The notes under the pieces were generated by a model. The model had not been told where the DNA came from. It saw only the letters and a list, made by a program, of their open reading frames with translations, and did no database searches. Source: Escherichia phage Mt1B1_P10. From it: DNA of 45,359 bases. Shown piece by piece: positions 1-45,359 of the stretch. Location of the stretch: sequence record MT496971.1. One strand, written 5' to 3'. The position numbers and the translations under genes were made by a program. Each line of letters starts with the position of its first letter. Within the stretch, counting starts at the first letter, position 1.

Positions 1-267
1 TAGCCCACCCACGCCCACCCTGTCAAACGCTCAGGAATGGCCCTAAAACGGCCTGTGTAAGCCCTAAGCGGTTGCACTAAGGCAATCACCTTGTCCAATA
101 CTAAGGCGTGCCCTAGCGCTTCCTAGGCGTTCTCCTTGTGCAGCCACTAAGAGCAGACCTCGGCAAACCCTAGGCCACCCGTCGAAGACGTACCAGCCCA
201 GCCCAATTCCCAAGCCAACCGCAGCGCGGCCCCCATATGGGGAAAATCCGGCGAGGGCGAGGGCGAG
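1..267. repeat. Direct terminal repeat, copy at window start (genome right end)
   Basis: Bases 1-267 are identical to 45093-45359. Contains CCACCC and GGGCGAG short repeats and a CCCCATATGGGG palindrome. Confidence 0.9.
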
Positions 268-617
268 ACACCTCACACACGCCTATATCAAAATTTTGAC
301 TTTGGTTACTTTGTGAGCGACCTCCGTATCTTCTCGTCCCTTATTTGGTCTTCACTAAGAATGTACCTCTTACGACCTAGGACATCACTGAGTATACACA
401 ACAAAGATAACATACCTACACCCCCCCCCCTTTGATGGCACTAAGAGCAAACCTAGGTCTGCCCTTGTGTACACTAAGATATTAACCTGCTTAAGCAGAA
501 GATGCAGAAGGTTTCTTCAAGGCACGACGTTGTACATCCTTGGCAATGGCGTATGCCTGCTTAGGGTCACGTCCTGATTAAATAAGTTCTTCTGCGTTCT
601 GGCGTACAGCAGCTTGC

Positions 618-3053
618 TTAACTGATTTTATTAGCGGCATACATCTCCTCTAATTTATCAAGACGATGGCGAGTGTAGGCAGCCTCTAGGATTAGAACTT
701 CACTATATCTCACACCGTACCTACCTTCTTCGAAGGACACAATTCCATACTTAATGGCATCCAATCCTTCAGCTTCAAAAGCAGCTACAATATCCTGAGC
801 CAAGACACCGAAGTGTATGCTATCAAGATTCCTCTCTGCTTCACTATTCAAACCATACTGTTTAAAACCAACTCTACTCCAAGCCTTTAACACCTTGGTA
901 TTAATACTAGAGATGCCGTACTTGTGGTCAGCATCTGAAGTGGTAACGGGGTCACTGCCTAGGTAGATGGTAGTGAATCGGTTACTAGGTCCACCAGCAG
1001 CAAACTGGTTATCTACAGCAGGCATGATTGGTGCACCTTGGAATAGGTGCTCATTTCCGTTATAAGTGATACGATTAGCATTACTTGAATTAGAGCCGTG
1101 CAAAGTTATCTGTGCACCTGAAGATGACGAAGTCTTTTCTCCACCACAAATAATCAAACGTTGACCAGTTGGGTTGTCCTTTGGAACAGACTTGCCAATA
1201 AAGCCGTACTCACCCTCCATCTGCACTTCAGACCGTATATTGGCACTTGTGCTTGCTTTAAGTGTTAAGTGTCCAACTTTAGCATCCTCTGTAGCAATGT
1301 CATCTGAGAAATACAAAGGTGCAGGGATATTTCGTACTCCATCAGTACCCATGAAAGTGGGTATAGCCTGACCAGGAGTTGCACCATATGTGAACTTACG
1401 AGATACACGATTGTCATTTGCAATCTGCATCTTATAGCAGTATATATCAGTAGGGTGTCCGTGCCCTTTAAATGGGTCTTTATCTTTGTTGTCACCATAA
1501 GTCATTGGGTTGAAATGGTTTTCACCACCAAAGATATAGTAAATGTAGCTATCTTTAACTACCACCGAACCTACGCCTACACTTGAGTTAACAATGTCAC
1601 CCTGATAGATTTGGTCTGTGATGTTAACCCATTCAATATCATCTGCATTCCACTTGTTTACATTCAATCGTGCATAGAAGGTACGAGGATAAGATGCCTT
1701 GTAACGATCATCTGGTGCACCTGCTTCCCATTCATTTTCTGCACGTTCTGAACCAAACATAATAAGGTCATCTCCTACTTTAGCAAAAGGTAAGGTAGTA
1801 TGATGAACATTATGTGGAAATCTTAGTGACTCCCAAGTCTGACCTATATCTCTACTACGATGCAAAGAGCTTCCAAGTCTGTCCCCACGAGTACCACGAG
1901 TGATAAGGTATAACACACCGTCATAGTACTTGATGCATGGCTCTGACGCATCCGGTTCATACTCAGATGGTATCTGACGACGAACATAATTAGATGGGCT
2001 ATTGAAAGCATCAGGGAAGTAGAAAAGCCCAACTTCTCGTGGAGCTACATCGCCTTGATGATAGCCCATAACAAAGCCATTGTTATCAATAGTAGCAAAG
2101 CTATGCACCTCTGTGACACGAGGGATTAGACCAAGATCTGTCTTACGCCATGGAGACTTATGGAAAGAAGTACCCATGTGCCAACTCTTTCCAGCGTTAT
2201 TCAAATCTGAAGTCTGCTGGTTAGGTGTAAGAACCGTGAAGTTGTCCTTATCTATTACTGCTGCTACAGTCATATCACCTGATACGCCTGTTACCGCAGA
2301 ATTAGAGAAGTTAACAAAATCACCCACGAATAGTCCGTGATCTGGTACATGTATTGTTGCATATCGCTGATTTGCAGCTTTAGTGATACCACCAGTAAGA
2401 TGCAGGCTACGAGACATAGGGCGGTCCCACAATGCACAATTGGTTAGTGCGTTCTTGGCTAAAGTACGTGTTTCAATCATGGCAAACAGACGGTTGCGAC
2501 ATACACCCATGCTCATACAATGATAGTTCACTGTAGGGTAATCTGGATGTAGATCAGTTAACCACTCTGGAGTAGACCATGTTTGACCATCGTCACCAGA
2601 TTTAACCCATGATACATGCAGACGACTAACACCATGACGGTCGCTACCCATGTAAGGTGCATATATCACATTCTCATATACAAACGCTTTGTCTTGAGGC
2701 CAAGCATTGTAATAAGGGTTGTCCGTGATTTTATAGAGTTCACCATTGATAAAACCTTTACTCACATAGTAAAGAGGTTGACCTGCTAAACGTTCCCATA
2801 CGAAGCGGGTGTTATAGAATCGCTCCATATCAGGTAAAGATGATACTTTGTAAGTAGCACCAGCACCGTCAATTCTCTTACCTGAAGCCATCGCTGCATT
2901 TACTGCATCTTGGTCGTTTGTCTTACCATCACCTTTGGCTCCAAAGTCTTTAAGCGATACAACCTCGGTGAGCTTGTCATCCAAGTTACGCCAGATTGCA
3001 CCTGCTATTTTACTCTTGAATTTAACTAATGAAGAACCTAGTCTTTGAATCAT
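618..3053 (-). CDS. Tailspike: endosialidase (endo-N-acetylneuraminidase), 811 aa
   Basis: Two sialidase Asp-boxes (SGDDGQTW, SRDIGQTW); C-terminal region resembling the auto-cleaving intramolecular chaperone domain of endosialidases; N-terminal KDFGAKGDG motif. Start moved to ATG at 3053 (SD AAGGAGG); the track start at 3197 is an upstream extension. Confidence 0.8.
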   Translation of the reverse strand: MIQRLGSSLVKFKSKIAGAIWRNLDDKLTEVVSLKDFGAKGDGKTNDQDAVNAAMASGKRIDGAGATYKVSSLPDMERFYNTRFVWERLAGQPLYYVSKGFINGELYKITDNPYYNAWPQDKAFVYENVIYAPYMGSDRHGVSRLHVSWVKSGDDGQTWSTPEWLTDLHPDYPTVNYHCMSMGVCRNRLFAMIETRTLAKNALTNCALWDRPMSRSLHLTGGITKAANQRYATIHVPDHGLFVGDFVNFSNSAVTGVSGDMTVAAVIDKDNFTVLTPNQQTSDLNNAGKSWHMGTSFHKSPWRKTDLGLIPRVTEVHSFATIDNNGFVMGYHQGDVAPREVGLFYFPDAFNSPSNYVRRQIPSEYEPDASEPCIKYYDGVLYLITRGTRGDRLGSSLHRSRDIGQTWESLRFPHNVHHTTLPFAKVGDDLIMFGSERAENEWEAGAPDDRYKASYPRTFYARLNVNKWNADDIEWVNITDQIYQGDIVNSSVGVGSVVVKDSYIYYIFGGENHFNPMTYGDNKDKDPFKGHGHPTDIYCYKMQIANDNRVSRKFTYGATPGQAIPTFMGTDGVRNIPAPLYFSDDIATEDAKVGHLTLKASTSANIRSEVQMEGEYGFIGKSVPKDNPTGQRLIICGGEKTSSSSGAQITLHGSNSSNANRITYNGNEHLFQGAPIMPAVDNQFAAGGPSNRFTTIYLGSDPVTTSDADHKYGISSINTKVLKAWSRVGFKQYGLNSEAERNLDSIHFGVLAQDIVAAFEAEGLDAIKYGIVSFEEGRYGVRYSEVLILEAAYTRHRLDKLEEMYAANKIS

Positions 3054-3104
3054 GTAACCTCCTTTTTCTGAAAGGCTACCATCATGATAACCTTTAAGAA
3101 AAGT

Positions 3105-3132
3105 TGCGCGAAAAGCAGTGCTTACGCACTGC
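3105..3132 (-). terminator. Terminator-like hairpin between the two tailspike genes
   Basis: Minus-strand RNA GCAGUGC-GUAA-GCACUGC (7-bp stem, 4-nt loop) followed by UUUUCGCGCAACUUUUCUU, immediately after the upstream tailspike stop and before the endosialidase SD. Confidence 0.45.
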
Positions 3133-3138
3133 CTGTGA

Positions 3139-4578
3139 TTACCTACGAATTGCCTGTACGTGCAATATTCCGTTAAGTGTAACACTACTACCTGCACTTA
3201 GGTTTTTAATGTAAACATTACAACTATTATCACCTTGTGGCTTCAGAATAATAGCACATGATTGAACATCGAAAGTAGAACCATATGTAAGAACATCACC
3301 TTTATTTGGTTTATAGTCACCAACTAATTGTATAGTTCCTGCATTTAAATCTGCATTAGGTTCTAATGTTGTGTTTACAACTAGTGTCCCTTTAGCTACA
3401 ACACCATTATTACTGCACCAACCTACAGTAAGTGATGGGTTAAATACGGTATTGTCATATTCAATGAGACTATCTCCAACAGCAGCCATAGATGCACCAC
3501 CCTTAGCACCGACCCATGCCTTAAGTGCTGTAGTTCCTAGCTTAATTCTAGACTCACCAGAGGCCATAATTGGGTAGGTGAAGATACTAGTAGATTTAAG
3601 GTTCTCACCGAAGAAGATTCCATCTACATTGACCCTAGAGCTGTCGTGCGCTCTAAGAAAGTATGCTTCTTCACTTCCAGATGCTGGATCAACAACGACA
3701 TTATGCGAGTGTAAGGCATAACCGTTGATTGTTACTGTAGAATCTCCATGAATAAATATAGAAGCATTACCGCTATGATGGATCTCACAATTCTCACTAT
3801 ACATGCCATTTATCACAAGACCTTTGCAGTTTGTAATATCAAATGCCTGTAAACCTTGGATATCATTACATCCATCCATGGCGCAGTTATTCATTGTCAT
3901 ATTATAAACATTAGCCAGTCTATATGCTTGATAGCAATTAAGCGCATAGCATGTATCCATAAGGACTGTAGTTCCAGTGAACTTACGGAACCCCTCCCAG
4001 CAATTGATAGCAACCACATTGCGCATTGAGTATTGGAATGCTCCTGTTTCATCATGCAAACCAAAGTATGCACCACGGACAATGATGTTCTCCATGATAA
4101 ATTGAGAAGGCCATGCTTGTTGGTCGGCATCACCTAGATCTATGCCTTTTCTGCCTGCATAGTTATCTGGTTTGTTCTCTCCATAATCTATGAAGAACCC
4201 ACCTAAATAACCACCCATAGAGTAACCTGCGCTTTCATCATATTTCCATGCAGGCTCATTGTGTGAAGTTGCAAGGATTGTACCAAGACTAGGGACAGGT
4301 GCTATGCCGCCACCTTTTATAACCTGATTCTTAAAATACAAAGTCTCACTAATTATATAAATACCTACAGGGATATACACGTTCTTACCAGAAGCAAGTG
4401 CAGCTTTGAATGCAGCAGTATCATCGGCAGAGCCATCACCCTTAGCACCAAAATCTTTAACACTAACAAAGTAGTTATCAGCGTGTAAGGTGTTATCCCA
4501 TGCTTGTTTTAGATAATCTGACAGCAATCCACCTTCATGTATAATACCAGTTGTGACAGGTTTGGTAATTTTAGCCAT
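3139..4578 (-). CDS. Second tailspike / putative capsule depolymerase (pectate-lyase-like beta-helix), 479 aa
   Basis: N-terminal VSVKDFGAKGDGSADDTAAFKAALASGKNVYIPVGIY typical of pectate-lyase-fold depolymerases; Gly/Asn/Ser-rich beta-helix-like repeats. Start moved to ATG at 4578 (SD AGGAGG). Confidence 0.75.
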   Translation of the reverse strand: MAKITKPVTTGIIHEGGLLSDYLKQAWDNTLHADNYFVSVKDFGAKGDGSADDTAAFKAALASGKNVYIPVGIYIISETLYFKNQVIKGGGIAPVPSLGTILATSHNEPAWKYDESAGYSMGGYLGGFFIDYGENKPDNYAGRKGIDLGDADQQAWPSQFIMENIIVRGAYFGLHDETGAFQYSMRNVVAINCWEGFRKFTGTTVLMDTCYALNCYQAYRLANVYNMTMNNCAMDGCNDIQGLQAFDITNCKGLVINGMYSENCEIHHSGNASIFIHGDSTVTINGYALHSHNVVVDPASGSEEAYFLRAHDSSRVNVDGIFFGENLKSTSIFTYPIMASGESRIKLGTTALKAWVGAKGGASMAAVGDSLIEYDNTVFNPSLTVGWCSNNGVVAKGTLVVNTTLEPNADLNAGTIQLVGDYKPNKGDVLTYGSTFDVQSCAIILKPQGDNSCNVYIKNLSAGSSVTLNGILHVQAIRR

Positions 4579-4662
4579 TAGACCTCCTATTACTTCCCAA
4601 CCCTCCCTATGAAGATTGGCTAGTAATAGGCCGCTCAAAAGAACGGCACTATCTTATCTCTT

Positions 4663-4680
4663 CTATAGTGTCCAGTAAAT
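4663..4680 (-). promoter_or_regulatory. Phage RNAP promoter (SP6-type)
   Basis: Minus-strand ATTTACTGGACACTATAGAAG upstream of the 479-aa tailspike gene. Confidence 0.75.
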
Positions 4681-4709
4681 CGTAAGACACTGATACATAA
4701 AACTATGTA

Positions 4710-4907
4710 TTAATTATACCCGCGTTCTAGCGAAAGAATATACAAACCTAATTTTGTAGCGTCATGCTTACTAAAGCAGACCTTATCGTCCACCTCGTAA
4801 ACTGCCGTCAGCGTCGGCCCCAGAGGTTTCACCATTGCTTTCTCTGGTAACGCCTGCTGACACCCGGAAGTGGTCAGCGAACCAATCAGCAGGATTGTCG
4901 CTAGCAT
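4710..4907 (-). CDS. Candidate o-spanin (Rz1-like lipoprotein), 65 aa
   Basis: MLATILLIGSLTTSGCQQ... signal-like N-terminus with a Cys in lipobox-like context; starts inside the upstream overlapping ORF in another frame and extends beyond it (overlapped spanin architecture). Weak SD. Confidence 0.4.
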   Translation of the reverse strand: MLATILLIGSLTTSGCQQALPEKAMVKPLGPTLTAVYEVDDKVCFSKHDATKLGLYILSLERGYN

Positions 4908-5004
4908 GATTCGCTTCACTTTGTGCCTCCTTCTCTTCCTTCTTCTTCTTAGTGGCAAGCAGCAGGCCAATAAGACCTGCCACCACCTCAAGCACCTTAT
5001 TCAC
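4783..5004 (-). CDS. Candidate i-spanin (Rz-like), about 67-73 aa
   Basis: GTG start(s); N-terminal hydrophobic segment VLEVVAGLIGLLLA then a charged region; contains the embedded lipoprotein ORF. Shorter than typical i-spanins. Confidence 0.35.
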   Translation of the reverse strand: MNKVLEVVAGLIGLLLATKKKKEEKEAQSEANHASDNPADWFADHFRVSAGVTRESNGETSGADADGSLRGGR

Positions 5005-5146
5005 AGGTGATTACTTGGCATACCACGTCAGTGACGGAACCTTCCGTACCTTCACCTAGGTCTACGCCAAGACCTACAGAAACAAGAGCAATCACCAGTG
5101 CAACCAGTGCACCTACTACTTTCTTAGACTTAAACAGCTTTTTCAT
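4997..5146 (-). CDS. Small single-pass membrane protein, 49 aa (below track cutoff)
   Basis: ATG at 5146 with SD AAGGGAGA; MKKLFKSKKVVGALVALVIALVSVGLGVDLGEGTEGSVTDVVCQVITCE. Lies between the endolysin and the spanin candidates. Confidence 0.4.
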   Translation of the reverse strand: MKKLFKSKKVVGALVALVIALVSVGLGVDLGEGTEGSVTDVVCQVITCE

Positions 5147-5254
5147 TGCATCTCCCTTTCCATTGAGCTAACAAGTCAGAGTAATTCTTCCAGTCATCAT
5201 AGTTGCCACACTCGGCAGCTTGAGCAACCATGCGCTCGCACCATTCAATACATC

Positions 5255-5599
5255 TTACCATCGTGCACATCCATCTCTTACATCAATGTGGGTGAAATTA
5301 GGATAAGACCCAATGCCATATTTATTGGGGTAGCGTGCTGTAAGATAAGACCATACACGGTAAGGTGTAATGCCTTGTACCTTAATGTCAGCAGCCTTAC
5401 CAGTAAGATGCATGGAGTTCTTAGCTCCACCTACGTTGGCATTGTGCTTAGCACAGCGATGACCAGAGGTAATAACCACAGGGGCACCGAAATACTCACG
5501 CACATCTGTGACCACCTGTAGTAGCTCAGCATCAACTGTGGATGTACCGCACCCACAACGGCAAGCAAACTCTTTACGCTTGAAGTGTCTATTAAGCAT
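5255..5599 (-). CDS. Endolysin, peptidase M15-like zinc peptidase, 114 aa
   Basis: Motifs KEFACRCGCG, ITSGHRC...HNANVGGAKNSMHLTGKAADI resemble the M15 (D-Ala-D-Ala carboxypeptidase-like) fold. Start taken at the ATG with a GAGG SD (5599); the first ATG at 5611 is also possible. Confidence 0.8.
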   Translation of the reverse strand: MLNRHFKRKEFACRCGCGTSTVDAELLQVVTDVREYFGAPVVITSGHRCAKHNANVGGAKNSMHLTGKAADIKVQGITPYRVWSYLTARYPNKYGIGSYPNFTHIDVRDGCARW

Positions 5600-5620
5600 C
5601 ACCGACCTCATCTGTTACAA

Positions 5621-5908
5621 TTAAGCTACAGGGGTTACAGGTGTCTCCTCCATAGTGGTTGCATCCCAAGGGTCAGTTGGTTCACTACCACGTGCAATAG
5701 CGATGTACAAGGAGTTGTCTGCTTTCTCTACAGCAACCATGGAGCCTTTCTGTTTGCCAGATAAGTGTTTAATGTTGATAGGGTGATCTTTCTTCTTAAG
5801 GTCTGCTTCAGCAACAATAGGCAAAGGGATTGCCGTTGCAGTGGTTTGTACAGTTTTTACTCGAAAAGCTTGACCAGTAACAGTACCTGCGTTTCCATAA
5901 TTAGACAT
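5621..5908 (-). CDS. Hypothetical late protein, 95 aa; paralog of the next gene
   Basis: ATG with SD GAGGAG; shares MSN... N-terminus and an SGKQKG(S/A)MV...IAIA core with the 5921-6199 product. Confidence 0.6.
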   Translation of the reverse strand: MSNYGNAGTVTGQAFRVKTVQTTATAIPLPIVAEADLKKKDHPINIKHLSGKQKGSMVAVEKADNSLYIAIARGSEPTDPWDATTMEETPVTPVA

Positions 5909-5920
5909 GTAATTCTCCTC

Positions 5921-6199
5921 TTAAGCTGGGGTAATAGTTGTGACCGCTAATAACGTGGTCAGCCAATTGGAATCTTCTTTGCCATCAACTGCGATAGCAA
6001 TAACCAGTGTATCATGTGTATCAAGACACACCATGGCTCCTTTCTGCTTACCTGATTTGGTGGCATCATTAATAACATCACCTTTCTTCTCAACAGTGTC
6101 CTCGTAAACTACAGGAAGCATCAGGGCTTCACTCACAGGTTGTATCTGCTTACGAGCAGACTTACCGGTAAGGGGTTGTGTACTATAACTATTAGACAT
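5921..6199 (-). CDS. Hypothetical late protein, 92 aa; paralog of 5621-5908
   Basis: Start moved to ATG at 6199 (SD AGGAGA); the track start at 6259 is an upstream extension. Confidence 0.6.
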   Translation of the reverse strand: MSNSYSTQPLTGKSARKQIQPVSEALMLPVVYEDTVEKKGDVINDATKSGKQKGAMVCLDTHDTLVIAIAVDGKEDSNWLTTLLAVTTITPA

Positions 6200-6337
6200 T
6201 CTCTCTCCTATTGTGTAAGTATAGTAAGGAAGTAAGGAATAGGGTGTACAGGAGTACACCCATACTAAGGCATACCTATATAACCTAGGTTAACCTATAT
6301 TATCCTTGTTATTTCTCTTATTATCTGGGCCTTCCTT

Positions 6338-6355
6338 CTATAGTGTCCAGTAATT
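6338..6355 (-). promoter_or_regulatory. Phage RNAP promoter
   Basis: Minus-strand AATTACTGGACACTATAGAAGG overlapping the large terminase stop; upstream of the paralog pair and lysis genes. Confidence 0.7.
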
Positions 6356-8252
6356 AATAAGTCCTTGAAATCCTTGCAGAAAGTGTATTTCGATTTGCCG
6401 ATTTACTCCTGTAATTCTGACCGTACACTCTTTGCTGCATAGCCACGGAAGTGTTGGTTACTCTTCGCTCAGTGCCATAATCTCCATAGAGCATCGCCCT
6501 ACGGAGGTGAGGTGTGTTCATAGCATGGATGTAATCGCGCATCTCCTGCGCTCTGAGGCGATTAATCCGTGTAACCTCATCATAGTCTATCTGAGAAGTT
6601 AATTGCCGTATAGCGCCATACAGAGCGTCTAAGCGGTCATCGTGCCGGAGGCTGTTCTTCTCAATCGTGATGTTCGACATTTGATTGAAAAGGCTGTAGG
6701 ACATGCGTAGCTCAAGCGGATAGTTCTGTACCGAATCAAAGTCCGATTTCACCATCTCTGCGTTAAAGATGAGCCTGTGGGCCGCCATGAGTGGCTCTAG
6801 CGTCTCAATGATACGCAACTCTTTCTGTCCGGTGGCGTAATCCTCCTCCAGAGTCACAGGCCATTCTCGTTCAAAGTAAGGCTTAATTACCGCCTCAAAC
6901 GCGCCATGACCAAAGTTCTTTTCAATGAATACCTCTTTAACACCAGCCTGCTTTGCGGCCTGCACAATGCGATTCAGGGACGATTCGCGGTATCCGCCTG
7001 GCACGCCGAAGCACTGATACACGTAAATGAATGTGCCGTGCAGGAAGACAATCGCTACACCCGTTTCATCTCCATTCTTACCGCCGCCCGCTGGGTCGAT
7101 ATACATAATCTTGCGGGTAACAGCACCCCATTCATATGGGCGAGCCACAGGTCGATACATGAAGTCTGTAGGTTTATTGCCATACTTCGGTGCATCTCCA
7201 ATGATGTTGATGGAGTCGTTGCTCCACGTAGGCATCACAGGGACTTCCTCAGTACCGAATGAAGTGAAGATGAGATTGTTTAGACGAAGTGGGTATCTGT
7301 CAGCATCCATCATGCGAGTGTTAAGCATGAACTGAAGCTGGAACTTAGCCGCACCCTGAGAGATTTCCTTCTCAATCAGCACTTCATCGTCGTACATTTC
7401 AGGTGCGCAAGGTGCACCACTGTTACCGTCCAACCCATAACCAGAGCGAAGTGCGGGGTTGTCCTTCATATCCTGCACAATCATAGGTGCAAGGAAGTCA
7501 CCATAGCATTGCTCCTGCTCCACTGAAGGATAACGTGCAGTCCAGATACGAACAGAGTAACCACGAGCAGGTAAGTTATTGTAGATAGAGTTTACGTTCT
7601 GAGGTGTCCCAAGGTAGATGATGTCACCAAATTGGTTAATAGATTCAAATTCCTTGGTCAACTCCTCAAGCAATGCACGGCCTGCTGCTGTACGAGCATT
7701 CTGCATCGATTCAACGTCATCCGCTAGAATAATATCAGCACGAGCACCCTGCATACCTGCTTCGATTGAGTAACAGGATACAGAGGGGGACTTATCGCTA
7801 CCACGTAGGGTGTAATGAATCTCAAATGCTTTAACGGATGCACGGTCCCCTGCGTAGATATCCGGCAGCATAAACTCAAGGAAGTCTAGGCCACGGAAGA
7901 TTTTCACCACCCAACCAGCGATTTCCTCTGCTCGCTTAGCGTTTTGGGATACAACCATGATACGCTTATGCGGTTCGTGGATAATACGAAATACCGTATA
8001 GATTGCTGATAGTGTTGTCTTAGCGATACCACGAGGCGCTTCGATGAGGCGATACTTATGCCCGTAGAATAGGAACTTCAAGATATCAGCCTGCATACGA
8101 ATCAGATGAGGGTTGCCTGCAATCAAGTTATGGATAACTGTATCTGCAAAGAGAAGCAAACCTTCCGCTGTATATTTAAAAGTGTCTTGTAGTTCTTTAA
8201 GGTTTTCCCACCGCTTTAATGCCTCTGCCTGTGATTCTCTAGCCTTTGCCAT
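6354..8252 (-). CDS. Terminase large subunit (T7 gp19-like), 632 aa
   Basis: Walker-A-like RGIAKTT, LQFMLN motif and overall similarity to T7 gp19 as recalled. Start moved to ATG at 8252 (SD AAGGAG), which overlaps the HNH stop. Confidence 0.9.
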   Translation of the reverse strand: MAKARESQAEALKRWENLKELQDTFKYTAEGLLLFADTVIHNLIAGNPHLIRMQADILKFLFYGHKYRLIEAPRGIAKTTLSAIYTVFRIIHEPHKRIMVVSQNAKRAEEIAGWVVKIFRGLDFLEFMLPDIYAGDRASVKAFEIHYTLRGSDKSPSVSCYSIEAGMQGARADIILADDVESMQNARTAAGRALLEELTKEFESINQFGDIIYLGTPQNVNSIYNNLPARGYSVRIWTARYPSVEQEQCYGDFLAPMIVQDMKDNPALRSGYGLDGNSGAPCAPEMYDDEVLIEKEISQGAAKFQLQFMLNTRMMDADRYPLRLNNLIFTSFGTEEVPVMPTWSNDSINIIGDAPKYGNKPTDFMYRPVARPYEWGAVTRKIMYIDPAGGGKNGDETGVAIVFLHGTFIYVYQCFGVPGGYRESSLNRIVQAAKQAGVKEVFIEKNFGHGAFEAVIKPYFEREWPVTLEEDYATGQKELRIIETLEPLMAAHRLIFNAEMVKSDFDSVQNYPLELRMSYSLFNQMSNITIEKNSLRHDDRLDALYGAIRQLTSQIDYDEVTRINRLRAQEMRDYIHAMNTPHLRRAMLYGDYGTERRVTNTSVAMQQRVYGQNYRSKSANRNTLSARISRTY

Positions 8253-8682
8253 TTCGCCACTCCTTAAAGAGAGAAGAAACTCTTGGTTCACTTTTACCAG
8301 TAAGTCTAGCGGTTTCTGCTACACCCTTACCTTGCAAGAAGCAATCTTTTAATCTTGCTAAATAGCTATTTAAGGCACTCCTATCATTTCCATTGCATTT
8401 TAAATAGTTATTCTCGCTTCTTGTTACCCACTCCAAGTTGCTAACATCATTGTTGTGCTTATCGCCGTCTTTGTGGTTTACTTCATTATTAGTTTTAGGT
8501 AAATACTTATAAGCCACTAATTGATGAACATAGACATTACGCCATTTACCTTCTTTATTTTTAATTTTAACTGCTAAATAACCCCTACCCGCCTTGAATG
8601 GTTTGAGAGGGGTGCCACCCTTTGAAAGGATGACACCAGAAGGTAAGATGGTATAACCTTGAGATTCACACCATCTATGCAT
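8239..8682 (-). CDS. HNH homing endonuclease (NUMOD4-like N-terminus, HNH core, C-terminal HTH-like), 147 aa
   Basis: VNHKDGDKHNNDVSNLEW and HQLVAY motifs; paralog of the HNH at 38540-38896. ATG at 8682 uses the last two codons (GAGGAG) of the upstream gene as its SD; its 3' end overlaps the terminase start. Confidence 0.8.
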   Translation of the reverse strand: MHRWCESQGYTILPSGVILSKGGTPLKPFKAGRGYLAVKIKNKEGKWRNVYVHQLVAYKYLPKTNNEVNHKDGDKHNNDVSNLEWVTRSENNYLKCNGNDRSALNSYLARLKDCFLQGKGVAETARLTGKSEPRVSSLFKEWRNGKG

Positions 8683-8683
8683 A

Positions 8684-8983
8684 TCACTCCTCTTTTGTAA
8701 ACTGAATTATCTTACCACTGGATGCCTCTCGGATAGCCTTGAGGCGCTTAGATAACTTGGACTCTTCCTGCTGTGCAGCAGGTGTAGCGGTAATACCATT
8801 ATCAAGAACCCACTTACACATAGCTCCAATGTCTTTACCAGACACTAAATGCAATGCTGCATCAGGATCCCCTTCTATAGTGTCCAGTATTGCCTGTGCT
8901 TTCTTATTAAAGATTCTGGTAATAGCACCATGCAGAATGCCAACCTCATCCTCTGTAGCTGCATGTTTATTGTGTACGCTCAC
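8684..8983 (-). CDS. Putative terminase small subunit (gp18 position), about 99 aa
   Basis: Assigned by synteny (holin, this gene, large terminase). Only plausible in-frame start is GTG at 8983 with SD GGAGGG; the track's TTG start at 9028 is unlikely. No motif-level confirmation. Confidence 0.45.
   Translation of the reverse strand: MSVHNKHAATEDEVGILHGAITRIFNKKAQAILDTIEGDPDAALHLVSGKDIGAMCKWVLDNGITATPAAQQEESKLSKRLKAIREASSGKIIQFTKEE
8875..8892 (-). promoter_or_regulatory. Promoter-like sequence inside the small-terminase ORF
   Basis: Minus-strand CAATACTGGACACTATAGAAGGGG: core from -12 to +4 matches the consensus, upstream AT-rich part differs. About 190 nt upstream of the HNH start. Confidence 0.45.
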
Positions 8984-9161
8984 GCTTCTCCCTCCAAATC
9001 TTGAACTTATTATAAAACCAGTCCCCAATTTGCAACACGGTATAAATGAATGTTGCTATTAACACCCAATTATCCCAACTGATACCGAGGAAGTACCCAC
9101 CTGATACGAGTGCAGGTGGCGCAAGCTTCACACCACTATCTACCAGTTCGGAGTTAATCAT
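8967..9161 (-). CDS. Holin, class II (T7 gp17.5-like), 64 aa
   Basis: ATG with SD AAGGAGG; ...WVLIATFIYTVLQIGDWFYNKFKIWREKRE parallels T7 gp17.5 as recalled. Confidence 0.75.
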   Translation of the reverse strand: MINSELVDSGVKLAPPALVSGGYFLGISWDNWVLIATFIYTVLQIGDWFYNKFKIWREKRERTQ

Positions 9162-9170
9162 CCCACCTCC

Positions 9171-10133
9171 TTATGCTGTGATAATCTTAGCAGTCATCCG
9201 GCACTCTGGTACTCTTTCTGAGAAAGTAACAATGACACCGTCTACCTGATAAGCAAGTTTAGGTTGTAATAATCCATCAAGGTAGACCTCAATGTACTTA
9301 AATGCAGAGCCAATCTGTACTACTTGTTGGCCTTCTACTAAGTCAAAGTTCAACTCTAACTGAATATTAGGTTCAGATGTAGCCACACGACTGCCAATCA
9401 GCACATACACCTCTGTGCCAGCCACAAGTGGCTCTGCGAAAGTGATAGTGTTGCTGCTTATAGAGTATGCGCCTACGATTTGGTGTTGCAAGACCCCATT
9501 AAGGAAAACTAGTGCATCTTGAAATTCATAAGGAGGTTTTACGGAAACCTCACCTCCTTGGGCGATCGTGTACCAAGGGATAGTTCTGTGCGCAATACCA
9601 GAAGTCATACCTGCTTTAAGGCCAGCAATCTCAATATCCTGTTTGGTGTTCCAATCTGTATGCTTCTTGTCAATGGCATCAAGCTGCCCTTTATTTACTG
9701 CATCTCCCGGATTTGTGCCATCAGCCAAATCAGTAATCTTATTGCCGCCCCAGCTTACATTCTGTTTAATGAAGTACCCTTCTGGATAAAACCCGTCAAG
9801 TAACTCCTGTGTAATCTCCAGTATATGAATGAAAGAACCATTTAAAGACTTCATATCCAAGGTAACACCACGGTCAAACTCAGCGTATGGATATTCCTTT
9901 TGTACTTCCCTTCGAATACGGAACTTCAAACCTGCAACTGGTGCTACATCAAAAGTAATCTGGTGCGTGCCAGTTAGTTGCCAGCCAGATGTAACCTCAA
10001 TCCAAGTGTTACCTTGAAGAGATTCCACTATCACATCTGAGGCACGAAGATAACCTTTATCCCTACCAGCAAAGCTAAAGGGATAGGTTACTTGCGTACC
10101 GTTGGCTATATGTTCTGTGAAAGTATAACTCAT
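9171..10133 (-). CDS. Tail fiber-like adaptor (T7 gp17 N-terminal-domain-like), 320 aa
   Basis: Position after the internal virion proteins and before the holin; too short to be a fiber itself; likely docks the two tailspikes. Start is ATG at 10133, overlapping the upstream stop (ATGA). Confidence 0.65.
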   Translation of the reverse strand: MSYTFTEHIANGTQVTYPFSFAGRDKGYLRASDVIVESLQGNTWIEVTSGWQLTGTHQITFDVAPVAGLKFRIRREVQKEYPYAEFDRGVTLDMKSLNGSFIHILEITQELLDGFYPEGYFIKQNVSWGGNKITDLADGTNPGDAVNKGQLDAIDKKHTDWNTKQDIEIAGLKAGMTSGIAHRTIPWYTIAQGGEVSVKPPYEFQDALVFLNGVLQHQIVGAYSISSNTITFAEPLVAGTEVYVLIGSRVATSEPNIQLELNFDLVEGQQVVQIGSAFKYIEVYLDGLLQPKLAYQVDGVIVTFSERVPECRMTAKIITA

Positions 10134-13100
10134 CAATCCTCCAGTTCATCTAAGCCATAACGCAATGCGTTCTGGATTCCTATTACATTAGTTAGAGGCA
10201 CTAAGCGCAAAGCCCTACGTGCCACATCTACACCTTCTGTATCACCCTCTGCATATTTAGTTATAGAATCTGCTAAACGATATGCATCTTGACCAACACC
10301 TACTAGTGGTATTTGGTCTATCAAACCCTTAGTCTGAAAGCCAGCCTCATAACGGGATTGTACTAACTCAGAAGGGAGAACACCTAGGCCTCCTAAGAAG
10401 TCTCCACCTAAGCTAAACACAGCAGTTGTACTCATCATACCCATAGCACCAAAAGCCAACCCTTTAGGGGATAGTTTCTCTTCCAGATATTCATCTTGGT
10501 CTTCTCGTCCAATAGAGTTCACATAAGCTTTCGCTGCATACACTATTGAACCTAAAGCGAAACCATAGGCTGTCTTCTTAGCAAGACCAATCTTATCGTG
10601 GCGAATGCCTCGACCAAATTGCTTCTCACCAGATACCAAAGAGAAAGACTTAAGCTGTGCAAAAGTTTTACCAAGCGCTTTGTTCATCCAGATTCCTTCA
10701 TCACCAATGAAGTTACGTTGGATAATTAGACCTGACTTACGACGAATAGCATTAGCTAAAGTTTCACCCATGGCATAAGGCATTGTATCAAATCCAAGCA
10801 AGCCAGAACCTTTAGAGTTAGCATCATAGTGCTTCTGTAGGTTAGTCATGAACTCCTGAGTAAGACCAAGTTCCTCCAATTTCTTCTGAGGAATAACCTT
10901 CTTGCCTTCAAGGTGGTCAATGAAAGACAAAGCTATTTGCCTATTGGTCATTCGCTCCAGAGAACCCTGTGCCATGCGGAAGAGTGATAGGTTGGTCTGA
11001 GCACGACGTATTGAGTTCATGGATTGGTCAAAGTGAGCCATCATACCTTTTACTGTGGTTACATCACCAAACTCATCTGGACGTGCACCCTTAGTTGTTA
11101 GCCAGTTATCCTCACCAATGTAACCTACCATCCTCTCTACTTCTGCCAAGTTCTTATCTCGGAAGAAGCCATCACCACTCCGCAAAGCCTTAGATGTAAA
11201 GCGGAATTGCTTACCTAAAGCTAGGGTGGTTGCAGCAATACCAAACTCGCCCATGAAGTTAGCAAGTTCACCTAGCTGTGCGAACCCCATCTGGCCTAAG
11301 CGAAGTACACCTGTAATGTCACGACCACGACGCATCATTTTATTAGACAAAGTCTGTGGGTCTGCATCGATAGATTTACCCATAATTAAGCGAAGCCCTT
11401 CTCGCATCTGACGGATTTCTTCATCAACAGCCAGACCTGCTGCTTCATCTTTCTCTTTCAATTTAAGTCTCTTCTTTAACTCTTCAATCTTCTCTTGTGC
11501 CTTCTTGTAATCAGGCTCTGATTGACGAATCTTAGCAGACTCCGCTTCAAATTGTGCGTGTGCTTTTGTATCTTTAGCTGCATTTCGTGCATTTCGCTCT
11601 ACAAGGTCAATTGCACTAAGTGCAGCCTGATAGGTAGAGAAACCTTGACGAGCCAAGGCAGCACCACCTGCCGCTTCCTTCATGTAGTTATCTGTTAACT
11701 CTTCCACGTTAGTGTTCATAAAGTCACGCATACGAATGCCATTGTACTCTTGAGTAACATCTAAGCCTAAACTCATCTTAGCTCGGTTAGAGATATTATC
11801 TCTGGTTTCTTTATTATCCAGAGCTTCTACCATCTTTTCAATCTCTTCATCACTAAAGCCTGCTTTGCGCATGAGTGCTTCATATTCTGCTTTGGTTTGA
11901 CCAGACATAGCCTTTTCAAAGCTAAGCTGTCCGGTCAAGGTGGCATCAGCAACGCGGTTTACTTGTGCACGTGCAATATCATCAGCCACTTCCTTTGGAA
12001 TCTTACGAGAACCATTCTGGTATGCACGAGAGAATAGCTCAATGATGTCCTCTTTATCGTGCATACCTAATTGACGACGAGCCTTCATACTGTCAAAAAT
12101 ATCAGGCATGTACTTATCATCTGCTTTAACCTTTTCAAACCCAGCTTCACCAGAGCGTTGACGTAATGCTAATGCTTCACGATACATAGCTTGCTGCCCC
12201 TCTGCTGCCATACGGATAGACTTAGGCGTAGACTCATCCATACCGATGCGTACAGCTTCCCATACCTTCTCATTGTATTGCTGCACATAGTGAGAGTTAG
12301 TATGACCTGCAACCGGATTGATATTATTCTCTTTGAGCCATAAATCGAACCCATCGTTGAAACGATTCATATCAGCAGATTTCAGACGGTTCAAGTTAGT
12401 ATTCTGCATGAGACTAGCCGATGCCTTCTGTGCACCTAAGCCTTGCGGGGACTCAAACAGGCGAGCACCAAGACCGCGTACACTTGCATCCTGAGAGGAA
12501 TGTACGACAGTACCAAGGGCAGACAGAGTTCCGGCCCAGCGGCGAGGGGTCATGTCAATAGCGTTCCCTTCCCTCTGCAATGTTTTCAGCAAGTCTTCAC
12601 CTTTACTAGATATATCAAATACGCCCTCAGTGAGTACCTCTTCACCCTTAACACGCATCGCACCTATACTGTCATCGGCAACGGCACGAACATAGCGGTC
12701 CCCTGCGTCTGCACTGCGCACAACACTCGCAGCCCTGTCATCCCCTTGCTCGCTGAGCTTAGTGGCCCTACCACGCGCTACAGCGCCAATAACGCCACCC
12801 ATAGCCATACCGGAGCCTAGTGCTACCATAATGTCATCTAAATCACGAGTCATGTCGCCTTGTACTAACACGGATTCAATAGCGGCATTACTCACGCCAG
12901 CGGCGATAGCGCCACGCACGGCACGACCTACGAGGCCGACTTTGGCTGCACCGCCAGTTGGGATAGAGGCAACCCAACCCACTGGGTCAAGCACAGCAGC
13001 GCCAATCGTTGCCACAGAGCCAGCCCAGCCAGCCTGCGCAATACGTTTATTACGCTCAAGGTCTTCATCAGCGTTCTGAATACGGAAGTTTAATTCATCC

Positions 13101-13441
13101 TCAGACCTAACACCCTCAGTGATTGTCTGCATCATATCCGTTCCGTATTTGAAGCGAAGAGCTTCACGTTGCTCAGGTTGTATCTCAAAGTCTGGTTGAG
13201 GTGTGAAATCAGCAGTGGCACGGTCATACCACCGCTTGCCTCCGAATGCCAACCACTCATTCTGGAAGGCAGCACCTACAGCACCTAAAATATCAGCGTC
13301 AGCTTTAGCTTCAAGAACTTGCTCTTGTAACTCATTACGCTGGCGTATCGTAGGAGCCGATACCGGAGCCGCCTCAATAGAAAACGGCTCAGGAGTAGAC
13401 TGGACATATCCAGCCCAATTAGTCTTAATGTCTTGTTCCAT
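10133..13441 (-). CDS. Internal virion (ejection) protein, large (T7 gp16 position), 1102 aa
   Basis: Size, position and Ala/Gly-rich segments; ATG with SD GGAGG. Confidence 0.7.
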   Translation of the reverse strand: MEQDIKTNWAGYVQSTPEPFSIEAAPVSAPTIRQRNELQEQVLEAKADADILGAVGAAFQNEWLAFGGKRWYDRATADFTPQPDFEIQPEQREALRFKYGTDMMQTITEGVRSEDELNFRIQNADEDLERNKRIAQAGWAGSVATIGAAVLDPVGWVASIPTGGAAKVGLVGRAVRGAIAAGVSNAAIESVLVQGDMTRDLDDIMVALGSGMAMGGVIGAVARGRATKLSEQGDDRAASVVRSADAGDRYVRAVADDSIGAMRVKGEEVLTEGVFDISSKGEDLLKTLQREGNAIDMTPRRWAGTLSALGTVVHSSQDASVRGLGARLFESPQGLGAQKASASLMQNTNLNRLKSADMNRFNDGFDLWLKENNINPVAGHTNSHYVQQYNEKVWEAVRIGMDESTPKSIRMAAEGQQAMYREALALRQRSGEAGFEKVKADDKYMPDIFDSMKARRQLGMHDKEDIIELFSRAYQNGSRKIPKEVADDIARAQVNRVADATLTGQLSFEKAMSGQTKAEYEALMRKAGFSDEEIEKMVEALDNKETRDNISNRAKMSLGLDVTQEYNGIRMRDFMNTNVEELTDNYMKEAAGGAALARQGFSTYQAALSAIDLVERNARNAAKDTKAHAQFEAESAKIRQSEPDYKKAQEKIEELKKRLKLKEKDEAAGLAVDEEIRQMREGLRLIMGKSIDADPQTLSNKMMRRGRDITGVLRLGQMGFAQLGELANFMGEFGIAATTLALGKQFRFTSKALRSGDGFFRDKNLAEVERMVGYIGEDNWLTTKGARPDEFGDVTTVKGMMAHFDQSMNSIRRAQTNLSLFRMAQGSLERMTNRQIALSFIDHLEGKKVIPQKKLEELGLTQEFMTNLQKHYDANSKGSGLLGFDTMPYAMGETLANAIRRKSGLIIQRNFIGDEGIWMNKALGKTFAQLKSFSLVSGEKQFGRGIRHDKIGLAKKTAYGFALGSIVYAAKAYVNSIGREDQDEYLEEKLSPKGLAFGAMGMMSTTAVFSLGGDFLGGLGVLPSELVQSRYEAGFQTKGLIDQIPLVGVGQDAYRLADSITKYAEGDTEGVDVARRALRLVPLTNVIGIQNALRYGLDELED

Positions 13442-13472
13442 AGTTCCTCCATAGTGCCTATCATAAAGACCT

Positions 13473-13488
13473 GTCTCACATGTGAGAC
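13473..13488 (-). promoter_or_regulatory. Conserved 16-bp palindrome GTCTCAC-RY-GTGAGAC (copy 1)
   Basis: gtctcacatgtgagac between two internal virion protein genes; about 9-bp stem with flanks, followed by a U-rich tract on the transcript. Confidence 0.55.
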
Positions 13489-13505
13489 AAGCCTTGAGTT
13501 AGGTA

Positions 13506-16454
13506 CTACAACTTAACTTTACCTACCTTAGAGCCTTTAGCTAACTTGGTAGGTGCAGCCTCATAAACCTGATACCAGCCATCAGCGCCAATACGTTTAT
13601 GAGTCCATGCAGATACAGAACCTGCTGGCATAGGTCCGCCGAACTTAACCCACATAGACCCATCTTCGCGAGTCTCTACTTCGGTAATCTTAGGTACACC
13701 ACCGGCAGATGCCATATTGTAAGCCTCAGCGCGTCGCTTCAGTAAACCAGGAATACGCTTACCTTCACTGGATGCAGTACCCAGCATTTCGATAAAGCCT
13801 TCTGTAAGCTTACCTGCCTTGAATGCAGCAAGAGCACGCGGTGCATTCTGGATTCCACCTTTACCTAAGTTATAGGTTAAATCCATTAAACCGCGCTGCT
13901 GTGCCGGATGCATCTGGTCGAATGGGATTTTCCAATCACGAGTTGGAGGTACATGCTTCTTGGCATCTTGTTCCATAAGAGCACGGGCCTTACTCTCAGT
14001 GAGCTGAGACATAGAGCCGCGATACGGAACCAGTTCGTCGCCAATCTTAATGTACCCATTTCTCTTTTCTTCTTCCGTAAGGAAGTGACCGTAGCCTACC
14101 GACTCGCCATGTGCATCTTTGTACGGTGTGAAGGTTCCTGTGGCTTTGTTGAAGCCCAGCTTATCGCCATTCTCATCCATAGCTAGCTTGTCATAGAATT
14201 GTTGCATATTGCCTCTATAGTTAATCTCGAAGTTAGAAGGTAGATTCTCACCAGAAGCAAAGGCAGAAGACATGAGGAAATTAGCTAGTCCAAATTTACC
14301 AATATCCTTGGCAGTTGGCTTAGCTGGCATGGGTTCTTGTGCACCGATATCTGTACGATATGGGTGAACATATTCACCTTTATCTCGTTCTTCTACTTTC
14401 TTCTGATAGGCAGAGTCTAGCAGTGAAGTGGTATCTAAAGAAGTGACAGGGATTACTCCAGAAAGAGGGCGACCTGCTGCACCAGCACGAATCACGAAAG
14501 TACCTTTCTGTTCATTGTAATCAATGTATACATCATCCTTAGTTTCCCACTCTTGAAGTTCCTTCTTCAATTCTGGCATTTGTGTTTCTACATACCTACC
14601 AAGCGCCAGAGGTACATCGGTGGGGTTTACACCTTTCCCAACAGACATAAGCATGTCAGATGCAGAAGTGTAATCACCTTTAATGAAATAACCACCGGAA
14701 GTCTTTGCATCCTCTGATTGAGTGTAGCGTTTATTGCCCCAAGTAATTAAAGCCTTCTTGATGGAATCCATGTTACGCATACCGCTAGACCACAGCATAT
14801 TGGCCTTAGCTCGTAACTCTTCTTCTGCAATAGCTTTACCTAAGTCAGATACTTCGGTTTTACCATCAAACCAGCCAGCACCAGATACCTCATCCAGTGC
14901 ATCTCCAATAGCTGAGTTGAACTTCTTGGTTTCTTTCTCAGTACGAGAGAATTTCTGCTGTGCTTCACGGGCAAACCTTGCAGCCTGCAAAGGCGTCTCT
15001 CCCATTTGTAATGCAGTGTTGTAGTTATCCATATAGCCATTCACCGTATCACCAAAGACACCTCGGCTTTCTTCTGGTAACTGTTCCCACAACTGACGAA
15101 TAGTCATTAACTCCTGTGGTTCTCCTTTAGCGAAGTGCTCAGGTGATAGCATAGACTCCATGGCTTTGATACGAGACTCAAAGGTGTCATCCACTAAGCC
15201 TTTGGAGTTCATGAATTGCAGGCGCTGCACTTCCACTGCACCACGAATAGCTTCAGCCTCTTGACTGTAAGGGTCCAAGCCACGTTGTTTGATTTGCTGG
15301 TCTGCATATAGTTGGCTATCCTGTTTGATAACATCAATGTAGGCTTTCTTCTCTTTATCTGTCTTACCTTGGAAGCCAGTCATGCGATCGGAGTAAAGTT
15401 CACGTCGCATATCCTGCATTGCACCTAGCTCTGCATTCTGCTTAGCTCGTTGACGCATCAGTGCTTCTAGTTCTGGATTAGAGAAGACAGAGTTTCCTGT
15501 CAGACTATTAATATGCTGTGCTCGCTCCAGTAATTCTTCATCCGTCAAGTCACCTGCAAGATAGGATTCTTTGACTTCAAAAGACATGCGAGTCACATCA
15601 GCAACATTATTCCTAGCCCAAACTGCATTACCATTAGTGATAGCTGTGATAAGCTGCGGATTCTTAGCATAGACAGAAACACCCTTATCGTCCTTCACGT
15701 ACTTCAAGGCTTCAGCCATGCTAATATCACCACCCTGAGCAAGTGAAATAGCTCGCTCTACCAGCTTCTTATGCATCTGCTCAGGTAATAGTCCTTGAGT
15801 AAATCCCTCGCGGATTCGCTCCTGTAGGGCATAACCAGAAGCTTCGGGGTCAATACTAGAATCCCAAGTAGAAGCCACTCGCCCGTCAAAGGTATCCTCA
15901 CGGTCTGCCTGTTCGCGGTCAAGTTTATGCTGGGTTCGTGTAGCCCAAATCTGAGGCTGCTGTTCTTGGAAGACATTAGTGACCATACGCATAGTATCTT
16001 TGTCACCTTGCAACTCAGGGTATTGCTGGAACAGCTTATTCTGCATCTCATTACGAGAGTCAACCATAAGCTGTGTCCACTCGTCATCCGTTCCTTGGAA
16101 ACGAGTAGCCATGTCTTTCATTCGTGCTGCTTCATCATTAGCTAGCAGTTGAGCTTTGACAAGCATGTTAGCACGAGCGCCACCACGAGTTGCATCCTCA
16201 GAAGGCATTAATCCATTATATGCCCGTTCCATTTGAACAACCTTATCTTCCTCAATCTTTTGATTAAGGATACCAGTGGTTACATCAGCTACACTACTGG
16301 CTGCTCGAATAAGGTCTTCGATAAATCGACTACCGGAGGTAGAAGCTACGCCAGCCTCCACACCTCCAACTCGCTGAGGTGCAAAGGTCATGACATTAGG
16401 AGAAGTGGCCTGCACTTGTGGCAGACCTTGTACTGCTTGTCGCTCAATTGCCAT
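13506..16454 (-). CDS. Internal virion protein with C-terminal lysozyme-like domain, 982 aa
   Basis: YKDAHGESVGYGHFLT parallels the T4-lysozyme (GH24) YKDTEGYYTIGIGHLLT region; ATG start overlaps the upstream stop (TAATG). Confidence 0.7.
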   Translation of the reverse strand: MAIERQAVQGLPQVQATSPNVMTFAPQRVGGVEAGVASTSGSRFIEDLIRAASSVADVTTGILNQKIEEDKVVQMERAYNGLMPSEDATRGGARANMLVKAQLLANDEAARMKDMATRFQGTDDEWTQLMVDSRNEMQNKLFQQYPELQGDKDTMRMVTNVFQEQQPQIWATRTQHKLDREQADREDTFDGRVASTWDSSIDPEASGYALQERIREGFTQGLLPEQMHKKLVERAISLAQGGDISMAEALKYVKDDKGVSVYAKNPQLITAITNGNAVWARNNVADVTRMSFEVKESYLAGDLTDEELLERAQHINSLTGNSVFSNPELEALMRQRAKQNAELGAMQDMRRELYSDRMTGFQGKTDKEKKAYIDVIKQDSQLYADQQIKQRGLDPYSQEAEAIRGAVEVQRLQFMNSKGLVDDTFESRIKAMESMLSPEHFAKGEPQELMTIRQLWEQLPEESRGVFGDTVNGYMDNYNTALQMGETPLQAARFAREAQQKFSRTEKETKKFNSAIGDALDEVSGAGWFDGKTEVSDLGKAIAEEELRAKANMLWSSGMRNMDSIKKALITWGNKRYTQSEDAKTSGGYFIKGDYTSASDMLMSVGKGVNPTDVPLALGRYVETQMPELKKELQEWETKDDVYIDYNEQKGTFVIRAGAAGRPLSGVIPVTSLDTTSLLDSAYQKKVEERDKGEYVHPYRTDIGAQEPMPAKPTAKDIGKFGLANFLMSSAFASGENLPSNFEINYRGNMQQFYDKLAMDENGDKLGFNKATGTFTPYKDAHGESVGYGHFLTEEEKRNGYIKIGDELVPYRGSMSQLTESKARALMEQDAKKHVPPTRDWKIPFDQMHPAQQRGLMDLTYNLGKGGIQNAPRALAAFKAGKLTEGFIEMLGTASSEGKRIPGLLKRRAEAYNMASAGGVPKITEVETREDGSMWVKFGGPMPAGSVSAWTHKRIGADGWYQVYEAAPTKLAKGSKVGKVKL

Positions 16455-17200
16455 TAAATACCTCTTGTTCCAGATGAATATGTACGAGAATCAGTTAAAG
16501 CTTTACCTAAAGCCATGCCGGACTTACTACCTGTTACATAGGCAGATGCCAGACTCGGTATACCTTGCACCAAGGTGCTCACGGCAGAAGGTTTCTTAAA
16601 CTCACGCATCTGCATCTGACCACCACGTTGGATGGACTTAAGCTGGTTTGTGAAGTTAATCTTCTGATTCTCATAGTTATCGATAATTGTACTCTGGTTC
16701 CTTCCGCCTTCTGCTGCTAAGTCATTCAGCATAGAAGACACAGAGTTACCACCAGTACCAGTAGCACCAGCAAGCAATGCAACCTGTGCTCTCTGCTGCA
16801 GTAGTGAAGCCTGATTGCTTATTGCATCCGCATGATACTGTTTAGCAGCAGAGCGTTCTGCATCTGCCACTGTCTTATATGCTTCTTGTGTAGCAATTAA
16901 CTGCTGCCGCCATTGCTCCTCCTGAGCTTTCTTCATAGCTTTGGCTTCATCACTTCCACCAAAAAGATTGCCTAGAAGACCAAGACCTTGCATACCTGCA
17001 CTAAGCAGTCCTGCATTAGAGAAGCCAGCAGAAGAACCTCCTAAGAAACTACCAAGGGAGCCAAGCAAACCTCCGCCACCTGCGGCGGCTGTCCCTCCTG
17101 CTGCTGCGGCAGTACCACCAGCAGCGGCTGCTGCACCGCTACCTGCAAACATACTACCAATAGAAGACATACCAGCCATAACGGCTGAACCTATAGCCAT
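16454..17200 (-). CDS. Internal virion protein, Gly/Ala-rich, 248 aa
   Basis: Start moved to ATG at 17200 (SD AAGGAGGG); the track's GTG start at 17239 is an upstream extension. Confidence 0.6.
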   Translation of the reverse strand: MAIGSAVMAGMSSIGSMFAGSGAAAAAGGTAAAAGGTAAAGGGGLLGSLGSFLGGSSAGFSNAGLLSAGMQGLGLLGNLFGGSDEAKAMKKAQEEQWRQQLIATQEAYKTVADAERSAAKQYHADAISNQASLLQQRAQVALLAGATGTGGNSVSSMLNDLAAEGGRNQSTIIDNYENQKINFTNQLKSIQRGGQMQMREFKKPSAVSTLVQGIPSLASAYVTGSKSGMALGKALTDSRTYSSGTRGI

Positions 17201-19602
17201 TAGACCCTCCTTTTGGTTGGATTGTAGCTCCCTTCCCACTCAATATCGCGAAGCTGGAATGTATGAGGTGATTCTACAATAATACGATAAACAGCATCCG
17301 TGCTCTTGGCCCTCAGTGGGAATCTGAAGACACCCTCCCTTGGTTCAACATAACCTACTGTGTTGTTGAGAGCACCACCTATACGGTTTGACGCTAGCAC
17401 CCTGCGTACTTTACCACTCTTCACATTCTTAACTTCCACGGAGAAATCAGGATACATATCAAGATTAAGGTGAACCAACCCCACAACAGGTACATCAATA
17501 TAGGATACACGGTCTTGCCTATCTCTGATAACTACAGGTGTTGGTTCAAACTCTTGAGGGTAAATCTGACCAACAATAACCTTCGCTTTTACGTGGTTAT
17601 CATCATGCATGTCAAAGGTTGTAGACAAGGTGTTATCACTAGGGTTATATTTGAACAGGAAAGAACCTCCAATGTATGAATCCCACCCTTCTATTAAGAT
17701 GCAATCCAAAAGTTCTGGGTTAGTAGGAGTCCAAGGAAGTGGTTCAGATATCCATTCATCTTCTGCTTTAAAATGCTTGAAGATTAACTCTGCTTGCCTA
17801 TCCATTCTGATGCGGTCATTCAAACCGTAGGTTAGTGCATCACCCATGTCCATCTTCTCCAGATATACGCCATCTCCTCGCTCAAGGAGCAGGTAAAGTA
17901 ATTCACCAGAATAAAACATACCTCGCACCTTTGTACCTATAGGCCACTTCCATACATGCCATGCTGATTGTACACGGTCTGTTCCTTGCCATAACCAATC
18001 GTAGCAGTAGATTATGTTACGATACTTATCGGTAGTGACAAGTAACCTGTTGACATTGGTGCTTGCTGCCATGTTGGTAATGTTACCTTCGATGAGTTTA
18101 TTCACATGACTTGTGATTGCTTGTGCCTTCTTAGTGTCACTATAAGAGTCTGTATAGAACTCTCGTACACCAGAGTAAGAACCATCATTAGTGGCAAACA
18201 TTACCGATTCACCAGTTACTACTGGCTTCACTTTATTGTTCACTTCAAATGTTGTAACAGGCTTAAGCAGTGCATTTGACTTCTCTAAAGGCTTATCGCC
18301 TGGCAGTATGAATTGTGACTTATCAGAGAACAACACGGTAGCGCCATCTAAGGTCACTGCATGTTTTAGCTGGTAGACTTCACTAGCATCTGAGAAAATA
18401 TCAAATGGGTCAGTTGCCAATGCAGAGATAACCGTATAACGAAAGAAATCGAAGAAGTATGATGTACGAGAAGCAATAACCGCTTCACCTGCTGTAAAGC
18501 ATAGGCGGTTCTGCACCATGAACATTCCACCTATTGTCTGGGGTACTTCCTCATCAATAAAAGAGGGCATAGGGTTAGTCAAGTCATCCCCTACTTTACG
18601 ATCTTCCCAATCACCTTGTCTTATCTTGAATTGAGCTATGCCGTCAATGATACCTGTACGTTCAATGATGTAAGGCATTGTGCCTTTATCAAACCCAAGT
18701 AATACATCAGCAGCTATTGTTTCTTTCCAAGACACAAGGTTTCCCTCTTTCGGCTCAGCTTGCAGCCAGTAACGAGACTCAGGTTTGCTGCCAGTAGGCC
18801 ACACTTGCACTTTATAACCAGCAGGCGCACGAGAAGGGAGTAGGTCAGTAGAGCTAACTTTATTCTTGATAGCCACTAAATCCTTGCCTTTTGCACCATC
18901 GGTAGTTGTTACTGTGAAACTTTTACCATCGCGTCTCTCTATAAATATACTCGTACCATCTATTTGTATTTCATAGTCATTCACACCACTCCATTGCTGC
19001 AACTTGGAGTACAATTCAGAAGTGATACGTTCCGTTCGTATTTGTTCAACATGTTCTGCACTTCCCCCATCTGGTGTTTTAAAACTAGCAGCTGTAGTTC
19101 CATTAATTATGATAGAATAAGATGTACCGTATTGACCATATGCACAAAACACAATGGCTTTATCTCCAACTTTAGGTGACTTCCTATTACTAACTTTAAC
19201 CACTTTCCTACGGTTAAGCATAAAAGTAACATCAGCTATAGTCATGAATTGCACATCTTCCCTAGGGTTAACAACTTCAGAAAGGTAGGTCATAGGTGCA
19301 TCTTGAGAGATGACATTGCACTTGCGTCCATGCTTATCAAATATCTCTGGCACTTGCCCCTTCTTTAAGGTGAAGAAATACTCTTCATCTCCCTCACCCC
19401 TGCGATAATGGTGCGTTGCCATATTATCTGTACCTTCATCCAAGAGCTTAGCAATGTGAGTTGTACCCATGCGGGATTGAGTTCCATTCACTACATCAGG
19501 GACCATGTTCACCATAGTCGTACATTGACCATCAAGACGTACCGCTGGAGGTTGCTGGCTAATCCCTTGGATTTGCCTCCCTAATGAACCTTGTACTTCC
19601 AT
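17200..19602 (-). CDS. Tail tubular protein B (T7 gp12-like), 800 aa
   Basis: Size and position; start moved to ATG at 19602 (SD GGGAGG). Confidence 0.8.
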   Translation of the reverse strand: MEVQGSLGRQIQGISQQPPAVRLDGQCTTMVNMVPDVVNGTQSRMGTTHIAKLLDEGTDNMATHHYRRGEGDEEYFFTLKKGQVPEIFDKHGRKCNVISQDAPMTYLSEVVNPREDVQFMTIADVTFMLNRRKVVKVSNRKSPKVGDKAIVFCAYGQYGTSYSIIINGTTAASFKTPDGGSAEHVEQIRTERITSELYSKLQQWSGVNDYEIQIDGTSIFIERRDGKSFTVTTTDGAKGKDLVAIKNKVSSTDLLPSRAPAGYKVQVWPTGSKPESRYWLQAEPKEGNLVSWKETIAADVLLGFDKGTMPYIIERTGIIDGIAQFKIRQGDWEDRKVGDDLTNPMPSFIDEEVPQTIGGMFMVQNRLCFTAGEAVIASRTSYFFDFFRYTVISALATDPFDIFSDASEVYQLKHAVTLDGATVLFSDKSQFILPGDKPLEKSNALLKPVTTFEVNNKVKPVVTGESVMFATNDGSYSGVREFYTDSYSDTKKAQAITSHVNKLIEGNITNMAASTNVNRLLVTTDKYRNIIYCYDWLWQGTDRVQSAWHVWKWPIGTKVRGMFYSGELLYLLLERGDGVYLEKMDMGDALTYGLNDRIRMDRQAELIFKHFKAEDEWISEPLPWTPTNPELLDCILIEGWDSYIGGSFLFKYNPSDNTLSTTFDMHDDNHVKAKVIVGQIYPQEFEPTPVVIRDRQDRVSYIDVPVVGLVHLNLDMYPDFSVEVKNVKSGKVRRVLASNRIGGALNNTVGYVEPREGVFRFPLRAKSTDAVYRIIVESPHTFQLRDIEWEGSYNPTKRRV

Positions 19603-20339
19603 TAACGATCCTCCCACGGACGAAGTGCCCAACTGTCATATGGTGAATGAGAGTAAGCAGGTACATTCTGAGAGCCACCAGCCATGATACCAAACTGACG
19701 CTGAGTGGGGTTATGTACCAGCATGTTTAATCGCTTCTGTGACATTTGCTCAGATTGTACATCCATAAGAAGCTGAGTGGCTATCTGCTGCGCAGTGGCT
19801 AGCTTAGTCTGATCTGCATCCTTAGACACAATAAACTCTACAGCAGCTTGATAGGCAATAGCCTGCATTACACTAGTAGGTAGATGCTCATATGGAAGTA
19901 AGGTAAGTAAGGTAAGACGAATCATACCATTAGCATTCACATGCTTACGCATATCAAAGGTATGACTCCATGTAGAGTAGAGCTTACCTGCTCGCATAGT
20001 CATGGGTACTTTCTTCTCACCCAAAGCATAACACTGCAATACTGCTAGGCAGTTGTTAGGTAGATTGACTTCACCATTGGTATCAGGTGCAATCTGCCAG
20101 TTTGGTTCACGATTGAACCACCAGCCACCTCCTTTGTTGTACTGGAACCGCTGGGATACGATGTCGATCATCTTGCTTGCATCTTCTGCATCCAAGTCCC
20201 CTGAGTCGAGAGAATCCACACCCTCACGACCAATAGCTCGCATACACAGGTTGACCGCTTCAAGTTTACTATCAATAATCTGGAAGGCCACATCTTCCAT
20301 CATGTGTCCTACTTTACTGGTTTGTCTAATTACAGGCAT
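19602..20339 (-). CDS. Tail tubular protein A (T7 gp11-like), 245 aa
   Basis: Position after capsid; start moved to ATG at 20339 (SD AGGAGG). Confidence 0.75.
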   Translation of the reverse strand: MPVIRQTSKVGHMMEDVAFQIIDSKLEAVNLCMRAIGREGVDSLDSGDLDAEDASKMIDIVSQRFQYNKGGGWWFNREPNWQIAPDTNGEVNLPNNCLAVLQCYALGEKKVPMTMRAGKLYSTWSHTFDMRKHVNANGMIRLTLLTLLPYEHLPTSVMQAIAYQAAVEFIVSKDADQTKLATAQQIATQLLMDVQSEQMSQKRLNMLVHNPTQRQFGIMAGGSQNVPAYSHSPYDSWALRPWEDR

Positions 20340-20352
20340 GAATCCTCCTAAC

Positions 20353-20386
20353 AAAAAATAACCCTACCTACGCAAGGTAGATAGGG
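20353..20386 (-). terminator. Intrinsic terminator after the major capsid gene (T-phi analog)
   Basis: RNA CCCUAUCUAC-CUUGC-GUAGGUAGGG (10-bp stem with one G-U) followed by UUAUUUUUUG. Confidence 0.6.
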
Positions 20387-20394
20387 CATAGGTA

Positions 20395-21600
20395 TTACTC
20401 AGCAGGTTTCATTGCAGTCGGCTTGATGTCATTTGCCATTACAGCACGGACAGCAGCAACCAAGTCTTCAGCAGAAAGAGTAGCAGCAGCGGCATCACCT
20501 GCCGGAGCAGCATTCTTGACGTATACAGCTTTGCGCTGTGCACGGTTCAGAACCTGAGTATGCTGTGCAGCAGCGGTACTGTCAGCAGCACCAGTGGTGA
20601 CATTACGCTTAGTGGTCACAACAGAAACTGCTTCCCAACGATCAGGGATTGCACCCTCAGACATAAAGGTGTCGATGTAGTAGGTCTTCTCTTTCTTCTC
20701 ATAGAAGATATCGCCAGTAACATCAATAGAGCGTCCCACCAACAGTGCATCAGCAGTGAACAGTACAGCAATCGCGCCGTTCATTTCTGCAGTAGGGTCA
20801 TAGCGGTAGCCGTTGTCTTCGTTAGACAACAGGTGATGCTTCTGACCTTGAGCAAATTTCGGGAATCGGTTAGATGGGATAACTGGACAGTTGTAGGAAG
20901 ACAGTACGAAACCCTGAATGGTTGCACCAGACTGGCTAATGGTGTAGCTCTTGTCAACGATACGATCCGCATCACGCAGCACGTTGAAATAGCGCCAAGG
21001 CATCAGGATGGCTACATCGGAGATGTCAACTTCCTGCTCAAGCTGCTGTTCCAGAGCGAACTCTACAGCAGCCATTACATACTGCGGATTAACCAGCGCT
21101 TCCCCTTCATTGACCTCTACGTTGACAGAGAAGCCATGACCTTTCACACGAGGGTTAGTACGATTAGCCTGAGTGTTAGCAATACCGCCAAGCAGCATCT
21201 GCTGAATAAGCATTTCATCTTCCATCTTCTTCAGCTGCTTAGCTTGGTTAGTAGCCAGCTTCGGCTTCAGGCTATCAATGTCACCCTGTACGTCGTGCAG
21301 GTGAGCAACGGTGTTACGCGCGATAACAGTGGCATCAATTACCAGCTGGTTTTTATCGGCCTGAGTAGAGGTTGCAGCCGGAGACTGGCCCGGTGCTAGA
21401 ACCTGCAACTCGGTTTCACCCAAGTACTTGTTGCTTACAGTGTTAGTACCAGTAACAGTCTGAACATCAAAGTAGGACATGATGTTCTCACCTTTCAGGT
21501 ACTGCTCATTTACCTTACCATTGAATTTCTCAATGAGCAGGCTGTCTACCTCACCGGAAGCGGAGACTGCAACGTTGGTCAGGTTATTCGGCGTAGACAT
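20395..21600 (-). CDS. Major capsid protein, 401 aa
   Basis: ATG with SD AAGGAGG; follows the scaffold gene and its own promoter; followed by a terminator. Confidence 0.85.
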   Translation of the reverse strand: MSTPNNLTNVAVSASGEVDSLLIEKFNGKVNEQYLKGENIMSYFDVQTVTGTNTVSNKYLGETELQVLAPGQSPAATSTQADKNQLVIDATVIARNTVAHLHDVQGDIDSLKPKLATNQAKQLKKMEDEMLIQQMLLGGIANTQANRTNPRVKGHGFSVNVEVNEGEALVNPQYVMAAVEFALEQQLEQEVDISDVAILMPWRYFNVLRDADRIVDKSYTISQSGATIQGFVLSSYNCPVIPSNRFPKFAQGQKHHLLSNEDNGYRYDPTAEMNGAIAVLFTADALLVGRSIDVTGDIFYEKKEKTYYIDTFMSEGAIPDRWEAVSVVTTKRNVTTGAADSTAAAQHTQVLNRAQRKAVYVKNAAPAGDAAAATLSAEDLVAAVRAVMANDIKPTAMKPAE

Positions 21601-21653
21601 TAATAAACCTCCTTATAAATCAAATTGATAATTTAGGGAGACATTTCTCCCTT

Positions 21654-21671
21654 CTATAGTGTCCAGTAAAT
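21654..21671 (-). promoter_or_regulatory. Phage RNAP promoter upstream of the capsid gene
   Basis: Minus-strand ATTTACTGGACACTATAGAAGGG. Confidence 0.8.
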
Positions 21672-21676
21672 ACTGA

Positions 21677-22597
21677 TTATAATCCGCGAGCCATACCAGC
21701 GCGGCGGCGAGCATCCAGTTTAGCCTGATACTCAGCAGCAGCTTTCTTGTCTGTGCCGAAGCGAGAGCTAAGGGTCATCATCTCACGCAGGTATTGCTCA
21801 CGCGAGAGGGGGCCGTTATCTTCAGATGCAGCAGCAGGTGCAGAGGGTTCAATCAGGTTTGGCTTGTCATCACCTTGTGCAGCCTTACGGCGGCTCTCCA
21901 GTTCACGCACAGCATACTGCTGGAGGTACTGGTTGCCAGATTCCATCACCGCATTGAATGCCGTTAGTTCATCATCGGACAGCGCTTCAAGCGCCCATGC
22001 CTCAAGACGGGACCAGCCTTCTTCGCCACCAACTTCCTTAGAAACATCAGAGAAGCGCTGAGTATTAGCTGCTTCCAGTTCCTTAGCTGCGTTAGCTTCC
22101 TTCAGGAAGAAAGCTTCATTCTGTGCCTTAAGGCCAGACAGGTAGGCATCTACTGCAAACTTGCCAAAGGCATCATATAGCTTCTGCTTGGTTGCATCGG
22201 ACAGTTCAAACTTGCCATCTTTGGCATAGAGTTCCTTGGCAACCTGCTTAGCATCAATGCCTTTCTCTTTAAGACTATCAGTTACATCCTGTGGGATGTC
22301 TACTGTTACTTCATGCTCTCCGAAGAAGTATTGCACTTCCTCAGTGTCGGTCGCGGTATCATCTGGCTTAGATTCACCATTCTCTCCGCCATTGTCTCCT
22401 TCTTCTGAAGGCTGTCCAGAAGCTTCTCCTCCGGCGTCTTCAATAGGTTGTGCACCAGCATTGTCATCTTGTACATCAGTGCCAGCGTCAGCAGGAGCAT
22501 CAGTAGTAACAGCATTGGTTGTTACCTCCTTGGTTTCTGCCGGATTCTCTTCAGCAGTAGGGTGAGTGGTTGACGGTTCATTAAATGAGAAAGACAT
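21677..22597 (-). CDS. Scaffolding protein, 306 aa
   Basis: Highly acidic, low complexity; between portal and capsid; ATG with SD AAGGAGG overlaps the portal stop. Confidence 0.7.
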   Translation of the reverse strand: MSFSFNEPSTTHPTAEENPAETKEVTTNAVTTDAPADAGTDVQDDNAGAQPIEDAGGEASGQPSEEGDNGGENGESKPDDTATDTEEVQYFFGEHEVTVDIPQDVTDSLKEKGIDAKQVAKELYAKDGKFELSDATKQKLYDAFGKFAVDAYLSGLKAQNEAFFLKEANAAKELEAANTQRFSDVSKEVGGEEGWSRLEAWALEALSDDELTAFNAVMESGNQYLQQYAVRELESRRKAAQGDDKPNLIEPSAPAAASEDNGPLSREQYLREMMTLSSRFGTDKKAAAEYQAKLDARRRAGMARGL

Positions 22598-24147
22598 TAC
22601 GCCTCCTTAAGTTCTTGTTGAATTACACCCGGCACGGCCTTAGCCACACCTTCTTCAAGCATCTGTGCTTGCTGTGCTTGCATTTGTGCTTCCTGTTCTT
22701 GTTCCATCTCTTCAGCCGATTTAAGGAATGGCAGTTCAGCAGAGATTTGACCACGCACCCAATCCATATAGTCAGGCCATTTCACAGCAGCTAGGACAGG
22801 TTCAGGCCACTGGAGTGGCAGTGACATATACTGAGCAAAGTTTGCCAGCTTATCAAGTTCAGCCATGCGTCCTAGAGCTTCAATACCCGTGATAATCACA
22901 GGGTCCACTAGGTCACTAGTGAAGGATTCTCCTGCCTCCAGCAGACCCCACATCGCTACTGGCGATTGCATAGTAGTAGCAAAGAGGGAATATACACCGC
23001 CCATGTTCTGCTCAATCTCTAGCGCATCTCGCTGGATTTCTACAGCAGTAACACGTTCGGCGTCACGGCGTGTCATTGTCTCCATCATGAAGACGACACC
23101 GATACGGCGAGTGTACACCTCTAGAACCGCGCTAATAGGTGTGAGGTCTGCGTACTTACCTAACTGTACAATATGGATATCTTCTTCTACACCAGTGACA
23201 ACCTCACCAGTGCCAGAGTTAACAAAATGGTCAACATCAGTTTGAGCACCTGGACGAATCAGGTACTTGATATCTGCCATCAGTGCAGCACCACGGGCAA
23301 CCGCTTCAGATAAGAATTGGATAACGAATAAATCACCAGAGTAATCCTCTGCTAAAGGACGACCCCAATCTTCACCATAGCTTCGCTTCCAAGTCAGTGG
23401 GATAAATGGTAACTTTTCTGATTTGATTTTACTTACCTTACCAACAGGGATATCATCAGCAGATTGCTTGAGTTCCCAAAAACCATCACCAAGATACTTA
23501 GCATGTGTGTACAGCTTAATGCTGTCATCTTCCTTGCATTTCTTACCTTTCAAGCCGACCTCAACTACAGTACGTGTGGCTGGGTCAAAGGTGCGTAAGG
23601 CTTTCTCTTGCAGTAAGATAATGTCTAACAGGTCGCCATTGGTATCACGGTTAACTACATAGTGATGCATTGGGATAGCACTGATTGCACCTTTGCTCGG
23701 CTTGTATAGCATACAGCTACCAGCAACAATAAGATGCTTGAATGCTTCCACTACAGCAGGCCGGAATTGACGTTGCTCTAACTCTTTCATTGCCCGTGTT
23801 TCCACTTGAGCGAAGATAGTAGCTAGCTCTGTCTTCTTCAGGCCACGCTGATTAAGAACCTTCTCACCTTGTGCAGTTAAGTCTACACGGAAGAAGGAGC
23901 GCTGTGCAGGGAATAGCACTTGCGCTAGCTTGTTGGCTAGGTGGTTAGTTGCCTGAGCACCTACACCTTGCCATCCATTCTGCGAAGTCTCGTTATCACC
24001 TTTGTCATTCATCAGATAGGGCAAGGTTAATTTGGAGTAATGCTTCGCCCTATCAAGGAAAGAGCTACGTTTAGTGGAGAATTTCTCCCATAGCTTAGGT
24101 ATCTTAGACCGCTTACCTCCATACTCCAAATCTGTGCTCTGTTTCAT
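22597..24147 (-). CDS. Portal (head-tail connector, T7 gp8-like), 516 aa
   Basis: Size and position immediately upstream of scaffold. Confidence 0.85.
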   Translation of the reverse strand: MKQSTDLEYGGKRSKIPKLWEKFSTKRSSFLDRAKHYSKLTLPYLMNDKGDNETSQNGWQGVGAQATNHLANKLAQVLFPAQRSFFRVDLTAQGEKVLNQRGLKKTELATIFAQVETRAMKELEQRQFRPAVVEAFKHLIVAGSCMLYKPSKGAISAIPMHHYVVNRDTNGDLLDIILLQEKALRTFDPATRTVVEVGLKGKKCKEDDSIKLYTHAKYLGDGFWELKQSADDIPVGKVSKIKSEKLPFIPLTWKRSYGEDWGRPLAEDYSGDLFVIQFLSEAVARGAALMADIKYLIRPGAQTDVDHFVNSGTGEVVTGVEEDIHIVQLGKYADLTPISAVLEVYTRRIGVVFMMETMTRRDAERVTAVEIQRDALEIEQNMGGVYSLFATTMQSPVAMWGLLEAGESFTSDLVDPVIITGIEALGRMAELDKLANFAQYMSLPLQWPEPVLAAVKWPDYMDWVRGQISAELPFLKSAEEMEQEQEAQMQAQQAQMLEEGVAKAVPGVIQQELKEA

Positions 24148-24148
24148 A

Positions 24149-24358
24149 TTACACCTTCAAGCTAGAAGCTACCGGACGGACAAGGCCACGCTTACCTTTT
24201 GCAGATGCAGTCGCATCATCACCACCTGCACCAATCTGAATATCTTCAGCTTCAGTCTCAGGCTTACGCTCAAGCTGCTGCGCTGGTACTTTAGCTTCGA
24301 TACGTGGTGCATCTTGAGCAAGACCGATAGCCTTAAATGCTTTCTTTACAACACCCAT
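24149..24358 (-). CDS. Hypothetical protein, 69 aa
   Basis: ATG with SD AAGGAG; low complexity. Confidence 0.5.
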   Translation of the reverse strand: MGVVKKAFKAIGLAQDAPRIEAKVPAQQLERKPETEAEDIQIGAGGDDATASAKGKRGLVRPVASSLKV

Positions 24359-24367
24359 GTTATCTCC

Positions 24368-24829
24368 TTAGAACTTCAGGTTATACACAGTGCCAAACGG
24401 TTCAAAGCCAAGTAGCTTATACATACGTCCGACACGTTCTTCGTTAATACCAGAGGCGATGGACAGGCGAACCTCGGCACACTTGCTTTCACTAGCCCAT
24501 TGCTTAAGCGCTTTGACTAGACGCATACCAAGCAATGTCCCTCGCTTCTCTGGTACAATATAAAAGAGAATGTCAGATGCAACTCTTACAGGTGTCCAAG
24601 GGGCTAACTCGTGATAGCCAGCCCACAGAAAACCTACAATCTGCCCTTCATCTACAGCAACCCATAGGAATAAATCTTCTCTACTAAGAGATGCACAAAG
24701 GTTATGTGCGCTTTGTTCTGCATTCCATGAGGCTGAGTGGTGGGCTACAACCTTGACTTCCTCTTCCACATATTTATTCCCAAGGTTTATAATCTCAGGA
24801 ATATCTAGGAATGAAGCTGGACGTATCAT
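24368..24829 (-). CDS. GNAT-family N-acetyltransferase-like protein, 153 aa
   Basis: QIVGFLWAGY...RGTLLGMRLVKAL pattern resembles the GNAT acetyl-CoA-binding core; start overlaps the upstream stop (ATGA). Confidence 0.55.
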   Translation of the reverse strand: MIRPASFLDIPEIINLGNKYVEEEVKVVAHHSASWNAEQSAHNLCASLSREDLFLWVAVDEGQIVGFLWAGYHELAPWTPVRVASDILFYIVPEKRGTLLGMRLVKALKQWASESKCAEVRLSIASGINEERVGRMYKLLGFEPFGTVYNLKF

Positions 24830-24996
24830 TGGACCACCAGTTGTGCTCTAACACAATCCATAATGTAACGCTTCACTTCATCTACGATTAATTCTTCGTG
24901 AGTCTTAGTCACCTTCGGAGAAGAAGGCTTGAGAATCATCTCAAGCATCTCCATACCCTCAAATGAAATCGTCGGTTTCTTCTTCGTCTGTACCAT
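24826..24996 (-). CDS. Hypothetical small protein (start uncertain)
   Basis: Track start is TTG; first ATG at 24996 has a weak SD; ATGs at 24954 and 24948 are alternatives. Confidence 0.3.
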   Translation of the reverse strand: MVQTKKKPTISFEGMEMLEMILKPSSPKVTKTHEELIVDEVKRYIMDCVRAQLVVQ

Positions 24997-25174
24997 AGAG
25001 TTCTTCAACCTTCTCTTGGATAGCTTCTACAGAAAGACCAAGCTCTTCTGCATCAGCCAGTAAAGTATACGGCAATTCCATACCACAGGATAAAGTTTCA
25101 AAGATAGCTTCTGCTACCTCAACTGCACGAGTTGCCTTCATGCTATCAAAAGAAATCTGGTTCATCTTTGTCAT
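24959..25174 (-). CDS. Hypothetical acidic protein, 71 aa
   Basis: ATG with SD GGGAGA; acidic C-terminus (...EEETDDFI). Confidence 0.45.
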   Translation of the reverse strand: MTKMNQISFDSMKATRAVEVAEAIFETLSCGMELPYTLLADAEELGLSVEAIQEKVEELYGTDEEETDDFI

Positions 25175-26093
25175 GTCTTAATTCTCCCGCTTTGGGCAGA
25201 CGAATGTTGCCCTTGCTTGAATCCTGAAGACCTTTTACTTCAAAGATTTTACCAATGACATTCAATCGTCCACCATGTTTAATATCGTGGAACATCTGTT
25301 CTGCATCTGCATGAGTCCACCCTTTACCTAACATAGCTTTGATTGTCTTGCCTCCTTTCCATTTGAAAATGAGGTTAGCTACCTTACCTTTGTACTTACC
25401 TTTGCCTTCTTCAAAGCCAATACAAGTAAGGTCATAAGTTACCTTACGGACTTCTTTAGTCTGACGATAACCTTTGTGGCCTGCTTCATAATCACAGTCC
25501 AGTTTAAACACAGCACCCTCTCGGCCTGCGTCTATTTGCTCTTGCGCAAACGCTTCAACTTCTCGCTCATTATGGCAAGGAGTAATAGGAAGGATAGCGT
25601 TGTACCCGCTAAGATGAGCGCCGATGCGACGATGTAAAGCATCGTAACGTTTGAGATAAGAAACATCAGTGAATCCATCATGGAATGCCTTAATAGTTAA
25701 CATATCGAAGAAGTCAATATACAGGTTGTCTTTAATCTGCTGGCCTATGAAATCCAGTGGCTCAGTGCGGTTAGGGTTAACTACTCCAGAAAGTGCTTCA
25801 AGGTAGACATCAATAGCCATAGATTGCAACTCACCGAGATAAATGCCAGTAGGGAAAGCTGAATAAGATTCTTCCAAGGTTTCCGTGTTAGCCAGTTTCT
25901 TTCCAGTGCGTCCAAAGACACCAACGACACCATCGTTGCGAACAACCACAGCACTAAATATACCATCTCGTTTTACCTGTGCATAACATGGAAAAGTTAA
26001 TTTCTTCTCAGGTACTTCACCGCGATGTTTCACCAGCATGAATGGGTGATTGCGGTGATCTTCTGGAAGACCTAGGAATTGGAAGATATTCAT
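25146..26093 (-). CDS. ATP-dependent DNA ligase, 315 aa
   Basis: Adenylation motif KRDG (VKRDGIF); ATG with SD AAGGAGG. Confidence 0.8.
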   Translation of the reverse strand: MNIFQFLGLPEDHRNHPFMLVKHRGEVPEKKLTFPCYAQVKRDGIFSAVVVRNDGVVGVFGRTGKKLANTETLEESYSAFPTGIYLGELQSMAIDVYLEALSGVVNPNRTEPLDFIGQQIKDNLYIDFFDMLTIKAFHDGFTDVSYLKRYDALHRRIGAHLSGYNAILPITPCHNEREVEAFAQEQIDAGREGAVFKLDCDYEAGHKGYRQTKEVRKVTYDLTCIGFEEGKGKYKGKVANLIFKWKGGKTIKAMLGKGWTHADAEQMFHDIKHGGRLNVIGKIFEVKGLQDSSKGNIRLPKAGELRHDKDEPDFF

Positions 26094-26263
26094 TTCACCT
26101 CCTTCATCACACCTTTAACTATTGCCTCTTTAAAGTATGCTAAGTCAGAACCATAGGCACTTAGGAACCACATTGCACCTTCATCATTGGAGGTCAATAC
26201 AAAACCGAGAGGGCTTACTCTATATAAGTTACCGAAGTACCCTCTATATAGTTTACCTTCCAT
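26090..26263 (-). CDS. Hypothetical protein, 57 aa
   Basis: Start taken at ATG at 26263 (SD GAGGA) just after the upstream stop; the track start is TTG. Confidence 0.4.
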   Translation of the reverse strand: MEGKLYRGYFGNLYRVSPLGFVLTSNDEGAMWFLSAYGSDLAYFKEAIVKGVMKEVK

Positions 26264-26264
26264 A

Positions 26265-26735
26265 TTAAATATCCTCATCAATACATTCGTGACGATGCTT
26301 CTGGAATAGCTCTTTGTAGTAGTCTGCTTTCTTCAGATCTTCTTCCGTGTTGAATTTCTTCCCTGCACGCAGACGATACTTCAAAGCATTACCCATGCAA
26401 TATCCAGCAAATTGCTTCTCGGTCATACTACGAGCAATGATAGTGATTGCCTCTACCCCATCGAAGAACTCATAGTGCTTAGGCTTAGTAACCATATTGT
26501 TGTCCAACGTGCTAGGATCTTCATCTTGCAATGAGTCAACAACCTTGAAGTAAGGTGCATACCATTCGCGCTTCTCAACACCTTCTAACATAATAGAGTT
26601 ATAATTAGGTTCTGCACGGGATACTTTGAATACCCCATCTGGTTTCTTGTCTAGGCTTTCACACAGTTTATTCCAGATGGCATCTCGGTAAGCTGCACGG
26701 CGTACGACGTATTCGCCAATATAAATCTTTGACAT
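26265..26735 (-). CDS. DUF3310-like phage protein, 156 aa
   Basis: KPKHYEFFDGVEAITIIARSMTEKQFAGYCMGNALKYRLRAGKK resembles the DUF3310 signature. Start at ATG at 26735 (SD GGAGGA); ATG at 26750 also possible. Confidence 0.55.
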   Translation of the reverse strand: MSKIYIGEYVVRRAAYRDAIWNKLCESLDKKPDGVFKVSRAEPNYNSIMLEGVEKREWYAPYFKVVDSLQDEDPSTLDNNMVTKPKHYEFFDGVEAITIIARSMTEKQFAGYCMGNALKYRLRAGKKFNTEEDLKKADYYKELFQKHRHECIDEDI

Positions 26736-26791
26736 AATTAATTCCTCCATTCACTATACAATCAAGGGTAAGCTAATACCTACCCTTTGTT

Positions 26792-26809
26792 CTATAGTGT
26801 CAACTAAAT
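26792..26809 (-). promoter_or_regulatory. Phage RNAP promoter (variant)
   Basis: Minus-strand ATTTAGTTGACACTATAGAACAAAGG overlapping the phosphoesterase stop. Confidence 0.65.
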
Positions 26810-27838
26810 CTTACCAATCCAGCGATTGTCACTATTGGTCTGCATCGGGACAATGTGCGGCACACCCTCCAGAATAACCACACAACCTAATGCTGGCTTG
26901 TATTTGGACTCACGACCATAGGCAAATGCACGAGATGACTCATCAATCAAACAGCCGCCCTGCACAGCCCAATACTGTTCATGTGTATTACGTGCGTACT
27001 CCACAGACATCTTACCATGCAAGTGACCACACACAAGGTTCATACGCTCATGCGCTGCATCTGCTAAGACAGAGCCAGCAGGTTGATGCTTGAATGCTAC
27101 CTGTTCACCATTCGGCAACTCAAGTACGTGTGTATGTTGCCAATCCCACTGGTCGCCACCTCCATTTGGGAAGAAGACTTCACGGTATGTACGAAGATAT
27201 TGCACTGGAATACCCTTGGCGCTTGCCTTACGGAAGTGCATAGAGCCGTGATTAGAATGACACAGGCGCATCACAGGAAACATCTTGTGCAACTTGTGCA
27301 TGAAGACACGAGCCTTCTCTAATTCCATACCAGCACTGTCCAGATTTGGGTCCGAATCGTGAAATGACAAGGCATGTTTGTCTGCCTCATCTCCAAGATG
27401 AACCACCGTATCAGGACGGTAACGTGCTGCCACTGCTGCAAGGAACTCTAAGGTATCTGGGTGCTCATACGGTGCATGGGTATCAGGGATTACCAGTACA
27501 CTTCGATGAGGCGAGTCAGGCAATGGTACAATAGCCAAATCCTCGTAGCGGTCAGGAGTCCTGAGCTTACGCTCTTCCTTGATACGCTTATCCTCTTGCA
27601 GAAGGGTCTGGTAGTAATCACCATTCTTCTTGGTCTTCTTGAATTGACCATGCCAGTATCGAGCCAACTGGCGGGTAATCTTCTTACCCACAGGGTGGCA
27701 CGATAATATCCGTGCCATCTCATTGTAATTAACATTACCTTTCTCGTCGGTAGCTTGCTCGATTGCATCAAGTACCTCGGAGTCTTTGTACAAGCTGCGA
27801 AGCTTACCCAACTTTAACCTCCTTCTTCTTTCTTGCAT
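26804..27838 (-). CDS. Calcineurin-like metallophosphoesterase, 344 aa
   Basis: Metal-binding motifs VIPDTHAPYEHPD, HLGDEAD, GHLHG. Start ATG at 27838 (weak SD); track start is TTG. Confidence 0.75.
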   Translation of the reverse strand: MQERRRRLKLGKLRSLYKDSEVLDAIEQATDEKGNVNYNEMARILSCHPVGKKITRQLARYWHGQFKKTKKNGDYYQTLLQEDKRIKEERKLRTPDRYEDLAIVPLPDSPHRSVLVIPDTHAPYEHPDTLEFLAAVAARYRPDTVVHLGDEADKHALSFHDSDPNLDSAGMELEKARVFMHKLHKMFPVMRLCHSNHGSMHFRKASAKGIPVQYLRTYREVFFPNGGGDQWDWQHTHVLELPNGEQVAFKHQPAGSVLADAAHERMNLVCGHLHGKMSVEYARNTHEQYWAVQGGCLIDESSRAFAYGRESKYKPALGCVVILEGVPHIVPMQTNSDNRWIGKI

Positions 27839-28217
27839 AAGCAAGGCGTGCCTTACGGTTCTTAGCCTCGCGCTTCTCTGCCTCCGTTTGATGTTTATGA
27901 TAAATCTTATCAGTCTGAGGCTTACTATGTAAGTCTAGATAATCTGCAATGTTTCGCAATGTCTTGATAATGAAATACTCATTATCCCCAGCCTTACAAT
28001 AAGTCTTTACTAGGTTTTCTATCTTCCCGATACCGCCATTGCACCCACGACAGAGTACCGCTCTACAGTAACCTCTGCGATGGCAATGGTCTAGTACTCG
28101 GTTAATCTCGGCTACTGCTTTAAGAGGCGCTCCACAAATAGGACATTTCCAGCCCTGCTTCTCTAGCAACTCTTTCTTATAAGCAGCAACTTCAGATGCT
28201 TTTAACTTTGTAGCCAT
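27804..28217 (-). CDS. Endonuclease VII-like Holliday-junction resolvase, 137 aa
   Basis: GWKCPICGAPL...VLDHCHRRGYCRAVLCRGCNGGIGKIENL matches the T4 endonuclease VII zinc/His-metal pattern. Confidence 0.8.
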   Translation of the reverse strand: MATKLKASEVAAYKKELLEKQGWKCPICGAPLKAVAEINRVLDHCHRRGYCRAVLCRGCNGGIGKIENLVKTYCKAGDNEYFIIKTLRNIADYLDLHSKPQTDKIYHKHQTEAEKREAKNRKARLAYARKKKEVKVG

Positions 28218-29227
28218 CCTTCATCTCCCCACAAGATTGGGTTCTTATCGGCCCGCCATATATCACCCTTGAATCTTGCCATGTGAGCTAAGCGACCACA
28301 CTCAAGCATTAGGTCAAAGGCTTTGCCGATACGATAACCACCTCGGTAATTCTTAATTTTAACTTGTCCATGCCCGAACTTAGCCTTGTAAGCACCCAGC
28401 ACTGCCATGTACAACTCTTTCTCTGTCTTACAATCTTTGAGAAGATCATAGGCATATTTAGCACCACGACCTGGTATGCCAGCATAGTTATCAATATCAT
28501 CACCGATAATCATCTGTGCATAGTGGAACATGAGGCCAGCACCTTTTAGATCTTTGACTTGCCCATTAGCCTTACGGCGTAGCTCAAGCCAGCCCATAGG
28601 CTCTACCCACTTCTTCTCTTGACCCGGCTGTAGATGCCAACCGGGAACAATCATCAAATCCTTATCCAAGGAAACGATGCAAGTATCAGAGAATGCTTTA
28701 TGCTCTGGACTACCGATAGGGAACTCGTTACCTGTATCTTGCTGGAAGCGGCGGTGGCTGTCCCATTGTGCGATGCTCATGAGGTCATCAGCTTCTTCTC
28801 CATCTGCCAAGATTGCACCATGAACCTCTAAGAGATGCTCTCGCAATTCATAGAAGAATGGAGGCTTCTCGGTCTTACGTTGACCCTTATAAGGCTTGGT
28901 GAATGCTAGGCGAACACGGAAGTTAGCTTCTGATTTCGTCATGAATAACTTAGCTGCATCACATTCTGCTGCATACACCCAAGAGTTAAGCAAGGAGTTC
29001 ACACGGTCACATGCTTGCTTACACTCAGGTGTATCTTTGATTGATGGGACTTGTCCTGACTTAACACGAGTTGTGGCTCGTACATAAGTCATGTCACTGA
29101 TAGTATACCCTACGATGTAAGGTAACATATCAGCATCTATTAAAGCGATTCGATTACCTTCAGTCGGCCACAGCAGCAGGTTATTGTCTTCCGATACTGT
29201 AGCTCCGAAGTCGAAGTTTGGTCGCAT
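28202..29227 (-). CDS. 5'-3' exonuclease (T7 gp6-like), 341 aa
   Basis: DGEEADDLMSIAQ and DKDLMIVPG resemble T7 gp6 as recalled. Start moved to ATG at 29227 (SD AGAGGAG). Confidence 0.8.
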   Translation of the reverse strand: MRPNFDFGATVSEDNNLLLWPTEGNRIALIDADMLPYIVGYTISDMTYVRATTRVKSGQVPSIKDTPECKQACDRVNSLLNSWVYAAECDAAKLFMTKSEANFRVRLAFTKPYKGQRKTEKPPFFYELREHLLEVHGAILADGEEADDLMSIAQWDSHRRFQQDTGNEFPIGSPEHKAFSDTCIVSLDKDLMIVPGWHLQPGQEKKWVEPMGWLELRRKANGQVKDLKGAGLMFHYAQMIIGDDIDNYAGIPGRGAKYAYDLLKDCKTEKELYMAVLGAYKAKFGHGQVKIKNYRGGYRIGKAFDLMLECGRLAHMARFKGDIWRADKNPILWGDEGWLQS

Positions 29228-29445
29228 GTAGGCCACTCCTCTAATACACTGAGTAGCACCTTGTCTGCTATGGCCTGATATGTATAACCCCAATAGCCTA
29301 AATCAAACAATTCAGGAAGGGTGAATGTTTTAGTGTGAAACACTTCTCCATCCAGCAGGATGATTACTTTAAAATAATCTTGCATTAACTTTAAGTCACG
29401 ACCATAAACATAGTCTGCTACTAAACGAGATTCAATAGTCGGCAT
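29140..29445 (-). CDS. Hypothetical protein, 101 aa
   Basis: ATG with SD GGAGA; its 3' end overlaps the exonuclease start by about 88 nt. Confidence 0.45.
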   Translation of the reverse strand: MPTIESRLVADYVYGRDLKLMQDYFKVIILLDGEVFHTKTFTLPELFDLGYWGYTYQAIADKVLLSVLEEWPTCDQTSTSELQYRKTITCCCGRLKVIESL

Positions 29446-29562
29446 AATTCATTCTCCAATAACTATTACGCAAAAGACCCTGCCTACACTAAGGCAGACA
29501 GGGCATTAGATGAGGTGAGCGTGATAGTCAACTAGGACTAACAGAGGCAACACCTGCTATTA

Positions 29563-29934
29563 TCAAAACTCTTCCTCTTCGCTAACCGGAGCTTCCGGTG
29601 CAGACACTTCTACTGCCGGAGCTTCAGCTTCTTCAGCAGCTTTAACTTCTTTCACTGGTTTACCAGCAGCAATCCAATCCAGATATTCAGCTACGATGTT
29701 AGCCTTACCGATCTGGGCTTTGTCAGCCTGCTCAGGGAAGCAAGCACGAGCGAACTCCAGACCAGCAGCGAAGTTACCCATGCTGTCAATCTTAGCCTGA
29801 GCTTCTTCACGGGTATCGTAAGCCTTAGTACCAGCTACCAGTTGATCAGCTTCATCGACGATAATGAAAGACTCAACGGATACCAGAGCAGCACCTTTAA
29901 CAACACGGTTTACGATAGTTTCAATCTTGAACAT
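29563..29934 (-). CDS. Hypothetical acidic protein with C-terminal ...SEEEEF tail, 123 aa
   Basis: ATG with SD AAGGAGA, 56 nt downstream of a promoter. Confidence 0.55.
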   Translation of the reverse strand: MFKIETIVNRVVKGAALVSVESFIIVDEADQLVAGTKAYDTREEAQAKIDSMGNFAAGLEFARACFPEQADKAQIGKANIVAEYLDWIAAGKPVKEVKAAEEAEAPAVEVSAPEAPVSEEEEF

Positions 29935-29989
29935 ATTAAATTCTCCTTTTGTTGGTTATGGCATTATCGCCGATTAAAATTCTTCTCTT

Positions 29990-30007
29990 CTATAGTGTCC
30001 AGTAAAT
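29990..30007 (-). promoter_or_regulatory. Phage RNAP promoter
   Basis: Minus-strand ATTTACTGGACACTATAGAAGAG. Confidence 0.75.
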
Positions 30008-30022
30008 ACCGGACACCGATTT

Positions 30023-30038
30023 GTCTCACACGTGAGAC
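30023..30038 (-). promoter_or_regulatory. Conserved 16-bp palindrome GTCTCAC-RY-GTGAGAC (copy 2)
   Basis: gtctcacacgtgagac directly after the stop at 30040 and just upstream of the promoter. Confidence 0.55.
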
Positions 30039-30039
30039 T

Positions 30040-30258
30040 TTATAAAACTGTGTTCACCTGAGCAATGTCATGCGCCGGAAGCGATACGCCGTGGCGTTTC
30101 CCCGTAGCTGGGTCGCTGTAGTTCACCACGTGCTGTCCGTCGCGCCAGATGTAGTGCAGGTCGGCATATGTGTCCCCTTCAGAGAAGGAGTGAAAAGTGT
30201 TGCCGCCAAGAGTTGTAATTCCTTTCTTGCAGTGCAGGGTTACGATTTGTACTTTCAT
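30040..30258 (-). CDS. Hypothetical protein, 72 aa
   Basis: ATG with SD AAGGAG. Confidence 0.5.
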   Translation of the reverse strand: MKVQIVTLHCKKGITTLGGNTFHSFSEGDTYADLHYIWRDGQHVVNYSDPATGKRHGVSLPAHDIAQVNTVL

Positions 30259-30267
30259 CCTTTCTCC

Positions 30268-31074
30268 TTAATATTCCGCGTCCTCATCCATCTCCGGTGC
30301 AGGAGTATCTTCTGCTTCAGGTACTTCCTGTGGAACAGACTCACCAGTATCCATAGATTTACGATTAGCTGGGGTAGCATCTTCCTCGTCTTTCTTCTTA
30401 GCCTTCTTCCATTCAGGGTCTTCTTCACGAGCAGCTTTGATAATAGCTTCTACGTGAGAGCCAGCAACAGACAGGTTCTTACCACGAGGTGTCTCGTTCA
30501 GGAAGTATTGACGTACCAAGTTAGCTGGGATGTCATCAAGGATTTCTTTGGTCAGCTTGTCGAAGGTGATATGACCTGTCATAGACAGACCTTCCTCTTC
30601 TACCTGAGCCAGTACAAGCTTCTTCAACTTATCAGGCATACCGCCAAAGCCTTTCCAGTTAACATACTTGAAAGTACCATCATCATTCTTGTCGCCAGAG
30701 CCAACCATAGTTGCAGTCAGACATTCACCGATAAAATCATCGAAGCCACCCAGCAACTCTTTAGGGTCAACTGCATTCAGGAACTTAGTCAGTGTTGCCT
30801 TATCACCAGACTTCAGAGGCACAGCCATCCATTGTTCCATGCGAGAATCATCTTCATTCTTATCGTCGTCACCCATCAGGATAATCTTAACAAGAACAAA
30901 GTTTGCTGGCTTCTTAACTTCAGTGGTATTACCTTTCTTAAAGATATCTTGGAAGGAACCAACATGAATGATGCCAGAGATTACTGCTTCATGATCACCA
31001 ACTTCAGGGTTCTTAAATACTTTACCTTCAGCTTTAGTAACCTGAGCACCAAAATCAAAATCACCACGTGCCAT
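30268..31074 (-). CDS. Hypothetical acidic-tailed protein, possible ssDNA-binding protein, 268 aa
   Basis: ATG with SD AGGAGA downstream of a promoter; acidic C-terminal tail ending ...EMDEDAEY, reminiscent of T7 gp2.5. SSB assignment is inference only. Confidence 0.45.
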   Translation of the reverse strand: MARGDFDFGAQVTKAEGKVFKNPEVGDHEAVISGIIHVGSFQDIFKKGNTTEVKKPANFVLVKIILMGDDDKNEDDSRMEQWMAVPLKSGDKATLTKFLNAVDPKELLGGFDDFIGECLTATMVGSGDKNDDGTFKYVNWKGFGGMPDKLKKLVLAQVEEEGLSMTGHITFDKLTKEILDDIPANLVRQYFLNETPRGKNLSVAGSHVEAIIKAAREEDPEWKKAKKKDEEDATPANRKSMDTGESVPQEVPEAEDTPAPEMDEDAEY

Positions 31075-31135
31075 TTATTTAGTCTCCTATTGTTACACTA
31101 CACAATCATAGGCCGAACTAAGCCGACCTATTGTT

Positions 31136-31153
31136 CTATAGTGTCCAGTAATT
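31136..31153 (-). promoter_or_regulatory. Phage RNAP promoter
   Basis: Minus-strand AATTACTGGACACTATAGAACAATAGG. Confidence 0.7.
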
Positions 31154-31448
31154 ACTTATGAACTACCTTAATACGTGCAATAGTATCTAGAGGGTAGACA
31201 TAACTAACACATTCACCATCTTCAACCTCTTGTACATTTACACTAGCCATAGTGTCACAAAGTGAAAGGCTCAATTGATGACAAGTTTCACCTTGAGTAA
31301 ACTCTGGACCACGATATGCATCTGCTTGTTCCACAGTAGTGATTGCTGTATCGTCTTCTTTAGCCAGACGAGTGTGACCTGCAACTTTACGCTGCTCTAG
31401 ATCACGAAAGATGATACCTACATGTTTAGCTTGAATCACTTCTTCCAT
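31152..31448 (-). CDS. Hypothetical protein, 98 aa
   Basis: ATG with SD AAGGGG. Confidence 0.45.
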   Translation of the reverse strand: MEEVIQAKHVGIIFRDLEQRKVAGHTRLAKEDDTAITTVEQADAYRGPEFTQGETCHQLSLSLCDTMASVNVQEVEDGECVSYVYPLDTIARIKVVHK

Positions 31449-31457
31449 CATAACCCC

Positions 31458-31835
31458 TTATTTAGTCAAGTTGTCCAGTTCTATTTCCAGCATAACAATC
31501 TCTTTCTTCAGGCTGTCAGATGCAGCTTGATTTACAAGAGCAATTGATGCCTTGTTCTCTTCAAATTCAGCTTTCAGGCTGTCACGCTCTTGCTGGTGAC
31601 GTGCCAGCATATCTTCTACCTCTTTGACTTGACGTGCATTTAGTTCATCACGAGATGCATAGTAGCGGTTATGGCAGTCAATCATTTGAGAACTACGATG
31701 TTCTTCAACTTTAACTTGCTCTGCCTGTACTGCTTCGATGCGAGCCTCAATAGCTTTGATAGCCTTGGACTTGAACTTATTAGCAAGACCACGAAAGTAT
31801 TGAGCCACGAATACCAGAGTAGTTACCATAGACAT
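31458..31835 (-). CDS. Hypothetical coiled-coil protein, 125 aa
   Basis: ATG with SD AGGAGA downstream of a promoter; heptad-like charged repeats. Confidence 0.5.
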   Translation of the reverse strand: MSMVTTLVFVAQYFRGLANKFKSKAIKAIEARIEAVQAEQVKVEEHRSSQMIDCHNRYYASRDELNARQVKEVEDMLARHQQERDSLKAEFEENKASIALVNQAASDSLKKEIVMLEIELDNLTK

Positions 31836-31904
31836 ATTTATATCTCCTATATTTACTTAATTACCTATACTACCTTATAAACCTAGATTACCTAGGCTTT
31901 CCTT

Positions 31905-31922
31905 CTATAGTGTCCAGTAAAT
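31905..31922 (-). promoter_or_regulatory. Phage RNAP promoter
   Basis: Minus-strand ATTTACTGGACACTATAGAAGGAAAG. Confidence 0.75.
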
Positions 31923-32204
31923 CATGTTAGACAAAATAAGTAGGAATAAGTTATTCATAAAGGCCACCCGTAAGTGACCTTGAGTATAACTCAGTCGTAG
32001 TTACCATCACAATCTGGGTCAATGCCAGAGAAAGCCCAGAATACTACCATAAATAATATGATCCCAAGAATGATAAAAGCAGTTTGCATCAATCGTAACC
32101 CTACTCTTCATCAGGTATATCTAATCGCATACTTCCATAGCAAGCAAGCATAAGGAATATAAGAAAGAAGATAGAGAATAGGCAAACAACATCAAACCTG
32201 TCCA

Positions 32205-34751
32205 TCAGTGTGTTTCCTTCCAGCTTGCACCAATCTTATACTCACCTGCCATCGGACAACGCATCTTCAAATAATGACCAGCCCAAGTCATTGCATCGGC
32301 AATGATATGCCCTGCACGGTGATAACGACGCTGGCAATGAAGTACACCAGCATCAGCATCAACGCTAACGAGATTTGCAGCAGACCACATACGTCCTTCA
32401 GAATCCACATGAACACGTTTCTCCTCTGCATCGAACACTGCTTTCACAGCAGCCTTCTCTGTTTCGAACCCTTCTAAGGTGAAAGGCAAGTCGTAGTTGA
32501 GATACAAGACCTCATCTTCAGGGACTTCCATCTGGATTTCATCGTGCACGTTAGCCACACCGCAAGGGTTTCCCATACTATCTAGAGCCACACCCTCCTT
32601 GCGCATCACTGCAAACGCTCTGACCAATGCGTATTTCATACACAAAGAGCCAGTCATCTGGAGTAATACGTTGAGCATAGTGTGCTCTTTAAGTTCACCA
32701 CCAGACATACGGATGCGACCCCAATGCCCATCAGGTGCTTGTAGATAGCCAAACTTGTTACCTTGTGCGATAACACTCTCACGAAGACGTGCAAGAGATG
32801 GTAGTTCAATCTCAAATCTTGCCACAACTTCCTTCATTTCTCCCTCAGTAACACCGCATACTGCTGCAAGGTTAGCTATACCAGATCCATAGAGGAAGGC
32901 ATATATAAATGTCTTCGCCATGTCACGCTTGGGAAGACCAGCCTTCATCTGGTTATGAGTATGTATATCGCCATGCAGTACAATATCTTGATACTCAGGG
33001 TCATTCATGAAGTGAGATAGTACACGTAGTTCAAGACCAGCACCATCACAACCAAGGATTAGCTTACCTTTACCTGCTATGAATAAATCACGTAAAGGAT
33101 ACAAGCCACGGGCAGGAATATTAACCACGTTACGATGACGCATACGGAACGTAGAAGTACCAATGCTAATAGCAATAGCTGGAACACGCCACTCTCCGTC
33201 ATCTTTGTCAGACGTAGGCCAACACCCGTACCTCTCGTAGTATTGCTGCGCATTGATTCCTAGCTCCTTGTTGAATGCTACAGGTACAAGGCCGCGACAC
33301 TTTCGTACACCAGCCTGCGAGGGCCACGCTCCCTTCTGATTGAAGGCTTCAACGTCACCACGGTTGAGTATCTGACCGCGACGGGATACGAGTATGTACC
33401 ATGCAGCGATACCCAAGCACCAATCAGGGACTGTTTTACCTTCACGTGCGGATCTTTCCTGCCATAAAGTAAGGGACTTCTCATTTATCTTACCACTCCA
33501 AGGCTGAGGTAGGACACCATTTTCATCAAGATAGGCTTGCTCTTTATCGTTGAACTCCACACCTCTCCAGCCATAGTCGTAGAGTACTTGCTTAACGGTG
33601 TCACGGTTTCCCAAGGGAATCTCTTCAAACGTAACGGGAGAGTAAGCGCCAATCCACTTGATACTTGGCGTGTCATTACGGTTTCCTCTAAGGTGAGGAA
33701 AGTCTTTCTTGACGCTAGCCGACCAATCACCAGACTTAGTAGTGACACTCCATACTGTCTTGCGATCTCCTCGTCTCTCTGCGTGAAGAAAGTGAGAGGG
33801 GTCAAGGACAGTAGGTATATTGTTGCTAGCTCCATACTCATTTGCGCGTTGGCATACTTCATTCTTTTCTTCCGGTTTAAAAGGTTTAGACTTGATACGC
33901 ATAGGCATGTGCGGACGGAACGCTGCGACTGTCTCATCAATCTTAGCGTCCAATTCCTCGCATCGTGCTAATGCTTTATCTATATCCAGACGGAATCCAC
34001 GCTCGGCCTGACGGCTCATCTCCAGCGCCACAATGGACTCCATGTGGAAGGCTGTCTCAATACCTAGGCCAGTGCGTTTATTCACGCCACGGCGTTTGTG
34101 CTCCGTCCATTCTCCGTTAAATAGCCAGAGGAATAGGTCACGGCCTATCGCCACGTCCTCGCGTACACGATGTACCATGTGGTCAGTTAGTTTAGACCAA
34201 TCCTCGTTCTCCGGCTTATAACGGCCTATACGAATGCCGTGCGCCTCAATTGAGTGAGGGGCTACGTTACCCATGCCTTTGGCGTATGCTTGCGGAGGGA
34301 GGCGTCTATCGGGGTTTAACAGGCGACTCATGACCAGCGTATCCATGACGCGTACCGGACACAGGTCAGCGCGGAGTCTGCCCTTGCCGCGTCTCTCGGT
34401 ATAGTTAAAGCCTTTCCAGATATCAGGGAATGCTTTCTCAAATAGAAGGCCGTCGTACCCTAGGAAGTTCTGCGACACAATAGCTTCACAGTGCTTCAGG
34501 AAGTTAACACCATCAACCAAGTCACCATCTTGATGACCTTCCCATTCCTTCAGGTGTTCTCTTGCTTCAGGGTCACGCATCTCATATGGGTCGAAGAAGA
34601 GGAACTCCTCAGTGGTGAGCAAGTCCATGCAGCAAATGATGTGTACATCTTCGCGATGACCGTAGCGGATAGCATCCAGCAGACCTTTAGCTTCCGCATC
34701 CATTACTAAGATACGCCCTTCTGCTTCCTTCTTCCAATCAATTGATTTCAT
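32205..34751 (-). CDS. DNA polymerase, family A (T7 gp5-like), 848 aa
   Basis: 3'-5' exonuclease motif VMDAEAKGL; Pol A motif B RDMAKTFIYAFLYGSG; motif C VHDEIQ. Start moved to ATG at 34751 (SD GGAG). Confidence 0.9.
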   Translation of the reverse strand: MKSIDWKKEAEGRILVMDAEAKGLLDAIRYGHREDVHIICCMDLLTTEEFLFFDPYEMRDPEAREHLKEWEGHQDGDLVDGVNFLKHCEAIVSQNFLGYDGLLFEKAFPDIWKGFNYTERRGKGRLRADLCPVRVMDTLVMSRLLNPDRRLPPQAYAKGMGNVAPHSIEAHGIRIGRYKPENEDWSKLTDHMVHRVREDVAIGRDLFLWLFNGEWTEHKRRGVNKRTGLGIETAFHMESIVALEMSRQAERGFRLDIDKALARCEELDAKIDETVAAFRPHMPMRIKSKPFKPEEKNEVCQRANEYGASNNIPTVLDPSHFLHAERRGDRKTVWSVTTKSGDWSASVKKDFPHLRGNRNDTPSIKWIGAYSPVTFEEIPLGNRDTVKQVLYDYGWRGVEFNDKEQAYLDENGVLPQPWSGKINEKSLTLWQERSAREGKTVPDWCLGIAAWYILVSRRGQILNRGDVEAFNQKGAWPSQAGVRKCRGLVPVAFNKELGINAQQYYERYGCWPTSDKDDGEWRVPAIAISIGTSTFRMRHRNVVNIPARGLYPLRDLFIAGKGKLILGCDGAGLELRVLSHFMNDPEYQDIVLHGDIHTHNQMKAGLPKRDMAKTFIYAFLYGSGIANLAAVCGVTEGEMKEVVARFEIELPSLARLRESVIAQGNKFGYLQAPDGHWGRIRMSGGELKEHTMLNVLLQMTGSLCMKYALVRAFAVMRKEGVALDSMGNPCGVANVHDEIQMEVPEDEVLYLNYDLPFTLEGFETEKAAVKAVFDAEEKRVHVDSEGRMWSAANLVSVDADAGVLHCQRRYHRAGHIIADAMTWAGHYLKMRCPMAGEYKIGASWKETH

Positions 34752-34956
34752 AGATTGCTCCAAAGTATTTAACTCTAAGACTTTTACCTAATACAGAATC
34801 AGGTGTAGCTTTAAGATCAAGATACATTAAGTGCATGTGGTATTTATTATTGTGATCTCTCTGCCTTTTAGTGCGGCAGTTTTCACACTTACCATCAACA
34901 CGACTGCGATAGCCTTTACCGCAAGAGCAAACCTTGCTTAATTTAATAGTCTTCAT
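34738..34956 (-). CDS. Zinc-ribbon protein, 72 aa
   Basis: CxC...CxxC (VCSCGKGYRSRVDGKCENC); start taken at ATG at 34956 (SD AGAGG). Confidence 0.5.
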   Translation of the reverse strand: MKTIKLSKVCSCGKGYRSRVDGKCENCRTKRQRDHNNKYHMHLMYLDLKATPDSVLGKSLRVKYFGAIYEIN

Positions 34957-35081
34957 ACATTGCCTCTGTTTCGTAGTAATCATCTGAACGTTCTGGTTTT
35001 GGATTCATTGAGTCATAGTAATTCCAATCAGAATCATAATCACTTGGCATAATGCACCTCCAATCAATATGATGAAAGGCT

Positions 35082-35097
35082 GTCTCACGTGTGAGAC
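35082..35097 (-). promoter_or_regulatory. Conserved 16-bp palindrome GTCTCAC-RY-GTGAGAC (copy 3)
   Basis: gtctcacgtgtgagac; extended stem of about 9-10 bp, then a U-rich tract. Confidence 0.55.
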
Positions 35098-35273
35098 AAC
35101 CCTCGACTTATCGACTGCGAATCTTACGTTTCACTCCACCTTCCTTGATAACCTGCTCACGCGTCAGGCTGTTCTTCTTTGCTTCAGCTATAGTTAACTG
35201 TGCAAACAGGAAGGCTTGGTTAGTAATTTGTGCTTGCAGGTCTTCGTGACCATCGAACATCTTAAGGCTGTGT

Positions 35274-35528
35274 TTAGACATAAGAGATTGCCACCTCTAC
35301 TTTGCTACCTACCCAATGACCGTGACCACCACGATTACCTAGTGCAGCGCCTACGCCCCAGCCAATACCCTTATCGTTTACATAAATAGTTCGACCTTCT
35401 TGATAAGATCTAACAAAGACCATACCTTTAGCATTAAAACTTACAATACGCATACGGCCTTTAAATGTACCACGACGTAATTGTTTCTGAGCACGCTTGA
35501 TGCAGCGTTTGATTGCACGTTGTTTCAT
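35274..35528 (-). CDS. Hypothetical basic protein, 84 aa
   Basis: ATG with SD GGAGA overlapping the upstream stop (TAATG). Confidence 0.5.
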   Translation of the reverse strand: MKQRAIKRCIKRAQKQLRRGTFKGRMRIVSFNAKGMVFVRSYQEGRTIYVNDKGIGWGVGAALGNRGGHGHWVGSKVEVAISYV

Positions 35529-35743
35529 TACTTAGTCTCCACCATAAAAGAGCCAATAACTTTAAAATCTTTACGGAACTCTTTTTCAGTCCAATGACCG
35601 AAAAGTTCCCTCTGAAAACTTACACTACGACTGGCACCTATTAATGCCAACCCCTTTGAAGTACCATATGGCTTGACACCATCTGGTGCTACAACTGCAT
35701 AGCATTTATGAGGTCCACGCATATAAATTAATACCTTAGTCAT
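35528..35743 (-). CDS. Hypothetical protein, 71 aa
   Basis: ATG with SD AAGGGG. Confidence 0.5.
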   Translation of the reverse strand: MTKVLIYMRGPHKCYAVVAPDGVKPYGTSKGLALIGASRSVSFQRELFGHWTEKEFRKDFKVIGSFMVETK

Positions 35744-35753
35744 GATTAACCCC

Positions 35754-36476
35754 TTAGATATTCACGTATGTTTCTTCAGTAACGATAGGTAGATACAGTA
35801 ATTCTTCACCATTTAAGATGTGAAGACCTTTCAACCCTTGCTTACGAATAATACCTTCTATAGTGTCGGCAAAATGCTTATTAATTACACGTCGTTGCGT
35901 ACCTTGTTCTGTGATTGCATGGTCAACATCCATGATTCGCACAGGTACATTTGGATGCATCATGGCTTCTCCAATCTTTACCATAGCTTGTCCTGTGGAT
36001 TTACCCAATGCACGAGTATTAAACTGTGTAACACCTAATGCAGTGCCACATTGCTTAATCATCTCACTTTGAGTCTTACCAGTGATTACATTGCGGCGCT
36101 CTTTCTTAAGTGTGGTACGTCGTCCATTTGAGCGCTCAAACTGCAATGTCTTCCAAGCTGCTTCTGCAATGGTCTTGTGACCAGCACCATACATAGAGCC
36201 ATAGCGTTGAGCAAAGGTAAAGGCTTTAATTGCCTGACGTTTGCACTTATCGCAAACCTCATCATGTATGCACTTACATTGATTGTTTACCTCTACAATC
36301 TTTTCAAGATATTTATGTGCTGTCTTCTTGTGGTAATACTGCTTAACACCACTGTGATATTCTACATAATACAGGTTCTCACCTACAAAGGTTACAACAC
36401 CACGGCAAAGATAGCGACTTGAATCTTTCTTGATGTTGCGTACAAAGTCACCTACATTCAACACTAAGTTATACAT
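35754..36476 (-). CDS. Hypothetical protein with Cys cluster, 240 aa
   Basis: Start moved to ATG at 36476 (SD GGAGA) downstream of a promoter and hairpin; CKCIHDEVCDKCK cluster; no recognisable catalytic motif. Confidence 0.55.
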   Translation of the reverse strand: MYNLVLNVGDFVRNIKKDSSRYLCRGVVTFVGENLYYVEYHSGVKQYYHKKTAHKYLEKIVEVNNQCKCIHDEVCDKCKRQAIKAFTFAQRYGSMYGAGHKTIAEAAWKTLQFERSNGRRTTLKKERRNVITGKTQSEMIKQCGTALGVTQFNTRALGKSTGQAMVKIGEAMMHPNVPVRIMDVDHAITEQGTQRRVINKHFADTIEGIIRKQGLKGLHILNGEELLYLPIVTEETYVNI

Positions 36477-36515
36477 AATCAATCTCCAGTTATTTAATGT
36501 ACTTAATAAGAGCCT

Positions 36516-36531
36516 GTCTCACACGTGAGAC
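36516..36531 (-). promoter_or_regulatory. Conserved 16-bp palindrome GTCTCAC-RY-GTGAGAC (copy 4)
   Basis: gtctcacacgtgagac just after the primase stop, in the 5' leader of the next gene. Confidence 0.55.
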
Positions 36532-36552
36532 AAGCCCTGATAAATACACTAA

Positions 36553-38538
36553 TCAGAACTCACTTTCTTCATCGAAGTTAGTCTCTTCTATAGTGTCCGG
36601 TAAATCAGGCACCTCTTGCTGCCTTGCTTCACCTGTATCAAATGACTTAGTACGGGCTTGTGGTTCCATCAAACGTCCGGTCTGAATGTCACCTTTAAGC
36701 ATGACCTTGGTTCCAGTCCAGATACCTTGGTCGCGGTCTTTGACACATGAGATGTACGTGGTAGTCCTTTCGTCAAGCGTTTCAGCTCTTGTATTACGCT
36801 CAATCCCCAAGGCGTAAGATGCCCAGAATCCGATAGCGCCTGAGCCTCGGAAGTCAGAAAGGATAACTTCGCCACCTTCTTCGTGTTGGGTACGGTTTGC
36901 CGGAGGACGTGTAAGGTGTGATACAAGGAATATAGTAACCGGGTGTCGGTCTTTGATAGTACCAATCCGCTTGACGCATTCATCAAGTGCACCAACCTTC
37001 CCACCAAAAGCACGCTCATCTAATTTAATCCCCGTTAAGTTATCAATGATGATATTAGAAATGCCCATAGCCTCAAACTCTAGGCAAGTTTGCTCTACCT
37101 TTTCCATCGAATAGTCACCCTCTAGGTCAGCCACAAACAGCTTACCTGTATCAGCTACATAATCAATGGCGGCGTTAGCTTCTTCCTCGGTGTAGTCGAA
37201 CACCTCACGGTATCCATCTTCTTTCGGGTCGTTGGTTGGCGGTAACTCAATACGCTTATCAATCCACTTGCCGATAAAAGCACGGGACACCTTGACCATC
37301 GGGTCTTCTGTAGAAATGATGCCTACAGATTCACCGTGTTCTTCAATGAGGTGCTTAACTACTTCACGAAGGAACTCAGTCTTACCTACACCAGACCCTG
37401 CACCTACAATGATAAGCTGGTTCTTACGAATACCTAGCGTTACCTTGTTCAGCTTAGGCCAAGGCCATGATAGCCCTTGCTCTGGACGTGCAGCCTTGAG
37501 CTTATCCCTTTGAGATGCGATAGATTTAATCTGGCTACCAAAGACTTCATCAGATGACTTGGCATTAAACCAAGCATCAACAAACTCTTTAGCCTTGCCA
37601 GCCATCAATGCCTTGTTAGCATCTTTGCAACCAGAAGGGTATTCAAGGATATAGGATTTGCCAGGAAACAGGCGAGCCGCTTGCTGATTCTGCTTCTGCC
37701 CTACCTCATCTCCATCAAAACCCCATATAATCTTCTTAAATTGGGCGATGTGTTCACGGTTCTGTACTATCTCTTCAAGGCAAGACTCACCTTTATTGAC
37801 AGACCATACATGGTAAGGCTGGCCTTCCCACTTAGTACCCTTGGCAGAATCAAGGAGCATTTGCTGTGCTGCTAGTGCATCCAGTTCGCCGCCCACAATA
37901 AGCAAGCAATCCTTTCGTCTTCCCTTGTCTAACACGTGAGACAAAGTATTCATACCGAAAAGATCTTGCATACCAAAGAGTTTACCTAAATGACCAAACT
38001 TAAAGTCTTTAGGTAATGTGCGACACTTAGCGCCTACTAGCTCACCTTTCTCGAATCGTGGATAGTAATGCCGTGAGACTCTACCATCTTCATCGTGTCC
38101 GACACGTACATCGTACAATGCGCAAATGTCGCCGCGAATGTGTCGGGAAACAAGATTCTTACGCTTAAGCGTGAGGAACCATTCAACATCAAGTTTCCAC
38201 TCTGTTTCTTGGTCTGTCCTTTCTTGCTCATTCATGACCTCCCAACGGTCTTTCATACGCATGGCACCTAATGCCAATGCGCGGTCTTCTGTTGTCTTAA
38301 TCTTCCCTTCTTTAATGAGGTCTTGGAACTGACTAACAGTCCACTTAGTTGCCCCAAGAGGTAGGTCTAGAATATTAGAAGACTCTCCAGCTTTCTCATA
38401 ATAAGGCTTACCATTACTATGAAAATGTGCACGGTTGCAATATTTACCGCCGTCATCAAACCAGATTAAATGATTTTGGCTACGATCGTGACCATTGCGA
38501 GCACATTCGGGGCACACAGAATTATTTATAATAGCCAT
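36553..38538 (-). CDS. DNA primase/helicase (T7 gp4-like), 661 aa
   Basis: N-terminal zinc ribbon CPECARNGHD...CNRAH; Walker A GAGSGVGKT; acidic C-terminus ending ...NFDEESEF. Confidence 0.9.
   Translation of the reverse strand: MAIINNSVCPECARNGHDRSQNHLIWFDDGGKYCNRAHFHSNGKPYYEKAGESSNILDLPLGATKWTVSQFQDLIKEGKIKTTEDRALALGAMRMKDRWEVMNEQERTDQETEWKLDVEWFLTLKRKNLVSRHIRGDICALYDVRVGHDEDGRVSRHYYPRFEKGELVGAKCRTLPKDFKFGHLGKLFGMQDLFGMNTLSHVLDKGRRKDCLLIVGGELDALAAQQMLLDSAKGTKWEGQPYHVWSVNKGESCLEEIVQNREHIAQFKKIIWGFDGDEVGQKQNQQAARLFPGKSYILEYPSGCKDANKALMAGKAKEFVDAWFNAKSSDEVFGSQIKSIASQRDKLKAARPEQGLSWPWPKLNKVTLGIRKNQLIIVGAGSGVGKTEFLREVVKHLIEEHGESVGIISTEDPMVKVSRAFIGKWIDKRIELPPTNDPKEDGYREVFDYTEEEANAAIDYVADTGKLFVADLEGDYSMEKVEQTCLEFEAMGISNIIIDNLTGIKLDERAFGGKVGALDECVKRIGTIKDRHPVTIFLVSHLTRPPANRTQHEEGGEVILSDFRGSGAIGFWASYALGIERNTRAETLDERTTTYISCVKDRDQGIWTGTKVMLKGDIQTGRLMEPQARTKSFDTGEARQQEVPDLPDTIEETNFDEESEF
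36588..36605 (-). promoter_or_regulatory. Phage RNAP promoter (within primase 3' end)
   Basis: Minus-strand ATTTACCGGACACTATAGAAGAGAC. Confidence 0.7.
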
Positions 38539-38539
38539 G

Positions 38540-38896
38540 TTATTTCCTTAGTAAACAGCCGTGATAAGTATTGTATGCAACTGACACCCACTCTAGGTTA
38601 TCCGCATTGTTGTTCAACTTGTTACCATCTTTATGATTTACAATATCAAAACTGGTAAGATTAGGGACGAAAGCAAGTGCAACCAATCGGTGTACTTTCT
38701 CAGTTCTAGGCGGGAAGTAGCTAAAGTCACCATGCTTTCTCATAGACAGACGAAGATAGCCATCTTTATCTGGGCTTCCCTTCATAATTTTAGGTGTCTT
38801 ACGCTTATGCTTGCCCCAATAGGCATTTGCCACTCTGCCCTTGTTAGATACTAGATATTTACCATCATAGCCTTTTACTGGTTTCCATATTTCCAT
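38540..38896 (-). CDS. HNH homing endonuclease (NUMOD4-like plus HNH), 118 aa
   Basis: WKPVKGYDGKYLVSNKGRV, HRLVALAF and VNHKDGNKLNNNADNLEW motifs; paralog of the HNH at 8239-8682. Confidence 0.8.
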   Translation of the reverse strand: MEIWKPVKGYDGKYLVSNKGRVANAYWGKHKRKTPKIMKGSPDKDGYLRLSMRKHGDFSYFPPRTEKVHRLVALAFVPNLTSFDIVNHKDGNKLNNNADNLEWVSVAYNTYHGCLLRK

Positions 38897-38899
38897 AAC

Positions 38900-39028
38900 T
38901 TAGAACTCCAACGCAGCGCGTTTAGATGCACGGTCACGGATAGGTTTATTCAGCTTCTTGCCTTTCTTCTGCCCTTCTTCCATGTCAAAACGGTTAGCTT
39001 TACGGGTCATCTTCTCAAAGTTACGCAT
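38900..39028 (-). CDS. T7 gp1.1-like small basic protein, 42 aa (below track cutoff)
   Basis: ATG at 39028 with SD GGAGA; MRNFEKMTRKANRFDMEEGQKKGKKLNKPIRDRASKRAALEF, strongly reminiscent of T7 gene 1.1 (MRNFEKMT...) as recalled. Confidence 0.55.
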   Translation of the reverse strand: MRNFEKMTRKANRFDMEEGQKKGKKLNKPIRDRASKRAALEF

Positions 39029-39058
39029 GGTTAAATCTCCAAAGTGAGTTAGTCTTAT

Positions 39059-39076
39059 CTATACTGTCCGGTAAAT
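39059..39076 (-). promoter_or_regulatory. Phage RNAP promoter (variant with G at -5)
   Basis: Minus-strand ATTTACCGGACAGTATAGATAAGAC, 31 nt upstream of the gp1.1-like ORF. Confidence 0.5.
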
Positions 39077-39081
39077 ACGAA

Positions 39082-39097
39082 GTCTCACATGTGAGAC
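39082..39097 (-). promoter_or_regulatory. Conserved 16-bp palindrome GTCTCAC-RY-GTGAGAC (copy 5)
   Basis: gtctcacatgtgagac immediately upstream of the promoter at 39059-39076. Confidence 0.55.
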
Positions 39098-39244
39098 AGC
39101 TTAGGTCTGCCCTTCCTCTAAATAGTAATAAGAGGAAGGAAGGAGGTAATAGGTACCCCTAGATAACTTATATAACCTTTAATACCTATTACTTCCTTTT
39201 ATATCCTTTTATCTTCCCCTTCTTTCCCGTCTCCGACGGCTATC

Positions 39245-39262
39245 CTATAGTGTCCGGTAAAT
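39245..39262 (-). promoter_or_regulatory. Phage RNAP promoter
   Basis: Minus-strand ATTTACCGGACACTATAGGATAG; the following ~150 nt have no ORF and end at palindrome copy 5. Confidence 0.65.
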
Positions 39263-39264
39263 AA

Positions 39265-39280
39265 GTCTCACATGTGAGAC
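39265..39280 (-). promoter_or_regulatory. Conserved 16-bp palindrome GTCTCAC-RY-GTGAGAC (copy 6)
   Basis: gtctcacatgtgagac between the RNAP gene end and the promoter at 39245. Confidence 0.55.
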
Positions 39281-39354
39281 ACGTTTATGTTAATGGAATG
39301 TTACATGTAGTAGGTAAAAGAAAAGGCCACTCCCGAAGGAATGGCCTATTAATA

Positions 39355-41982
39355 TTATGCGAAGCAATAGTCAGATACTAAGATTTCGTTAAGGTCAAAC
39401 TCTCCTTGCTCTGGCACTTGGATTCCGGTGTCTACTAACCAGCGCTCTTCATGCTCATCTAACAGGCTTTGCAGAGCGTTACGGCCTTGATACATCTTCA
39501 CCATTTCTGCCCTTAGACTATCACGTAGGTCTGCGGTGCGGCCTGCATGAGTACCGAAAGAGTCATGGATAACTGCAATGGAGGTAATACCTTTATCCAC
39601 TAGGTCGCACACCGTTAGAATCAGGTGGCTAGCATCATGGCCGTGCACGAAGTTAGGAGCAGCAGCGCCCATCATAGCCGTTTCATCCACTACGTCCGTT
39701 TCAATCTGTAGACTCATCTTGATTTCTCCCATCAGGCAAGTGGATACGCGGAGCATATCAGTAGCCATAATCTTTTGTTGCAGAATGAAGCCTGTGGGCA
39801 AGGTATACTCTAAGCCTTCATTTCTTTTAGCTGCGAAACGGGCAAGTTGACGAATCATTTTCATTGCCACTATAGGAGCTTTAACCACTTCCGAAATAGA
39901 AGGCCAGATTAAAGCTGTCATATAGTTATAAGCTGCGCTAGGTGTCAGGCTGTCTTTGCGGTCATTATCAAAAGGATGTACAGGATTGGCGGTACGCCCT
40001 TCCGCAATAGCCCGTTGGGCCTCTTTTTCTTCCAAATCAACGATATAATCAATCACTGACTCACGGCAGGTTAGACGTGTGCTGCCGTAAGGTAGTGTCA
40101 TTACGGGCTTTTTGGTCAGGCCGCGAGTGATTCCTATCATATCCCACGCACTAGCCATGCTACGCAGTTCCGCACCTGTTAAAGTCACGCTGCCAGAAGT
40201 GAAGGTTTCCGCATCCTCTGCATTCATGTATGCATAATTCTTCTGAATTACTACCTGCGCAACGGCACCATAAATATCTTGAGGGGAGTCAGAGGGCTTA
40301 AGGTTTACCGCTTTCGCACCTACTGCATCGCGTAGCATAGCACTGTAGTGCTGGATACCAGAACAACTACCATCTTGATGGACGGGGAGGTGCGTCATGA
40401 ATTGGTCTTGCGTGCCTTCATCCAGTGCATCCAGATAACGCGCATATTCAAAGCACCAAGCAAGGAAGCCGTAAGGGGAGTCGGCATTTACCCATTGAGT
40501 GAAAGTAAGCGGATCCGCTGCAATGTCGCGGCACATGTCTTGAAATTCACTATCCAGCACGTTAGCGGTGCGCACGTCAAAAGTCTTCTTATCCCAACCC
40601 CAGTTATTAGCCCCGTTCACCAAAAACCATTTAAGCGCCTCAGCGCTATCAAGGCGCTGCCCTTCGGTAAAACGGAGCAATGCCTTGCCTAAGTCGTTTG
40701 ATTGCGGAGAGAGCGTGCTAGATTGCGCGTAGACGCGGCTGCGGCTGTCCAGTGCATACACGAAGTAGATGGCGTCAAACTGGCTGTATTTACGTGCCTG
40801 CCCGACCATGCGGACGGTCGCCGCCGATTTGCTGCCGCGCTTAGTTTCAGCGGTATACAGCTTGGTACATTCGCCTTTCCAGTTGATGAAGGCTTGCCAT
40901 TGTTCCGGCGTTAGCATCTCTTTAAGTTCACGGCCTCGCAGGTGCTGGAACTCTAACGGCACTGGATTAGCTGGCTTGTTCTCACGGTCGATGAGCGGTT
41001 TAAAGGAAGGCACACCATAGCCGAGGTCTAGACGTATAACGTCCTCCACAACCTGTAAAACCTCTTTATTAACCTGCCACTTAGTTGCCTGCAAAGCGTT
41101 AACAGCCTTATAAACGGCTGGCATTTGCTTTTTGGTCAGCTTGCGGACGTGCTCACGATTGCCTTTTACCAGACGAATACGGCTTGCTACTTTCTCAGTA
41201 TGAAACCCACCGTTAAAAGGTGATACCCAAGGGCGGGGAGGTATAACGCAAGGTGCATAGGCAGGGCTGAGCTGCGCTACATGTTCCTTAAATGCAGTTA
41301 TCCACTCTCCAACATGTTCACTGGTCTGTAAATAGTAAACACCATGCTTTCCGCCGTTAGTGCGCAAGGTACGAAGGAAGACAGGTTGACCATTGAAGAA
41401 TACACTATTCTCCAATATTTCGAGCAAGGTCATACCGATTTGCAGCAAGGTGTCTTTAGGCCATGCCTCCCAACGGGAGAAATCCGCGTCACGGTCAGCA
41501 ACAGATTTCTCAGCTACTACCGCTACGTTGTGCGCATGACGATAAGATTTAGTCTTGCTAGCCTTAAGTGACTTCTTCACTTTCTCAAAGTACTTAGCTG
41601 CGTGACCTTCCAGCTTGCTAAAACGTACTTGGTCTTCGATGCGGTCCGCTACATTCATAGCGATTGCTTGTAAGGTAACGTCTGTATTCAGCATATCCAT
41701 AACGATTTTCATGGTGATATATGCTGCCACTTCGTTTCCTACGCAGTTAATGAAAGCTAATGCACGTGGTGCACGACCTCTCTTGCCTTCGTATTCTTCC
41801 TTGTAAGCCTGAATACCTTCCGCCATAGGTGCGATTAGTTCGGACAATAAGCGGCGATTCCATGCCGTGTCTGATTCATTACCGGATGCAATCTGGCGTT
41901 GTTGGTCCGCTTCAAAGCGACGGATGCCGCCGTTAAACATTTCTTCTTCAAGTTGAAGTTGAATAGCGTGTAGGTCTTGCAT
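39355..41982 (-). CDS. Single-subunit DNA-directed RNA polymerase (SP6-type), 875 aa
   Basis: N-terminus [32 protein letters not shown] matches SP6 RNAP as recalled; catalytic motifs [16 protein letters not shown] and [11 protein letters not shown]; ATG with SD AGGAG. Confidence 0.95.
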
Positions 41983-42045
41983 CTTGTTTACTCCTAGTGA
42001 AAGAAACCTTAATAGGTGACACCTAAGAAGATGCCACCGATAAGG

Positions 42046-42930
42046 TTACTTAGTCAACTCTTCTACTGCCTCAGAGATTAAGGGCCATGCTTCATGGCCT
42101 TCACCGTAGCCTAGCTTAACCAGTTCGCGGCGTGCCTTGTTAACTGCTGTTTTCTTCGTTGCCTCCTCGGCGCTTAAACCTAAGCGAGCATAGAAGCAGG
42201 AAGATTTGAATTGCGGCAGCATAGGCGCGGCTGCCTTCTTGCTTTCGCGTGCGCTACTTAAGGAGGCGATGCGGTCATTAGCTGCCTGTAATTGCTCAGT
42301 CAGTGCCTTAATTTGTGCCAGCAGACCGGCAATAGCGGCATTCTCAGTATTAGCCGTGTTATCCAGCGGCGCTGACTTCGGTGCTTCCGGCTTGCTTTCC
42401 TCTTCCCACGGTGCTGATTCGTCGGCCTCCTGCTCGCTCGCGGGTGGCACTACCTGCGGCGCTTGCATTTCCTGTGATTCTGCGGCCCCCGTCGCGTTCT
42501 CCTGTGGTTTTACTGTCTCAGCCTTAGATTGTACCGTCTCAGCCTTTGTCTCTTTCTTAGGATCAATCAGGGCGTTTACGGCGTTAGTGTCCAGCTTGCC
42601 CTCTGCGGCGAGTTCTGCGGCCTTCTCCATGATTATATTTTCATCAGCGAAAGGAACAAGCGCCAGCATTACCCTCATAGCCACACCTTTAAAGCGTTCG
42701 TCTCCTTCAAAGACACGGGCTACACTCATCAGCTTGTAGCATTGTGCCTTCTTGATGCCGAACTCTGATTCTACATAAGCTAAAAAGTCTTTTTGACCTT
42801 CGAAATCACCGCGTAATTCATTCAGACAAGCGCCAACTTTGATGTAAGAAGTGCCGATATTGTCTAAGTGCTGCTTGATTTCAGCGGTTGCAGCTTCACG
42901 AACAGACAGGAGGACGTTTTCAGTAGTCAT
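42046..42930 (-). CDS. Hypothetical early protein with acidic/Pro-rich low-complexity linker, 294 aa
   Basis: Start moved to ATG at 42930 (SD AAGGTGA); track start is GTG; no recognisable catalytic motifs. Confidence 0.6.
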   Translation of the reverse strand: MTTENVLLSVREAATAEIKQHLDNIGTSYIKVGACLNELRGDFEGQKDFLAYVESEFGIKKAQCYKLMSVARVFEGDERFKGVAMRVMLALVPFADENIIMEKAAELAAEGKLDTNAVNALIDPKKETKAETVQSKAETVKPQENATGAAESQEMQAPQVVPPASEQEADESAPWEEESKPEAPKSAPLDNTANTENAAIAGLLAQIKALTEQLQAANDRIASLSSARESKKAAAPMLPQFKSSCFYARLGLSAEEATKKTAVNKARRELVKLGYGEGHEAWPLISEAVEELTK

Positions 42931-42993
42931 AGTAATCACCTTATATAGTGTAAGTAAATATCACATAGCCCACGTAGATAGGCTATAGGATAA

Positions 42994-43179
42994 TTACTCT
43001 CTCCAAAGGTGTTTTAATGCCTTATTGCAGTACTCATAAGTATGACTCTTACTGCATAAGGTGTATTTCTCAGCCCACTTTTGCTGAGCTTGTTCTATCT
43101 TGTAAGCGTCATAGCCAGCCTTTGCAGCAAAAGCAAGGACAAGTGAAGACAACAACAGGCATCCAATCAAGGTTTTCAT
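42994..43179 (-). CDS. Small early protein with predicted signal peptide, 61 aa
   Basis: ATG with SD AGGAG; MKTLIGCLLLSSLVLAFAAKAG hydrophobic N-terminus then a Cys-containing soluble part. Confidence 0.5.
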   Translation of the reverse strand: MKTLIGCLLLSSLVLAFAAKAGYDAYKIEQAQQKWAEKYTLCSKSHTYEYCNKALKHLWRE

Positions 43180-43247
43180 AATCTCAACTCCTAATAAATG
43201 AAAGTTTAATCAGGCGCTACCGTAGTAACGCCTTGTTAAGCCTTCTC

Positions 43248-43265
43248 TTATAGTGTCAGCTAAAT
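43248..43265 (-). promoter_or_regulatory. Phage RNAP promoter, outlier variant
   Basis: Minus-strand ATTTAGCTGACACTATAAGAGAAGG: closer to the canonical SP6 promoter (ATTTAGGTGACACTATAG) than the other copies, with A at +1. Confidence 0.5.
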
Positions 43266-43370
43266 AGTTTGTATGTAGTACCTAGCACTTCCTCACGAAT
43301 CTGCGCAAATCGTAAGGAACATTTCAGGGTTACACCGTCTGAGAAGATGAAGTTATATTGCCTTTCCATC

Positions 43371-43703
43371 TTATTTTTCCTCTTCTTCGTCTTCATACCA
43401 AACTACATCGCTGTCATTTGGTACATCATTATAAAGAGCTTCATAGATGCGAGCTTGAAGAATCATGGTTACATCCTTCGTATCAGGAATCAAACCAGCG
43501 TCTTCAAACTCAACATCAATACCATCCGCAGCCATCACAGTAAAGATTTCGCTGTAATAAACTGGAACATGACTATCTACAACCTCATGCAGTGCATCAG
43601 AGTAATCATCATCTTCACGAATCTCATCGTACTTGATGCGCTCGTTGAATGCTTCAACAGTTGCAGCCAGAAGGTTGTAGTAAGCGTTAGCGTTGCGTTC
43701 CAT
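43371..43703 (-). CDS. ocr: Ocr-like DNA-mimic anti-restriction protein (T7 gp0.3 homolog), 110 aa
   Basis: ERIKYDEIREDDD...VPVYYSEIFTVMAADGIDVEFEDAGLIPDTKDVTMILQARIYEAL parallels T7 Ocr as recalled; highly acidic, ends in EEEEK; ATG with SD GAGGA. Confidence 0.85.
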   Translation of the reverse strand: MERNANAYYNLLAATVEAFNERIKYDEIREDDDYSDALHEVVDSHVPVYYSEIFTVMAADGIDVEFEDAGLIPDTKDVTMILQARIYEALYNDVPNDSDVVWYEDEEEEK

Positions 43704-43852
43704 GATTTAATCCTCATTAGTTAGTTAGGTTACATTATAGGGCACTCAAAAGAATACCCTAGGTTTAACCTATCCAGACTAAGAAGCGACTACCCATATT
43801 GTTAAAGAGCGTGGCTTGTGCCTTGATAGGCTGGCTAGTGCCAGCAACTATC

Positions 43853-44017
43853 TTATAAGATACTATTCACAAGTTTATCTATTTTAGCATTAATTGCAAC
43901 TACTTTACTATAAAGTTTATCGTGCTTGCTCTTGTCTGTGTTAGCTTGCCAAGCGGCATAAGCAACAGCAAGTTTCTCTTGCAATGCATCATAGCGTTTA
44001 CGTTGTGCGTTAGTCAT
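43853..44017 (-). CDS. Hypothetical small early protein, 54 aa (below track cutoff)
   Basis: ATG at 44017 with SD AAAGGTGA; MTNAQRKRYDALQEKLAVAYAAWQANTDKSKHDKLYSKVVAINAKIDKLVNSIL. Confidence 0.4.
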   Translation of the reverse strand: MTNAQRKRYDALQEKLAVAYAAWQANTDKSKHDKLYSKVVAINAKIDKLVNSIL

Positions 44018-44143
44018 GATAGTTCACCTTTGTTAGTAAGCCTATCAAGGCACTAGCCAGATTGTTAAAGAGCGGGATGTTTAAAGACGTCGCCGTCTTG
44101 ATGCTTAATGTAACCTTGTATGCCGTGGTTGTCAATAGTTAAT

Positions 44144-44368
44144 TTAGAGATTTGTCGTGATTACTTCATCGTAATCGTAATCTTCACTGCCTAGATACTC
44201 AGTAATGACTTGGTTGTCATACTCAGATACTAAGGTAACTCGGTGATATTCAGTGTCGTAATCTATCAAATAGTGATACACATCAACGCCTACACCAGCT
44301 TGCATCATATCATCACGGAAGCGAATAGCTTCGCTAGCTGATTCAAAGAATACCTCATGTTGATACAT
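44144..44368 (-). CDS. Hypothetical acidic early protein, 74 aa
   Basis: ATG with SD GAGGGAGGG overlapping the upstream stop; D/E/Y-rich (...EYLGSEDYDYDEVITTNL). Confidence 0.55.
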   Translation of the reverse strand: MYQHEVFFESASEAIRFRDDMMQAGVGVDVYHYLIDYDTEYHRVTLVSEYDNQVITEYLGSEDYDYDEVITTNL

Positions 44369-44547
44369 TATTTACCCTCCCTCAACTCATCTATCATGTT
44401 ACGGTATTGATTAACTGTATCGGTCCAACCTTCGTTAAGAAAGCGGTGATACAAGGCTAACTCATCATCTGTAAGTAATTCATTGTTACGAATCATGTAG
44501 CACAACAGAGTGAAGAGAACGGACAGTTCACGGTTATTTAATGTCAT
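44368..44547 (-). CDS. Hypothetical early protein, first gene of the genome (start uncertain), about 59 aa
   Basis: ATG at 44547 has SD GAGGT; the upstream ATG at 44589 (73 aa) lacks an SD. Confidence 0.45.
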   Translation of the reverse strand: MTLNNRELSVLFTLLCYMIRNNELLTDDELALYHRFLNEGWTDTVNQYRNMIDELREGK

Positions 44548-45092
44548 AGTTAATACCTCATTCAATAAGTAGTTAACCACGGCATACATAGGTTACACTA
44601 AGCAAATTGTTAAAGAGCAATGTAAGCGCTAGTCTCTTCGTATGCCTTACTAGCTGGCTACTAGGTGCCTCAGCACCGCCTACGTGATGCATAGTATTAC
44701 ACTAAGATTATCTTGTCAACACTAAGTTACCATCACTAAGAATAAGATAGGTTGTCTAACGTGTTAGACTAAGGAAAAGCAATAGATACAGAGATAGGAT
44801 AGGCTAGGTTGGCTAGGTTTCTGGTGTTCCTCCTACTGCATCTTATTACTATTACCTACTCTTAGCGGTCTACCGACCGCGACCTAATTGCATCTTATAG
44901 CTTTAGCTATGCAATCACTAAGAGAAGACACTAAGACTTACTAAGGTACACTACTAAGTTGATACTAAGCTAAGCACTAAGGCTTTAACTAAGGTAGCCC
45001 ACTAAGTCTAACCTAAGCCATCCATCAGGATTATACCAAGGATACACAAGCGCGGTGAGTGTAGCGTAACGCAGTGGAGCGAAACGAACAGA

Positions 45093-45359
45093 TAGCCCAC
45101 CCACGCCCACCCTGTCAAACGCTCAGGAATGGCCCTAAAACGGCCTGTGTAAGCCCTAAGCGGTTGCACTAAGGCAATCACCTTGTCCAATACTAAGGCG
45201 TGCCCTAGCGCTTCCTAGGCGTTCTCCTTGTGCAGCCACTAAGAGCAGACCTCGGCAAACCCTAGGCCACCCGTCGAAGACGTACCAGCCCAGCCCAATT
45301 CCCAAGCCAACCGCAGCGCGGCCCCCATATGGGGAAAATCCGGCGAGGGCGAGGGCGAG
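45093..45359. repeat. Direct terminal repeat, copy at window end (genome left end)
   Basis: Identical to bases 1-267. Confidence 0.9.

Follow-up and report, generated by a model that had tools for sequence, protein, structure and literature searches.

A K1-5-type receptor-recognition cassette in Escherichia phage Mt1B1_P10 with a predicted K1 endosialidase and a second, beta-helix tailspike

Introduction

Phages that recognize the K1 capsule, and the endosialidases that they carry, are candidates for therapy against strains that cause neonatal meningitis, sepsis and avian colibacillosis, and resistance to K1 phages usually arises through loss of the capsule. Phage K1-5 has a dual tailspike system made up of gp37, gp46 and gp47 (Scholl 2001; Leiman 2007). 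A sequence-only reading of the genome of Escherichia phage Mt1B1_P10 (MT496971.1; the stretch of 45,359 nucleotides that was analysed is referred to here as the window) proposed that it encodes two tailspikes, a K1 endosialidase and a 479-aa beta-helix protein that could provide a second capsule specificity. What the second spike recognizes, and where it came from, are the questions that this locus raises. We are fairly confident that the locus, in a podophage of the K1E/K1-5 type, is a cassette that serves receptor recognition and contains a recruited second spike, the target of which may be an O2/O1-type O-antigen.

Results

The two tailspikes and their adapter

The window is a complete genome of a Vectrevirus (the K1E/K1-5 group) in which every gene lies on the minus strand. 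Counted from ATG starts with AGGAGG Shine-Dalgarno sites upstream, its two tailspike genes encode proteins of 811 aa (618..3053, minus strand) and 479 aa (3139..4578, minus strand). Endosialidase Pfam domains in the former and a beta-helix family match in the latter bear out the proposal of two tailspikes, and all of the features described in the sequence-only reading lie at, or a few bases from, the positions that it gave. When records were ranked by the backbone region (window positions 5000-29000), those at the top were ULINTec6/7 (95%) and not T145_P2/AL505_P3, the phages whose host ranges are considered below.

The 811-aa protein, a gp47 homologue, is 97.8% identical to gp47 of K1E and of K1-5 and contains all five endosialidase Pfam domains, namely End_N_terminal (residues 39-102), End_beta_propel (103-545, E = 5e-223), End_beta_barrel (214-296), End_tail_spike (546-705) and the Peptidase_S74 chaperone (706-763), the profiles matched for propeller, barrel and stalk being PF12217 (E = 5e-223), PF12195 and PF12219. 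This is the make-up of a phage endosialidase (GH58) tailspike, in which a nested barrel and a stalk accompany a six-bladed catalytic propeller. Two sialidase Asp-boxes had been noted, and both are present (SGDDGQTW at residue 152 and SRDIGQTW at residue 400). The C-terminal chaperone-like domain is likewise there: the Peptidase_S74 match begins exactly at residue 706, in ...DPVTT/SDADHK (the chaperone part being nt 621-938), and the domain also matches structure 3GW6. Over its catalytic part the protein hardly differs from crystallized endoNF (3GVL/1V0E). The active-site residues of endoNF, reported as E581, R596 and R647 (Stummeyer 2005), correspond at an offset of 210 to E371, R386 and R437, within a stretch identical to 3GVL/1V0E. 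The reading of this protein as a K1 endosialidase thus agrees with its identity to K1E/K1-5 gp47 and its domain content. From that identity to the characterized K1E and K1-5 enzymes, together with the lysis of K1 hosts by near-identical phages, we infer that it cleaves alpha-2,8-polysialic acid. The enzyme would bind and cut this polymer in the K1 capsule, and its C-terminal chaperone domain would fold the trimer and then be cut off at Ser706.

A protein encoded at 9171..10133 (minus strand) is 98% identical to the K1-5 adapter gp37, matches the Phage_T7_tail N-terminal domain and resembles a T7 gp17-like adapter that has no receptor-binding domain of its own. The docking peptides of K1-5, which PMC6872550 gives with a citation of Leiman 2007, are MAKLTKP for the first slot and MIQRLGSSLVK for the second. 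The 479-aa spike begins with MAKITKP (residues 1-7), which is the same heptapeptide with one conservative L-to-I change, and the N-terminus of the endosialidase matches the undecapeptide exactly. By homology to K1-5, the gp37 adapter would carry both spikes as trimers via these short N-terminal peptides, with MAKITKP docking the protein in the gp46 slot and MIQRLGSSLVK docking the endosialidase, so that one spike of each kind would sit at every one of the six positions on the tail. Judged from its sequence, the layout is of the K1-5 type, with a K1 capsule endosialidase and an exchanged beta-helix tailspike in the slot of the K5 lyase.

Transcription of the cassette

Upstream of the two tailspike genes lies a perfect consensus copy of an SP6/K1E-type phage-RNA-polymerase promoter, ATTTACTGGACACTATAGAAGAG (4658..4680, minus strand), which is the same in K1-5 and K1E; the consensus is found eight times on the minus strand of the window, against zero expected by chance. 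The upstream flank of the cassette is a 5' untranslated leader with the Shine-Dalgarno AGGAGG (4579..4657, minus strand), which is nearly invariant in the window, K1-5 and K1E. The downstream flank is the 85-nt intergenic region (3054..3138, minus strand), which an alignment shows to be invariant in K1-5 and K1E and which holds the endosialidase Shine-Dalgarno site and two symmetric elements: a hairpin at 3113-3134, with a 9-bp stem and a GUAA loop followed by UUUU, and a second hairpin at about 3064-3102. RNA folding of the 92-nt hairpin region gave a minimum free energy of -33.5 kcal/mol (z = -6.1).

The sequence-only reading had placed a terminator-like hairpin at 3105-3132 and had credited the 479-aa gene with a promoter of its own. 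A hairpin does lie between the genes, slightly shifted from that position, but the promoter is not that of the 479-aa gene alone. The promoter at 4658-4680 serves both tailspike genes and is the sole phage promoter upstream of either, a consensus scan having found no phage promoter between the two. Because the endosialidase gene has no other promoter upstream of it, the hairpin must be read through and cannot be an efficient terminator. A simple scan for terminators passed over it, since only four T follow the stem. The intergenic hairpins probably act in RNA processing, RNA stability or attenuation and not as a full terminator. Judged from the sequence, the single late promoter transcribes both genes as a unit, and the conserved hairpin region would be an RNA element that transcription passes.

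Fold and origin of the second tailspike

The 479-aa protein had been described as having a pectate-lyase fold, and it matches Pect-lyase_RHGA_epim (PF12708) over residues 37-90 with 48.6 bits, where the cut-off is 27; its match to Beta_helix (19.6 bits) falls under the 25.9 cut-off of that family. An AF2 model (pLDDT 84) shows a confident and complete fold in which a flexible linker (residues 1-35) leads into a right-handed beta-helix, from residue 37 to about residue 380, and then a C-terminal beta-sandwich. By this fold of its body, and by a PF12708 signature above the gathering score, the protein belongs with the right-handed beta-helix tailspikes. The Foldseek top match of the model, only marginally so, was the Sf6 tailspike, an endorhamnosidase specific for an O-antigen (TM 0.44), in a fold search that separates neither hydrolase from lyase nor one substrate from another. 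D176, D235, E262 and R168 are invariant in an alignment of nine family sequences and are candidate catalytic residues. Homology searches with the protein recovered relatives among Kayfunavirus tail fibres (80% identity) but no characterized close relative. We rejected an identity as K5 lyase (KflA / K1-5 gp46): similarity to that enzyme was not found past the first 74 residues, and a Pfam search matched no C-terminal chaperone domain.

The motif KDFGAKGDG is found near both N-termini, as had been observed (residue 35 in the endosialidase and residue 41 in the 479-aa spike), and the two proteins align by BLASTP with 51% identity over 41 aa (E = 3e-7). It is a generic N-terminal cap motif, however, widespread in PF12708/PF12218-type proteins, and dozens of unrelated proteins, fungal glucanases included, match the query through it alone. 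The sharing is therefore no sign of a recent duplication.

Homology to K1-5 and K1E spans the promoter and the 5' untranslated leader, reaches 21 nt into the 479-aa gene, then stops, and returns 6-11 nt past the stop codon, at the hairpin (in BLASTN it breaks off at 4558/4559 and starts again at 3145/3150). The swapped receptor-binding module that these limits define (3146..4557, minus strand) is unlike its counterparts in K1-5 (K5 lyase) and K1E (a 111-aa gp46), and the breaks fall at the predicted cassette limits, where exchange of host-range modules had been expected. Over residues 40-479 the protein shares 80% identity with the receptor-binding part of the one tail fibre that each of the Kayfunaviruses Vec13, pO2 and UFJF_EcSW4 has. 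On these alignments, the protein is a chimera of a Vectrevirus docking peptide and linker with a Kayfunavirus-type body, and that body (residues 40-479) was recruited by module exchange from the Kayfunavirus receptor-binding-domain family. Comparison with the Kayfunavirus fibres gave pN 0.12, pS 0.73 and dN/dS about 0.05; since synonymous sites are saturated, the exchange is not recent. Members of this domain family occur on attachment modules of four kinds: the docking peptide of the Vectrevirus, the N-terminal domain of a T7-type gp17, a KP34-like MALV peptide and a G7C-type Tail_spike_N domain.

These comparisons bear on whether the 479-aa protein might be a remnant without activity, or might do no more than fill the first docking site on the adapter structurally, in the manner of the 111-aa gp46 of K1E. 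That slot in K1E does hold a short protein with no beta-helix body, and the 479-aa protein has no C-terminal chaperone domain. Nevertheless, a dN/dS of about 0.05 with saturated synonymous divergence argues that it is not a remnant; it corresponds from end to end to the receptor-binding part (aa 241-676) of the fibre that is the only one in Vec13, pO2 and UFJF_EcSW4, its predicted fold is confident and complete, and the proteins of T145_P2 and AL505_P3 match it with 97.9-99.4% identity. We find a remnant or filler, truncated or otherwise inactive, hardly credible. The 479-aa protein is an intact, selectively maintained right-handed beta-helix tailspike that is predicted to degrade a glycan.

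Host range and the target of the second tailspike

The 479-aa proteins of T145_P2 and AL505_P3 are 97.9% and 99.4% identical to that of the window, and the isolation hosts of these phages were O2:H6:K1 and O1:H7:K1, respectively. Most K1 strains are lysed by both phages, irrespective of their O type (Gaborieau et al., bioRxiv 10.1101/2023.11.22.567924). Of the strains with a typing other than K1 or none, T145_P2 lyses 9 of 16 that are O1/O2 and about 6 of the other 330 (Fisher p about 3e-10); the counts for T145_P2 and AL505_P3 were taken by hand from a copy of the published table that lacks 47 phage columns, that of the endosialidase-only phage MT1B1_P3 among them, and they concern phylogenetically non-independent strains with many low scores (1-2). 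Specifically, both of the O2:K5 strains (ECOR-49 and ECOR-50) are lysed, and none of 14 K5 strains of other O types is. The other non-K1 positives are mostly strains with no O-antigen or no predicted O type (BL21, ECOR-13 and E. fergusonii ATCC 35469), and this fits a role in barrier removal. T145_P2 fails on several O1/O2 strains that are not K1, namely ECOR-57, IAI54 and IAI72 (all O2:K7), ECOR-46 (O1:K2), NILS71 and NILS36. We note that NILS71 is an acapsular O2 strain and NILS36 an O1 strain.

If the second spike degraded the capsule of a second K type, in the way that the K5 lyase does in K1-5, another encapsulated group would come within the host range. Yet the lysed non-K1 strains have no K type in common (K5, K7 or no ABC capsule) and do have O2/O1 in common, the 14 K5 strains of other O types and three O2:K7 strains are not lysed, and similarity to the K5 lyase does not extend past the first 74 residues. 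We consider this decidedly unlikely, and the published host range of near-identical phages makes the second capsule specificity originally suggested less likely than recognition of an O2/O1 O-antigen.

Alternatively, the spike may be functional with a target outside both O2/O1 and the K antigens, or one that cannot be read from these data, the O1/O2 enrichment being a by-product of K1 lineages with mistyped or lost capsules, of lysate carry-over or of lysis from without. Several lysed O1/O2 strains scored as having no ABC capsule belong to sequence types with K1 sisters (IAI38, ST79; IAI58, ST59; NILS61/62, ST141) and may be K1 strains missed by typing. Carry-over is suggested by weak AL505_P3 matches that follow strong AL505_P2 ones, and by low scores that neighbouring T145 lysates mirror. 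Moreover, the readable columns of the table hold no endosialidase-only control, and MT1B1_P3, which has the endosialidase and not the 479-aa spike, has a very similar host range according to the authors (Gaborieau et al.). Against a by-product, ECOR-49 and ECOR-50 (T145_P2 scores 2 and 4) are typed K5 and are real K5 strains, because PDP21 phages that lyse other K5 strains lyse both, and T205 (O2:K7) and M863 (O2, Clade I), which are unrelated to the K1 lineages, are still weak positives. We suspect that a by-product is not the explanation, but give it real weight.

A further observation concerns UFJF_EcSW4, which has the 479-aa-type domain in its only receptor-binding protein and was isolated on ATCC 11775. 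We take that strain to be O1:K1:H7; an O-specific spike of UFJF_EcSW4 would therefore have to pass a K1 capsule, which counts against an O-antigen target.

Taken together, the host ranges of near-identical phages, read without an endosialidase-only control, make an O2/O1-type O-antigen the most likely substrate of the 479-aa spike, a view that we hold about as strongly as we doubt it. The antigen would be that of ExPEC/APEC lineages that usually have K1. K1 strains would then be entered via the endosialidase and O2/O1 strains lacking K1 via the second spike, and the non-K1 hosts within reach would include strains with K5, strains with no capsule and mutants that have escaped by losing theirs.

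Discussion

We tentatively propose that two depolymerases, one for the capsule and one for the O-antigen, are combined in this phage against the same lineages (O1/O2:K1 ExPEC and APEC). If so, the second spike adds no unrelated host group; instead, infection would continue on cells that lack the K1 capsule, have switched it off or have lost it by a resistance mutation, so that the most frequent way of escaping K1 phages would be countered from the outset, and the spike may also help the tail to cross the O-antigen layer once the capsule has been stripped. The phage would be a natural, ready-made two-receptor K1 phage whose second spike addresses the O-antigens commonest under K1, and it would supply an enzyme specific for O2/O1 that could be used in typing or therapy. 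The locus is in addition a clean case of one receptor-binding module re-used on four scaffolds, which is useful for host-range engineering.

The design itself is already known from the K1-5/SP6 adapter system, near-identical cassettes are already public, and the locus is an ordinary, expected variant of the K1-5 design. Phage K1-5 is of the same genus and shares the adapter (98% identity), the endosialidase (97.8%), the promoter, leader, intergenic hairpins and docking peptides, and in both phages a full-size beta-helix enzyme fills the gp46 slot. The slot enzyme differs in having 479 rather than 632 aa, in being unrelated past residue 74, with no chaperone domain and no identity as K5 lyase, and in a likely target that would be an O-antigen and not a capsule. 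K1E has the same cassette flanks, the same endosialidase and a backbone 94-95% identical, but its first slot holds a 111-aa protein, giving a single specificity, whereas that of the window holds an intact tailspike. In T145_P2 and AL505_P3 (OZ035747.1 and OZ035802.1) the whole 4.3-kb cassette is 97.6-98.4% identical to that of the window; these records are unannotated, and the authors linked K1 lysis to 'RBP #2', the endosialidase, and did not discuss the first receptor-binding protein (Gaborieau et al.). The gp17 of the Kayfunaviruses Vec13, pO2 and UFJF_EcSW4 shares the same receptor-binding/enzymatic module, its C-terminal 436 residues being 80% identical to residues 40-479; there the module sits on a T7-type gp17 N-terminal domain as the sole receptor-binding protein, and here on a 7-residue docking peptide and linker. 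Finally, gp46 and gp47 of Salmonella phage SP6 follow the same adapter logic and, although SP6 is of another genus and host and both of its spikes target O-antigens, neither being an endosialidase, they provide a precedent for an O-antigen-specific spike in an adapter system of this kind.

A predicted endosialidase tailspike in a K1E/K1-5-like genome

All long open reading frames of the window lie on the minus strand, positions 1-267 are repeated exactly at 45093-45359 as a 267-bp direct terminal repeat, and 24 kb align at 92-95% with genomes from the K1E, K1-5 and ULINTec group of Vectrevirus. Together these features identify the window as a complete linear genome, that of a podophage resembling K1E and K1-5 (Autographiviridae, Molineuxvirinae), and its terminal redundancy is like that of K1E and SP6. 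The two tailspike genes are the last two of the genome, and a gene for a 118-aa Peptidase_M15 (L-alanyl-D-glutamate-type) endolysin (5255-5611, minus strand) lies directly upstream of the spanin and tailspike region. ULINTec6/7 (95%) rank first for the backbone of structural and replication genes (5000-29000), with no T145P2 record among the best 12 matches, and for the tailspike cassette (500-4800) the closest records are of the T145P2 type (97.6-98.4%). These different nearest relatives suggest that the genome is mosaic.

The 811-aa protein (618..3053, minus strand) has a match to each of the five endosialidase Pfam domains and shares 97.8% identity with the K1E and K1-5 enzymes; it is predicted to be a typical GH58 tailspike. 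The two Asp-boxes and the C-terminal chaperone-like domain that the sequence-only reading had attributed to it are there, the boxes at residues 152 and 400 and the domain, by Pfam match, from residue 706. Over the catalytic part its sequence hardly differs from that of crystallised endoNF, and the active-site residues E581, R596 and R647 of endoNF correspond to E371, R386 and R437 (offset 210) inside an identical stretch. The non-coding sequence downstream of the gene carries a run of ten G at about 420-429 (minus strand); runs of this type are liable to sequencing or slippage errors.

The second spike belongs to a small yet mobile family

The 479-aa protein (3139..4578, minus strand), previously described as having a pectate-lyase fold, scores above threshold for PF12708, a family of pectate-lyase-like N-terminal regions, and is a member of the beta-helix tailspike superfamily. 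KDFGAKGDG, reported earlier as shared by the two tailspikes, is indeed present in both. We rejected the motif as evidence of duplication because it is also the sole matching part in dozens of unrelated proteins; beta-helices of this kind commonly carry it as their N-terminal cap.

Searching a large protein database returned seven true relatives of the 479-aa protein among 5.8 billion clusters, none of them characterised, and about 100 further matches that cover the 40-residue N-cap only. A sequence search of solved structures likewise matched only the N-cap motif and yielded no functional assignment, and the best PHROGs family is annotated as being of unknown function. From residue 40 to residue 479 the protein shares 80% identity with residues 241-676 of the sole tail fibre of Kayfunaviruses Vec13, pO2 and UFJF_EcSW4. 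At the nucleotide level the module is 75% identical to that of Vec13, with pS of 0.73 (synonymous sites saturated), pN of 0.12 and dN/dS of about 0.05, values that point to an old module under strong purifying selection and that contradict the possibility, raised beforehand, that the protein is a truncated inactive remnant. We also rejected a K5 lyase as the identity of this spike, because similarity stops at residue 74 and the chaperone domain is missing.

The body of the spike is found on a T7-type gp17 N-terminal domain, a Vectrevirus docking peptide, a KP34-like 'MALV' peptide and a G7C-type Tail_spike_N domain. Two contigs carry versions of it that are 51-53% identical. In L009 (a 44-kb metagenome contig of a KP34-like podophage; 6001-7422) it forms the second receptor-binding protein, with the 'MALV' N-terminus, and in L011 (a 71-kb contig of an N4/G7C-like phage; 6001-7863) it lies behind Tail_spike_N and adjoins a second, 875-aa beta-helix spike.

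Host range of phages with a near-identical cassette

The cassette is already in public genomes, where it is uncharacterised: near-identical copies (97.6-98.4% at the nucleotide level) occur in the public, unannotated records OZ035747.1 and OZ035802.1, which correspond to phages T145_P2 and AL505_P3 of Gaborieau et al. (bioRxiv 10.1101/2023.11.22.567924). These phages were isolated on O2:H6:K1 and O1:H7:K1 hosts, respectively, and the authors linked the endosialidase ('RBP #2') to K1 host range, leaving the other receptor-binding protein undiscussed (10.1101/2023.11.22.567924). The counts that follow were taken by hand from the strain table and part of the interaction matrix (Supplementary Table 3, 10.1101/2023.11.22.567924) and hold for that part. 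T145_P2 lyses 36 of 42 typed-K1 strains of any O type, 9 of 16 O1/O2 strains not typed K1, and about 6 of 330 other strains not typed K1, so that O1/O2 strains are enriched among the lysed non-K1 strains (Fisher p ~3e-10). Lysed O1/O2 strains comprise ECOR-49 and ECOR-50 (O2:K5), IAI38, NILS61, NILS62 and M863 (O2 without an ABC capsule), IAI58 (O1 without an ABC capsule), IAI33 (O1:K7) and T205 (O2:K7); T145_P2 fails to lyse three O2:K7 strains, an O1:K2 strain, NILS71 and NILS36. Among the positives outside O1/O2, three (BL21, ECOR-13 and the E. fergusonii type strain) have no O-antigen or predicted O type. K5 was ruled out as the receptor because T145_P2 scores 0 on each of the 14 K5 strains with another O type.

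The O2 and O1 antigens both have a Rha-Rha-Rha-GlcNAc backbone. The enrichment fits a second spike that removes O2/O1-type O-antigen, and we would give this reading an even chance of being right. On the O1 strain IAI58, AL505_P3 scores 5. Serious caveats apply, however. Four of the lysed O1/O2 strains come from K1 lineages and may be mistyped. The control phage MT1B1_P3, which has an endosialidase only, falls among 47 columns outside the part of the matrix used here, and its host range is described by the authors as very similar (10.1101/2023.11.22.567924). Many lysis scores in the matrix are low; the weak non-K1 scores of AL505_P3 (O81 'HP' strains, ECOR-12, EC6230, NILS43 and VDG427) coincide with strong scores of AL505_P2, and T145_P3 to P5 show low scores mirroring T145_P2 on K1 strains. 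These patterns in the AL505_P2/AL505_P3 and T145_P1-P5 columns resemble what carry-over between lysates or an influence of neighbouring spots would give, and weak scores therefore deserve limited trust. The DNA of the receptor-binding module had no match in 5,426 complete E. coli genomes, in which we sought prophage copies with a readable host serotype, and our literature search on Vec13, pO2, UFJF_EcSW4 and O2-antigen tailspikes found no specificity data. A question of some interest is whether the combination of a K1 depolymerase with a possible O2/O1 spike insures the phage against capsule loss.

Siphophages of the Veterinaerplatzvirus T145P1 group (OZ035767.1, OZ035793.1, OZ035765.1 and OZ035786.1) encode a beta-helix protein with 27% identity to the second spike over residues 63-319 of the latter. 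Their isolation host, like that of T145_P2, is T145 (O2:K1), and in the part of the published matrix used here the strains that they lyse are mainly O2:H6 ST141, among them NILS62, which is acapsular. This protein may be a second representative, though a distant one, of an O2-directed family.

Transcription, exchange and docking of the two spikes

The 23-nt phage-RNA-polymerase promoter consensus ATTTACTGGACACTATAGAAGAG occurs eight times on the minus strand (4658, 6333, 21649, 29985, 31131, 31900, 36583 and 39240), with no copy on the plus strand and none expected by chance. A perfect copy at 4658-4680 bears out the promoter proposed for the 479-aa gene, and the consensus search found none between the two tailspike genes. 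The terminator-like hairpin proposed for the intergenic region is present (3113-3134, with a second hairpin at about 3064-3102), in a region whose computed fold is much more stable than that of shuffled sequence (z = -6.1). It was not called by a simple terminator scan, and the idea of an efficient terminator had to be dropped, since without a promoter between the genes the endosialidase must be transcribed by read-through of the hairpin. More probably the hairpin would act in RNA processing, stability or attenuation.

Conservation with K1-5 and K1E extends through promoter and leader as far as nucleotide 21 of the first gene, and it covers the whole 85-nt intergenic region, starting just past the stop codon. 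These flanks enclose an exchanged segment at 3146-4557, in agreement with the module boundary suggested for host-range swapping. The predicted layout of the cassette is that of phage K1-5, in which gp46 and gp47 dock on the gp37 adapter via a hepta- and an undecapeptide, respectively (Leiman 2007, as summarised in PMC6872550). Here the 479-aa protein begins with the corresponding heptapeptide, MAKITKP, and the endosialidase with the undecapeptide MIQRLGSSLVK, and the product of the adapter gene (9171-10133) is 98% identical to K1-5 gp37.

The central proposal of the sequence-only reading, two tailspikes, was thus right, and every item it listed in support is present. Sequence-level features that define the adapter-based dual tailspike family of K1-5, K1E and SP6 were found wherever we looked for them, and on these features the system belongs to that family. 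Between the conserved flanks K1-5 carries a 632-aa K5 lyase, K1E a 111-aa protein and the present phage the 479-aa spike; O-antigen spikes on this adapter have a precedent in SP6.

Follow-up and report, generated by a model that had tools for sequence, protein, structure and literature searches.

The window, that is, the whole 45,359-nucleotide stretch of Escherichia phage Mt1B1_P10 (MT496971.1) that was analysed, belongs to a Vectrevirus, and the locus considered here shares 93-95% nucleotide identity with K1E, ULINTec6, and other Vectrevirus phages. The cassette corresponds to K1E gp43-gp45 at 93% identity and the gene order is that of K1E gp38 plus gp41-gp45, which shows the locus to be the usual late lysis operon of SP6/K1E-like phages (Table 1). 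The cassette itself is already known, as K1E gp43-gp45 are listed in SpaninDB, the catalogue of phage spanins. All of the lysis open reading frames (ORFs) are on the minus strand at the positions given in an earlier note on this DNA, although that note overlooked a conserved 46-aa gene between the endolysin and the 49-aa membrane protein gene.

Table 1. Genes and other features of the lysis region in the window
Feature	Coordinates	Strand	Support and remarks
gp17.5-family (T7) holin, 64 aa (K1E gp38 homologue)	8967..9161	-	PF10746 (Phage_holin_2_2) E 1.5e-27; phrog_920 "holin"
K1E/SP6-type phage RNA polymerase promoter	6333..6355	-	AATTACTGGACACTATAGAAGGA, 3 mismatches to window consensus; opens the late unit with the lysis genes
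Endolysin, 118 aa, Peptidase_M15_3 (K1E gp43 homologue)	5255..5611	-	PF08291 E 1.3e-32; phrog_894 "endolysin" E 1.4e-44
46-aa conserved soluble protein, C..WC motif (SP6 gene 55 homologue)	5130..5270	-	phrog_1312 E 3.8e-18
gp44, 49-aa predicted type II (N-in/C-out) membrane protein, periplasmic CxxxxC tail (K1E gp44)	4997..5146	-	phrog_4712 E 3.2e-27
orf73, 73 aa, candidate miniature i-spanin	4783..5004	-	phrog_9219; GTG start; open in all relatives
gp45, 69-aa lipoprotein precursor (K1E gp45), candidate o-spanin	4710..4919	-	phrog_8971 "Rz-like spanin"; +1 frame of orf73
AT-rich hairpin ATACATA-GTTT-TATGTAT	4693..4710	-	Read from sequence; abuts gp45 stop codon
Next phage promoter, for tailspike gene	4658..4680	-	ATTTACTGGACACTATAGAAGAG, 0 mismatches; end of lysis transcription unit

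The promoter that opens the unit sits just 3' of the terL stop, and eight matches to the promoter consensus were observed in the window against zero expected. This promoter, at 6355, drives two gp41/42-like paralogues, the cytoplasmic M15 endolysin, the 46-aa protein, gp44, orf73, and gp45, in this order; the hairpin and then the next promoter come after them. The hairpin is kept in most relatives.

The earlier description of the endolysin as M15-type is borne out: the protein is a predicted Peptidase_M15_3 member that scores 112.5 bits against PF08291 (cut-off 23.2), is 95% identical to K1E gp43, and has readable metal-ligand motifs, SMHxxGxAAD (H-x6-D) and a C-terminal THID. Its sequence has no signal and no signal-arrest-release (SAR) sequence. 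There is no biochemical evidence for the SP6-group endolysin according to PMC4837284. More remote endolysin relatives (L031-L063) are found in unrelated phages, which are equipped with conventional lysis genes of their own, and were set aside as uninformative on the small genes.

The holin is a true member of the T7 holin family (PF10746, 95.5 bits against a cut-off of 25.4). Its gene lies between those for the tail-fibre adaptor (Phage_T7_tail) and the small terminase (DNA_Packaging_2), 3.36 kb upstream of the endolysin start. The earlier note had described a lysis cassette split from its holin; the holin is indeed elsewhere, but there is nothing special in this, since it occupies the T7 gene 17.5 position and such a separation is normal for T7-supergroup phages.

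For the four small proteins (the 46-aa protein, gp44, orf73, and gp45) Pfam gave no significant match, and searches of large protein databases returned only close SP6-like relatives (35 clusters for gp45, 49 for orf73, and 23 for gp44), with "O-spanin" as the most informative name. More distant relatives were reached by tblastn against annotated phages. When pN/pS was computed by reading frame across 29 distinct relatives, every small gene was found to be under purifying selection in its own frame only, and for this reason the small ORFs should be regarded as more than chance ORFs. The 46-aa ORF has a pN/pS of 0.36 (0.26-0.47) in its own frame versus 0.92 and 1.30 in the others; it is probably dispensable, because LL11 and L008 carry nonsense mutations in it. 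An apparent fusion of this ORF to gp44 in Proteus phage Pm5460 was considered as evidence of joint function, and found too weak, as it traces to a single-base difference from phage Premi.

gp44 is predicted to be an inner-membrane protein of type II, its transmembrane domain (TMD) lying near the N-terminus and its C-terminal domain in the periplasm. As proposed earlier for the 49-aa ORF, it appears to cross the membrane once: a single strongly hydrophobic 19-residue segment (Kyte-Doolittle 19-residue mean, KD19, 2.76; Hessa dG19 -1.6) is combined with five Lys in residues 2-9 and a predicted acidic periplasmic tail of 21 aa, whose residues C43 and C48 are kept without exception by 10 diverse homologues, VP4 included. 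The gene has a pN/pS of 0.29 and a Shine-Dalgarno sequence (GGGAG at 5156-5152) 5 nt upstream of its start.

It is important to recognize that the slot upstream of orf73 is variable. Among 54 loci it holds a gp44-type protein in 40, a phrog_9685-type protein in eight, a 2-TMD phrog_34682 "holin" type in four, and something else in two, so that 14 of the 54 lineages with gp45 lack gp44 and have unrelated small membrane proteins in its place. HMM searches detected no gp44 in the complete R20L genome, nor in the ~3.2 kb of the CGphi29 locus around the match. The phrog_9685 type is N-out/C-in, and another occupant is a 56-aa protein with two TMDs. By hhalign, gp44 resembles the N-terminal two thirds of the 2-TMD "holin" family that fills the same slot in other lineages (90% probability, E 1.6e-6), with the caveat that TMD-rich profiles inflate remote-homology scores.

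gp45 is predicted to be a lipoprotein of the o-spanin kind. The earlier note had suspected as much, and the expected pattern was found: a signal peptide, MKRIMLATILLIGSLTTSG, ending at the lipobox Cys (L-T-T-S-G/C, with Gln at +2), and a predicted mature protein of 50 aa, in the only credible lipobox ORF of the whole 45-kb window. Translation could start at GTG 4919 or ATG 4907, with a Shine-Dalgarno sequence (AGGAGG, 4931-4926) 6 nt from the GTG. The lipobox Cys is present in every aligned homologue (A3 offsets it by 1-2 columns in three sequences). The residue at +2 is Q, G, S, A, V, T, or K and never D; the +2 rule for lipoprotein sorting is established, and because no homologue has Asp at this position, gp45 is predicted to be sorted to the outer membrane. 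In its unique part gp45 has a pN/pS of 0.17, its C-terminus (..LGLYIL.LERGY) is invariant, and it carries one conserved periplasmic Cys, compared with two in gp44 and none in orf73. The AF2 model gives a signal helix, ~20 disordered residues, a beta-hairpin (40-49), and a helix (51-65) with a C-terminal pLDDT of 62-75; confidence is low for both gp45 and orf73, at a mean pLDDT of 60. Bacterial genome contigs, scanned twice for prophage genes resembling gp45, yielded no confirmed match.

Here, we must turn to the 73-aa frame, which is open in 29/29 relatives. The 77 nt that separate gp44 from gp45 had until now been taken as intergenic; they are the unique part of orf73, in which its frame has a pN/pS of 0.41 (0.27-0.55) versus 1.14 and 3.15 for the other frames. 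Over the gp45 signal peptide, pN/pS is 0.26 in the orf73 frame and 0.98 in that of gp45, and in the overlap with mature gp45 the values are 1.02 for the unconstrained orf73 C-terminal tail and 0.56 for gp45. The conserved part of the protein comprises residues 1 to ~48; it has a helix rich in Leu at the N-terminus, another rich in K/E, and the motif NPADWFADHF. Substitution patterns thus identify the frame as coding and orf73 as a real gene, which is new in this analysis.

The GTG at 5004 falls within the stop region of gp44, inside its last codons (tGTGAAtAA), which indicates that the two genes are translationally coupled. The orf73 start overlaps or abuts the stop of the upstream membrane-protein gene not just in the window, but also in Tola, JSF38, Reminis, VL73, Nufs112, R20L, X29, CGphi29, L108, L109, and L112. 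In L104, a 74-aa soluble ORF intervenes. The earlier remark that only GTG starts are available is right for the window, where there is no Shine-Dalgarno sequence either, but not for JSF38, Reminis, VL73, Nufs112, and R20L, which have ATG at the homologous position; the distant relatives start at an ATG that is coupled to the preceding gene in an ATGA- or TAATG-type arrangement. Gene callers have predicted orf73 in 49 protein clusters.

What is less clear-cut is the N-terminus of orf73, where a transmembrane segment had been proposed. Prediction gives a strong TMD in gp44, but in orf73 a weakly hydrophobic one: an uncharged run of 12-15 residues, a KKKK cluster directly after it, and a KD19 of 1.33 in the window (usual cut-off 1.6) and of 0.7-1.45 overall, whereas gp44 reaches 2.76 and lambda Rz 2.63. 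Summed without weighting over a 19-mer, the Hessa scale gives +8.0 kcal/mol in the window (range +5 to +14). Since the TMD of the validated T7-family holin does hardly better on this measure (+5.2), orf73 may insert into the membrane all the same. An amphipathic segment (muH 0.5-0.6) that includes charged residues is seen in L104, L106, L108, L115, and JSF38, and the family as a whole therefore does not conserve a type II TMD. Neither a periplasmic Cys nor a predicted coiled coil is present in orf73, and ~30 conserved residues follow the hydrophobic run; its low-confidence AF2 model consists of two helices (3-31 and 38-45) and a disordered tail.

Several other ideas about orf73 were tried and set aside. 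The positive-inside rule was indecisive against an N-in orientation, with net flank charges ambiguous and lambda Rz similar; lambda Rz also has a K/R-rich stretch after its TMD. A disruptin-like cationic peptide was ruled out, as residues 1-48 have a net charge of about -1. An HMM match in L049 (E 3e-13) falls on the K/E-rich stretch of a u-spanin-like lipoprotein, before its C-terminal TMD, and was taken as compositional because it is not collinear with orf73.

The relationship between orf73 and gp45 is a close one. The earlier note described an Rz/Rz1-like pair with the lipoprotein gene embedded in the other. The overlapping pair is real and both frames are conserved across the 29 relatives, each under selection in its own frame, but the genes are overlapped rather than embedded: 137 nt are shared and gp45 runs 73 nt beyond the orf73 stop. 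An orf73-like ORF lies beside every one of 54 distinct gp45-like genes (54/54). Among SP6-like phages, the pair is found whether the endolysin is an M15 enzyme or a transglycosylase (the latter in Tola, Reminis, VL73, JSF38). It recurs in Salicola CGphi29, environmental contigs L104-L115, and eight records of temperate Vibrio myophages, R20L and X29 among them. In these Vibrio phages the two homologues are ~565 nt apart within the lysis cassette, and the motif is retained with no overlap to constrain it; in R20L, where the protein is 58 aa long, it lies at the C-terminus. Co-inheritance is trivial in the 52 overlapping pairs, and non-overlapping retention is seen in one clade only, the Vibrio myophages.

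Both orf73/gp45 (overlapping) and gp44/gp45 (77 nt apart) are located directly 3' of the endolysin in one promoter-bounded unit, and the gene adjacency of spanins within a lysis cassette is thus observed. The length needed for bridging is lacking, at ~30 conserved post-anchor residues in orf73 and 21 periplasmic residues in gp44. Spanin subunits pair by their C-termini and homodimerise through periplasmic disulfides; the invariant extreme C-terminus of gp45 and the C-terminal motif of the R20L orf73 homologue may hint at such pairing. No T7 18.5/18.7-type spanin is known in the SP6-like group (PMC4837284). New here are the findings that orf73 is coding, that it is coupled to the gp44 stop, that it accompanies the lipoprotein in 54/54 cases, and that the gp44 slot is variable; together, these make orf73/gp45 the best miniature-spanin candidate, and from sequence we infer an i-spanin role for orf73.

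We favor the following explanation for the operon as a whole, with a core mini-spanin of orf73 and gp45 and with gp44 as a separate, interchangeable component, to which we assign a probability of roughly 0.45. The T7-type holin would permeabilize the inner membrane and release the endolysin. Once the cell wall has been degraded, the outer membrane would be disrupted by a miniature two-component spanin with orf73/gp45 as its conserved core: gp45 would be lipid-anchored in the outer membrane, and orf73, at the inner membrane, would contact the gp45 C-terminal helix (..LGLYILxLERGY) through its NPxDWFxxHF motif. gp44 would most likely be derived from a holin family and act in hole formation or timing, or possibly in anchoring orf73. 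Our reading of the literature found no experimental report on K1E, K1-5, or SP6 gp44/gp45 or on the 73-aa ORF. Several observations sit uneasily with this model: the weak anchor of orf73, its lack of Cys and coiled coil, the trivial co-inheritance of the overlapping pairs, the low-confidence models, and the i-spanin label that SpaninDB and CPT give to gp44. Others are that the Lys/Arg cluster after the hydrophobic run of orf73 would disfavour export of its C-terminus, and that VP4 has a gp44-like protein with an unrelated lipoprotein and without orf73, which favours gp44 as the i-spanin.

The assignment of gp44 as the i-spanin, paired with gp45 in a "separated" mini-spanin with orf73 as an accessory lysis protein (for example a regulator, cytoplasmic or peripheral, or a third subunit of the complex), is a less likely reading. 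gp44 has the textbook topology in its five N-terminal Lys, strong TMD, and periplasmic tail, and alongside its invariant CxxxxC one may set the conserved periplasmic Cys of gp45. Periplasmic Cys residues are widespread in spanins (PMC6139136). In VP4 the gp44-like protein (phrog_4712, E 1.6e-22) is encoded directly 5' of a lipoprotein gene in the T7 spanin slot with no orf73, no convincing TMD is seen across the orf73 family, and gp44 is annotated as the i-spanin by CPT (the Center for Phage Technology at Texas A&M), in LL11, Premi, and SP6 AY288927.2, and in the SpaninDB tables (K1-5, K1E, SP6). Against this, gp44 is missing from 14/54 gp45-bearing lineages, its tail is just 21 aa, the pair carries the remarks "too small?" and "too short" from the curators of SpaninDB, and gp44 has remote homology to the 2-TMD "holin" family of the same slot. 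SpaninDB in fact contradicts itself, because the i-spanin is gp44 in K1-5, K1E, and SP6 but the protein of the orf73 frame, listed as overlapped, in UAB_Phi78. Holins are small membrane proteins that make lethal, timed lesions in the inner membrane and usually have a charged cytoplasmic C-terminus. The suggestion in the earlier note that gp44 is a second holin, pinholin, or antiholin, setting the timing of lysis with the T7-type holin, seems to us about as doubtful as the i-spanin assignment, and is compatible with orf73/gp45 as the spanin. It draws some support from the labels (phrog_4712 is "holin", as is gp44 in RefSeq K1E and K1-5), from the holin-like proteins in the slot elsewhere (phrog_34682, phrog_9685, and the 56-aa protein), from the hhalign match, and from the separate holin candidate in R20L and SP6-like phages that a holin/antiholin pair would predict. 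However, the labels are predictions with no experiment found in the literature, the match is of the kind that TMD-rich profiles inflate, the VP4 arrangement suits a spanin-like role better, and a single TMD with N-terminal charge and an acidic, Cys-bearing periplasmic tail is unlike characterised holins.

A more far-reaching possibility, again one we consider unlikely, is that SP6-like phages and the unrelated phages with this module use a minimal outer-membrane system unlike the lambda coiled-coil spanin. A 50-residue lipoprotein would work with a ~50-residue partner that has an amphipathic, fusion-peptide-like helix at its N-terminus in place of a true transmembrane anchor, and translation of this partner would be coupled to that of an interchangeable membrane protein (gp44, phrog_9685, or a 2-TMD type). 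Such a complex would act only after removal of the wall, because it is too short to bridge an intact periplasm, and gp44 and orf73 might form a composite inner-membrane subunit of a three-component spanin. The two remaining readings fare worse. It is improbable that gp45 has no part in lysis and instead serves, for example, in superinfection exclusion or receptor masking as a lipoprotein of the T5 Llp kind, with the spanin absent or another route through the outer membrane. The spanin role of phrog_8971 does come from sequence, canonical spanins have far longer periplasmic parts, and spanin-less phages have been discussed (PMC6139136). Yet gp45 is found beside the endolysin in the late lysis unit of unrelated phage types, always with orf73, mostly in the overlap architecture typical of spanins, and with an invariant extreme C-terminus. 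Among these types are podoviruses, whose endolysin is an M15 enzyme or a transglycosylase, and temperate myoviruses, which have an amidase. Finally, orf73 could be an untranslated chance frame over gp45, as its GTG-only start without a Shine-Dalgarno sequence in the window and its missing annotation in K1E, K1-5, LL11, and Premi might suggest. This is effectively refuted, because the purifying selection is frame-specific, both in the unique 77 nt and over the gp45 signal peptide; the ATG starts and coupling in distant relatives, the calls in 49 clusters, and the motif kept in Vibrio phages where the gene stands alone also speak against it.

The module is found in >150 phage records under three incompatible annotations: gp44 is a "holin" in RefSeq and PHROG but an "i-spanin" at CPT and in SpaninDB, and the 73-aa frame is ignored, called "Rz-like", or called "o-spanin", the last being a mislabel in SP6 AY288927.2, which leaves out the real lipoprotein gene. 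The K1E and K1-5 records lack both the 46-aa and 73-aa genes. Relatives of K1E, K1-5, and SP6 serve as therapeutic and biocontrol phages and as engineering chassis, and for this reason it matters to phage design which small genes complete lysis requires. If the pair is a spanin, it would be among the shortest catalogued, with some equally short or shorter in SpaninDB, and such a short spanin would constrain models that require bridging of the periplasm before membrane fusion.

Among known systems, the nearest are K1E gp43-gp45, K1-5 genes 43-45, and SP6 genes 46/55/56/48 (Molineuxvirinae), which match the locus gene for gene, in order, at 85-95% nucleotide identity. The place of the holin (K1E gp38) and the promoter type are also the same, and the differences are confined to public annotation. 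The Molineuxvirinae cassette is covered by the "K1-5" i- and o-spanin families of SpaninDB (PMC6139136). With T7, the locus shares a true PF10746 holin, the position of its gene between the tail-fibre and small terminase genes, and the dispersal of the lysis genes; it differs in that the endolysin is an M15 peptidase encoded after the terminase, whereas T7 gp3.5 is a class II amidase, and in that an HNH endonuclease, and no 18.5/18.7 homologue, lies between terS and terL.

The T7-like phage VP4, placed with ICP3 and N4 in the Vibrio "mini-spanin" family of SpaninDB, has a 47-aa gp44 homologue with a K-rich N-terminus, TMD, and CxxxxC, followed by a 65-aa lipoprotein. This lipoprotein belongs to phrog_10167 and is unrelated to gp45, there is no orf73, and the pair sits in the T7 18.5/18.7 slot. 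The temperate Vibrio myophages R20L, X29, and phi 2 instead have homologues of orf73 (phrog_9219, E 3.9e-17) and gp45 (phrog_8971, E 2.3e-20) 3' of the endolysin. In these phages a reverse-strand gene lies between the two, the orf73 homologue stops just past the motif, the upstream membrane protein is of the phrog_9685 type, the endolysin is an amidase, and the phage type is unrelated.

As for lambda Rz/Rz1, there is no sequence similarity, and the genes that are embedded in lambda are overlapped here. Lambda Rz has ~130 post-anchor residues with two coiled coils as opposed to ~30 conserved residues with none in orf73, whose anchor is weak or amphipathic and which has no Cys; the SpaninDB coiled-coil table similarly gives zero segments for the 49-aa proteins of K1-5, K1E, and SP6 and for the 69-aa i-spanin of UAB_Phi78. 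For gp45, the candidate o-spanin, a hairpin and helix are predicted by the low-confidence model, compared with the Pro-rich unstructured chain of the lambda o-spanin. In both systems, a small outer-membrane lipoprotein (predicted to be one here) is encoded next to the endolysin, in the +1 frame relative to a gene whose product has a hydrophobic N-terminus. In lambda Rz/Rz1, the stretches where one gene is sensitive to mutation are those where the other tolerates it (PMC6139136). Judged by its substitution pattern, the present pair appears to resemble lambda in this respect, as the constrained part of orf73 overlies the permissive gp45 signal peptide and mature gp45 overlies the variable orf73 tail, so that the constrained and permissive regions of the two frames are complementary in both.

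The ORFs of the lysis cassette and the T7-type holin described in the earlier note are real, since gene coordinates, Pfam matches, and promoter count agree. The genes of this region all lie on the minus strand, as do all eight occurrences of the promoter consensus ATTTACTGGACACTATAGAAGAG in the window, against zero expected by chance. The note had the endolysin followed by a 49-aa membrane-protein ORF (gp44, in K1E numbering) and an Rz/Rz1-like overlapping pair. Endolysin and gp44 are both present, but a conserved fifth gene, orf46, had been overlooked between them; the overlap is likewise real, although the lipoprotein gene gp45 is overlapped by the 73-aa orf73 rather than embedded. All five genes are real. 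The cassette is nonetheless ordinary: its identity and transcriptional organization are established, and by sequence it is K1E gp43-gp45, an already known and catalogued group, with parts assignable to PF08291, PF10746, phrog_4712, phrog_9219, and phrog_8971.

Features of the lysis and packaging region, and one early ORF, in window coordinates
Feature	Coordinates	Strand	Details
Tail-fibre adaptor	10136-9171	-	321 aa; match to Phage_T7_tail
T7-type holin	9161-8967	-	64 aa; Pfam PF10746, E 1.5e-27
Small terminase	about 8983-8684	-	99 aa; match to DNA_Packaging_2
HNH endonuclease	8682-8239	-	147 aa; HNH_3, E 2.6e-11; between small and large terminase genes
Large terminase (terL)	8291-6354	-	645 aa; T7 terminase RNaseH-like domain
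Phage promoter	6355-6333	-	match to promoter consensus
Two paralogous small genes	6259-5921 and 5908-5621	-	112 and 95 aa; phrog_2725
Endolysin	5611-5255	-	118 aa; Pfam Peptidase_M15_3 (PF08291), E 1.3e-32
orf46	5270-5130	-	46 aa; phrog_1312
gp44	5146-4997	-	49 aa; phrog_4712
orf73	5004-4783	-	73 aa; GTG start; phrog_9219
gp45 lipoprotein	4919 (GTG) or 4907 (ATG) to 4710	-	69 aa; phrog_8971
AT-rich 7-bp hairpin, ATACATA-GTTT-TATGTAT	4710-4693	-	begins inside gp45 stop codon
Second phage promoter (tailspike)	4680-4658	-	after hairpin; tailspike gene next
34-aa ORF	32101-32205	-	ATG start; early region

The hairpin after gp45 is kept in most relatives and may serve in RNA processing or act as a weak terminator. 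The HNH_3 gene overlaps the terL start, whereas the K1E homing endonuclease splits terL (genes 40A, 40.5, and 40B); a mobile endonuclease thus occupies different packaging-module sites in the two phages. The tandem paralogues have no match in Pfam, and at ~95 aa are far too short for the RefSeq label of phrog_2725, "acetyl-CoA acetyltransferase," which therefore looks like a propagated misannotation; one copy of such a gene also lies 5' of the endolysin in Tola, Reminis, and JSF38. The peptide encoded by the early 34-aa ORF, which lies on the coding strand, is very hydrophobic (MDRFDVVCLFSIFFLIFLMLACYG..) and may be a small membrane protein.

To judge orf73 as a gene, the region was aligned across 29 distinct relatives from IMG/VR and GenBank. 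Its frame is open in all 29, with at least 62 codons in each, and starts inside the last gp44 codons (tGTGAAtAA); GTG is, as had been claimed, the only start in the window, but several relatives have ATG at the same position. Given the universally open frame and the frame-specific pN/pS values, orf73 is protein-coding, with its first ~48 residues under selection, and its tail is a free-running read-through across the mature part of gp45. The two overlapping frames divide the constraint between them in a complementary way, much as is described for lambda Rz/Rz1 (PMC6139136).

Frame-specific pN/pS (all-pairs Nei-Gojobori; codon-bootstrap intervals in parentheses where given)
Segment	Frame and value	Other frames
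gp44 unique part	gp44, 0.29 (0.20-0.39)	1.56 and 1.84
orf46 unique part	orf46, 0.36 (0.26-0.47)	0.92 and 1.30
77 nt, gp44 stop to gp45 start	orf73, 0.41 (0.27-0.55)	1.14 and 3.15
gp45 signal-peptide segment	orf73, 0.26 (0.11-0.52)	gp45, 0.98
Rest of orf73/gp45 overlap	orf73, 1.02	gp45, 0.56
gp45 unique 3' part	gp45, 0.17	

The orf46 product is soluble, with a C..WC motif, and its gene overlaps the endolysin stop and the gp44 start. Independent in-frame stops in LL11 (TGG to TGA) and a metagenomic contig, L008 (TAT to TAG), suggest a dispensable accessory despite the constraint on its frame, possibly a lysis regulator. In Pm5460 (L029 2772-3116), the orf46-like and gp44-like genes share one frame with no stop between them, owing to a 1-nt difference from Premi (L074 547-832); either the two genes are truly fused or the sequence contains an error.

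orf73 and gp45 are evolutionarily linked. An IMG/VR pattern scan added 17 more divergent loci. A family-HMM census placed an orf73-like ORF on the same strand as every one of 54 distinct gp45-like genes, overlapping in 52 and separated in 2. The gene 5' of orf73 is of gp44 type in 40 of the 54, of phrog_9685 type in 8, a 65-aa 2-TMD type matching phrog_34682 ("holin") in 4, and a 56-aa 2-TMD protein in 2. Among the lineages examined, the start of orf73 overlaps this membrane-protein gene's stop or lies directly against it; at one locus (L104) a 74-aa soluble ORF intervenes.

A gp45 tblastn search matched 165 phage records, and gp45-like genes occur in phages of Proteus, Klebsiella, Pectobacterium, Edwardsiella, Aeromonas (Tola), Ralstonia (Reminis), Erwinia (VL73), Vibrio cholerae (JSF38), Pantoea (Nufs112), Pseudomonas (MR4), and Salicola (CGphi29), as well as in temperate Vibrio myophages. 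Tola, Reminis, VL73, JSF38, and MR4 have a lytic transglycosylase as endolysin in place of the M15 peptidase, and its gene is followed 3' by orf46-like (not detected in VL73), gp44-like, orf73-like, and overlapping gp45-like genes; in several of these phages the orf73-like gene starts at an ATG that overlaps the gp44 stop or lies directly against it. In R20L and X29, both temperate myophages, a holin candidate and then an amidase precede a 76-aa membrane protein (phrog_9685), after which come a 58-aa orf73 homologue that stops just past its conserved motif (..EDPASAFNEHFNSNKKGDQ), a reverse-strand gene, and a gp45 homologue ~565 nt beyond the orf73 homologue. This separated arrangement was seen in 8 records, and the homologues were assigned to phrog_9219 (E 3.9e-17) and phrog_8971 (E 2.3e-20).

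In phages without gp44, a gene of the unannotated phrog_9685 family recurs directly 5' of the orf73 homologue, to which it is coupled (R20L, L067/L070 25566-25796; CGphi29, L066 1205-1393; L105-L107; L114-L116). The acidic N-terminus of its product, one long TMD, TPTxxDD motif, and basic C-terminus suggest a holin-like topology.

The lipobox expected of an Rz1-like protein is present in gp45, the sole credible lipobox ORF across the whole window: a standard predicted signal peptide precedes an invariant Cys, followed by a PxKP motif and with +2 Asp in no homologue. Most lineages keep the Cys in ..KVCF.., but R20L and X29 do not, and the C-terminus (D/E)AxxLGxYIxxLERGY is invariant. The AF2 model has a ~20-residue disordered linker, then a beta-hairpin (40-49) and a helix (51-65) with pLDDT 62-75 there. 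In orf73, a Leu-rich N-terminal helix runs on into a K/E-rich part, and after a break there is a short helix with (N/D)PxDWFxxHF; its AF2 model (mean pLDDT 60) has helices at 3-31 and 38-45. The hydrophobic run spans 12-15 residues, with a Kyte-Doolittle 19-residue mean (KD19) of 1.33 in the window and 0.7-1.45 across the family, and Hessa 19-mer sums of +5.4 to +14.4. Distant members have Glu, Lys, Arg, or Asp within this segment and a helical hydrophobic moment of 0.5-0.6. By these predictions a canonical type II TMD is not conserved across the family, which is the main weakness of reading orf73 as an i-spanin (inner-membrane subunit). The T7-family holin TMD scores +5.2 by the same crude Hessa measure, so membrane insertion is possible for SP6-like orf73. 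One orf73-HMM match (L049 1980-2510, E 3e-13) was rejected as non-collinear and probably compositional, falling on a K/E-rich stretch before a TMD; that 176-aa ORF has an N-terminal lipobox and C-terminal TMD, a unimolecular-spanin topology, and adjoins an M15-like endolysin.

We give a probability of about 0.45 to orf73 being the inner-membrane partner of gp45. The T7-type holin would release the signal-less M15 endolysin, and gp45 in the outer membrane and orf73 at the inner membrane would together form a miniature two-component spanin that disrupts the outer membrane. The orf73 motif, effectively C-terminal because the 58-aa R20L form ends just after it, would probably contact the C-terminal helix of gp45, which is invariant; the subunits of known spanins likewise meet C-terminus to C-terminus (PMC6139136). 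The lipoprotein (by sequence), the arrangement of the genes, and their place within the lysis cassette are those of a two-component spanin; no long coiled-coil periplasmic domain is predicted. That gp45 is unrelated to lysis seems very improbable.

SpaninDB and CPT (Texas A&M Center for Phage Technology) pair gp44 with gp45, which we consider unlikely. With five Lys within its first nine residues, a 19-residue TMD (KD19 2.76, unweighted Hessa sum -1.6), and an acidic 21-residue tail ending C-x4-C-E, gp44 does have the predicted TMD of an i-spanin. The main observation at odds with gp44 not being the i-spanin is VP4, a T7-like Chatterjeevirus (L071 about 36628-36965): a 47-aa gp44-like protein with the same CxxxxC motif is encoded directly 5' of a 65-aa lipoprotein that is unrelated to gp45 (phrog_10167), at the place of T7 18.5/18.7, and neither an orf73 nor a gp45 homologue was found in this phage. 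By hhalign, gp44 residues 3-44 align with residues 6-46 of the 2-TMD family (probability 90%, E 1.6e-6), so gp44 looks like a truncated relative without the second TMD. In its interchangeable holin-like slot it would be a holin-family derivative that affects how or when holes form, or a partner in the membrane that helps to anchor orf73, either being more likely than an i-spanin. That gp44 acts as a holin or antiholin has a rather low probability, and would be compatible with orf73 as the partner of gp45.

Public annotation of these genes is self-contradictory.

Annotation of the small lysis genes in public records
Source	gp44	orf73 frame	gp45
RefSeq and PHROGs	"holin"	not annotated	"Rz-like spanin"
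CPT records LL11, Premi	"i-spanin"	not annotated	"o-spanin"
SP6 AY288927.2 (revised)	"i-spanin"	"o-spanin" (gene 48, 39607-39804)	not annotated (39670-39880)
Nufs112	"transmembrane protein"	"Rz-like"	"Rz1-like"
ULINTec6	hypothetical	hypothetical	not annotated

The SP6 gene 48 product (L072 1364-1561) is without a lipobox; the true lipoprotein ORF lies in the +1 frame (L072 about 1427-1637) and is absent from that annotation. The SpaninDB tables list K1-5, K1E, and SP6 as "separated" gp44/gp45 pairs; for UAB_Phi78 they give an "overlapped" pair whose i-spanin, of 69 aa, is read in the orf73 frame (Kongari et al., PMC6139136). We found no experimental study of the gp44, gp45, or orf73 proteins in the literature. 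What remains of interest is these clashing annotations and the testable possibility of an unusually small spanin, perhaps three-part.

The M15 protein has been named an endolysin without biochemical evidence, and SP6, K1E, and K1-5 are without a T7 gp18.5 homologue (PMC4837284). Megablast of 4600-5950 matched 121 phage records, the best being ULINTec6 (94.8%), several Vectrevirus isolates, K1E (93.3%), and K1-5 (85%). K1E has its genes in the same order: the tail fibre (gp37), the holin (gp38), the terminase (gp39 and gp40), gp41 and gp42, the endolysin (gp43), gp44 (RefSeq "holin"), gp45 (RefSeq "Rz-like spanin"), and then the tailspike genes. The T7 lysis genes are themselves dispersed. The holin does stand apart from the endolysin, as the earlier note observed, but since it occupies the T7 gene 17.5 position, between the tail-fibre and small-terminase genes, and does so in K1E as well, this split is the ordinary architecture of the group.

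Follow-up and report, generated by a model that had tools for sequence, protein, structure and literature searches.

Paralogous late proteins gp41 and gp42 of a K1E-like phage as a candidate trimeric anchor module on the virion surface

Here we propose that gp41 and gp42, two small paralogous late proteins of Escherichia phage Mt1B1_P10 (sequence record MT496971.1, 45,359 nt, analysed whole and referred to as the window), act as an anchor module that forms trimers on the virion surface, probably on the capsid, and that this phage would build from two bare paralogous subunits. We put the probability of this reading at roughly 0.55, and within it we infer trimer formation by gp41 and gp42, their stoichiometry, a capsid rather than a tail location, and their function. 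Each protein would consist of a conserved N-terminal arm of ~30 residues (TG...K...P), disordered when modelled alone, followed by a small beta-barrel of ~60 residues in which an SGKxxG(A/S)MV loop is invariant and a Trp conserved, with (I/V)TP as the C-terminal motif. Three such domains would pack as a compact (pseudo-)trimer whose three positions, depending on the autographivirus, may be filled from a single gene, from two or three paralogues, or from a single chain in which three domains are fused. The module would serve as an anchor, with the third subunit or the single-gene version of relatives bearing an outward Ig domain or a trimeric Sf6-type knob. Late expression of gp41 and gp42 in the window phage would come, as for the lysis genes, from a dedicated phage promoter, and the two proteins would then join completed particles, helping to stabilise them and/or to shape their surface properties.

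The gene pair itself is already known from phage K1E (gp41/gp42). The picture of the family as separate genes, one to three in number, or as a fused pseudo-trimer, with plug-in Ig and knob domains and no solved relative, appears to be new to the literature searched. A capsid anchor whose C-terminus is free, should the module prove to be one, would offer a natural display site for the engineering of K1-specific and Klebsiella phages; relatives already use it to display Ig and knob domains. The series from split to fused pseudo-trimers would also be a clean natural example of the passage from homo-oligomers to hetero-oligomers to single chains.

The gene pair, its orthologues and its promoter

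A complete Vectrevirus genome (K1E/K1-5 group; Autographiviridae, Molineuxvirinae) makes up the window, in reverse-complement orientation, and a 1.2-kb query around the locus aligns to K1E-like phages at 92-97 % identity and to K1-5 at 81 %. On the minus strand, the large terminase gene (TerL; T7-type, PF22530; 6354..8291) is followed by a 154-nt intergenic region, the gp41-type gene (type A, the first paralogue; 5921..6199, ATG start, 92 aa plus stop), a 12-nt spacer, the gp42-type gene (type B, the second paralogue; 5621..5908, ATG start, 95 aa plus stop), a Peptidase_M15_3 endolysin (5255..5611) whose start lies 9 nt from the gp42 stop codon, the lysis ORFs and finally the tailspikes. The ribosome binding site of gp41 reads AGGAGAGAGA (6200..6209, minus strand); that of gp42, GAGGAG (5915..5920, minus strand), lies right behind the gp41 stop codon inside the 12-nt spacer.

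The two proteins align over their full length by BLASTP with 36 identities in 93 positions (39 %, E 7e-16), a similarity that is far beyond chance and extends past the core. A reading made earlier from the sequence alone had noted a shared MSN N-terminus and a shared SGKQKG(S/A)MV core and had called for a pairwise alignment; both shared elements stand, and the alignment is significant. The core corresponds to SGKQKGAMV at residues 49-57 of gp41 (6029..6055, minus strand) and to SGKQKGSMV at residues 50-58 of gp42 (5735..5761, minus strand). The further statement that the two differ in their termini was only partly right: an N-terminal MSN..TG..K motif and a C-terminal W...(I/V)TP motif are common to both.

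Compared with K1E and K1-5, dN/dS is 0.20-0.48 for gp41 and 0.27-0.36 for gp42. Both genes are thus under purifying selection, in agreement with the suggestion that they are true paralogues held by selection. The duplication itself is not a recent event in this genome, since gp41-type and gp42-type proteins are separately orthologous across Vectrevirus, SP6, Kp7 and PP1. In a neighbour-joining tree, gp41 of the window clusters with Kp7 gp45, SP6 gp42 and PP1_043, and gp42 of the window with Kp7 gp46, SP6 gp43 and PP1_045. A third type, comprising Kp7 gp47 and SP6 gp44, has no counterpart in the window by the tree or by searches of the whole window with two profiles against its six-frame translations. 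The duplication is thus ancient, and the window phage has a reduced set of two genes. Its closest known equivalents are direct orthologues, namely gp41/gp42 of K1E (locus DNA 92 % identical) and gp41/gp42 of K1-5 (locus tags EPKV1_gp44/gp45; locus DNA 81 % identical). Both phages have the same order of TerL, promoter, gp41, gp42 and endolysin, with no essential difference from the window.

The pair had been described as lying under its own promoter between terminase and endolysin, and a promoter of the expected kind is indeed found there. A consensus match predicts an SP6/K1E-type phage RNA polymerase promoter, TTATTAATTACTGGACACTATAGAAGGAAGG (6328..6358, minus strand), whose core GGACACTATAGAAGG is an exact 15-mer at 6348..6334 on the minus strand, directly 3′ of the terminase stop. 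The core occurs at 12 sites on the minus strand and at 13 on both strands, against a chance expectation of 1.16 for both strands. K1E, K1-5, SP6, Kp7 and PP1 all have it in this position, and it follows the TerL stop in six genera. The predicted promoter would drive gp41-gp42 and presumably the lysis genes too. That the two are small late proteins is in keeping with these late genes behind their own promoter, and they are probably structural.

Between promoter and gp41 lies a leader of ~139 nt (6200-6338, minus strand), whose overall fold is no more stable than that of shuffled sequences (z -0.39). Inside it, a scan for terminator-like structures located a G+C-rich hairpin, GGGTGTAC-TCCT-GTACACCC (6242..6261, minus strand), which recurs at this position in K1E, K1-5, SP6, Kp7 and PP1, where 6 pairs show base changes on both sides; upstream of the hairpin is a conserved CCTAGG...AGGTA.GCCTTAG element. 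The hairpin may act as an RNase III site, stabilise the mRNA or end transcription coming from upstream.

One domain family in separate and fused copies

Both proteins match phrog_2725 (E 3e-40 for gp41 and 2e-46 for gp42), and both RefSeq and PHROG 2725 give them the product name "acetyl-CoA acetyltransferase". That they are acetyl-CoA acetyltransferases, that is thiolases, deserves practically no credence. Only the inherited product name speaks for it, and the genome paper of UAB_Phi78 gives the label as "putative", without supporting data. Neither protein matches a thiolase or any other entry of Pfam or NCBIfam, and 86 diverse family members searched against Pfam returned no family apart from one unrelated chance hit (E 0.005); the domain searches thus already refute the name. 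Thiolases have about 390 residues, against 92 and 95 aa here, and the predicted fold is a small beta-barrel. Because Pfam and NCBIfam hits are absent and the proteins are shorter than 100 aa, we conclude that the acetyltransferase name is spurious for this family and reject a thiolase identity. The label has spread to more than 100 records of SP6/K1E-like phages (e.g. NC_007637, NC_008152, AY288927) as well as to PHROG 2725. Fixing the name removes a false "auxiliary metabolic gene" from phage-therapy dossiers, with more than 100 SP6/K1E-like therapeutic phage genomes affected.

Close homologues number 87 for gp41 (89-97 aa) and 94 for gp42. Read from close homologues of both types, the invariant positions in gp42 numbering are M1, T11-G12, K18, P30, S50-G51-K52-Q53, M57, A72, W81 and P93. 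The most conserved element of the family is SGKQKG(A/S)MV, in which S, G, K and Q are invariant across 56 sequences; 86 distant members all keep the K, and conservation of S, G and G reaches 90 % or more. Most of the fused-protein domains examined have the motif as well, now and then in a substituted form such as AGK or SNK.

When 1.84 billion representatives were searched with a profile, 210 relatives emerged at E <= 1e-3, the best of which gave 148 representatives at 50 % identity. Among these 148, 106 consist of one domain (18 of them with a C-terminal extension) and ~42 are chains of 260-300 aa, in which two copies were detected in 21 and three in 21. The two-copy long chains contain a ~90-aa stretch without a detected copy, which suggests a divergent third copy, and a few long chains have an extra C-terminal domain. 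Clean doublets are almost absent among the 148. The near-absence of doublets, the three-gene loci and the three-domain fusions together point, at the level of sequence, to a preference for three domains. Viral contigs scanned with the fused protein P0181 yielded no relative, and a third, word-index search returned only four fused proteins.

A place directly downstream of the T7-type TerL is shared by the window, K1E, K1-5, SP6, PP1, Kp7, PM93, F4M1D, Kpp-61, ECBP5, Reminis and the contigs with fused genes; in these metagenomic contigs of 44-45 kb, the fused three-domain gene lies directly behind a T7-type TerL, which is the same locus. ECBP5 has one copy, and Reminis has one plus a knob-bearing member. 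Two copies are found in K1E, K1-5, PM93, Kpp-61, most IMG/VR vectreviruses and the window, and three in PP1, Kp7, F4M1D, SP6 (the third truncated) and six IMG/VR loci.

In these six loci (L018, L021, L025, L026, L032 and L033, at ~3750-4500), the third gene, missing from the window, encodes ~236-250 aa that comprise a family N-domain of the TGQR type and a ~150-aa C-terminal domain (phrog_17779) without a Pfam match; their gp42-type protein is 55-82 % identical to that of the window. SP6 gp44 (81 aa; L002 2735-3170) is covered by the profile at positions 9-60 only, lacks the W...TP end and is followed by a 55-aa ORF (gp45); it looks like a decaying or split third paralogue. Downstream of the fused gene in one contig (L005, ERZ27260067:k141_13829, 8855-9456), two overlapping frames have weak family matches (E 4e-5 and 2e-7), one of which covers a called 113-aa gene. 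This genome may hold a fourth domain copy and, given the weak extra match, "exactly three" is not absolute.

Several relatives carry additional domains. A PF16532 knob (trimeric, Sf6-type) is attached to the single-domain members P0257, P0320 and Reminis gp54, and the Ig domain of Kp7 gp47 and P0267 finds its homologues in the Ig domain of pb10, a decoration protein of T5 (E 6e-17), and in Hoc-like PHROGs; domains of both kinds are typical of proteins on virion surfaces. Relatives bear these display domains facing outward, and we would therefore expect the shared N-terminal domain to behave as an anchor. RB43 ORF128w matches a knob-bearing member over 92 % of its length but lacks the family domain, and the family was therefore not extended to T4-like phages.

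Virion association and the proposed trimer

Experimental evidence on homologues comes solely from the Klebsiella phage Kp7. According to the Kp7 preprint, gp45, gp46 and gp47 were identified by mass spectrometry from gel bands of purified virions and named minor capsid proteins; Kp9 and Kp11, T7-like and KP34-like phages, are without these proteins. All three match the gp41/gp42 profile in hmmsearch, with E 2e-24 for gp45, 8e-22 for gp46 and 6e-15 for the N-domain of gp47, and in GenBank they are the three genes between TerL and endolysin, gp47 being annotated "with Ig-domain". Kp7 and the window thus share the domain family, the locus and the subfamily (Molineuxvirinae), gp45 being of the gp41 type and gp46 of the gp42 type. 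Kp7 differs in having a third paralogue with a C-terminal Ig domain, of which the window has none, and its proteins are 42-47 % identical to those of the window.

The capsid of Kp7 has been solved. PDB entry 7y3t is its asymmetric unit, matching the full 363 aa of Kp7 gp35 with 796 bits, and it contains seven major-capsid chains only; the capsid location of gp45-47 therefore rests on annotation, the basis of which is unpublished. The label "capsid" may rest on analogy with Ig domains. The Kp7 depositors (L004) annotate four minor capsid proteins (gp32 and gp45-47), and 7y3t has the major capsid protein only. Both the capsid (7y3t) and a fibre (7xyc) of Kp7 are solved, and we found no paper describing either. 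No family member turned up in the PDB when it was searched by sequence with two profiles, one narrow (A1) and one broad (A4), and searches of the literature on virion proteomics or cryo-EM of K1E, K1-5, SP6, Vectrevirus and decoration proteins of Molineuxvirinae yielded the Kp7 preprint alone. The major capsid protein of the window matches 7y3t with E 3.5e-178. Because the major capsid proteins of the two phages are very close, the target bound by the Kp7 proteins is likely to be conserved in the window phage.

Could gp41 and gp42 instead be late proteins without a structural role, such as a helper of assembly or packaging, a regulator of lysis that is co-transcribed with the endolysin, or an anti-defence factor, with the Kp7 detection explained by carry-over? 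The promoter shared with the lysis cassette would fit such a role, no structure shows the family in a particle, and gp41 has a faint GroES-like match. However, carry-over would have to account for three different paralogues recovered from discrete gel bands of purified Kp7 virions, and Ig and knob display domains make sense only on the outside of a particle. The family is moreover kept beside other lysis genes: Reminis has a transglycosylase endolysin, and in ECBP5 an unannotated gene of 185 aa takes that place. Any anti-defence signal is absent for both proteins, a PADLOC scan of which gave nothing usable. We hence consider a non-structural role quite improbable. The GroES-like match is sub-threshold in NCBIfam (E 0.08; 13 bits against a cut-off of 122), and a GroES co-chaperonin was rejected, the fold search having given no support.

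Structure prediction is consistent with the anchor module proposed above. When gp42 is modelled alone by AlphaFold2 with 56 sequences, the overall pLDDT is 70.6, with residues 1-15 below 50, low values up to about residue 30 and ~80 for the beta domain. The low-confidence N-terminus fits an arm that would be ordered only in the assembly. The fused protein P0181, modelled with 37 sequences, reaches a pLDDT of 90.3 and a pTM of 0.86, and its model repeats a strand-helix-helix-strand-strand-strand pattern three times. Such a high pTM for a three-domain chain indicates that the modelled domains are held in a fixed, compact arrangement, which we read as a pseudo-trimer; we infer the three-fold packing from pTM rather than from coordinates. 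Knob-bearing members must homotrimerise, and the paralogues could therefore form separate homotrimers, not only a heterotrimer. Structural similarity to solved decoration proteins, including gpD, Soc, Dec and the N-domain of pb10, was looked for and not found.

Known decoration proteins offer partial parallels. Phage lambda gpD is a trimeric capsid cement or decoration protein of ~100 aa, made late and added dispensably to a T=7 shell of the HK97 fold; by analogy, gp41 and gp42 would share with it the proposed trimer and an N-terminal arm that is disordered off the particle. T5 pb10 and T4 Hoc follow the same logic as Kp7 gp47 and P0267, an N-terminal anchor with an outward Ig domain. The anchor domains of pb10 and of the family are, however, unrelated; only the Ig part aligns, and the window proteins lack an Ig domain. 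With its trimeric capsid base, its stalk and its distal knob, the phi29 head fibre gp8.5 resembles the knob-bearing members (P0257, Reminis gp54), but the window proteins have neither stalk nor knob.

More tentatively, and with a good deal more doubt than belief, the family could be regarded as a hitherto unrecognised, structurally new capsid-decoration "socket" in SP6-like and other autographiviruses, a pseudo-three-fold anchor that takes plugged-on display domains. Evolution might have built the socket from a single gene, from two or three paralogues that diverged, or as a trimer fused into one chain, and an Ig domain, a TNF-like knob or other domains would be plugged onto it. Diverged subunits could ensure exactly one display domain per site, or could fit the non-equivalent quasi-three-fold sites of a T=7 shell.

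Tailspikes, tail location and neighbouring genes

It had been suggested that the two proteins are partner-specific adaptors or chaperones for the two tailspikes of this phage. A comparison of relatives does not bear this out: the copy number (one, two, three or one fused three-domain gene) is independent of the tailspike number. Two copies accompany a single tailspike in K1E (one functional tailspike) and Kpp-61 and two tailspikes in K1-5 and the window, while three copies accompany one tailspike in PP1 and F4M1D (one tailspike gene in the region examined) and two in Kp7 and SP6. With the two numbers uncoupled in this way, the adaptor idea is unsupported. The domains known for these roles lie in other genes of the window. 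The endosialidase tailspike (618..3197, minus strand) has its own intramolecular chaperone domain (PF13884), and the known adaptor, with a T7-tail N-domain (PF03906), is encoded by a different gene (9171..10136, minus strand). Neither gp41 nor gp42 shows similarity to the PF03906 adaptor domain or to the PF13884 chaperone.

A broader version would make the module tail-associated, an anchor that docks on the tail or adaptor complex and possibly serves as a socket for side fibres or tailspikes. Family fusions to a tail-needle-type knob are compatible with this, and in the comparison of Kp7, Kp9 and Kp11 the family and the SP6-type tail adaptor are found together. In the Ralstonia phage Reminis the knob-bearing member is encoded right behind the tailspike gene, and a tail location would therefore also fit. 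BFVD matches of E 2e-3 to 4e-2 fall on proteins annotated as pectate lyase or SGNH hydrolase. Set against these points are the independence of copy number and tailspike number, the assignment of the adaptor role in this group to the gp37-type protein with the T7-tail N-domain, and the chaperone that the endosialidase brings with it. The Kp7 depositors, with fibre and capsid structures solved, list gp45-47 with the capsid and not with the tail proteins. On balance a tail location seems unlikely to us, and the capsid remains the probable site of the proposed anchor.

The two tailspikes of the window (618-4638, minus strand) are K1-5-like: a 499-aa pectate-lyase-like beta-helix protein (3139..4638, minus strand) and the endosialidase, whose chaperone domain is of the Peptidase_S74 type. 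The endosialidase ORF as listed, of 859 aa, overlaps the upstream gene by 59 nt, and its true start is therefore probably further downstream.

The large terminase gene is intact in the window (6354-8291, minus strand). In K1E (L001 5218-7862) and Klebsiella phage Kpp-61 (L012 3101-5745), TerL is interrupted at the same site by a homing-endonuclease gene. On the other side of the pair, the lysis cassette (4710-5270, minus strand) is made of very small ORFs. One of them encodes a 49-aa protein with one hydrophobic segment (5146..4997). Another (within 4991..4710), which overlaps a different frame (5004..4783), contains a lipobox-like LTTSGC, which suggests that its product is an o-spanin.

Follow-up and report, generated by a model that had tools for sequence, protein, structure and literature searches.

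Free-standing endonuclease genes of phages are known to spread with co-conversion of flanking DNA and with marker exclusion (PMC2988022), and homing genes cluster beside essential genes, those of terminase included (PMC10448857). Three described systems come closest to the locus that we analyze here: I-HmuI, an HNH enzyme of Bacillus phage SPO1; the free-standing HNH and GIY-YIG homing endonucleases of T-even phages; and the packaging HNH proteins of cos phages, whose partnerships with terminase have been documented (PMC12967558; discussion in PMC10448857). We studied the genome of Escherichia phage Mt1B1_P10 (MT496971.1; the window is the whole stretch of 45,359 nucleotides), in which an HNH gene separates the genes for the small and large terminase subunits (terS and terL). 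It is highly probable that this is a free-standing, I-HmuI-like HNH_3 homing endonuclease gene, i.e., a mobile element of the selfish kind that takes no part in packaging; our verdict is that gene conversion is its means of spread and that packaging can proceed without it.

The gene at the terS/terL junction

The window is a complete Vectrevirus (K1-5-like) coliphage genome, read in reverse; terS, the HNH gene and terL are all on the minus strand. Direct terminal repeats, claimed in an earlier, sequence-only reading of this DNA, are indeed present: positions 1-267 equal positions 45093-45359 (267 nt, 100% identity). The relevant genes and signals are the following:

8967..9161, minus strand: class II holin gene, upstream of terS (PF10746, 1.5e-27)
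8983..8684, minus strand: terS, small terminase subunit, 99 aa, GTG start behind GGAGGGAG (PF11123 DNA_Packaging_2, 1.5e-15)
8871..8892, minus strand: copy of the phage-RNA-polymerase promoter inside terS (-17..+1 span 8892..8875; core GGACACTATAGAAGG at 8885..8871)
8682..8239, minus strand: putative HNH homing endonuclease (free-standing gene, 147 aa), flanked by the terS stop codon and the terL start codon
8252..6354, minus strand: terL, large terminase subunit, 632 aa, ATG at 8252-8250 (NF033889 termin_lrg_T7, 8e-168; PF22530, 1.5e-35)
5611..5255, minus strand: endolysin (Peptidase_M15_3, 1.3e-32)
4916..4710, minus strand: Rz-like o-spanin with a lipobox (phrog_8971, 1e-37)

The terS label is found at the matching gene in the annotated genomes of VEc3, K1-5 and others; NCBIfam had no model for either the HNH protein or terS. 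The junction reads GAGGAG (8692-8687), TGA (8686-8684), a single T (8683) and ATG (8682-8680), which bears out two details of the sequence-only reading, namely, that the HNH gene starts 1 nt past the terS stop and that the final two terS codons, GAGGAG, serve as its Shine-Dalgarno sequence, 4 nt upstream of the ATG. The same reading had the HNH stop codon overlapping the terL ATG. The two open reading frames do overlap, by 14 nt (ATGGCAAAGGCTAG; the overlap in the VEc3 annotation is equal), but the stop codon, TAG (8241-8239), is not on the ATG and lies 9 nt downstream of it. The 3' end of the HNH gene, therefore, sits 14 nt inside terL in a different reading frame, and the ribosome-binding site of terL, AAGGAG (8265-8260), is provided by the 3' end of the HNH frame. 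The insert is harmless by build: terS is intact, terL has a new ribosome-binding site, and the out-of-frame end is only 14 nt long. The GC content of the HNH gene (38%) is lower than that of the surroundings and of the genome (45%).

A search for an insertion scar revealed no target-site duplication; the sole boundary repeat, AGGAGTG (8691-8685 and 8264-8258), coincides with the ribosome-binding site of each downstream gene and is read as functional, not as a scar. The HNH frame is not embedded in an intron or intein: its position is between the two terminase genes, and no Rfam family, that of the group I intron included, reached threshold across the whole genome stretch. Introns in terL were seen in two relatives only, and none in Mt1B1_P10.

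The promoter-like copy that had been placed at 8875-8892, about 190 nt upstream, proved to be real as a motif and lies 193 nt before the HNH ATG. Its core is a perfect match to a motif with 13 copies versus 1.16 expected, 12 of the 13 being on the minus strand. Because this copy is conserved in every HNH-less relative examined (K1-5, EEc4, LL11, ULINTec7 and P433.1), it is not specific to the HNH gene, and the idea of an HNH-specific promoter was rejected. The suggestion that Rz/Rz1 had moved next to the endolysin agrees with the position of the Rz-like o-spanin gene, nested within a 73-aa open reading frame (5004..4783) with a hydrophobic N-terminal stretch, which may encode the i-spanin. In T7, genes 18.5/18.7 lie between genes 18 and 19. 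The HNH gene, however, did not fill a gap left by Rz/Rz1, as phages of this group have nothing between terS and terL in the native state (TGATG overlap).

Protein family, predicted fold and selection

The sole Pfam match of the HNH protein is to the profile PF13392 HNH_3 (residues 50-92, E=2.6e-11), with a score of 43.4 bits at a curated cut-off of 24.8 bits. The protein also matches phrog_59 'HNH endonuclease' (1.3e-29) and the PADLOC model HEase ('homing endonuclease', 1.5e-14); a role in defence or anti-defence was rejected, as PADLOC gave 'homing endonuclease' models only. In a PDB sequence search, I-HmuI (1U3E) was the sole significant solved relative (E=5.4e-6, residues 11-92), and it was again the sole PDB match at E<=0.001 when the AlphaFold model (pLDDT 93, pTM 0.78) was submitted to Foldseek (E=1.9e-6, probability 1.00, 115 columns, 30% identity). 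The predicted layout consists of an N-terminal beta-sheet, a beta-beta-alpha-metal HNH core (H70, N82, N91) and a C-terminal helix-turn-helix; the C-terminal helices (residues 101-143) are helix-turn-helix-like, and residues 115-138 weakly match sigma-factor region 4. Across 33 homologues, four residues (H70, D72, N77, N82) show no variation, and N91 shows almost none; H70, N82 and N91 align with H75, N87 and N96 of I-HmuI, i.e., with the general-base histidine, the structural asparagine and the metal-binding asparagine. Domains of the NUMOD4, NUMOD1 and I-HmuI_NUMOD-like types, which are characteristic of homing endonucleases, are present in homologues. Cysteines occur at positions 5, 96 and 113 only, with no CxxC pair. 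Two substitutions count against a homing function: position 94, three residues past the metal-binding asparagine, is leucine, while at least 90% of close family members have histidine there (I-HmuI also lacks this histidine), and D74 of I-HmuI corresponds to N69. By sequence, predicted fold and family scans, the protein is an I-HmuI-like HNH_3 homing endonuclease, with presumed nuclease activity.

The dN/dS ratio of the gene is 0.12 in the comparison with AAPEc6 and 0.16 in the comparison with PhiNW-E1. The reading frame is intact in four translated alleles (Mt1B1_P10, VEc3, AAPEc6 and PhiNW-E1), and the matches in other carriers are full-length and gap-free. Judged from these substitution patterns, the HNH protein is under purifying selection. 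An allele of 59% identity at the same slot, together with a dS of 0.30 between alleles, points to a long association of the gene with this site; it should be noted that such an association would also be seen with a mildly beneficial gene, which counts against the homing reading.

Presence, absence and the 534-bp cassette

The comparison of this junction among relatives, proposed beforehand, was carried out on 77 related phage records and revealed a presence/absence polymorphism. The HNH gene is found in 17 of these records, at no less than 91% amino-acid identity and in the same slot each time, and is absent from the other 60, which have an empty site instead and include the well-studied phages K1-5 and K1E; an identical protein is held by 12 records. 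The empty site (...GGAGGATTGATGGCT...) differs from the filled one by 432 nt and is precise in K1-5, EEc4, LL11, ULINTec7 and P433.1, where the terS stop either overlaps the terL ATG (TGATG) or directly abuts it. The sequence-only reading had held that presence of the gene at this locus in all close relatives would speak against recent mobility; most relatives lack it. The orthologues in VEc3 (AUE22272.1), EC120 (URC25449.1), KMB47 and AAPEc6 (ANT40828.1) are 96.6-100% identical and occupy the same slot. In public records, the orthologues in sister genomes are labelled 'HNH endonuclease' or 'HNH homing endonuclease', and the product in the Mt1B1_P10 record is a 'hypothetical protein'; our literature search (Vectrevirus, VEc3, AAPEc6, Mt1B1_P10) found no published analysis of the mobility of the gene.

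Other homing genes are found in the same or neighboring slots, namely, a gene of 45% identity in mutPK1A2, the 59% allele (from a phage less closely related) and an additional HNH gene in EC120. The mutPK1A2 occupant of the same slot looks decayed: its frame is broken into two pieces (110 + 37 aa), and SET stands in place of the expected SEN. In one Logan contig (L011), terS and the HNH gene are joined into one frame by two deletions of 1 nt in A-runs; decay and assembly error are indistinguishable in this case, and the contig was set aside.

The extent of the mobile unit is delimited by the near-isogenic pair VEc3/K1-5, and the following features were defined:

8169..8702, minus strand: mobile cassette, 534 bp (last 16 nt of terS, 432-nt insert, terL nt +6..+84)
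8169..8247, minus strand: 5'-terminal diverged patch of terL, strictly HNH-linked (29 substitutions in 79 nt, VEc3 versus K1-5)
8687..8702, minus strand: 3'-terminal diverged stretch of terS (4 wobble changes and D->E in the last codon), including GAGGAG (8692-8687), the HNH ribosome-binding site

Between 9106 and 7663 (~1.4 kb), the differences between VEc3 and K1-5 are limited to 5 substitutions in 8702-8687, the insertion of 432 nt and a further 29 substitutions in 8247-8169; outside the cassette, the two phages are identical over 404 nt on the upstream side and 506 nt on the downstream side. The cassette of Mt1B1_P10 is 100% identical to that of VEc3, the flanks of this pair are 90-97% identical, and the Mt1B1_P10 flanks are 98-99% identical to those of ULINTec7, which has no HNH gene, versus 95-97% to those of VEc3 in the same comparison. 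The same cassette is found on different genomic backgrounds (K1-5-like and ULINTec7-like), and these comparisons show, at the level of sequence, its transfer between backgrounds. A selfish, tightly integrated insertion, one of the two options raised before this study, is strongly supported by the HNH family, the empty sites and the identical cassette in different backgrounds. Co-conversion beyond the cassette was also considered: Mt1B1_P10 equals VEc3 over 8785-8134, but all relatives share these additional flanking bases, which makes them uninformative.

When the patch at the start of terL was used as a 113-nt query, 17 records matched with identity of at least 95.6%, and these are exactly the HNH carriers; 60 records matched at 74-77%, with none between. 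The linkage of the patch to the HNH gene is perfect (17/17 carriers versus 0/60 non-carriers). Compared to ULINTec7, terL has 27 differences in its first 90 nt (30%) versus 5% in the remainder, with 5 amino-acid changes; the re-coded TerL N-terminus (A13K, M17N, Q19K, Q23D, P26K) always accompanies the cassette. The GC content of the patch is 42%, compared to 53% in K1-5-type sequence. The patch may be either an immune version of the target site or co-converted donor DNA. The stretch at the 3' end of terS is not strictly HNH-linked, as PhiNW-E1 has the HNH gene with a K1-5-like terS 3' end. No phage record carries the patch without the HNH gene, and a scan of IMG/VR returned only one contig with the patch, and 7 with the empty site. 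The lineage of the 59% allele was rejected as a donor of the patch, its TerL N-terminus being K1-5-like.

Homing, its alternatives and known systems

Under the homing explanation, the HNH gene would belong to the late terS-terL transcription unit, with GAGGAG in the final codons of terS as its translation signal. During co-infection with an HNH-less relative, the enzyme would nick or cut the DNA of that relative at or near the terS/terL junction; the proposed target lies within approximately -16..+84 of the terL ATG in K1-5-type sequence. The break would be repaired by recombination, with the HNH-carrying genome as the template, and the repair would bring in the 432-nt gene and the flanking diverged bases, i.e., the 534-bp cassette. 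The carrier genome would be protected by the insert that splits the site, by the 27-29 base changes in the first part of terL, or by both. A literature search found no cleavage or homing experiment on this protein or a close relative. Two considerations count against this explanation: the diverged patch could be hitchhiking donor DNA, rather than the target site, and co-infecting phages could exchange the cassette by ordinary homologous recombination, with no part played by a nuclease.

The latter consideration leads to a reading in which the frame is a relic, without activity or relevance, and homologous recombination among co-infecting Vectreviruses is all that moves the cassette. The genomes of these phages are highly mosaic, the family-typical histidine at position 94 is missing from a protein whose activity is predicted, and the related occupant of the same slot in mutPK1A2 appears to be degenerate. 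Nevertheless, we consider this reading very unlikely, because the gene has a dN/dS of 0.12-0.16, a frame intact in all four translated alleles with full-length, gap-free matches elsewhere, and the core catalytic residues; moreover, an identical protein in 12 records, including two backgrounds studied in detail that have differing flanks, suggests rapid recent spread, and the cassette ends, which are sharp and always the same, agree with repeated conversion events that start from one fixed region of breakage. The least probable reading, to which we give hardly any credence, is that the HNH protein and terminase together cut concatemers, as for HK97 gp74, GVE2 HNHE and the Skunavirus HNH protein of cos phages; this was the other option of the sequence-only reading, an endonuclease co-opted for packaging. 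It would agree with the documented partnerships, with the position of the gene directly between terS and terL, co-transcribed and translationally linked to them, and with purifying selection. The option is unsupported by the data: 60 of the 77 records, those of K1-5 and K1E among them, are without the gene, and VEc3 and K1-5 are otherwise identical across the region. The protein itself belongs to the HNH_3, I-HmuI-like family, with an N-terminal DNA-binding sheet and a C-terminal helix-turn-helix, and is not a small zinc-finger HNH protein (PF01844-type), having no CxxC and only the three scattered cysteines. I-HmuI is its only significant structure match, packaging-HNH structures being absent both from the PDB hits by sequence (E<=1) and from the 50 fold matches listed, and the 267-nt direct terminal repeats are T7-type ends, not cos.

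Purifying selection and long persistence at the slot would also fit a domesticated competition factor, kept mainly for cutting the essential terL region of rivals, with marker exclusion as a weapon. This reading overlaps with the homing explanation; the gene presumably targeted is one that close competitors cannot do without, and phage homing endonucleases are known to cause marker exclusion (PMC2988022). However, the gene is present in only about one fifth of the records, such that any advantage has not brought it to fixation, and sequence data cannot separate this reading from plain selfish homing; we regard it as very unlikely. In a related and very improbable scenario, the nuclease may destroy the terminase operon of rivals, while installing a matched TerS/TerL variant (the re-coded TerL N-terminus and, usually, the TerS D->E change). 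If true, the result would be a linked 'weapon plus resistant essential-gene allele', by which lineages could become incompatible in packaging.

With selfish homing as the preferred explanation, the locus is a clean but ordinary case: free-standing HNH homing endonucleases beside terminase genes are common in phages, and, with the gene already labelled as an HNH (homing) endonuclease in sister genomes, the finding has little weight for general biology. Its value is in the near-isogenic pairs VEc3/K1-5 and Mt1B1_P10/ULINTec7, a natural experiment that delimits the 534-bp conversion cassette and predicts a target of ~100 bp at the terS/terL junction. Homing is easily testable in these T7-supergroup (SP6/K1-5-like) phages, which serve in therapy, and there is a warning here that co-infection of therapeutic Vectreviruses will transfer the 534-bp block.

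Compared to known systems, the locus shares the HNH motif and the terminase neighbors with packaging proteins of the HK97 gp74 type; those, however, belong to another Pfam family, whereas this protein has no zinc-binding cysteine pairs, its gene is not conserved among relatives, and the phage has terminal repeats instead of cos ends. With I-HmuI (PDB 1U3E), it shares the order of parts (N-terminal beta-sheet, HNH core, C-terminal helical DNA-binding part) and the His/Asn/Asn active site (H70, N82, N91 versus H75, N87, N96). I-HmuI differs in being a group I intron-encoded nicking enzyme of 174 aa, with D74 in place of N69, whereas the Mt1B1_P10 gene is free-standing and encodes 147 aa, and its product may either nick DNA or cut both strands. 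The T-even free-standing HNH and GIY-YIG homing endonucleases (mobE, SegF, SegG; 'intronless homing') resemble it in being intergenic, beside essential genes, variably present and associated with co-conversion (PMC2988022, PMC2790892), although Mt1B1_P10 is a member of Autographiviridae, Vectrevirus, and the T4 Mob proteins have other C-terminal domains. Finally, cut sites in T4 may be hundreds of bp from the gene, whereas the converted tract here spans -16..+84 around the insertion point, and a tract this short suggests, short of proof, a target at the junction itself.

The HNH cassette among relatives

By DNA search, the window falls in Vectrevirus, the K1-5-like genus of the Autographiviridae (subfamily Molineuxvirinae); over 20 kb, it is ~95% identical to ULINTec6 and K1E. 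At the level of sequence, the decisive evidence comes from these relatives, whose comparison at this junction the sequence-only reading had proposed. The 147-aa HNH protein is found at 91-100% identity in 17 phage records, in every one between the small and large terminase genes (terS and terL); the slot is empty in K1-5, EEc4, LL11, ULINTec7 and P433.1. In the first four, the stop codon of terS overlaps the start codon of terL (TGATG), and in P433.1 the two genes share one base (TAATG). The insert measures exactly 432 nt and separates the stop codon of terS from the ATG of terL. The carriers' terL is also heavily diverged at nt +6..+84 (27-29 substitutions, 5 amino-acid changes), with a GC content in this patch of 42% in carriers versus 53%. 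A 113-nt query for the patch region returned 77 records, of which 17, exactly the HNH carriers, matched at at least 95.6%, and 60, without the gene, at 74-77%, with none between. The last 16 nt of terS form a shorter diverged stretch whose linkage to the HNH is not strict: PhiNW-E1 combines the gene with a K1-5-like terS end.

Between window positions 9106 and 7663, VEc3 departs from K1-5 in three respects only: 5 substitutions at 8702-8687, the insert itself, and 29 substitutions at 8247-8169; read from this alignment, VEc3 amounts to K1-5 with a 534-bp cassette added. This block is 100% identical in the window and VEc3, and the window's flanks are 98-99% identical to those of the HNH-less ULINTec7, compared to 95-97% (near) and 90% (far) for VEc3. 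Identical cassettes with unlike flanks mean that, by sequence, one block is present in at least two backgrounds, each with an HNH-less sibling, and this transfer strongly supports the selfish insertion suggested previously. Horizontal gain by gene conversion directly explains the distribution of the cassette. Loss could account for it only if about 29 substitutions had been reverted as well.

Gene order and expression signals

The first 267 nt of the 45,359-bp window are repeated as its last 267 nt, and the late genes are on the minus strand, in the order internal virion protein, tail-fibre adaptor, holin, terS, HNH, terL. Features discussed here are:

9161..8967, minus strand, holin
8983..8684, minus strand, terS
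8682..8239, minus strand, HNH
8252..6354, minus strand, terL
5611..5255, minus strand, endolysin (Peptidase_M15_3)
4916..4710, minus strand, Rz-like lipoprotein spanin, embedded in a 73-aa ORF (5004..4783)

The terS/HNH junction reads GAGGAG-TGA-T-ATG, as originally described. At the other end, the HNH gene does overlap terL, by 14 nt (annotated likewise in sister genomes), but its stop codon (8241-8239) is 9 nt into terL and not on the ATG, as had been thought. The terL ribosome-binding site AAGGAG (8265-8260), 7 nt 5' of the ATG, is inside the HNH ORF. The promoter-like copy noticed within terS is real and a perfect instance of the motif (core 8885..8871), which has 13 copies in the window versus about 1 expected. 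Every HNH-less relative examined has this copy at the corresponding position, which makes it a regular late promoter of the family and separate from the insertion.

The Rz-like spanin comes after the endolysin, and the remark that the lysis genes lie together there is therefore correct; the 73-aa ORF, with its hydrophobic N-terminus, is a candidate i-spanin. Downstream of terL are adjacent paralogous ORFs of 95 and 92 aa (5621-5908 and 5921-6199, minus strand), both matching phrog_2725 (2e-46, 3e-40); the name of that family, "acetyl-CoA acetyltransferase", appears doubtful given such a small size. Two large ORFs at the genome end (618-4638, minus strand), one of 499 aa (3139-4638) and one of about 859 aa (618-3197), may, from their position and size, be the pair of tailspikes of a K1-5-like phage with dual specificity.

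Allele states and other homing elements

Homing genes usually invade, are maintained for as long as empty sites are left, and then decay, and the spread of allele states fits this cycle. The AAPEc6 and PhiNW-E1 alleles have intact ORFs with H70, N82 and N91 retained; the remaining carriers have gap-free full-length matches. In a less closely related SP6-like phage (Logan contigs L009, 3001-3435, and L010, 1104-1538), the terS/terL slot is filled by a 144-aa allele with 59% identity, and the TerL N-terminus is K1-5-like, unlike the window's patch type. In mutPK1A2 (NC_047889.1, 1994-2424), the slot holds another HNH (45% identity) next to a K1-5-type terL start; this gene is split into 110 + 37 aa, with SET for SEN (Thr replacing the metal-binding Asn), and is probably decaying. 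Logan contig L011 (ERR4564195, 3001-3743) has the same cassette with two single-base deletions in A-runs, through which terS and the HNH N-terminus become fused and an HNH ORF of 92 aa is left; these may equally be real decay or assembly error.

A second free-standing homing endonuclease gene of the window (38540-38896, minus strand, 118 aa; NUMOD4 6e-12, HNH_3 2e-10) has its stop 1 nt upstream of the start codon of primase/helicase (38538). It was found at the DNA level in 0 of 82 related phage records; its site is empty in relatives (about 745 nt versus 1101) or has other occupants, such as gp8.5 in K1E or, in LL11, another gene annotated as "putative HNH endonuclease". EC120 (ON185580.1, 1828-2259) has, in addition to its terS/terL HNH, an unannotated 143-aa HNH_3 + HTH ORF between holin and terS (41% identity to the window's HNH); its start falls within the altered 3' end of the holin gene, and its stop overlaps the terS TTG start. 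In P433.1 (3253-3460) and L010 (2664-2873), a group I intron (RF00028, 63.6 and 65.4 bits) splits terL, with a homing endonuclease ORF after it; in the window, terL is continuous.

Proposed homing, its rivals and the HNH protein

Free-standing phage homing endonucleases are known for co-conversion and marker exclusion (PMC2988022), and homing genes cluster beside terminase and other essential genes (PMC10448857). Because of this established behavior, we propose that in mixed infection the HNH would cut or nick genomes that lack it close to the terS/terL junction, and that repair templated by the carrier genome would copy the cassette in. The carrier would be immune via the split site or via the terL substitutions; the patch may be the target itself, or just donor DNA whose divergence prevents recombination inside it.

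Compared to the window, the HNH alleles of AAPEc6 (dS 0.12, dN 0.014) and PhiNW-E1 (dS 0.30, dN 0.047) have dN/dS of 0.12-0.16; this purifying selection makes a passive relic unlikely. Co-option for packaging, raised earlier and modeled on HK97 gp74, is very unlikely: most relatives lack the gene, the genome has terminal repeats and no cos ends, and the HNH is of another type, with no packaging-type HNH among its matches. A competitive weapon is possible and, by sequence data alone, indistinguishable from homing. All that is added here is a natural conversion tract with unusually sharp limits, along with a prediction of the target site that can be tested.

The gene was already labeled "HNH (homing) endonuclease" in VEc3, EC120, KMB47 and AAPEc6, and the identical protein of Escherichia phage Mt1B1_P10 is a "hypothetical protein" in NCBI; we found no published analysis of it in the literature on Vectrevirus, VEc3, AAPEc6 and Mt1B1_P10. 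It is an uncharacterized protein of a well-known kind, matching Pfam HNH_3 (2.6e-11), PHROG "HNH endonuclease" families (1.3e-29) and PADLOC "homing endonuclease". NUMOD4, NUMOD1 or I-HmuI_NUMOD-like modules are frequent in its homologues, its C-terminal 45 residues fold into a helix-turn-helix-like unit, and a search for paired cysteines in it found none.

I-HmuI is an intron-encoded homing endonuclease. It is the sole solved relative, by sequence (5.4e-6) and by fold (Foldseek E=1.9e-6, using a confident predicted model, pLDDT 93). H70, N82 and N91, (nearly) invariant among 33 homologues, align with I-HmuI H75, N87 and N96. Position 94, typically His in the family, is Leu both here and in the allele with 59% identity, and I-HmuI has no His at the matching spot either; the HNH and I-HmuI differ at I-HmuI D74, which is Asn69 in the HNH.

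What the first reader, a model, noticed from the sequence alone, without database searches (positions are those of the whole stretch)
13473..39280. Six copies of a 16-bp palindrome GTCTCAC-RY-GTGAGAC at gene boundaries
Near-identical copies at 13473, 30023, 35082, 36516, 39082 and 39265, all intergenic. On the minus-strand transcript each forms a 6-10-bp stem with a 4-nt loop followed by a U-rich tract. Several sit directly upstream of a promoter or directly after a stop codon. This looks like a dedicated family of terminators, pause sites or RNA-processing sites, or a binding site for a dimeric protein.
Basis: seen in the sequence. Interest (0 to 1): 0.65.

Follow-up and report, generated by a model that had tools for sequence, protein, structure and literature searches.

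The report
Operator palindromes doubling as RNA-processing hairpins
The repeated 16-bp palindrome is most likely the DNA docking site of a previously uncharacterised early phage protein with a KorB/ParB-like DNA-binding domain, and when transcribed it also forms the tip of three T7-style RNase III cutting sites, so one short sequence appears to work at both the DNA and the RNA level.

Summary
GTCTCAC-RY-GTGAGAC occurs six times exactly (0.08 expected), always in the 6% of the genome that is intergenic, and there are two degenerate copies. The window is a complete K1E/K1-5-like phage genome.

The element is not a terminator: the bare hairpin is about -7 kcal/mol and no U tract is conserved.

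Two things were found.

1. Copies 13473, 35082 and 36516 cap long, covariation-supported RNA hairpins. These hairpins have the frame of T7 RNase III sites, and a model trained only on T7 sites finds them.

2. The palindrome family spans all SP6-like phages at syntenic sites, including directly upstream of phage promoters and inside genes. Its arm sequence is genome-specific. It co-varies with one residue in the helix-turn-helix of an early protein (window 42046-42939): Lys goes with C at arm position 5 in 6 of 6 lineages, and Asn/His/Arg goes with A in 8 of 8. A confident model of that protein best matches the KorB and ParB DNA-binding domains, followed by a coiled coil and a J-like domain.

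Best reading: these are operators for a dimeric KorB-like phage protein, re-used in RNA as RNase III hairpin tips. What the bound protein does is not established.

The parts
39265..39280 (-). Core palindrome S1 (GTCTCACATGTGAGAC). It lies 45 nt after the early terminator that follows the RNAP gene and 2 nt upstream of position -17 of phage promoter P1.
   Evidence: syntenic in all relatives
39082..39097 (-). Core palindrome S2, 5 nt upstream of -17 of phage promoter P2. It lies between two promoters upstream of the gene 1.1 homologue, the same position as T7 R1.1.
37927..37942 (-). Degenerate core S3 (sense strand GTCTCACGTGTTAGAC) inside the primase/helicase ORF, coding L-S-H-V-L-D. A perfect 3' arm would create a TGA stop codon.
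36516..36531 (-). Core palindrome S4, forming the tip of an RNase III-type hairpin.
36490..36552 (-). S4 long hairpin: 13-bp upper stem, internal loop, 12-bp lower stem. It starts at the primase/helicase stop codon and is followed by a ribosome-binding site and ATG.
   Evidence: fold z = -6.4; 97.5% paired against 33-52% in slid controls; T7-only covariance model 18.7 bits, E = 0.022 in 10.5 kb
35082..35097 (-). Core palindrome S5, forming the tip of an RNase III-type hairpin.
35056..35118 (-). S5 long hairpin with internal loop, lying between a 57-aa gene and the next ribosome-binding site.
   Evidence: z = -4.7; 10 of 24 pairs compensatory, 98.5% paired, 0 of 500 shuffles reach it; model R1 16.5 bits, E = 0.076
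30023..30038 (-). Core palindrome S6, 2 nt after the stop codon of gene 17 and 15 nt upstream of -17 of a phage promoter.
29994..30017 (-). Second hairpin at S6: upstream GGTGTCC pairs with the promoter's own -8..-1 (GGACACT).
   Evidence: covaries with promoter specificity in Proteus, PP1, L150 and L153
13473..13488 (-). Core palindrome S7, forming the tip of an RNase III-type hairpin between the two large internal-virion-protein genes.
13447..13509 (-). S7 long hairpin with the T7 frame ACUCAAGG...(core)...UCUUUAUGAU.
   Evidence: T7-only covariance model 29.8 bits, E = 1.2e-3 here and 1e-7 to 3e-5 in SP6, Proteus, PP1 and cp4 orthologues; z = -3.9
44754..44769 (-). Left-end copy S0 (GTCTAAC AC GTTAGAC on the sense strand), 34 nt upstream of the -35 hexamer of a host-type early promoter. 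Its arms deviate from the genome's own variant.
42046..42939 (-). Gene of the proposed binding protein (K1-5 gp6 / SP6 gp7 family, 294-297 aa), the last early gene before the RNAP gene. It has a KorB/ParB-like HTH domain (DUF3102), a disordered linker, a coiled coil and a J-like domain. The co-varying residue is Lys66 (numbered from Met; Lys69 of the ORF).
39243..39262 (-). Phage promoter P1 (ATTTACCGGACACTATAGGA).
39057..39076 (-). Phage promoter P2 (ATTTACCGGACAGTATAGAT).
29988..30007 (-). Phage promoter downstream of S6 (ATTTACTGGACACTATAGAA).

Best explanation
The palindrome is the operator of a phage-encoded, sequence-specific DNA-binding protein. That protein is the early product of window 42046-42939 (minus strand). 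It has an N-terminal KorB/ParB-type helix-turn-helix domain, a coiled coil that would make it a dimer, and a C-terminal J-like domain. One dimer would sit on each 16-bp site, with half-site (T)GTCTCACR.

The sites form a small network: one lies upstream of the host-type early promoters, three lie 2-15 bp upstream of the first phage-RNAP promoters of the DNA-metabolism region, three lie at gene boundaries, and one lies inside the primase/helicase gene. This layout resembles the promoter-proximal and promoter-distal operators of plasmid RK2 KorB.

The whole genome is transcribed rightward through these sites, so each palindrome also folds as an RNA hairpin. At three sites (13473, 35082, 36516) that hairpin has been built into the apical stem of T7-type RNase III processing sites. 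These sites would cut the polycistronic RNA between cistrons and leave a 3' hairpin.

Shown: the copies, their synteny, the RNA structures, the match to the T7 frame, the protein-DNA co-variation, and the fold similarity.

Inferred: physical binding, dimerisation, RNase III cleavage, and the regulatory outcome. My best guess for the outcome is temporal control or insulation of the first phage promoters and of early transcription, possibly linked to the replication-origin-like region between P1 and P2.
For: Family and synteny: the same element occupies the same sites in every SP6-like genus examined, with genome-specific arms. The variants are GTCTCAC, GTCCAAC, GTCTAAC/GTTGGAC, a 3-nt centre in Proteus, GTCTACA, GTCTAGT, GTCTCAT and GTCTACY.

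Concerted change: all transcribed copies of a genome share the variant, including coding copies as far as the reading frame allows. In TCAC-type phages His replaces Asn at S3, at the cost of a base pair.

Partner protein: in the helix FGIKKAQCY-X-LM of the gp6-like protein, X = K in all six lineages with C at arm position 5 (Vectrevirus, Era103-like, L186/187, L193, L198, L199). X = N, H or R in all eight lineages with A there. Fisher P = 0.002 on 12 lineages as run; about 3e-4 on 14, computed by hand. Asn with A and Lys with G is the usual recognition chemistry (established knowledge). Vectrevirus (K) is 65-73% identical to N/H-type proteins but only 47% identical to Era103 (K), so the switch happened more than once.

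Half-site symmetry: T at -1 and a purine at position 8 on both half-sites; the centre is always R-Y in 161 of 161 two-nucleotide centres.

DNA-level role: the untranscribed left-end copy S0 is conserved in all genera. T7 lacks both the protein and the palindrome.

RNA layer: S5 has 10 of 24 compensatory pairs and sense-strand G.U pairs. Fold z-scores are -3.9 to -6.4. The frame is shared with T7 RNase III sites. A covariance model built only from T7 sites finds S7 in every genus and ranks S4 and S5 second and third in 10.5 kb.
Confidence: 0.62

Rival explanations
1. Purely RNA element: a family of conserved stem-loops on the rightward transcripts. The full versions are RNase III sites. The bare versions are 3'-end-protecting or processing hairpins placed just before promoters, for example a hairpin followed by an RNase E-sensitive AU-rich promoter leader. 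Under this reading the gp6-like protein either binds the RNA hairpin or co-varies by coincidence.
For: Arm positions 4-5 always change so as to keep pairing. In Zindervirus the arms form U.G on the sense strand at all sites S2-S7 and never C.A. Three copies are demonstrably part of structured, covarying RNA hairpins with the T7 RNase III frame. At a coding copy, synonymous sites covary: TCC/TTG, TCT/TTA, TCT/TTG, never TCC/TTA. S6 is followed by a second covarying hairpin.
Against: A structure-only element would not keep one identical arm sequence at all sites of a genome while the neighbouring stems drift freely. TCAC-type phages accept a mismatch at S3 in order to match their own arm sequence. 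The bare hairpin is weak (-7 kcal/mol) and no extended structure is conserved at S1, S2 or S3. The left-end copy lies upstream of all promoters, yet it is conserved in every genus. The co-varying protein has a dsDNA-binding fold. The R-Y centre and the T(-1)/A(+1) flanks are symmetric as for a duplex half-site.
Confidence: 0.2
2. Dedicated intrinsic terminators or pause sites for the phage or host RNA polymerase.
For: Each copy is a hairpin after a gene. In this window a few copies are followed by U-rich sequence. One orthologue was annotated as an ARNold terminator in phage R4596, and one was annotated as a terminator in Proteus phage Pm5460.
Against: Bare hairpin dG is about -7 kcal/mol, against -18 for the two genuine terminator hairpins of this genome. 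The tail is AAAUCGG at 30023. The tails at S1 and S2 are simply the AT-rich start of the next promoter, at variable spacing in relatives. The U-rich 3' strands of S4, S5 and S7 pair with the 5' flank as an RNase III lower stem and internal loop. Copies also occur inside essential ORFs.
Confidence: 0.05
3. Selfish or recombinogenic palindromes: a REP-like or MITE-like repeat, or a recombination hot spot, homogenised by ectopic gene conversion and marking module boundaries, with no dedicated binding protein.
For: Copies are homogeneous within genomes. The centre dinucleotide flips AC<->GT between near-identical genomes, as expected for hairpin-mediated inversion. Mosaic junctions and gene indels abut the elements. 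Occasional foreign variants occur at single sites.
Against: The sites are syntenic from E. coli phages to relatives with about 35% protein identity, so they are not recent insertions. Conversion across a 16-bp repeat whose differences lie in the middle of the arms is mechanistically unlikely (inference). No transposase or HUH enzyme is present. This reading does not explain the residue-to-base co-variation.
Confidence: 0.05

Closest known systems
KorB and its OB operators on IncP plasmid RK2 (ParB superfamily)
   Different: The phage protein has no ParB/Srx CTPase domain and no annotated ParA/IncC partner. It dimerises, if at all, through a coiled coil, and it ends in a J-like domain. The operator sequence is unrelated (GTCTCAC-RY-GTGAGAC against TTTAGCSGCTAAA, from memory). 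The promoters nearby are for a single-subunit phage RNAP. The host element is a strictly lytic T7-supergroup phage.
ParB-parS and related SopB-sopC, VirB-DNA systems
   Same: The HTH DNA-binding fold is shared. The target is a 16-bp palindrome. The parS half-site GTTTCAC resembles GTCTCAC at 6 of 7 positions (from memory, a lead only).
   Different: There is a 2-bp (or 3-bp) spacer between half-sites. No CTPase domain and no partition ATPase are present. There is no evidence of spreading or sliding.
RNase III processing sites of phage T7 (R0.3, R0.5, R1.1, R4.7, R18.5 and others)
   Same: Copies S4, S5 and S7 have the same architecture (upper stem, internal loop, lower stem) and the same frame, CUCAAGG...CCUUUAU/GAU. 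They lie between cistrons just upstream of a ribosome-binding site, often beside promoters. S2 sits where T7 has R1.1.
   Different: The upper stem is 3-4 bp longer, and its tip is the conserved operator palindrome instead of T7's GGUCRC...GUGGCC stem. The same genome also has ordinary T7-like sites without the palindrome (31941-31995, 43721-43773), and Era103 uses an ordinary upper stem at S7. Cleavage has not been shown.
REP / BIME extragenic palindromes of enterobacteria
   Same: Both are short conserved palindromes after stop codons that fold in mRNA and are homogeneous within a genome.
   Different: REPs are spread by RAYT transposases and are not syntenic over long distances. Here the sites are syntenic, there are few of them, and they co-vary with an HTH protein.

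Membership tests
Operator set of a KorB/ParB-type DNA-binding protein | Multi-copy palindromic site on the replicon that encodes the protein | tested here: met
   6 exact and 2 degenerate copies. There are 5-11 copies in every relative that encodes the protein. None in T7, which lacks the protein.
Operator set of a KorB/ParB-type DNA-binding protein | Cognate protein with the KorB/ParB helix-turn-helix DNA-binding fold | tested here: met
   [not shown]
Operator set of a KorB/ParB-type DNA-binding protein | Specificity link between protein and site | tested here: met
   The helix residue co-varies with arm position 5 in 14 of 14 lineages. Other helix changes accompany changes at arm positions 6-7.
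Operator set of a KorB/ParB-type DNA-binding protein | Physical, sequence-specific binding of the protein to duplex sites | not testable with these tools
   Needs EMSA, footprinting or ChIP-seq.
ParB family proper (partition/CTP clamp) | N-terminal ParB/Srx CTPase domain | tested here: not met
   No ParBc hit in the Pfam scan of 79 family members. In the model a single long helix precedes the HTH.
ParB family proper (partition/CTP clamp) | Partner ParA-type ATPase encoded nearby | tested here: not met
   No such gene appears in the annotations of K1E, BP12B, SP6 or K1-5, nor among the window ORFs that were scanned. This is a weak test.
T7-type RNase III processing site | Hairpin of about 20-25 bp with upper stem, internal loop and lower stem on the transcript | tested here: met
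   Met for S4, S5 and S7. Not met for S1, S2, S3, S6 and S0, where only the 6-7-bp core is conserved.
T7-type RNase III processing site | Conserved frame CUCAAGG...CCUUUAUGAU around the upper stem | tested here: met
   Tested with a covariance model built only from 7 T7 sites. S7 scores E = 1.2e-3 here and 1e-7 to 3e-5 in four other genera. The model also recovers T7 R6.5, which was not in the training set. S4 scores E = 0.022 and S5 E = 0.076 in 10.5 kb with filters off, so these two are marginal. The T7 site coordinates were taken from memory (Dunn & Studier 1983); the common fold and frame found at those coordinates corroborate them.
T7-type RNase III processing site | Cleavage by host RNase III at the internal loop | not testable with these tools
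   Needs in vitro cleavage or end-mapping in rnc+ and rnc- hosts.
Intrinsic (class I) transcription terminator | Stable G+C-rich hairpin immediately followed by a conserved U run | tested here: not met
   dG is -4.7 to -7.2 kcal/mol for bare cores, against -18 for the real terminators. There are 0-5 U in the first 8 nt of the tail, and the tail is not conserved across orthologues.
Known RNA families (Rfam) | Match to any curated covariance model | tested here: not met
   No match at E <= 1 in the whole window.

The most novel reading that the evidence does not exclude
SP6-like lytic phages run a small regulon built on a KorB-like, J-domain-bearing early protein. Its palindromic operators sit next to single-subunit-RNAP promoters, next to the early host promoters and in the origin-like region. 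It would therefore be a transcription or replication factor for a T7-type polymerase system, a system usually thought to lack such factors apart from lysozyme. The same operators are dual-coded as the apical hairpins of RNase III sites, so protein specificity, DNA sites and RNA structure co-evolve together.
Probability: 0.4. Interest if true: 0.78.

Novelty: new variant of a known kind. Interest (0 to 1): 0.62.

Why it matters
T7-supergroup phages are the textbook case of gene control by polymerase switching, promoter strength and RNase III processing, with essentially no sequence-specific DNA-binding regulators. A conserved early protein with its own operator network would add a new control layer to SP6, K1E and K1-5-type phages, which are widely used as therapeutic phages and as sources of RNA polymerases. 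It would assign a function to a family of uncharacterised proteins (DUF3102, 131 clusters at 50% identity). It would also give a compact natural example of one sequence read at both the DNA level (operator) and the RNA level (RNase III hairpin). The one-residue-to-one-base co-variation gives a directly testable specificity code. In practical terms, the sites and the RNase III hairpins matter for anyone engineering these genomes at 'intergenic' positions.

Tried and rejected
1. Literature. No held paper contains the 16-mers. None mentions RNase III together with SP6-like phages. DUF3102 appears only in incidental mentions. Dobbins 2004 (PMC374404) is not held, and Scholl 2004 is not open access, so I could not check whether those genome papers mention the repeat. 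A paper citing 'seven SP6 terminators' gave no coordinates. The GenBank records of SP6, K1-5 and K1E carry no regulatory features.

2. Rfam: nothing found.

3. Primase-site idea (all arms start with GTC, like T7 primase sites). Dropped because SP6 primase is reported to recognise GCA (from memory), and because this idea does not explain the palindrome.

4. Lagging-strand-hairpin idea (left-end copy inverted in SP6). Contradicted by PP1, cp4-like phages and L140.

5. Long-range RNase III stems enclosing promoters at S1 and S2, or S1:S2 duplexes. No conserved structure beyond the core was found, and the centres are not constrained to be complementary.

6. Whole-protein identity screen for a variant-tracking protein: no outlier. 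The column-wise convergence screen then gave the lead in the gp6-like protein.

7. The gp18-like protein (weak TraR HTH hit, E = 0.48). Rejected as the specificity factor because no column distinguishes TCAC-type from other phages.

8. Pfam, PHROGs and PDB sequence searches of the small proteins were uninformative.

9. The viral-contig scan for the exact motif mostly returned single chance hits.

10. The first homologue search returned only orthologues at 90% identity or above.

Full report
**What the window is.**
The window is a complete linear phage genome in reverse orientation. All genes lie on the minus strand. There is a 267-bp direct terminal repeat, 1-267 = 45093-45359. The sequence is 93-97% identical to K1E/K1-5-type Vectrevirus genomes of the Molineuxvirinae, the SP6-like branch of the T7 supergroup. 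It has twelve phage-type promoters, consensus ATTTACYGGACACTATAGAA, all pointing leftward in window coordinates.

**The observation.**
GTCTCACNNGTGAGAC occurs exactly six times, at the stated coordinates, against 0.08 expected. There are two further copies. One, at 37927, has one mismatch and lies inside the primase/helicase ORF. The other, at 44754, reads GTCTAAC..GTTAGAC and lies near the genome's left end. All six exact copies fall in the 6.1% of the genome that is intergenic, giving P of about 5e-8.

I name the copies in the direction of transcription:

| Name | Window start | Context |
|---|---|---|
| S0 | 44754 | 34 nt upstream of the -35 hexamer of a host-type early promoter |
| S1 | 39265 | 2 nt upstream of -17 of phage promoter P1 |
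| S2 | 39082 | 5 nt upstream of -17 of phage promoter P2 |
| S3 | 37927 | inside the primase/helicase ORF |
| S4 | 36516 | 22 nt after a stop codon, about 33 nt before the next start codon |
| S5 | 35082 | 11 nt after a stop codon, about 33 nt before the next start codon |
| S6 | 30023 | 2 nt after a stop codon; 15 nt upstream of -17 of a phage promoter |
| S7 | 13473 | 18 nt after a stop codon, about 33 nt before the next start codon |

**Not terminators.**
The bare core folds as a 6-bp stem with a 4-nt loop, at -4.7 to -7.2 kcal/mol. The two genuine terminator hairpins of this genome (39324-39347 and 29477-29504) are at -18 kcal/mol. The 'U-rich tract' is AAAUCGG at S6. At S1 and S2 it is simply the AT-rich start of the next promoter, and its spacing varies in relatives. 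One orthologue (S4) had been annotated as a predicted terminator in two public records.

**RNA layer: three copies cap RNase III-type hairpins.**
S4, S5 and S7 fold into long hairpins with a 13-bp upper stem, a small internal loop and a 10-12-bp lower stem. Their z-scores against shuffles are -6.4, -4.7 and -3.9. S1, S2 and S0 show no more structure than shuffles.

- **S5, 22 orthologues.** 98.5% of cells are paired, against 31-46% when partners are slid. Ten of 24 pairs show compensatory changes. 0 of 500 shuffles reach the observed values. Several pairs are G.U on the sense strand only, which places the structure on the transcript.
- **S4.** 97.5% of cells are paired, against 33-52% in the slid controls.

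I folded T7 at its RNase III cleavage coordinates, which I took from memory of Dunn & Studier 1983. This showed the common frame ACUCAAGG-[upper stem]-CCUUUAU/GAU. S7 reads ACUCAAGGCUU-[core]-AGGUCUUUAUGAU, and S4 and S5 are looser versions of the same frame.

A covariance model built only from seven T7 sites gave these results:

- It finds S7 in the window (E = 1.2e-3) and in SP6, Proteus, Pectobacterium and Klebsiella phages (E = 1e-7 to 3e-5).
- It recovers T7 R6.5, which was not in the training set.
- It reveals two ordinary T7-like sites in this window that lack the palindrome, at 31941-31995 (E = 2e-8) and 43721-43773.
- With filters off, S4 (E = 0.022) and S5 (E = 0.076) are the second and third best matches in 10.5 kb.

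In Era103 the S7 position has an ordinary upper stem. So the palindrome is an exchangeable tip on RNase III hairpins, not a requirement for them.

**The family and its odd evolution.**
The element is present at the same sites throughout the subfamily, but its arms differ between lineages:

| Arm variant | Where found |
|---|---|
| GTCTCAC | Vectrevirus, Era103-like phages |
| GTCCAAC | Klebsiella cp4-like, Pectobacterium PP1, Proteus, several metagenomic lineages |
| GTCTAAC/GTTGGAC | SP6, BP12B |
| 3-nt centre at all five transcribed sites | Proteus |
| GTCTACA, GTCTAGT, GTCTCAT, GTCTACY | more distant relatives |

The most distant relatives keep the same layout: RNAP gene, then core, promoter, core, promoter; a stop codon followed by core and promoter; and copies inside the RNAP, primase and DNAP genes.

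Among 166 distinct copies, arm pairs 4 and 5 always change together, and the centre is R-Y in all 161 two-nucleotide cases. Arm pairs 1-3 were fixed by the search pattern, so their invariance is not an independent result.

Within a genome, all transcribed copies share one variant, while the neighbouring stems of S4, S5 and S7 drift independently. Coding copies follow the genome's variant as far as the reading frame allows. In TCAC-type phages S3 reads GTCTCAC GT GTTAGAC. His replaces Asn there, and a perfect arm would create a TGA stop codon. The peptide at this position is not conserved in phages that lack the copy. A structure-only RNA element does not predict this homogenisation.

**The partner protein.**
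A whole-protein identity screen found no protein that tracks the variant. A column-wise screen then looked for residues shared by the two unrelated TCAC clades but absent from all others. It flagged Lys69 of the ORF at 42046-42939. This is the last early gene before the RNAP gene. It corresponds to K1-5 gp6 and SP6 gp7, it is conserved in every phage that bears the element, and it has no hit in T7.

In its segment FGIKKAQCY-X-LM, residue X behaves as follows:

- **X = K** in all six lineages whose arms have C at position 5: Vectrevirus, Era103-like, L186/187, L193, L198 and L199.
- **X = N, H or R** in all eight lineages with A at position 5.

Further helix changes (KKAYVYR against KKAWAYR) accompany CA against GT at arm positions 6-7. 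Fisher's test gives P = 0.002 on twelve lineages as run, and about 3e-4 on all fourteen, which I computed by hand. Shared ancestry inflates these values. However, the Vectrevirus protein (K) is 65-73% identical to N/H-type proteins and only 47% identical to the Era103 protein (K). So the switch occurred at least twice, each time together with all sites. Asn with adenine, and Lys with guanine (the complement of C5), is the usual recognition chemistry.

**What the protein looks like.**

- **Family size.** There are 131 clusters at 50% identity.
- **Domain hits.** Individual members hit DUF3102 (24 of 79), DnaJ (5 of 79) and KfrA_N (1 of 79). None hits the ParB CTPase domain.
- **Model.** An AlphaFold2 model built on a 79-sequence alignment is confident, with pLDDT 90-98 for residues 20-125 and for the C-terminal domain. 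It shows a helix-turn-helix (helices 46-57 and 61-74, with residue X in the second helix), a disordered acidic linker, a 40-residue helix consistent with a coiled coil, and a small helical C-terminal domain.
- **Foldseek.** It lists VirB-, ParB- and SopB-DNA complexes first, at weak E-values.

**Synthesis.**
The most economical account is a dual-level element. At the DNA level the palindrome is the operator of a dimeric KorB-like phage protein. This explains five things:

- the genome-specific arm sequence and its co-variation with the protein;
- the symmetric half-site (T)GTCYMACR;
- the conservation of an untranscribed left-end copy;
- the copies inside ORFs;
- a site layout that, from memory, resembles the promoter-proximal and promoter-distal KorB operators of RK2.

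At the RNA level every transcribed copy must fold. Selection against C.A but not U.G explains the sense-strand asymmetry in Zindervirus. It also explains why mismatches of the C.A type are confined to S0, S1 and coding copies. At S4, S5 and S7 the hairpin has been incorporated as the tip of RNase III sites.

What the bound protein does is not established. Its position next to the early promoters, next to the first two phage promoters (which flank a conserved origin-like region equivalent to T7 phi1.1A/R1.1/phi1.1B) and next to the gene-18 promoter suggests control or insulation of early and middle transcription, or of replication initiation. The J-like domain hints at a chaperone link. These last points are inference.

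**Limits.**
No binding, cleavage or expression data exist. The fold similarity is moderate. The original SP6 and K1-5 genome papers could not be read, so earlier mention of the repeat cannot be excluded. Two observations are still not explained: single sites of a foreign variant in K1-5 and L133, and the deviant left-end copy.

Noticed in passing
window 31941-31995 (-) and 43721-43773 (-): Two T7-type RNase III hairpins without the palindrome. The first (GAGUUAUACUCAAGGUCACUUACGGGUGGCCUUUAUGAAUAACUU) is almost identical in frame and upper stem to T7 R1.1 and lies just upstream of promoter 31903-31922. The second lies in the early region. A model built only from T7 sites gives E = 1.8e-8 and 0.009.
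   Followed up: partly
window 29994-30017 (-): A second hairpin lies directly after copy S6. Upstream sequence GGTGTCC pairs with the promoter's own -8..-1 (GGACACT). In Proteus, Pectobacterium, L150 and L153 phages the upstream arm changes to match each phage's different promoter sequence. So read-through RNA (or single-stranded DNA) folds the promoter into a stem.
   Followed up: partly
window 39227-39239 (-): The transcript from promoter P1 starts with a conserved small hairpin, CCGUC-GGA-GACGG, at +7 to +19. Relatives keep it with compensatory changes (CCAUC/GAUGG, CCUUC/GAAGG). The region between P1 and P2 resembles the T7 primary origin in layout.
   Followed up: no
window 1-267 and 45093-45359: A perfect 267-bp direct terminal repeat. 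The window is a complete linear genome given in reverse orientation.
   Followed up: yes
window 38540-38896 (-): An HNH homing endonuclease gene (NUMOD4 + HNH_3) is inserted between the gene 1.1 homologue and the primase/helicase gene. It is absent from SP6 and the Proteus phage.
   Followed up: partly
window 30268-31074 (-): A 268-aa protein of unknown family (phrog_862) ends in an acidic tail with a terminal aromatic residue (...EMDEDAEY), like the T7 gp2.5 single-strand-binding protein. It is probably the SSB of this phage group.
   Followed up: no
copies S1, S4, S5, S6 in window versus L001, L002, L129-L138: The central dinucleotide flips between AC and GT (its own reverse complement), and to AT, at the same site in genomes that are 93-97% identical, while the arms stay fixed. 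This looks like frequent hairpin-loop inversion.
   Followed up: partly
window 35098-35140 and 36532-36575; L129-L137 equivalents: Among close relatives, alternative upstream genes and small-gene indels (gene 9.5, HNH) join the common sequence exactly at the lower stems of the S4 and S5 hairpins. So these elements coincide with mosaic junctions.
   Followed up: no
L155 1560-1716: The distant relative has about 17 tandem copies of TGTCCTGGT(T/C) immediately upstream of its left-end palindrome.
   Followed up: no
[not shown]
   Followed up: partly

Follow-up and report, generated by a model that had tools for sequence, protein, structure and literature searches.

The window, that is, the whole stretch of 45,359 nucleotides of DNA that was analysed, was found to be 99.2% identical to Vectrevirus records, and it is a Vectrevirus genome (K1-5/K1E-like, SP6 supergroup) in reverse-complement orientation. 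The ORF list and the translation placed an uninterrupted open reading frame of 982 codons on the minus strand at positions 13506-16454. A plus-strand reading of the same segment was rejected because stops occurred throughout its translation. The match of the encoded protein to PHROG 4290 spanned its full length. The gene follows the tail tube genes and is flanked by a gp14-like gene upstream and a gp16-like gene downstream; its ATG overlaps by one base (TAATG) with the stop codon that ends the gp14-like gene. The gene order around it was the same as in AAPEc6, SP6 and K1-5. The genes considered here are as follows:

16454..17239, minus strand: gp14-like internal virion protein, 261-aa ORF, upstream (Pfam PF24072 T7_gp14, E 1.1e-32; PHROG 805)
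13506..16454, minus strand: 982-aa protein occupying the position of T7 gp15 (internal virion protein C, periplasmic tunnel), an internal virion (ejection) protein (ORF list, translation, PHROG 4290)
10133..13441, minus strand: gp16-like internal virion protein, 1102 aa, downstream (PHROG 342, E 2.5e-245)
5255..5611, minus strand: lysis endolysin, a 118-aa Peptidase_M15_3 protein (Pfam PF08291, E 1.3e-32; annotated as endolysin in AAPEc6)

The full-length AF2 model of the 982-aa protein had a mean pLDDT of 79.1 and a pTM of 0.41. Residues 1-61 were predicted to be disordered, and the remainder was divided into three parts:

14382..16271, minus strand: N-terminal body, almost wholly alpha-helical, aa 62-691 (AF2 and DSSP)
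13710..14222, minus strand: predicted GH24 (T4-lysozyme-like) muramidase domain, aa 745-915
13509..13703, minus strand: beta-rich domain at the C-terminus, approximately 65 aa (aa 918-982; AF2)

An extensively alpha-helical body is the criterion given by Hardies et al. (PMC4819975) for ejection proteins in the gp15 position, and DSSP assigned helices over aa 59-691 of the AF2 model, in agreement with that description. The helical body (aa 62-691) is presumed to be the tunnel-forming part of the ejection protein. A Pfam search with this body returned no family, and neither a sequence nor a fold match to T7 gp15 was detectable for it. The C-terminal beta domain likewise returned no family in the Pfam search. 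Its strands were located at residues 923-928, 934-938, 960-964 and 978-981 in the AF2 model; pLDDT was approximately 85-94 when the whole protein was modelled, as against 95-98 in the domain model, and the alignment showed that aa 918-982 are kept in SP6-like orthologues.

An earlier note on this DNA had proposed a lysozyme-like domain in an internal virion protein and had suggested a domain search and a structure prediction, and these returned a GH24-like match and a T4 lysozyme (T4L) fold, respectively. Pfam PF00959 Phage_lysozyme matched aa 776-910 with an E value of 1.6e-9 and a score of 38.6 bits, against a gathering cut-off of 22.3 bits. The family profile matched GH24 lysozymes of the PDB with an E value of 2e-17, and hhalign against a canonical GH24 profile (T4L, class A) gave a probability of 100% and an E value of 4e-41. 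The predicted fold of the domain was two-lobed, as in T4L. The proposal of the earlier note is thus borne out by the PF00959 match, the predicted fold, the gp14-like and gp16-like flanking genes and the published statements on K1-5, K1E and SP6 given below. It had also correctly placed the domain outside the largest internal protein, which is encoded by the 1102-aa ORF at 10133-13441. The motif from which the domain had been recognised, YKDAHGESVGYGHFLT, was located inside the PF00959 match and far beyond chance. It had been described as near the C-terminus; it lies approximately 190 residues before the C-terminal end, and the beta domain of about 65 aa comes after the lysozyme domain.

The catalytic region was resolved into the following features:

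14172..14174, minus strand: E761 codon, proposed catalytic general acid, equivalent to T4L Glu11 (conservation, hhalign, DSSP, codon check)
14136..14165, minus strand: 10-residue insertion separating the catalytic Glu from strand beta1, D764-G773 (DKLGFNKATG) (hhalign gap, AF2)
14115-14117, minus strand: D780 codon, Asp20 equivalent (hhalign)
14100-14102, minus strand: S785 codon, Thr26 equivalent (hhalign)
14076..14123, minus strand: motif YKDAHGESVGYGHFLT, aa 778-793, containing D780 and S785 (sequence and hhalign)

Given a single 10-residue gap, hhalign paired E761 with Glu11, D780 with Asp20 and S785 with Thr26 of T4L. The likeness of the motif to the T4L region around Asp20 and Thr26, noted earlier, therefore held for D780; T793, the last residue of the motif, corresponds to T4L Thr34, and the Thr26 equivalent is S785, a conservative hydroxyl replacement at a position occupied by T, S or N in orthologues. 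It had further been claimed that no Glu lies at the expected spacing upstream, and that the catalytic residue is possibly non-canonical. Ala771, not Glu, stands 9 residues before D780, so the first statement is correct as to spacing, but a Glu is present upstream, E761, 19 residues before D780. The domain searches might also be read as showing that the canonical general-acid Glu is missing and that another, non-canonical residue does the catalysis, since the Pfam match starts at profile position 9, past the Glu-bearing model start, and the PDB phmmer alignments start at T4L residue 17; routine annotation consequently shows no Glu. In contrast, E761 was invariant in every alignment of relatives (69/69, 44/44 and 22/22), it pairs with Glu11 of T4L across the insertion, and it is the penultimate residue of the N-terminal helix 746-762 by DSSP on the AF2 models. 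A non-canonical catalytic residue is accordingly very unlikely, and this part of the earlier note was not upheld. Two further sites, E784 and E794-796, were considered as the general acid and rejected because they are unconserved across the subfamily and located after the Asp20 equivalent.

The shift in Glu-Asp spacing is due to the insertion D764-G773, which was predicted as an extra beta-hairpin (bridges 768-769 and 774-775; pLDDT 97-98 in AF2). G767 was conserved in 67 of 69 sequences and an aromatic residue at 768 (F768 here) in 61 of 69, and intermediate sequences showed a clear 'EG' followed by a similar insertion, e.g. FEGSGPPKDGKLHPYID. Comparison with the PDB found the hairpin insertion to be absent from solved structures. 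According to PMC8228626, all published T4L-like structures have the motif Glu-X8-(Asp/Cys)-X5-Thr, and the linear motif E-X18-D-X4-S departs from that rule, which is a descriptive regularity and not a family definition. In T4 lysozyme and the P22, phage 21 and DLP12 endolysins, the spacing is Glu-X8-Asp/Cys-X5-Thr with no 10-residue hairpin, Gly rather than Asn follows the Glu, and Thr stands where S785 is found; here, moreover, the domain is joined to the C-terminal region of a virion protein of 982 aa, with the extra beta domain after it. As predicted from the alignments and models, the catalytic triad is canonical in its residues and only its linear spacing is non-canonical. The Pfam boundaries 776-910 cut off the catalytic Glu; hence a recombinant construct should begin upstream of approximately aa 745, and the target for mutation should be E761. 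The useful output of the analysis is this correction of routine domain boundaries and of the position of the catalytic Glu.

The protein was identical to K1-5 gp38 (YP_654136.1) at 963 of 982 residues (98%), and none of the 19 substitutions was at E761, D780 or S785. SP6 gp36 was approximately 64% identical in the C-terminal 280 aa. K1-5 gp38, K1E gp35 and SP6 gp36 are orthologues, Molineuxvirinae 'lysozyme domain-containing' internal virion proteins with no substantial difference from the protein described here, and the EN...YKD...GYGH motif is common to all of them. K1E gp35 (982 aa) is listed as a gp15-like protein with lysozyme activity in the Swanson/Cingolani review. In a passage of the Latka 2017 review (PMC5380687), K1-5 gp38 and SP6 gp36 are listed as virion-associated lysozymes with citation of Moak & Molineux 2004, who are reported there to have performed zymograms of SP6 and K1-5 virions. 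Were the domain catalytically inert, it would serve the ejection conduit by binding peptidoglycan or as a structural part. This is highly improbable, since all three triad equivalents are retained, with the Glu strictly invariant, and the same passage of PMC5380687 reports that SP6 and K1-5 virions contain muralytic proteins of this size. The feature is real, ordinary and already known. The GenBank/RefSeq records of the orthologues already say 'lysozyme domain-containing protein', and the replacement of the T7 gp16 transglycosylase by a lysozyme domain in the gp15-position protein has already been covered in reviews on virion-associated lysins and on ejection proteins, so that its value as a discovery is small.

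The best explanation, with a probability of roughly 0.85, is that the 982-aa protein is the middle ejection protein of three and consists of a helical body, a GH24 muramidase domain with an E761/D780/S785 triad and a beta domain. The GH24 domain presumably breaches peptidoglycan during genome delivery. The location in the virion core and the ejection into the cell envelope come from the literature on K1E, K1-5 and SP6. The 982-aa protein would be packaged in the capsid core and expelled via the tail at infection, whereupon the muramidase domain would cut the glycan strands of host peptidoglycan locally and so may let the gp15-like/gp16-like conduit reach the inner membrane. As in T4 lysozyme, the general acid would be E761, and the attacking water would be positioned by D780 together with S785. 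Many endolysins use such GH24 domains, and some GenBank records of orthologues say 'putative endolysin' or 'soluble endolysin', as would be expected if the domain acted mainly late as an auxiliary endolysin and not at entry. The domain is, however, fused to a 700-aa internal-virion body inside a gp14/15/16-like operon, and for lysis the phage encodes a cassette of its own, comprising an M15 endolysin, a holin and a spanin. With a separate M15 peptidase as the lysis endolysin, the GH24 domain is not the lysis enzyme, and the probability that it acts mainly as an auxiliary one is close to nil.

A module with an analogous role is the N-terminal lytic transglycosylase of T7 gp16, which likewise cleaves peptidoglycan and is delivered together with the ejection proteins. 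It differs in having an SLT-type fold, in being carried by gp16 rather than by the protein in the gp15 position, and in lying at the opposite terminus. The 1102-aa gp16-like ORF matched PHROG 342 only from profile position 162 of 1235, and a Pfam search with it returned no family, including SLT; judged from its sequence, the gp16-like protein lacks the N-terminal lytic-transglycosylase module. The GH24 domain of the 982-aa protein would fill the role of that missing module. The architecture is the same as in phiKMV gp36 and Ar-KM gp42, which are gp15-like periplasmic-tunnel proteins: there, too, the middle ejection protein bears a lysozyme domain close to its C-terminus, and the gp16-like protein does not begin with one. 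Experiments have demonstrated that phiKMV gp36C is muralytic, and cryo-EM has shown the Ar-KM lysozyme domain. In contrast, phiKMV gp36, from the Krylovirinae, has the canonical spacing FEAYRGEAYKDADGYSVGLGH (E-X8-D), no hairpin and no C-terminal beta domain. Owing to this spacing, the activity of gp36C is not direct biochemical evidence for the hairpin variant, and gp36C was rejected as a member of the subfamily described below.

Homologues were retrieved by an exhaustive representative search; a word-indexed search with the C-terminal 283 aa gave only 3 proteins. According to the alignments, an insertion of the D764-G773 type defines a whole subfamily, designated 'EN-hairpin', the hallmark of which is an invariant Glu-Asn and, between it and beta1, a hairpin of 10-12 residues in which a Gly and an aromatic residue are conserved. 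Most metagenomic members read PH-K-S-x-EGG-x-DT, with Ser for the Asp20 equivalent, and across the wider subfamily Ser was the usual residue at the Asp20-aligned position (55/69). This frequency suggests a plastic base side and, together with a spacing and a loop unlike those of all solved T4L-like enzymes, raises the question of whether the remodelled Glu-to-Asp/Thr region turns the domain, still an active glycosidase, from an inverting hydrolase into a lytic transglycosylase or an enzyme of otherwise altered mechanism. The analogous T7 gp16 module is a transglycosylase, and zymograms cannot tell the two chemistries apart. Nevertheless, D780 and the hydroxyl of S785 are kept at the T4L base positions, and muramidases are the closest structural neighbours of the predicted domain, so such a mechanism is improbable. 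For GH24 specialists, the subfamily breaks the published E-X8-D/C-X5-T rule and has no member among the solved structures. Tentatively, and with rather more doubt than confidence, the SP6/K1-5-type domain may represent a distinct, structurally uncharacterised GH24 clade in which the hairpin and the base-side change could give the substrate groove a new shape or alter the mechanism, e.g. as an adaptation to the intact sacculus attacked from its periplasmic side during ejection. When a metagenomic EN-hairpin domain was used in tblastn against GenBank phages, the matches were essentially confined to SP6-like Molineuxvirinae and a few Erwinia, Vibrio and Alteromonas phages.

In nucleotide comparison, the 2,949-base stretch encoding the 982-aa protein shared 99.2% identity with Vectrevirus genome records and 93-98% with numerous K1-5/K1E-like coliphages, and gene order throughout the late region was that of the annotated relative AAPEc6. 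This identity and gene order indicate that the window is a Vectrevirus genome (Autographiviridae, Molineuxvirinae, SP6/K1-5/K1E group) in reverse complement. The coding region and relevant parts of its product are as follows.

13506-16454, minus strand: 982-residue ORF, from the ORF list and translation
14076-14123, minus strand: peptide YKDAHGESVGYGHFLT, aa 778-793, inside the PF00959 match
13509-13703, minus strand: beta-rich domain of about 65 aa (aa 918-982) after the lysozyme domain, confidently predicted

A plus-strand reading of 13506-16454 was rejected because its translation was full of stops. The protein matched PHROG 4290 ("lysozyme domain-containing protein") from end to end, and 963 of its 982 residues were identical to K1-5 gp38 (YP_654136.1). 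One base is common to its ATG and to the stop codon ending the gp14-like gene (TAATG, 16452-16456), an arrangement that suggests translational coupling inside the ejection-protein operon.

The earlier note had placed a lysozyme-like domain near YKDAHGESVGYGHFLT, and this was confirmed by Pfam, by alignment to T4 lysozyme (T4L) and by a predicted T4L-type fold. Phage_lysozyme (PF00959, GH24) matched aa 776-910 with E 1.6e-9 (38.6 bits compared to a gathering score of 22.3), T4L was the only kind of solved protein recovered in a plain sequence search, and the family profile reached E 2e-17 on GH24 endolysins among PDB sequences. In the plain-search alignment, D780 corresponded to Asp20 of T4L, as the note had supposed, and S785 to Thr26 across a one-residue gap; the Thr ending YKDAHGESVGYGHFLT, which it had likened to Thr26, was instead the equivalent of Thr34. 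Residue 771, nine positions ahead of D780, was Ala, so the note was literally correct in finding no Glu at the expected distance. The suggestion of a non-canonical catalytic residue was not supported, since the Glu was found at E761.

Glu-Asn occupied the E761-N762 position in all nine orthologues compared, which came from SP6 and from phages of Klebsiella, Proteus, Pectobacterium, Erwinia and Vibrio and were as little as 31% identical; the Glu lay at least 19 residues ahead of the Asp. An exhaustive search of the C-terminal 283 aa against 1.84 billion representative proteins gave 277 matches at E <= 1e-3, and two classes were defined among the matches listed from the residues that precede the conserved GxGH motif. 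Class A was canonical (EG-(f/l)-x-x-x-a-Y-x-D-x-x-G-x-x-T-I-G-Y-G-H), with the Glu 17-24 residues before the His. In class B, or EN-hairpin (x-E-N-(S/G/A)-x-x-x-G-(F/Y/W)-...-(W/F)-x-P-...), this distance was 29-36 residues; the 982-aa protein belongs here, with a distance of 29. No substitution of E761 occurred among the class B domains (69/69), the sequences of alignment A2 (44/44) or the full-length proteins of alignment A3 (22/22). Few columns were invariant in each alignment (E761, N762, G767 and G789 in A2, with M1, H790 and D830 added in A3), and N762 and G767 were each conserved in 67/69 of the class B set. When class B, headed by the 982-aa protein, was aligned profile to profile with class A, headed by T4L (probability 100%, E 4.2e-41), M-D-E761-N paired with I-D-E11-G, followed by a single 10-residue gap (D764-G773), after which T-F-T-P-Y-K-D780 paired with R-L-K-I-Y-K-D20 and S785 with T26. 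Sequences bridging the two classes, such as FEGSGPPKDGKLHPYID and MEGTKRDKKGKFITFPD, carried an unmistakable EG together with a similar insertion. These findings indicate that the general-acid position is filled by E761, as predicted by alignment, and that a conserved hairpin insertion of 10 residues hides this Glu from both spacing inspection and Pfam boundaries.

AlphaFold2 modelling of aa 700-982 with the 44-sequence alignment gave a mean pLDDT of 91.7 and a pTM of 0.85. Helix 746-762 terminated at E761-N762; Glu11 of T4L likewise lies at the end of helix A. The inserted segment formed beta bridges 768-769 and 774-775 in a block with pLDDT 97-98 and was followed by strands 778-780 and 783-786. 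The insertion would return the chain near its departure point, so that the flanking residues need not move. The putative active-site placement of E761 draws on the profile alignment, its invariance and this helix-end position. The earlier note would have abandoned the domain had no GH24-like fold been predicted; a Foldseek search of the PDB recovered R21 of phage 21, DLP12, T4L and a GH24 muramidase from a fungus, each with probability 1.00. In the full-length model (pLDDT 79.1, pTM 0.41), aa 1-61 were disordered and a nearly all-helical body extended to about 691, followed by a low-confidence linker (693-707), the lysozyme domain and the beta domain (918-982). The latter matched no Pfam family and is kept in SP6-like orthologues. 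It recurs in metagenomic proteins some 350-430 aa long (P0016, P0030, P0034, P0039 and P0049), in which GYGH is altered to GYG[V/I/N].

Compared to the Glu-X8-(Asp/Cys)-X5-Thr rule of Love et al. (PMC8228626), the motif E-X18-D-X4-S is canonical in residue types (Ser for Thr) but not in spacing. The hairpin insertion was absent from solved structures in a profile search of PDB sequences and among structural neighbours. At the Asp20-aligned position, Ser was present in 55/69 EN-hairpin domains, including the metagenomic majority, whereas the 982-aa protein retains Asp. Among metagenomic relatives (P0018-P0151), most EN-hairpin members carried PH-K-S-x-EGG-x-DT, and an Asp often stood directly ahead of the Thr26 equivalent. 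These sequences hint that, in the metagenomic clade, the catalytic base may have moved or may not be required. The residual interest is modest and lies in a GH24 subclass without a solved structure that departs from the published spacing rule.

The proposal that the virion carries a wall hydrolase for use in genome ejection is supported by the domain, the gene context and published relatives, and the feature is real but already known. Table 2 of Latka et al. 2017 (PMC5380687), which covers virion-associated lysins experimentally detected or putative, lists "SP6 Gp36 ... Lysozyme" and "K1-5 Gp38 YP_654136.1 ... 109 kDa ... Lysozyme", with Moak & Molineux 2004 as the source for both. The SP6 gp36 C-terminus has been likened to cell-wall lysozymes (Dobbins 2004; Scholl 2004, via PMC4837284), the gp15-like protein of K1E is gp35 (982 aa; Swanson et al. 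2022, PMC8954989), and RefSeq orthologues are already annotated "lysozyme domain-containing protein". A 2026 preprint describes, from cryo-EM of the phiKMV-like phage Ar-KM, a gp15-like protein with a T4L-like domain, and reports a tunnel-protein C-terminal lysozyme in 31 of 127 Autographivirales genomes carrying such domains. In contrast to the 982-aa protein, phiKMV gp36C, which has been characterised biochemically, shows the canonical spacing (FEAYRGEAYKDADGYSVGLGH); it supports the architecture, but not specifically the variant with the hairpin.

The gene upstream belongs to the Pfam T7_gp14 family (E 1.1e-32). Other genes examined were the following.

10133-13441, minus strand: gp16-like internal virion protein, 1102 aa, downstream; PHROG 342 "internal virion protein with endolysin domain" (T7 gp16 family)
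5255-5611, minus strand: lysis endolysin, 118 aa, a separate gene; Peptidase_M15_3, E 1.3e-32, not a glycosidase
8239-8682, minus strand: 147-aa ORF between the terminase small- and large-subunit genes; its AAPEc6 counterpart is annotated HNH endonuclease

The 1102-aa protein matched only positions 162-1227 of the 1235 in PHROG 342, and in T7 gp16 the lytic transglycosylase module spans residues 1-156 (PMC8954989). The 1102-aa protein therefore lacks the first 160 or so profile positions, and with them that module; Pfam search of the protein gave no match, SLT included. Going by the PHROG name and by certain GenBank annotations, the gp16-like protein would carry this module. Because it is missing, the "endolysin domain" label on gp16-like orthologues is probably a carried-over misnomer. 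No wall-degrading module of glycosidase type other than the GH24 domain was found in the ejection-protein operon or among the genes examined; the GH24 domain is carried at the gp15 position, not by gp16. Since the lysis endolysin is of the Peptidase_M15_3 family, the two enzymes are predicted to target different peptidoglycan bonds. The 982-aa protein also fits internal virion protein C of Hardies et al., recognised by its synteny, its helical content and, occasionally, a tail lysozyme domain.
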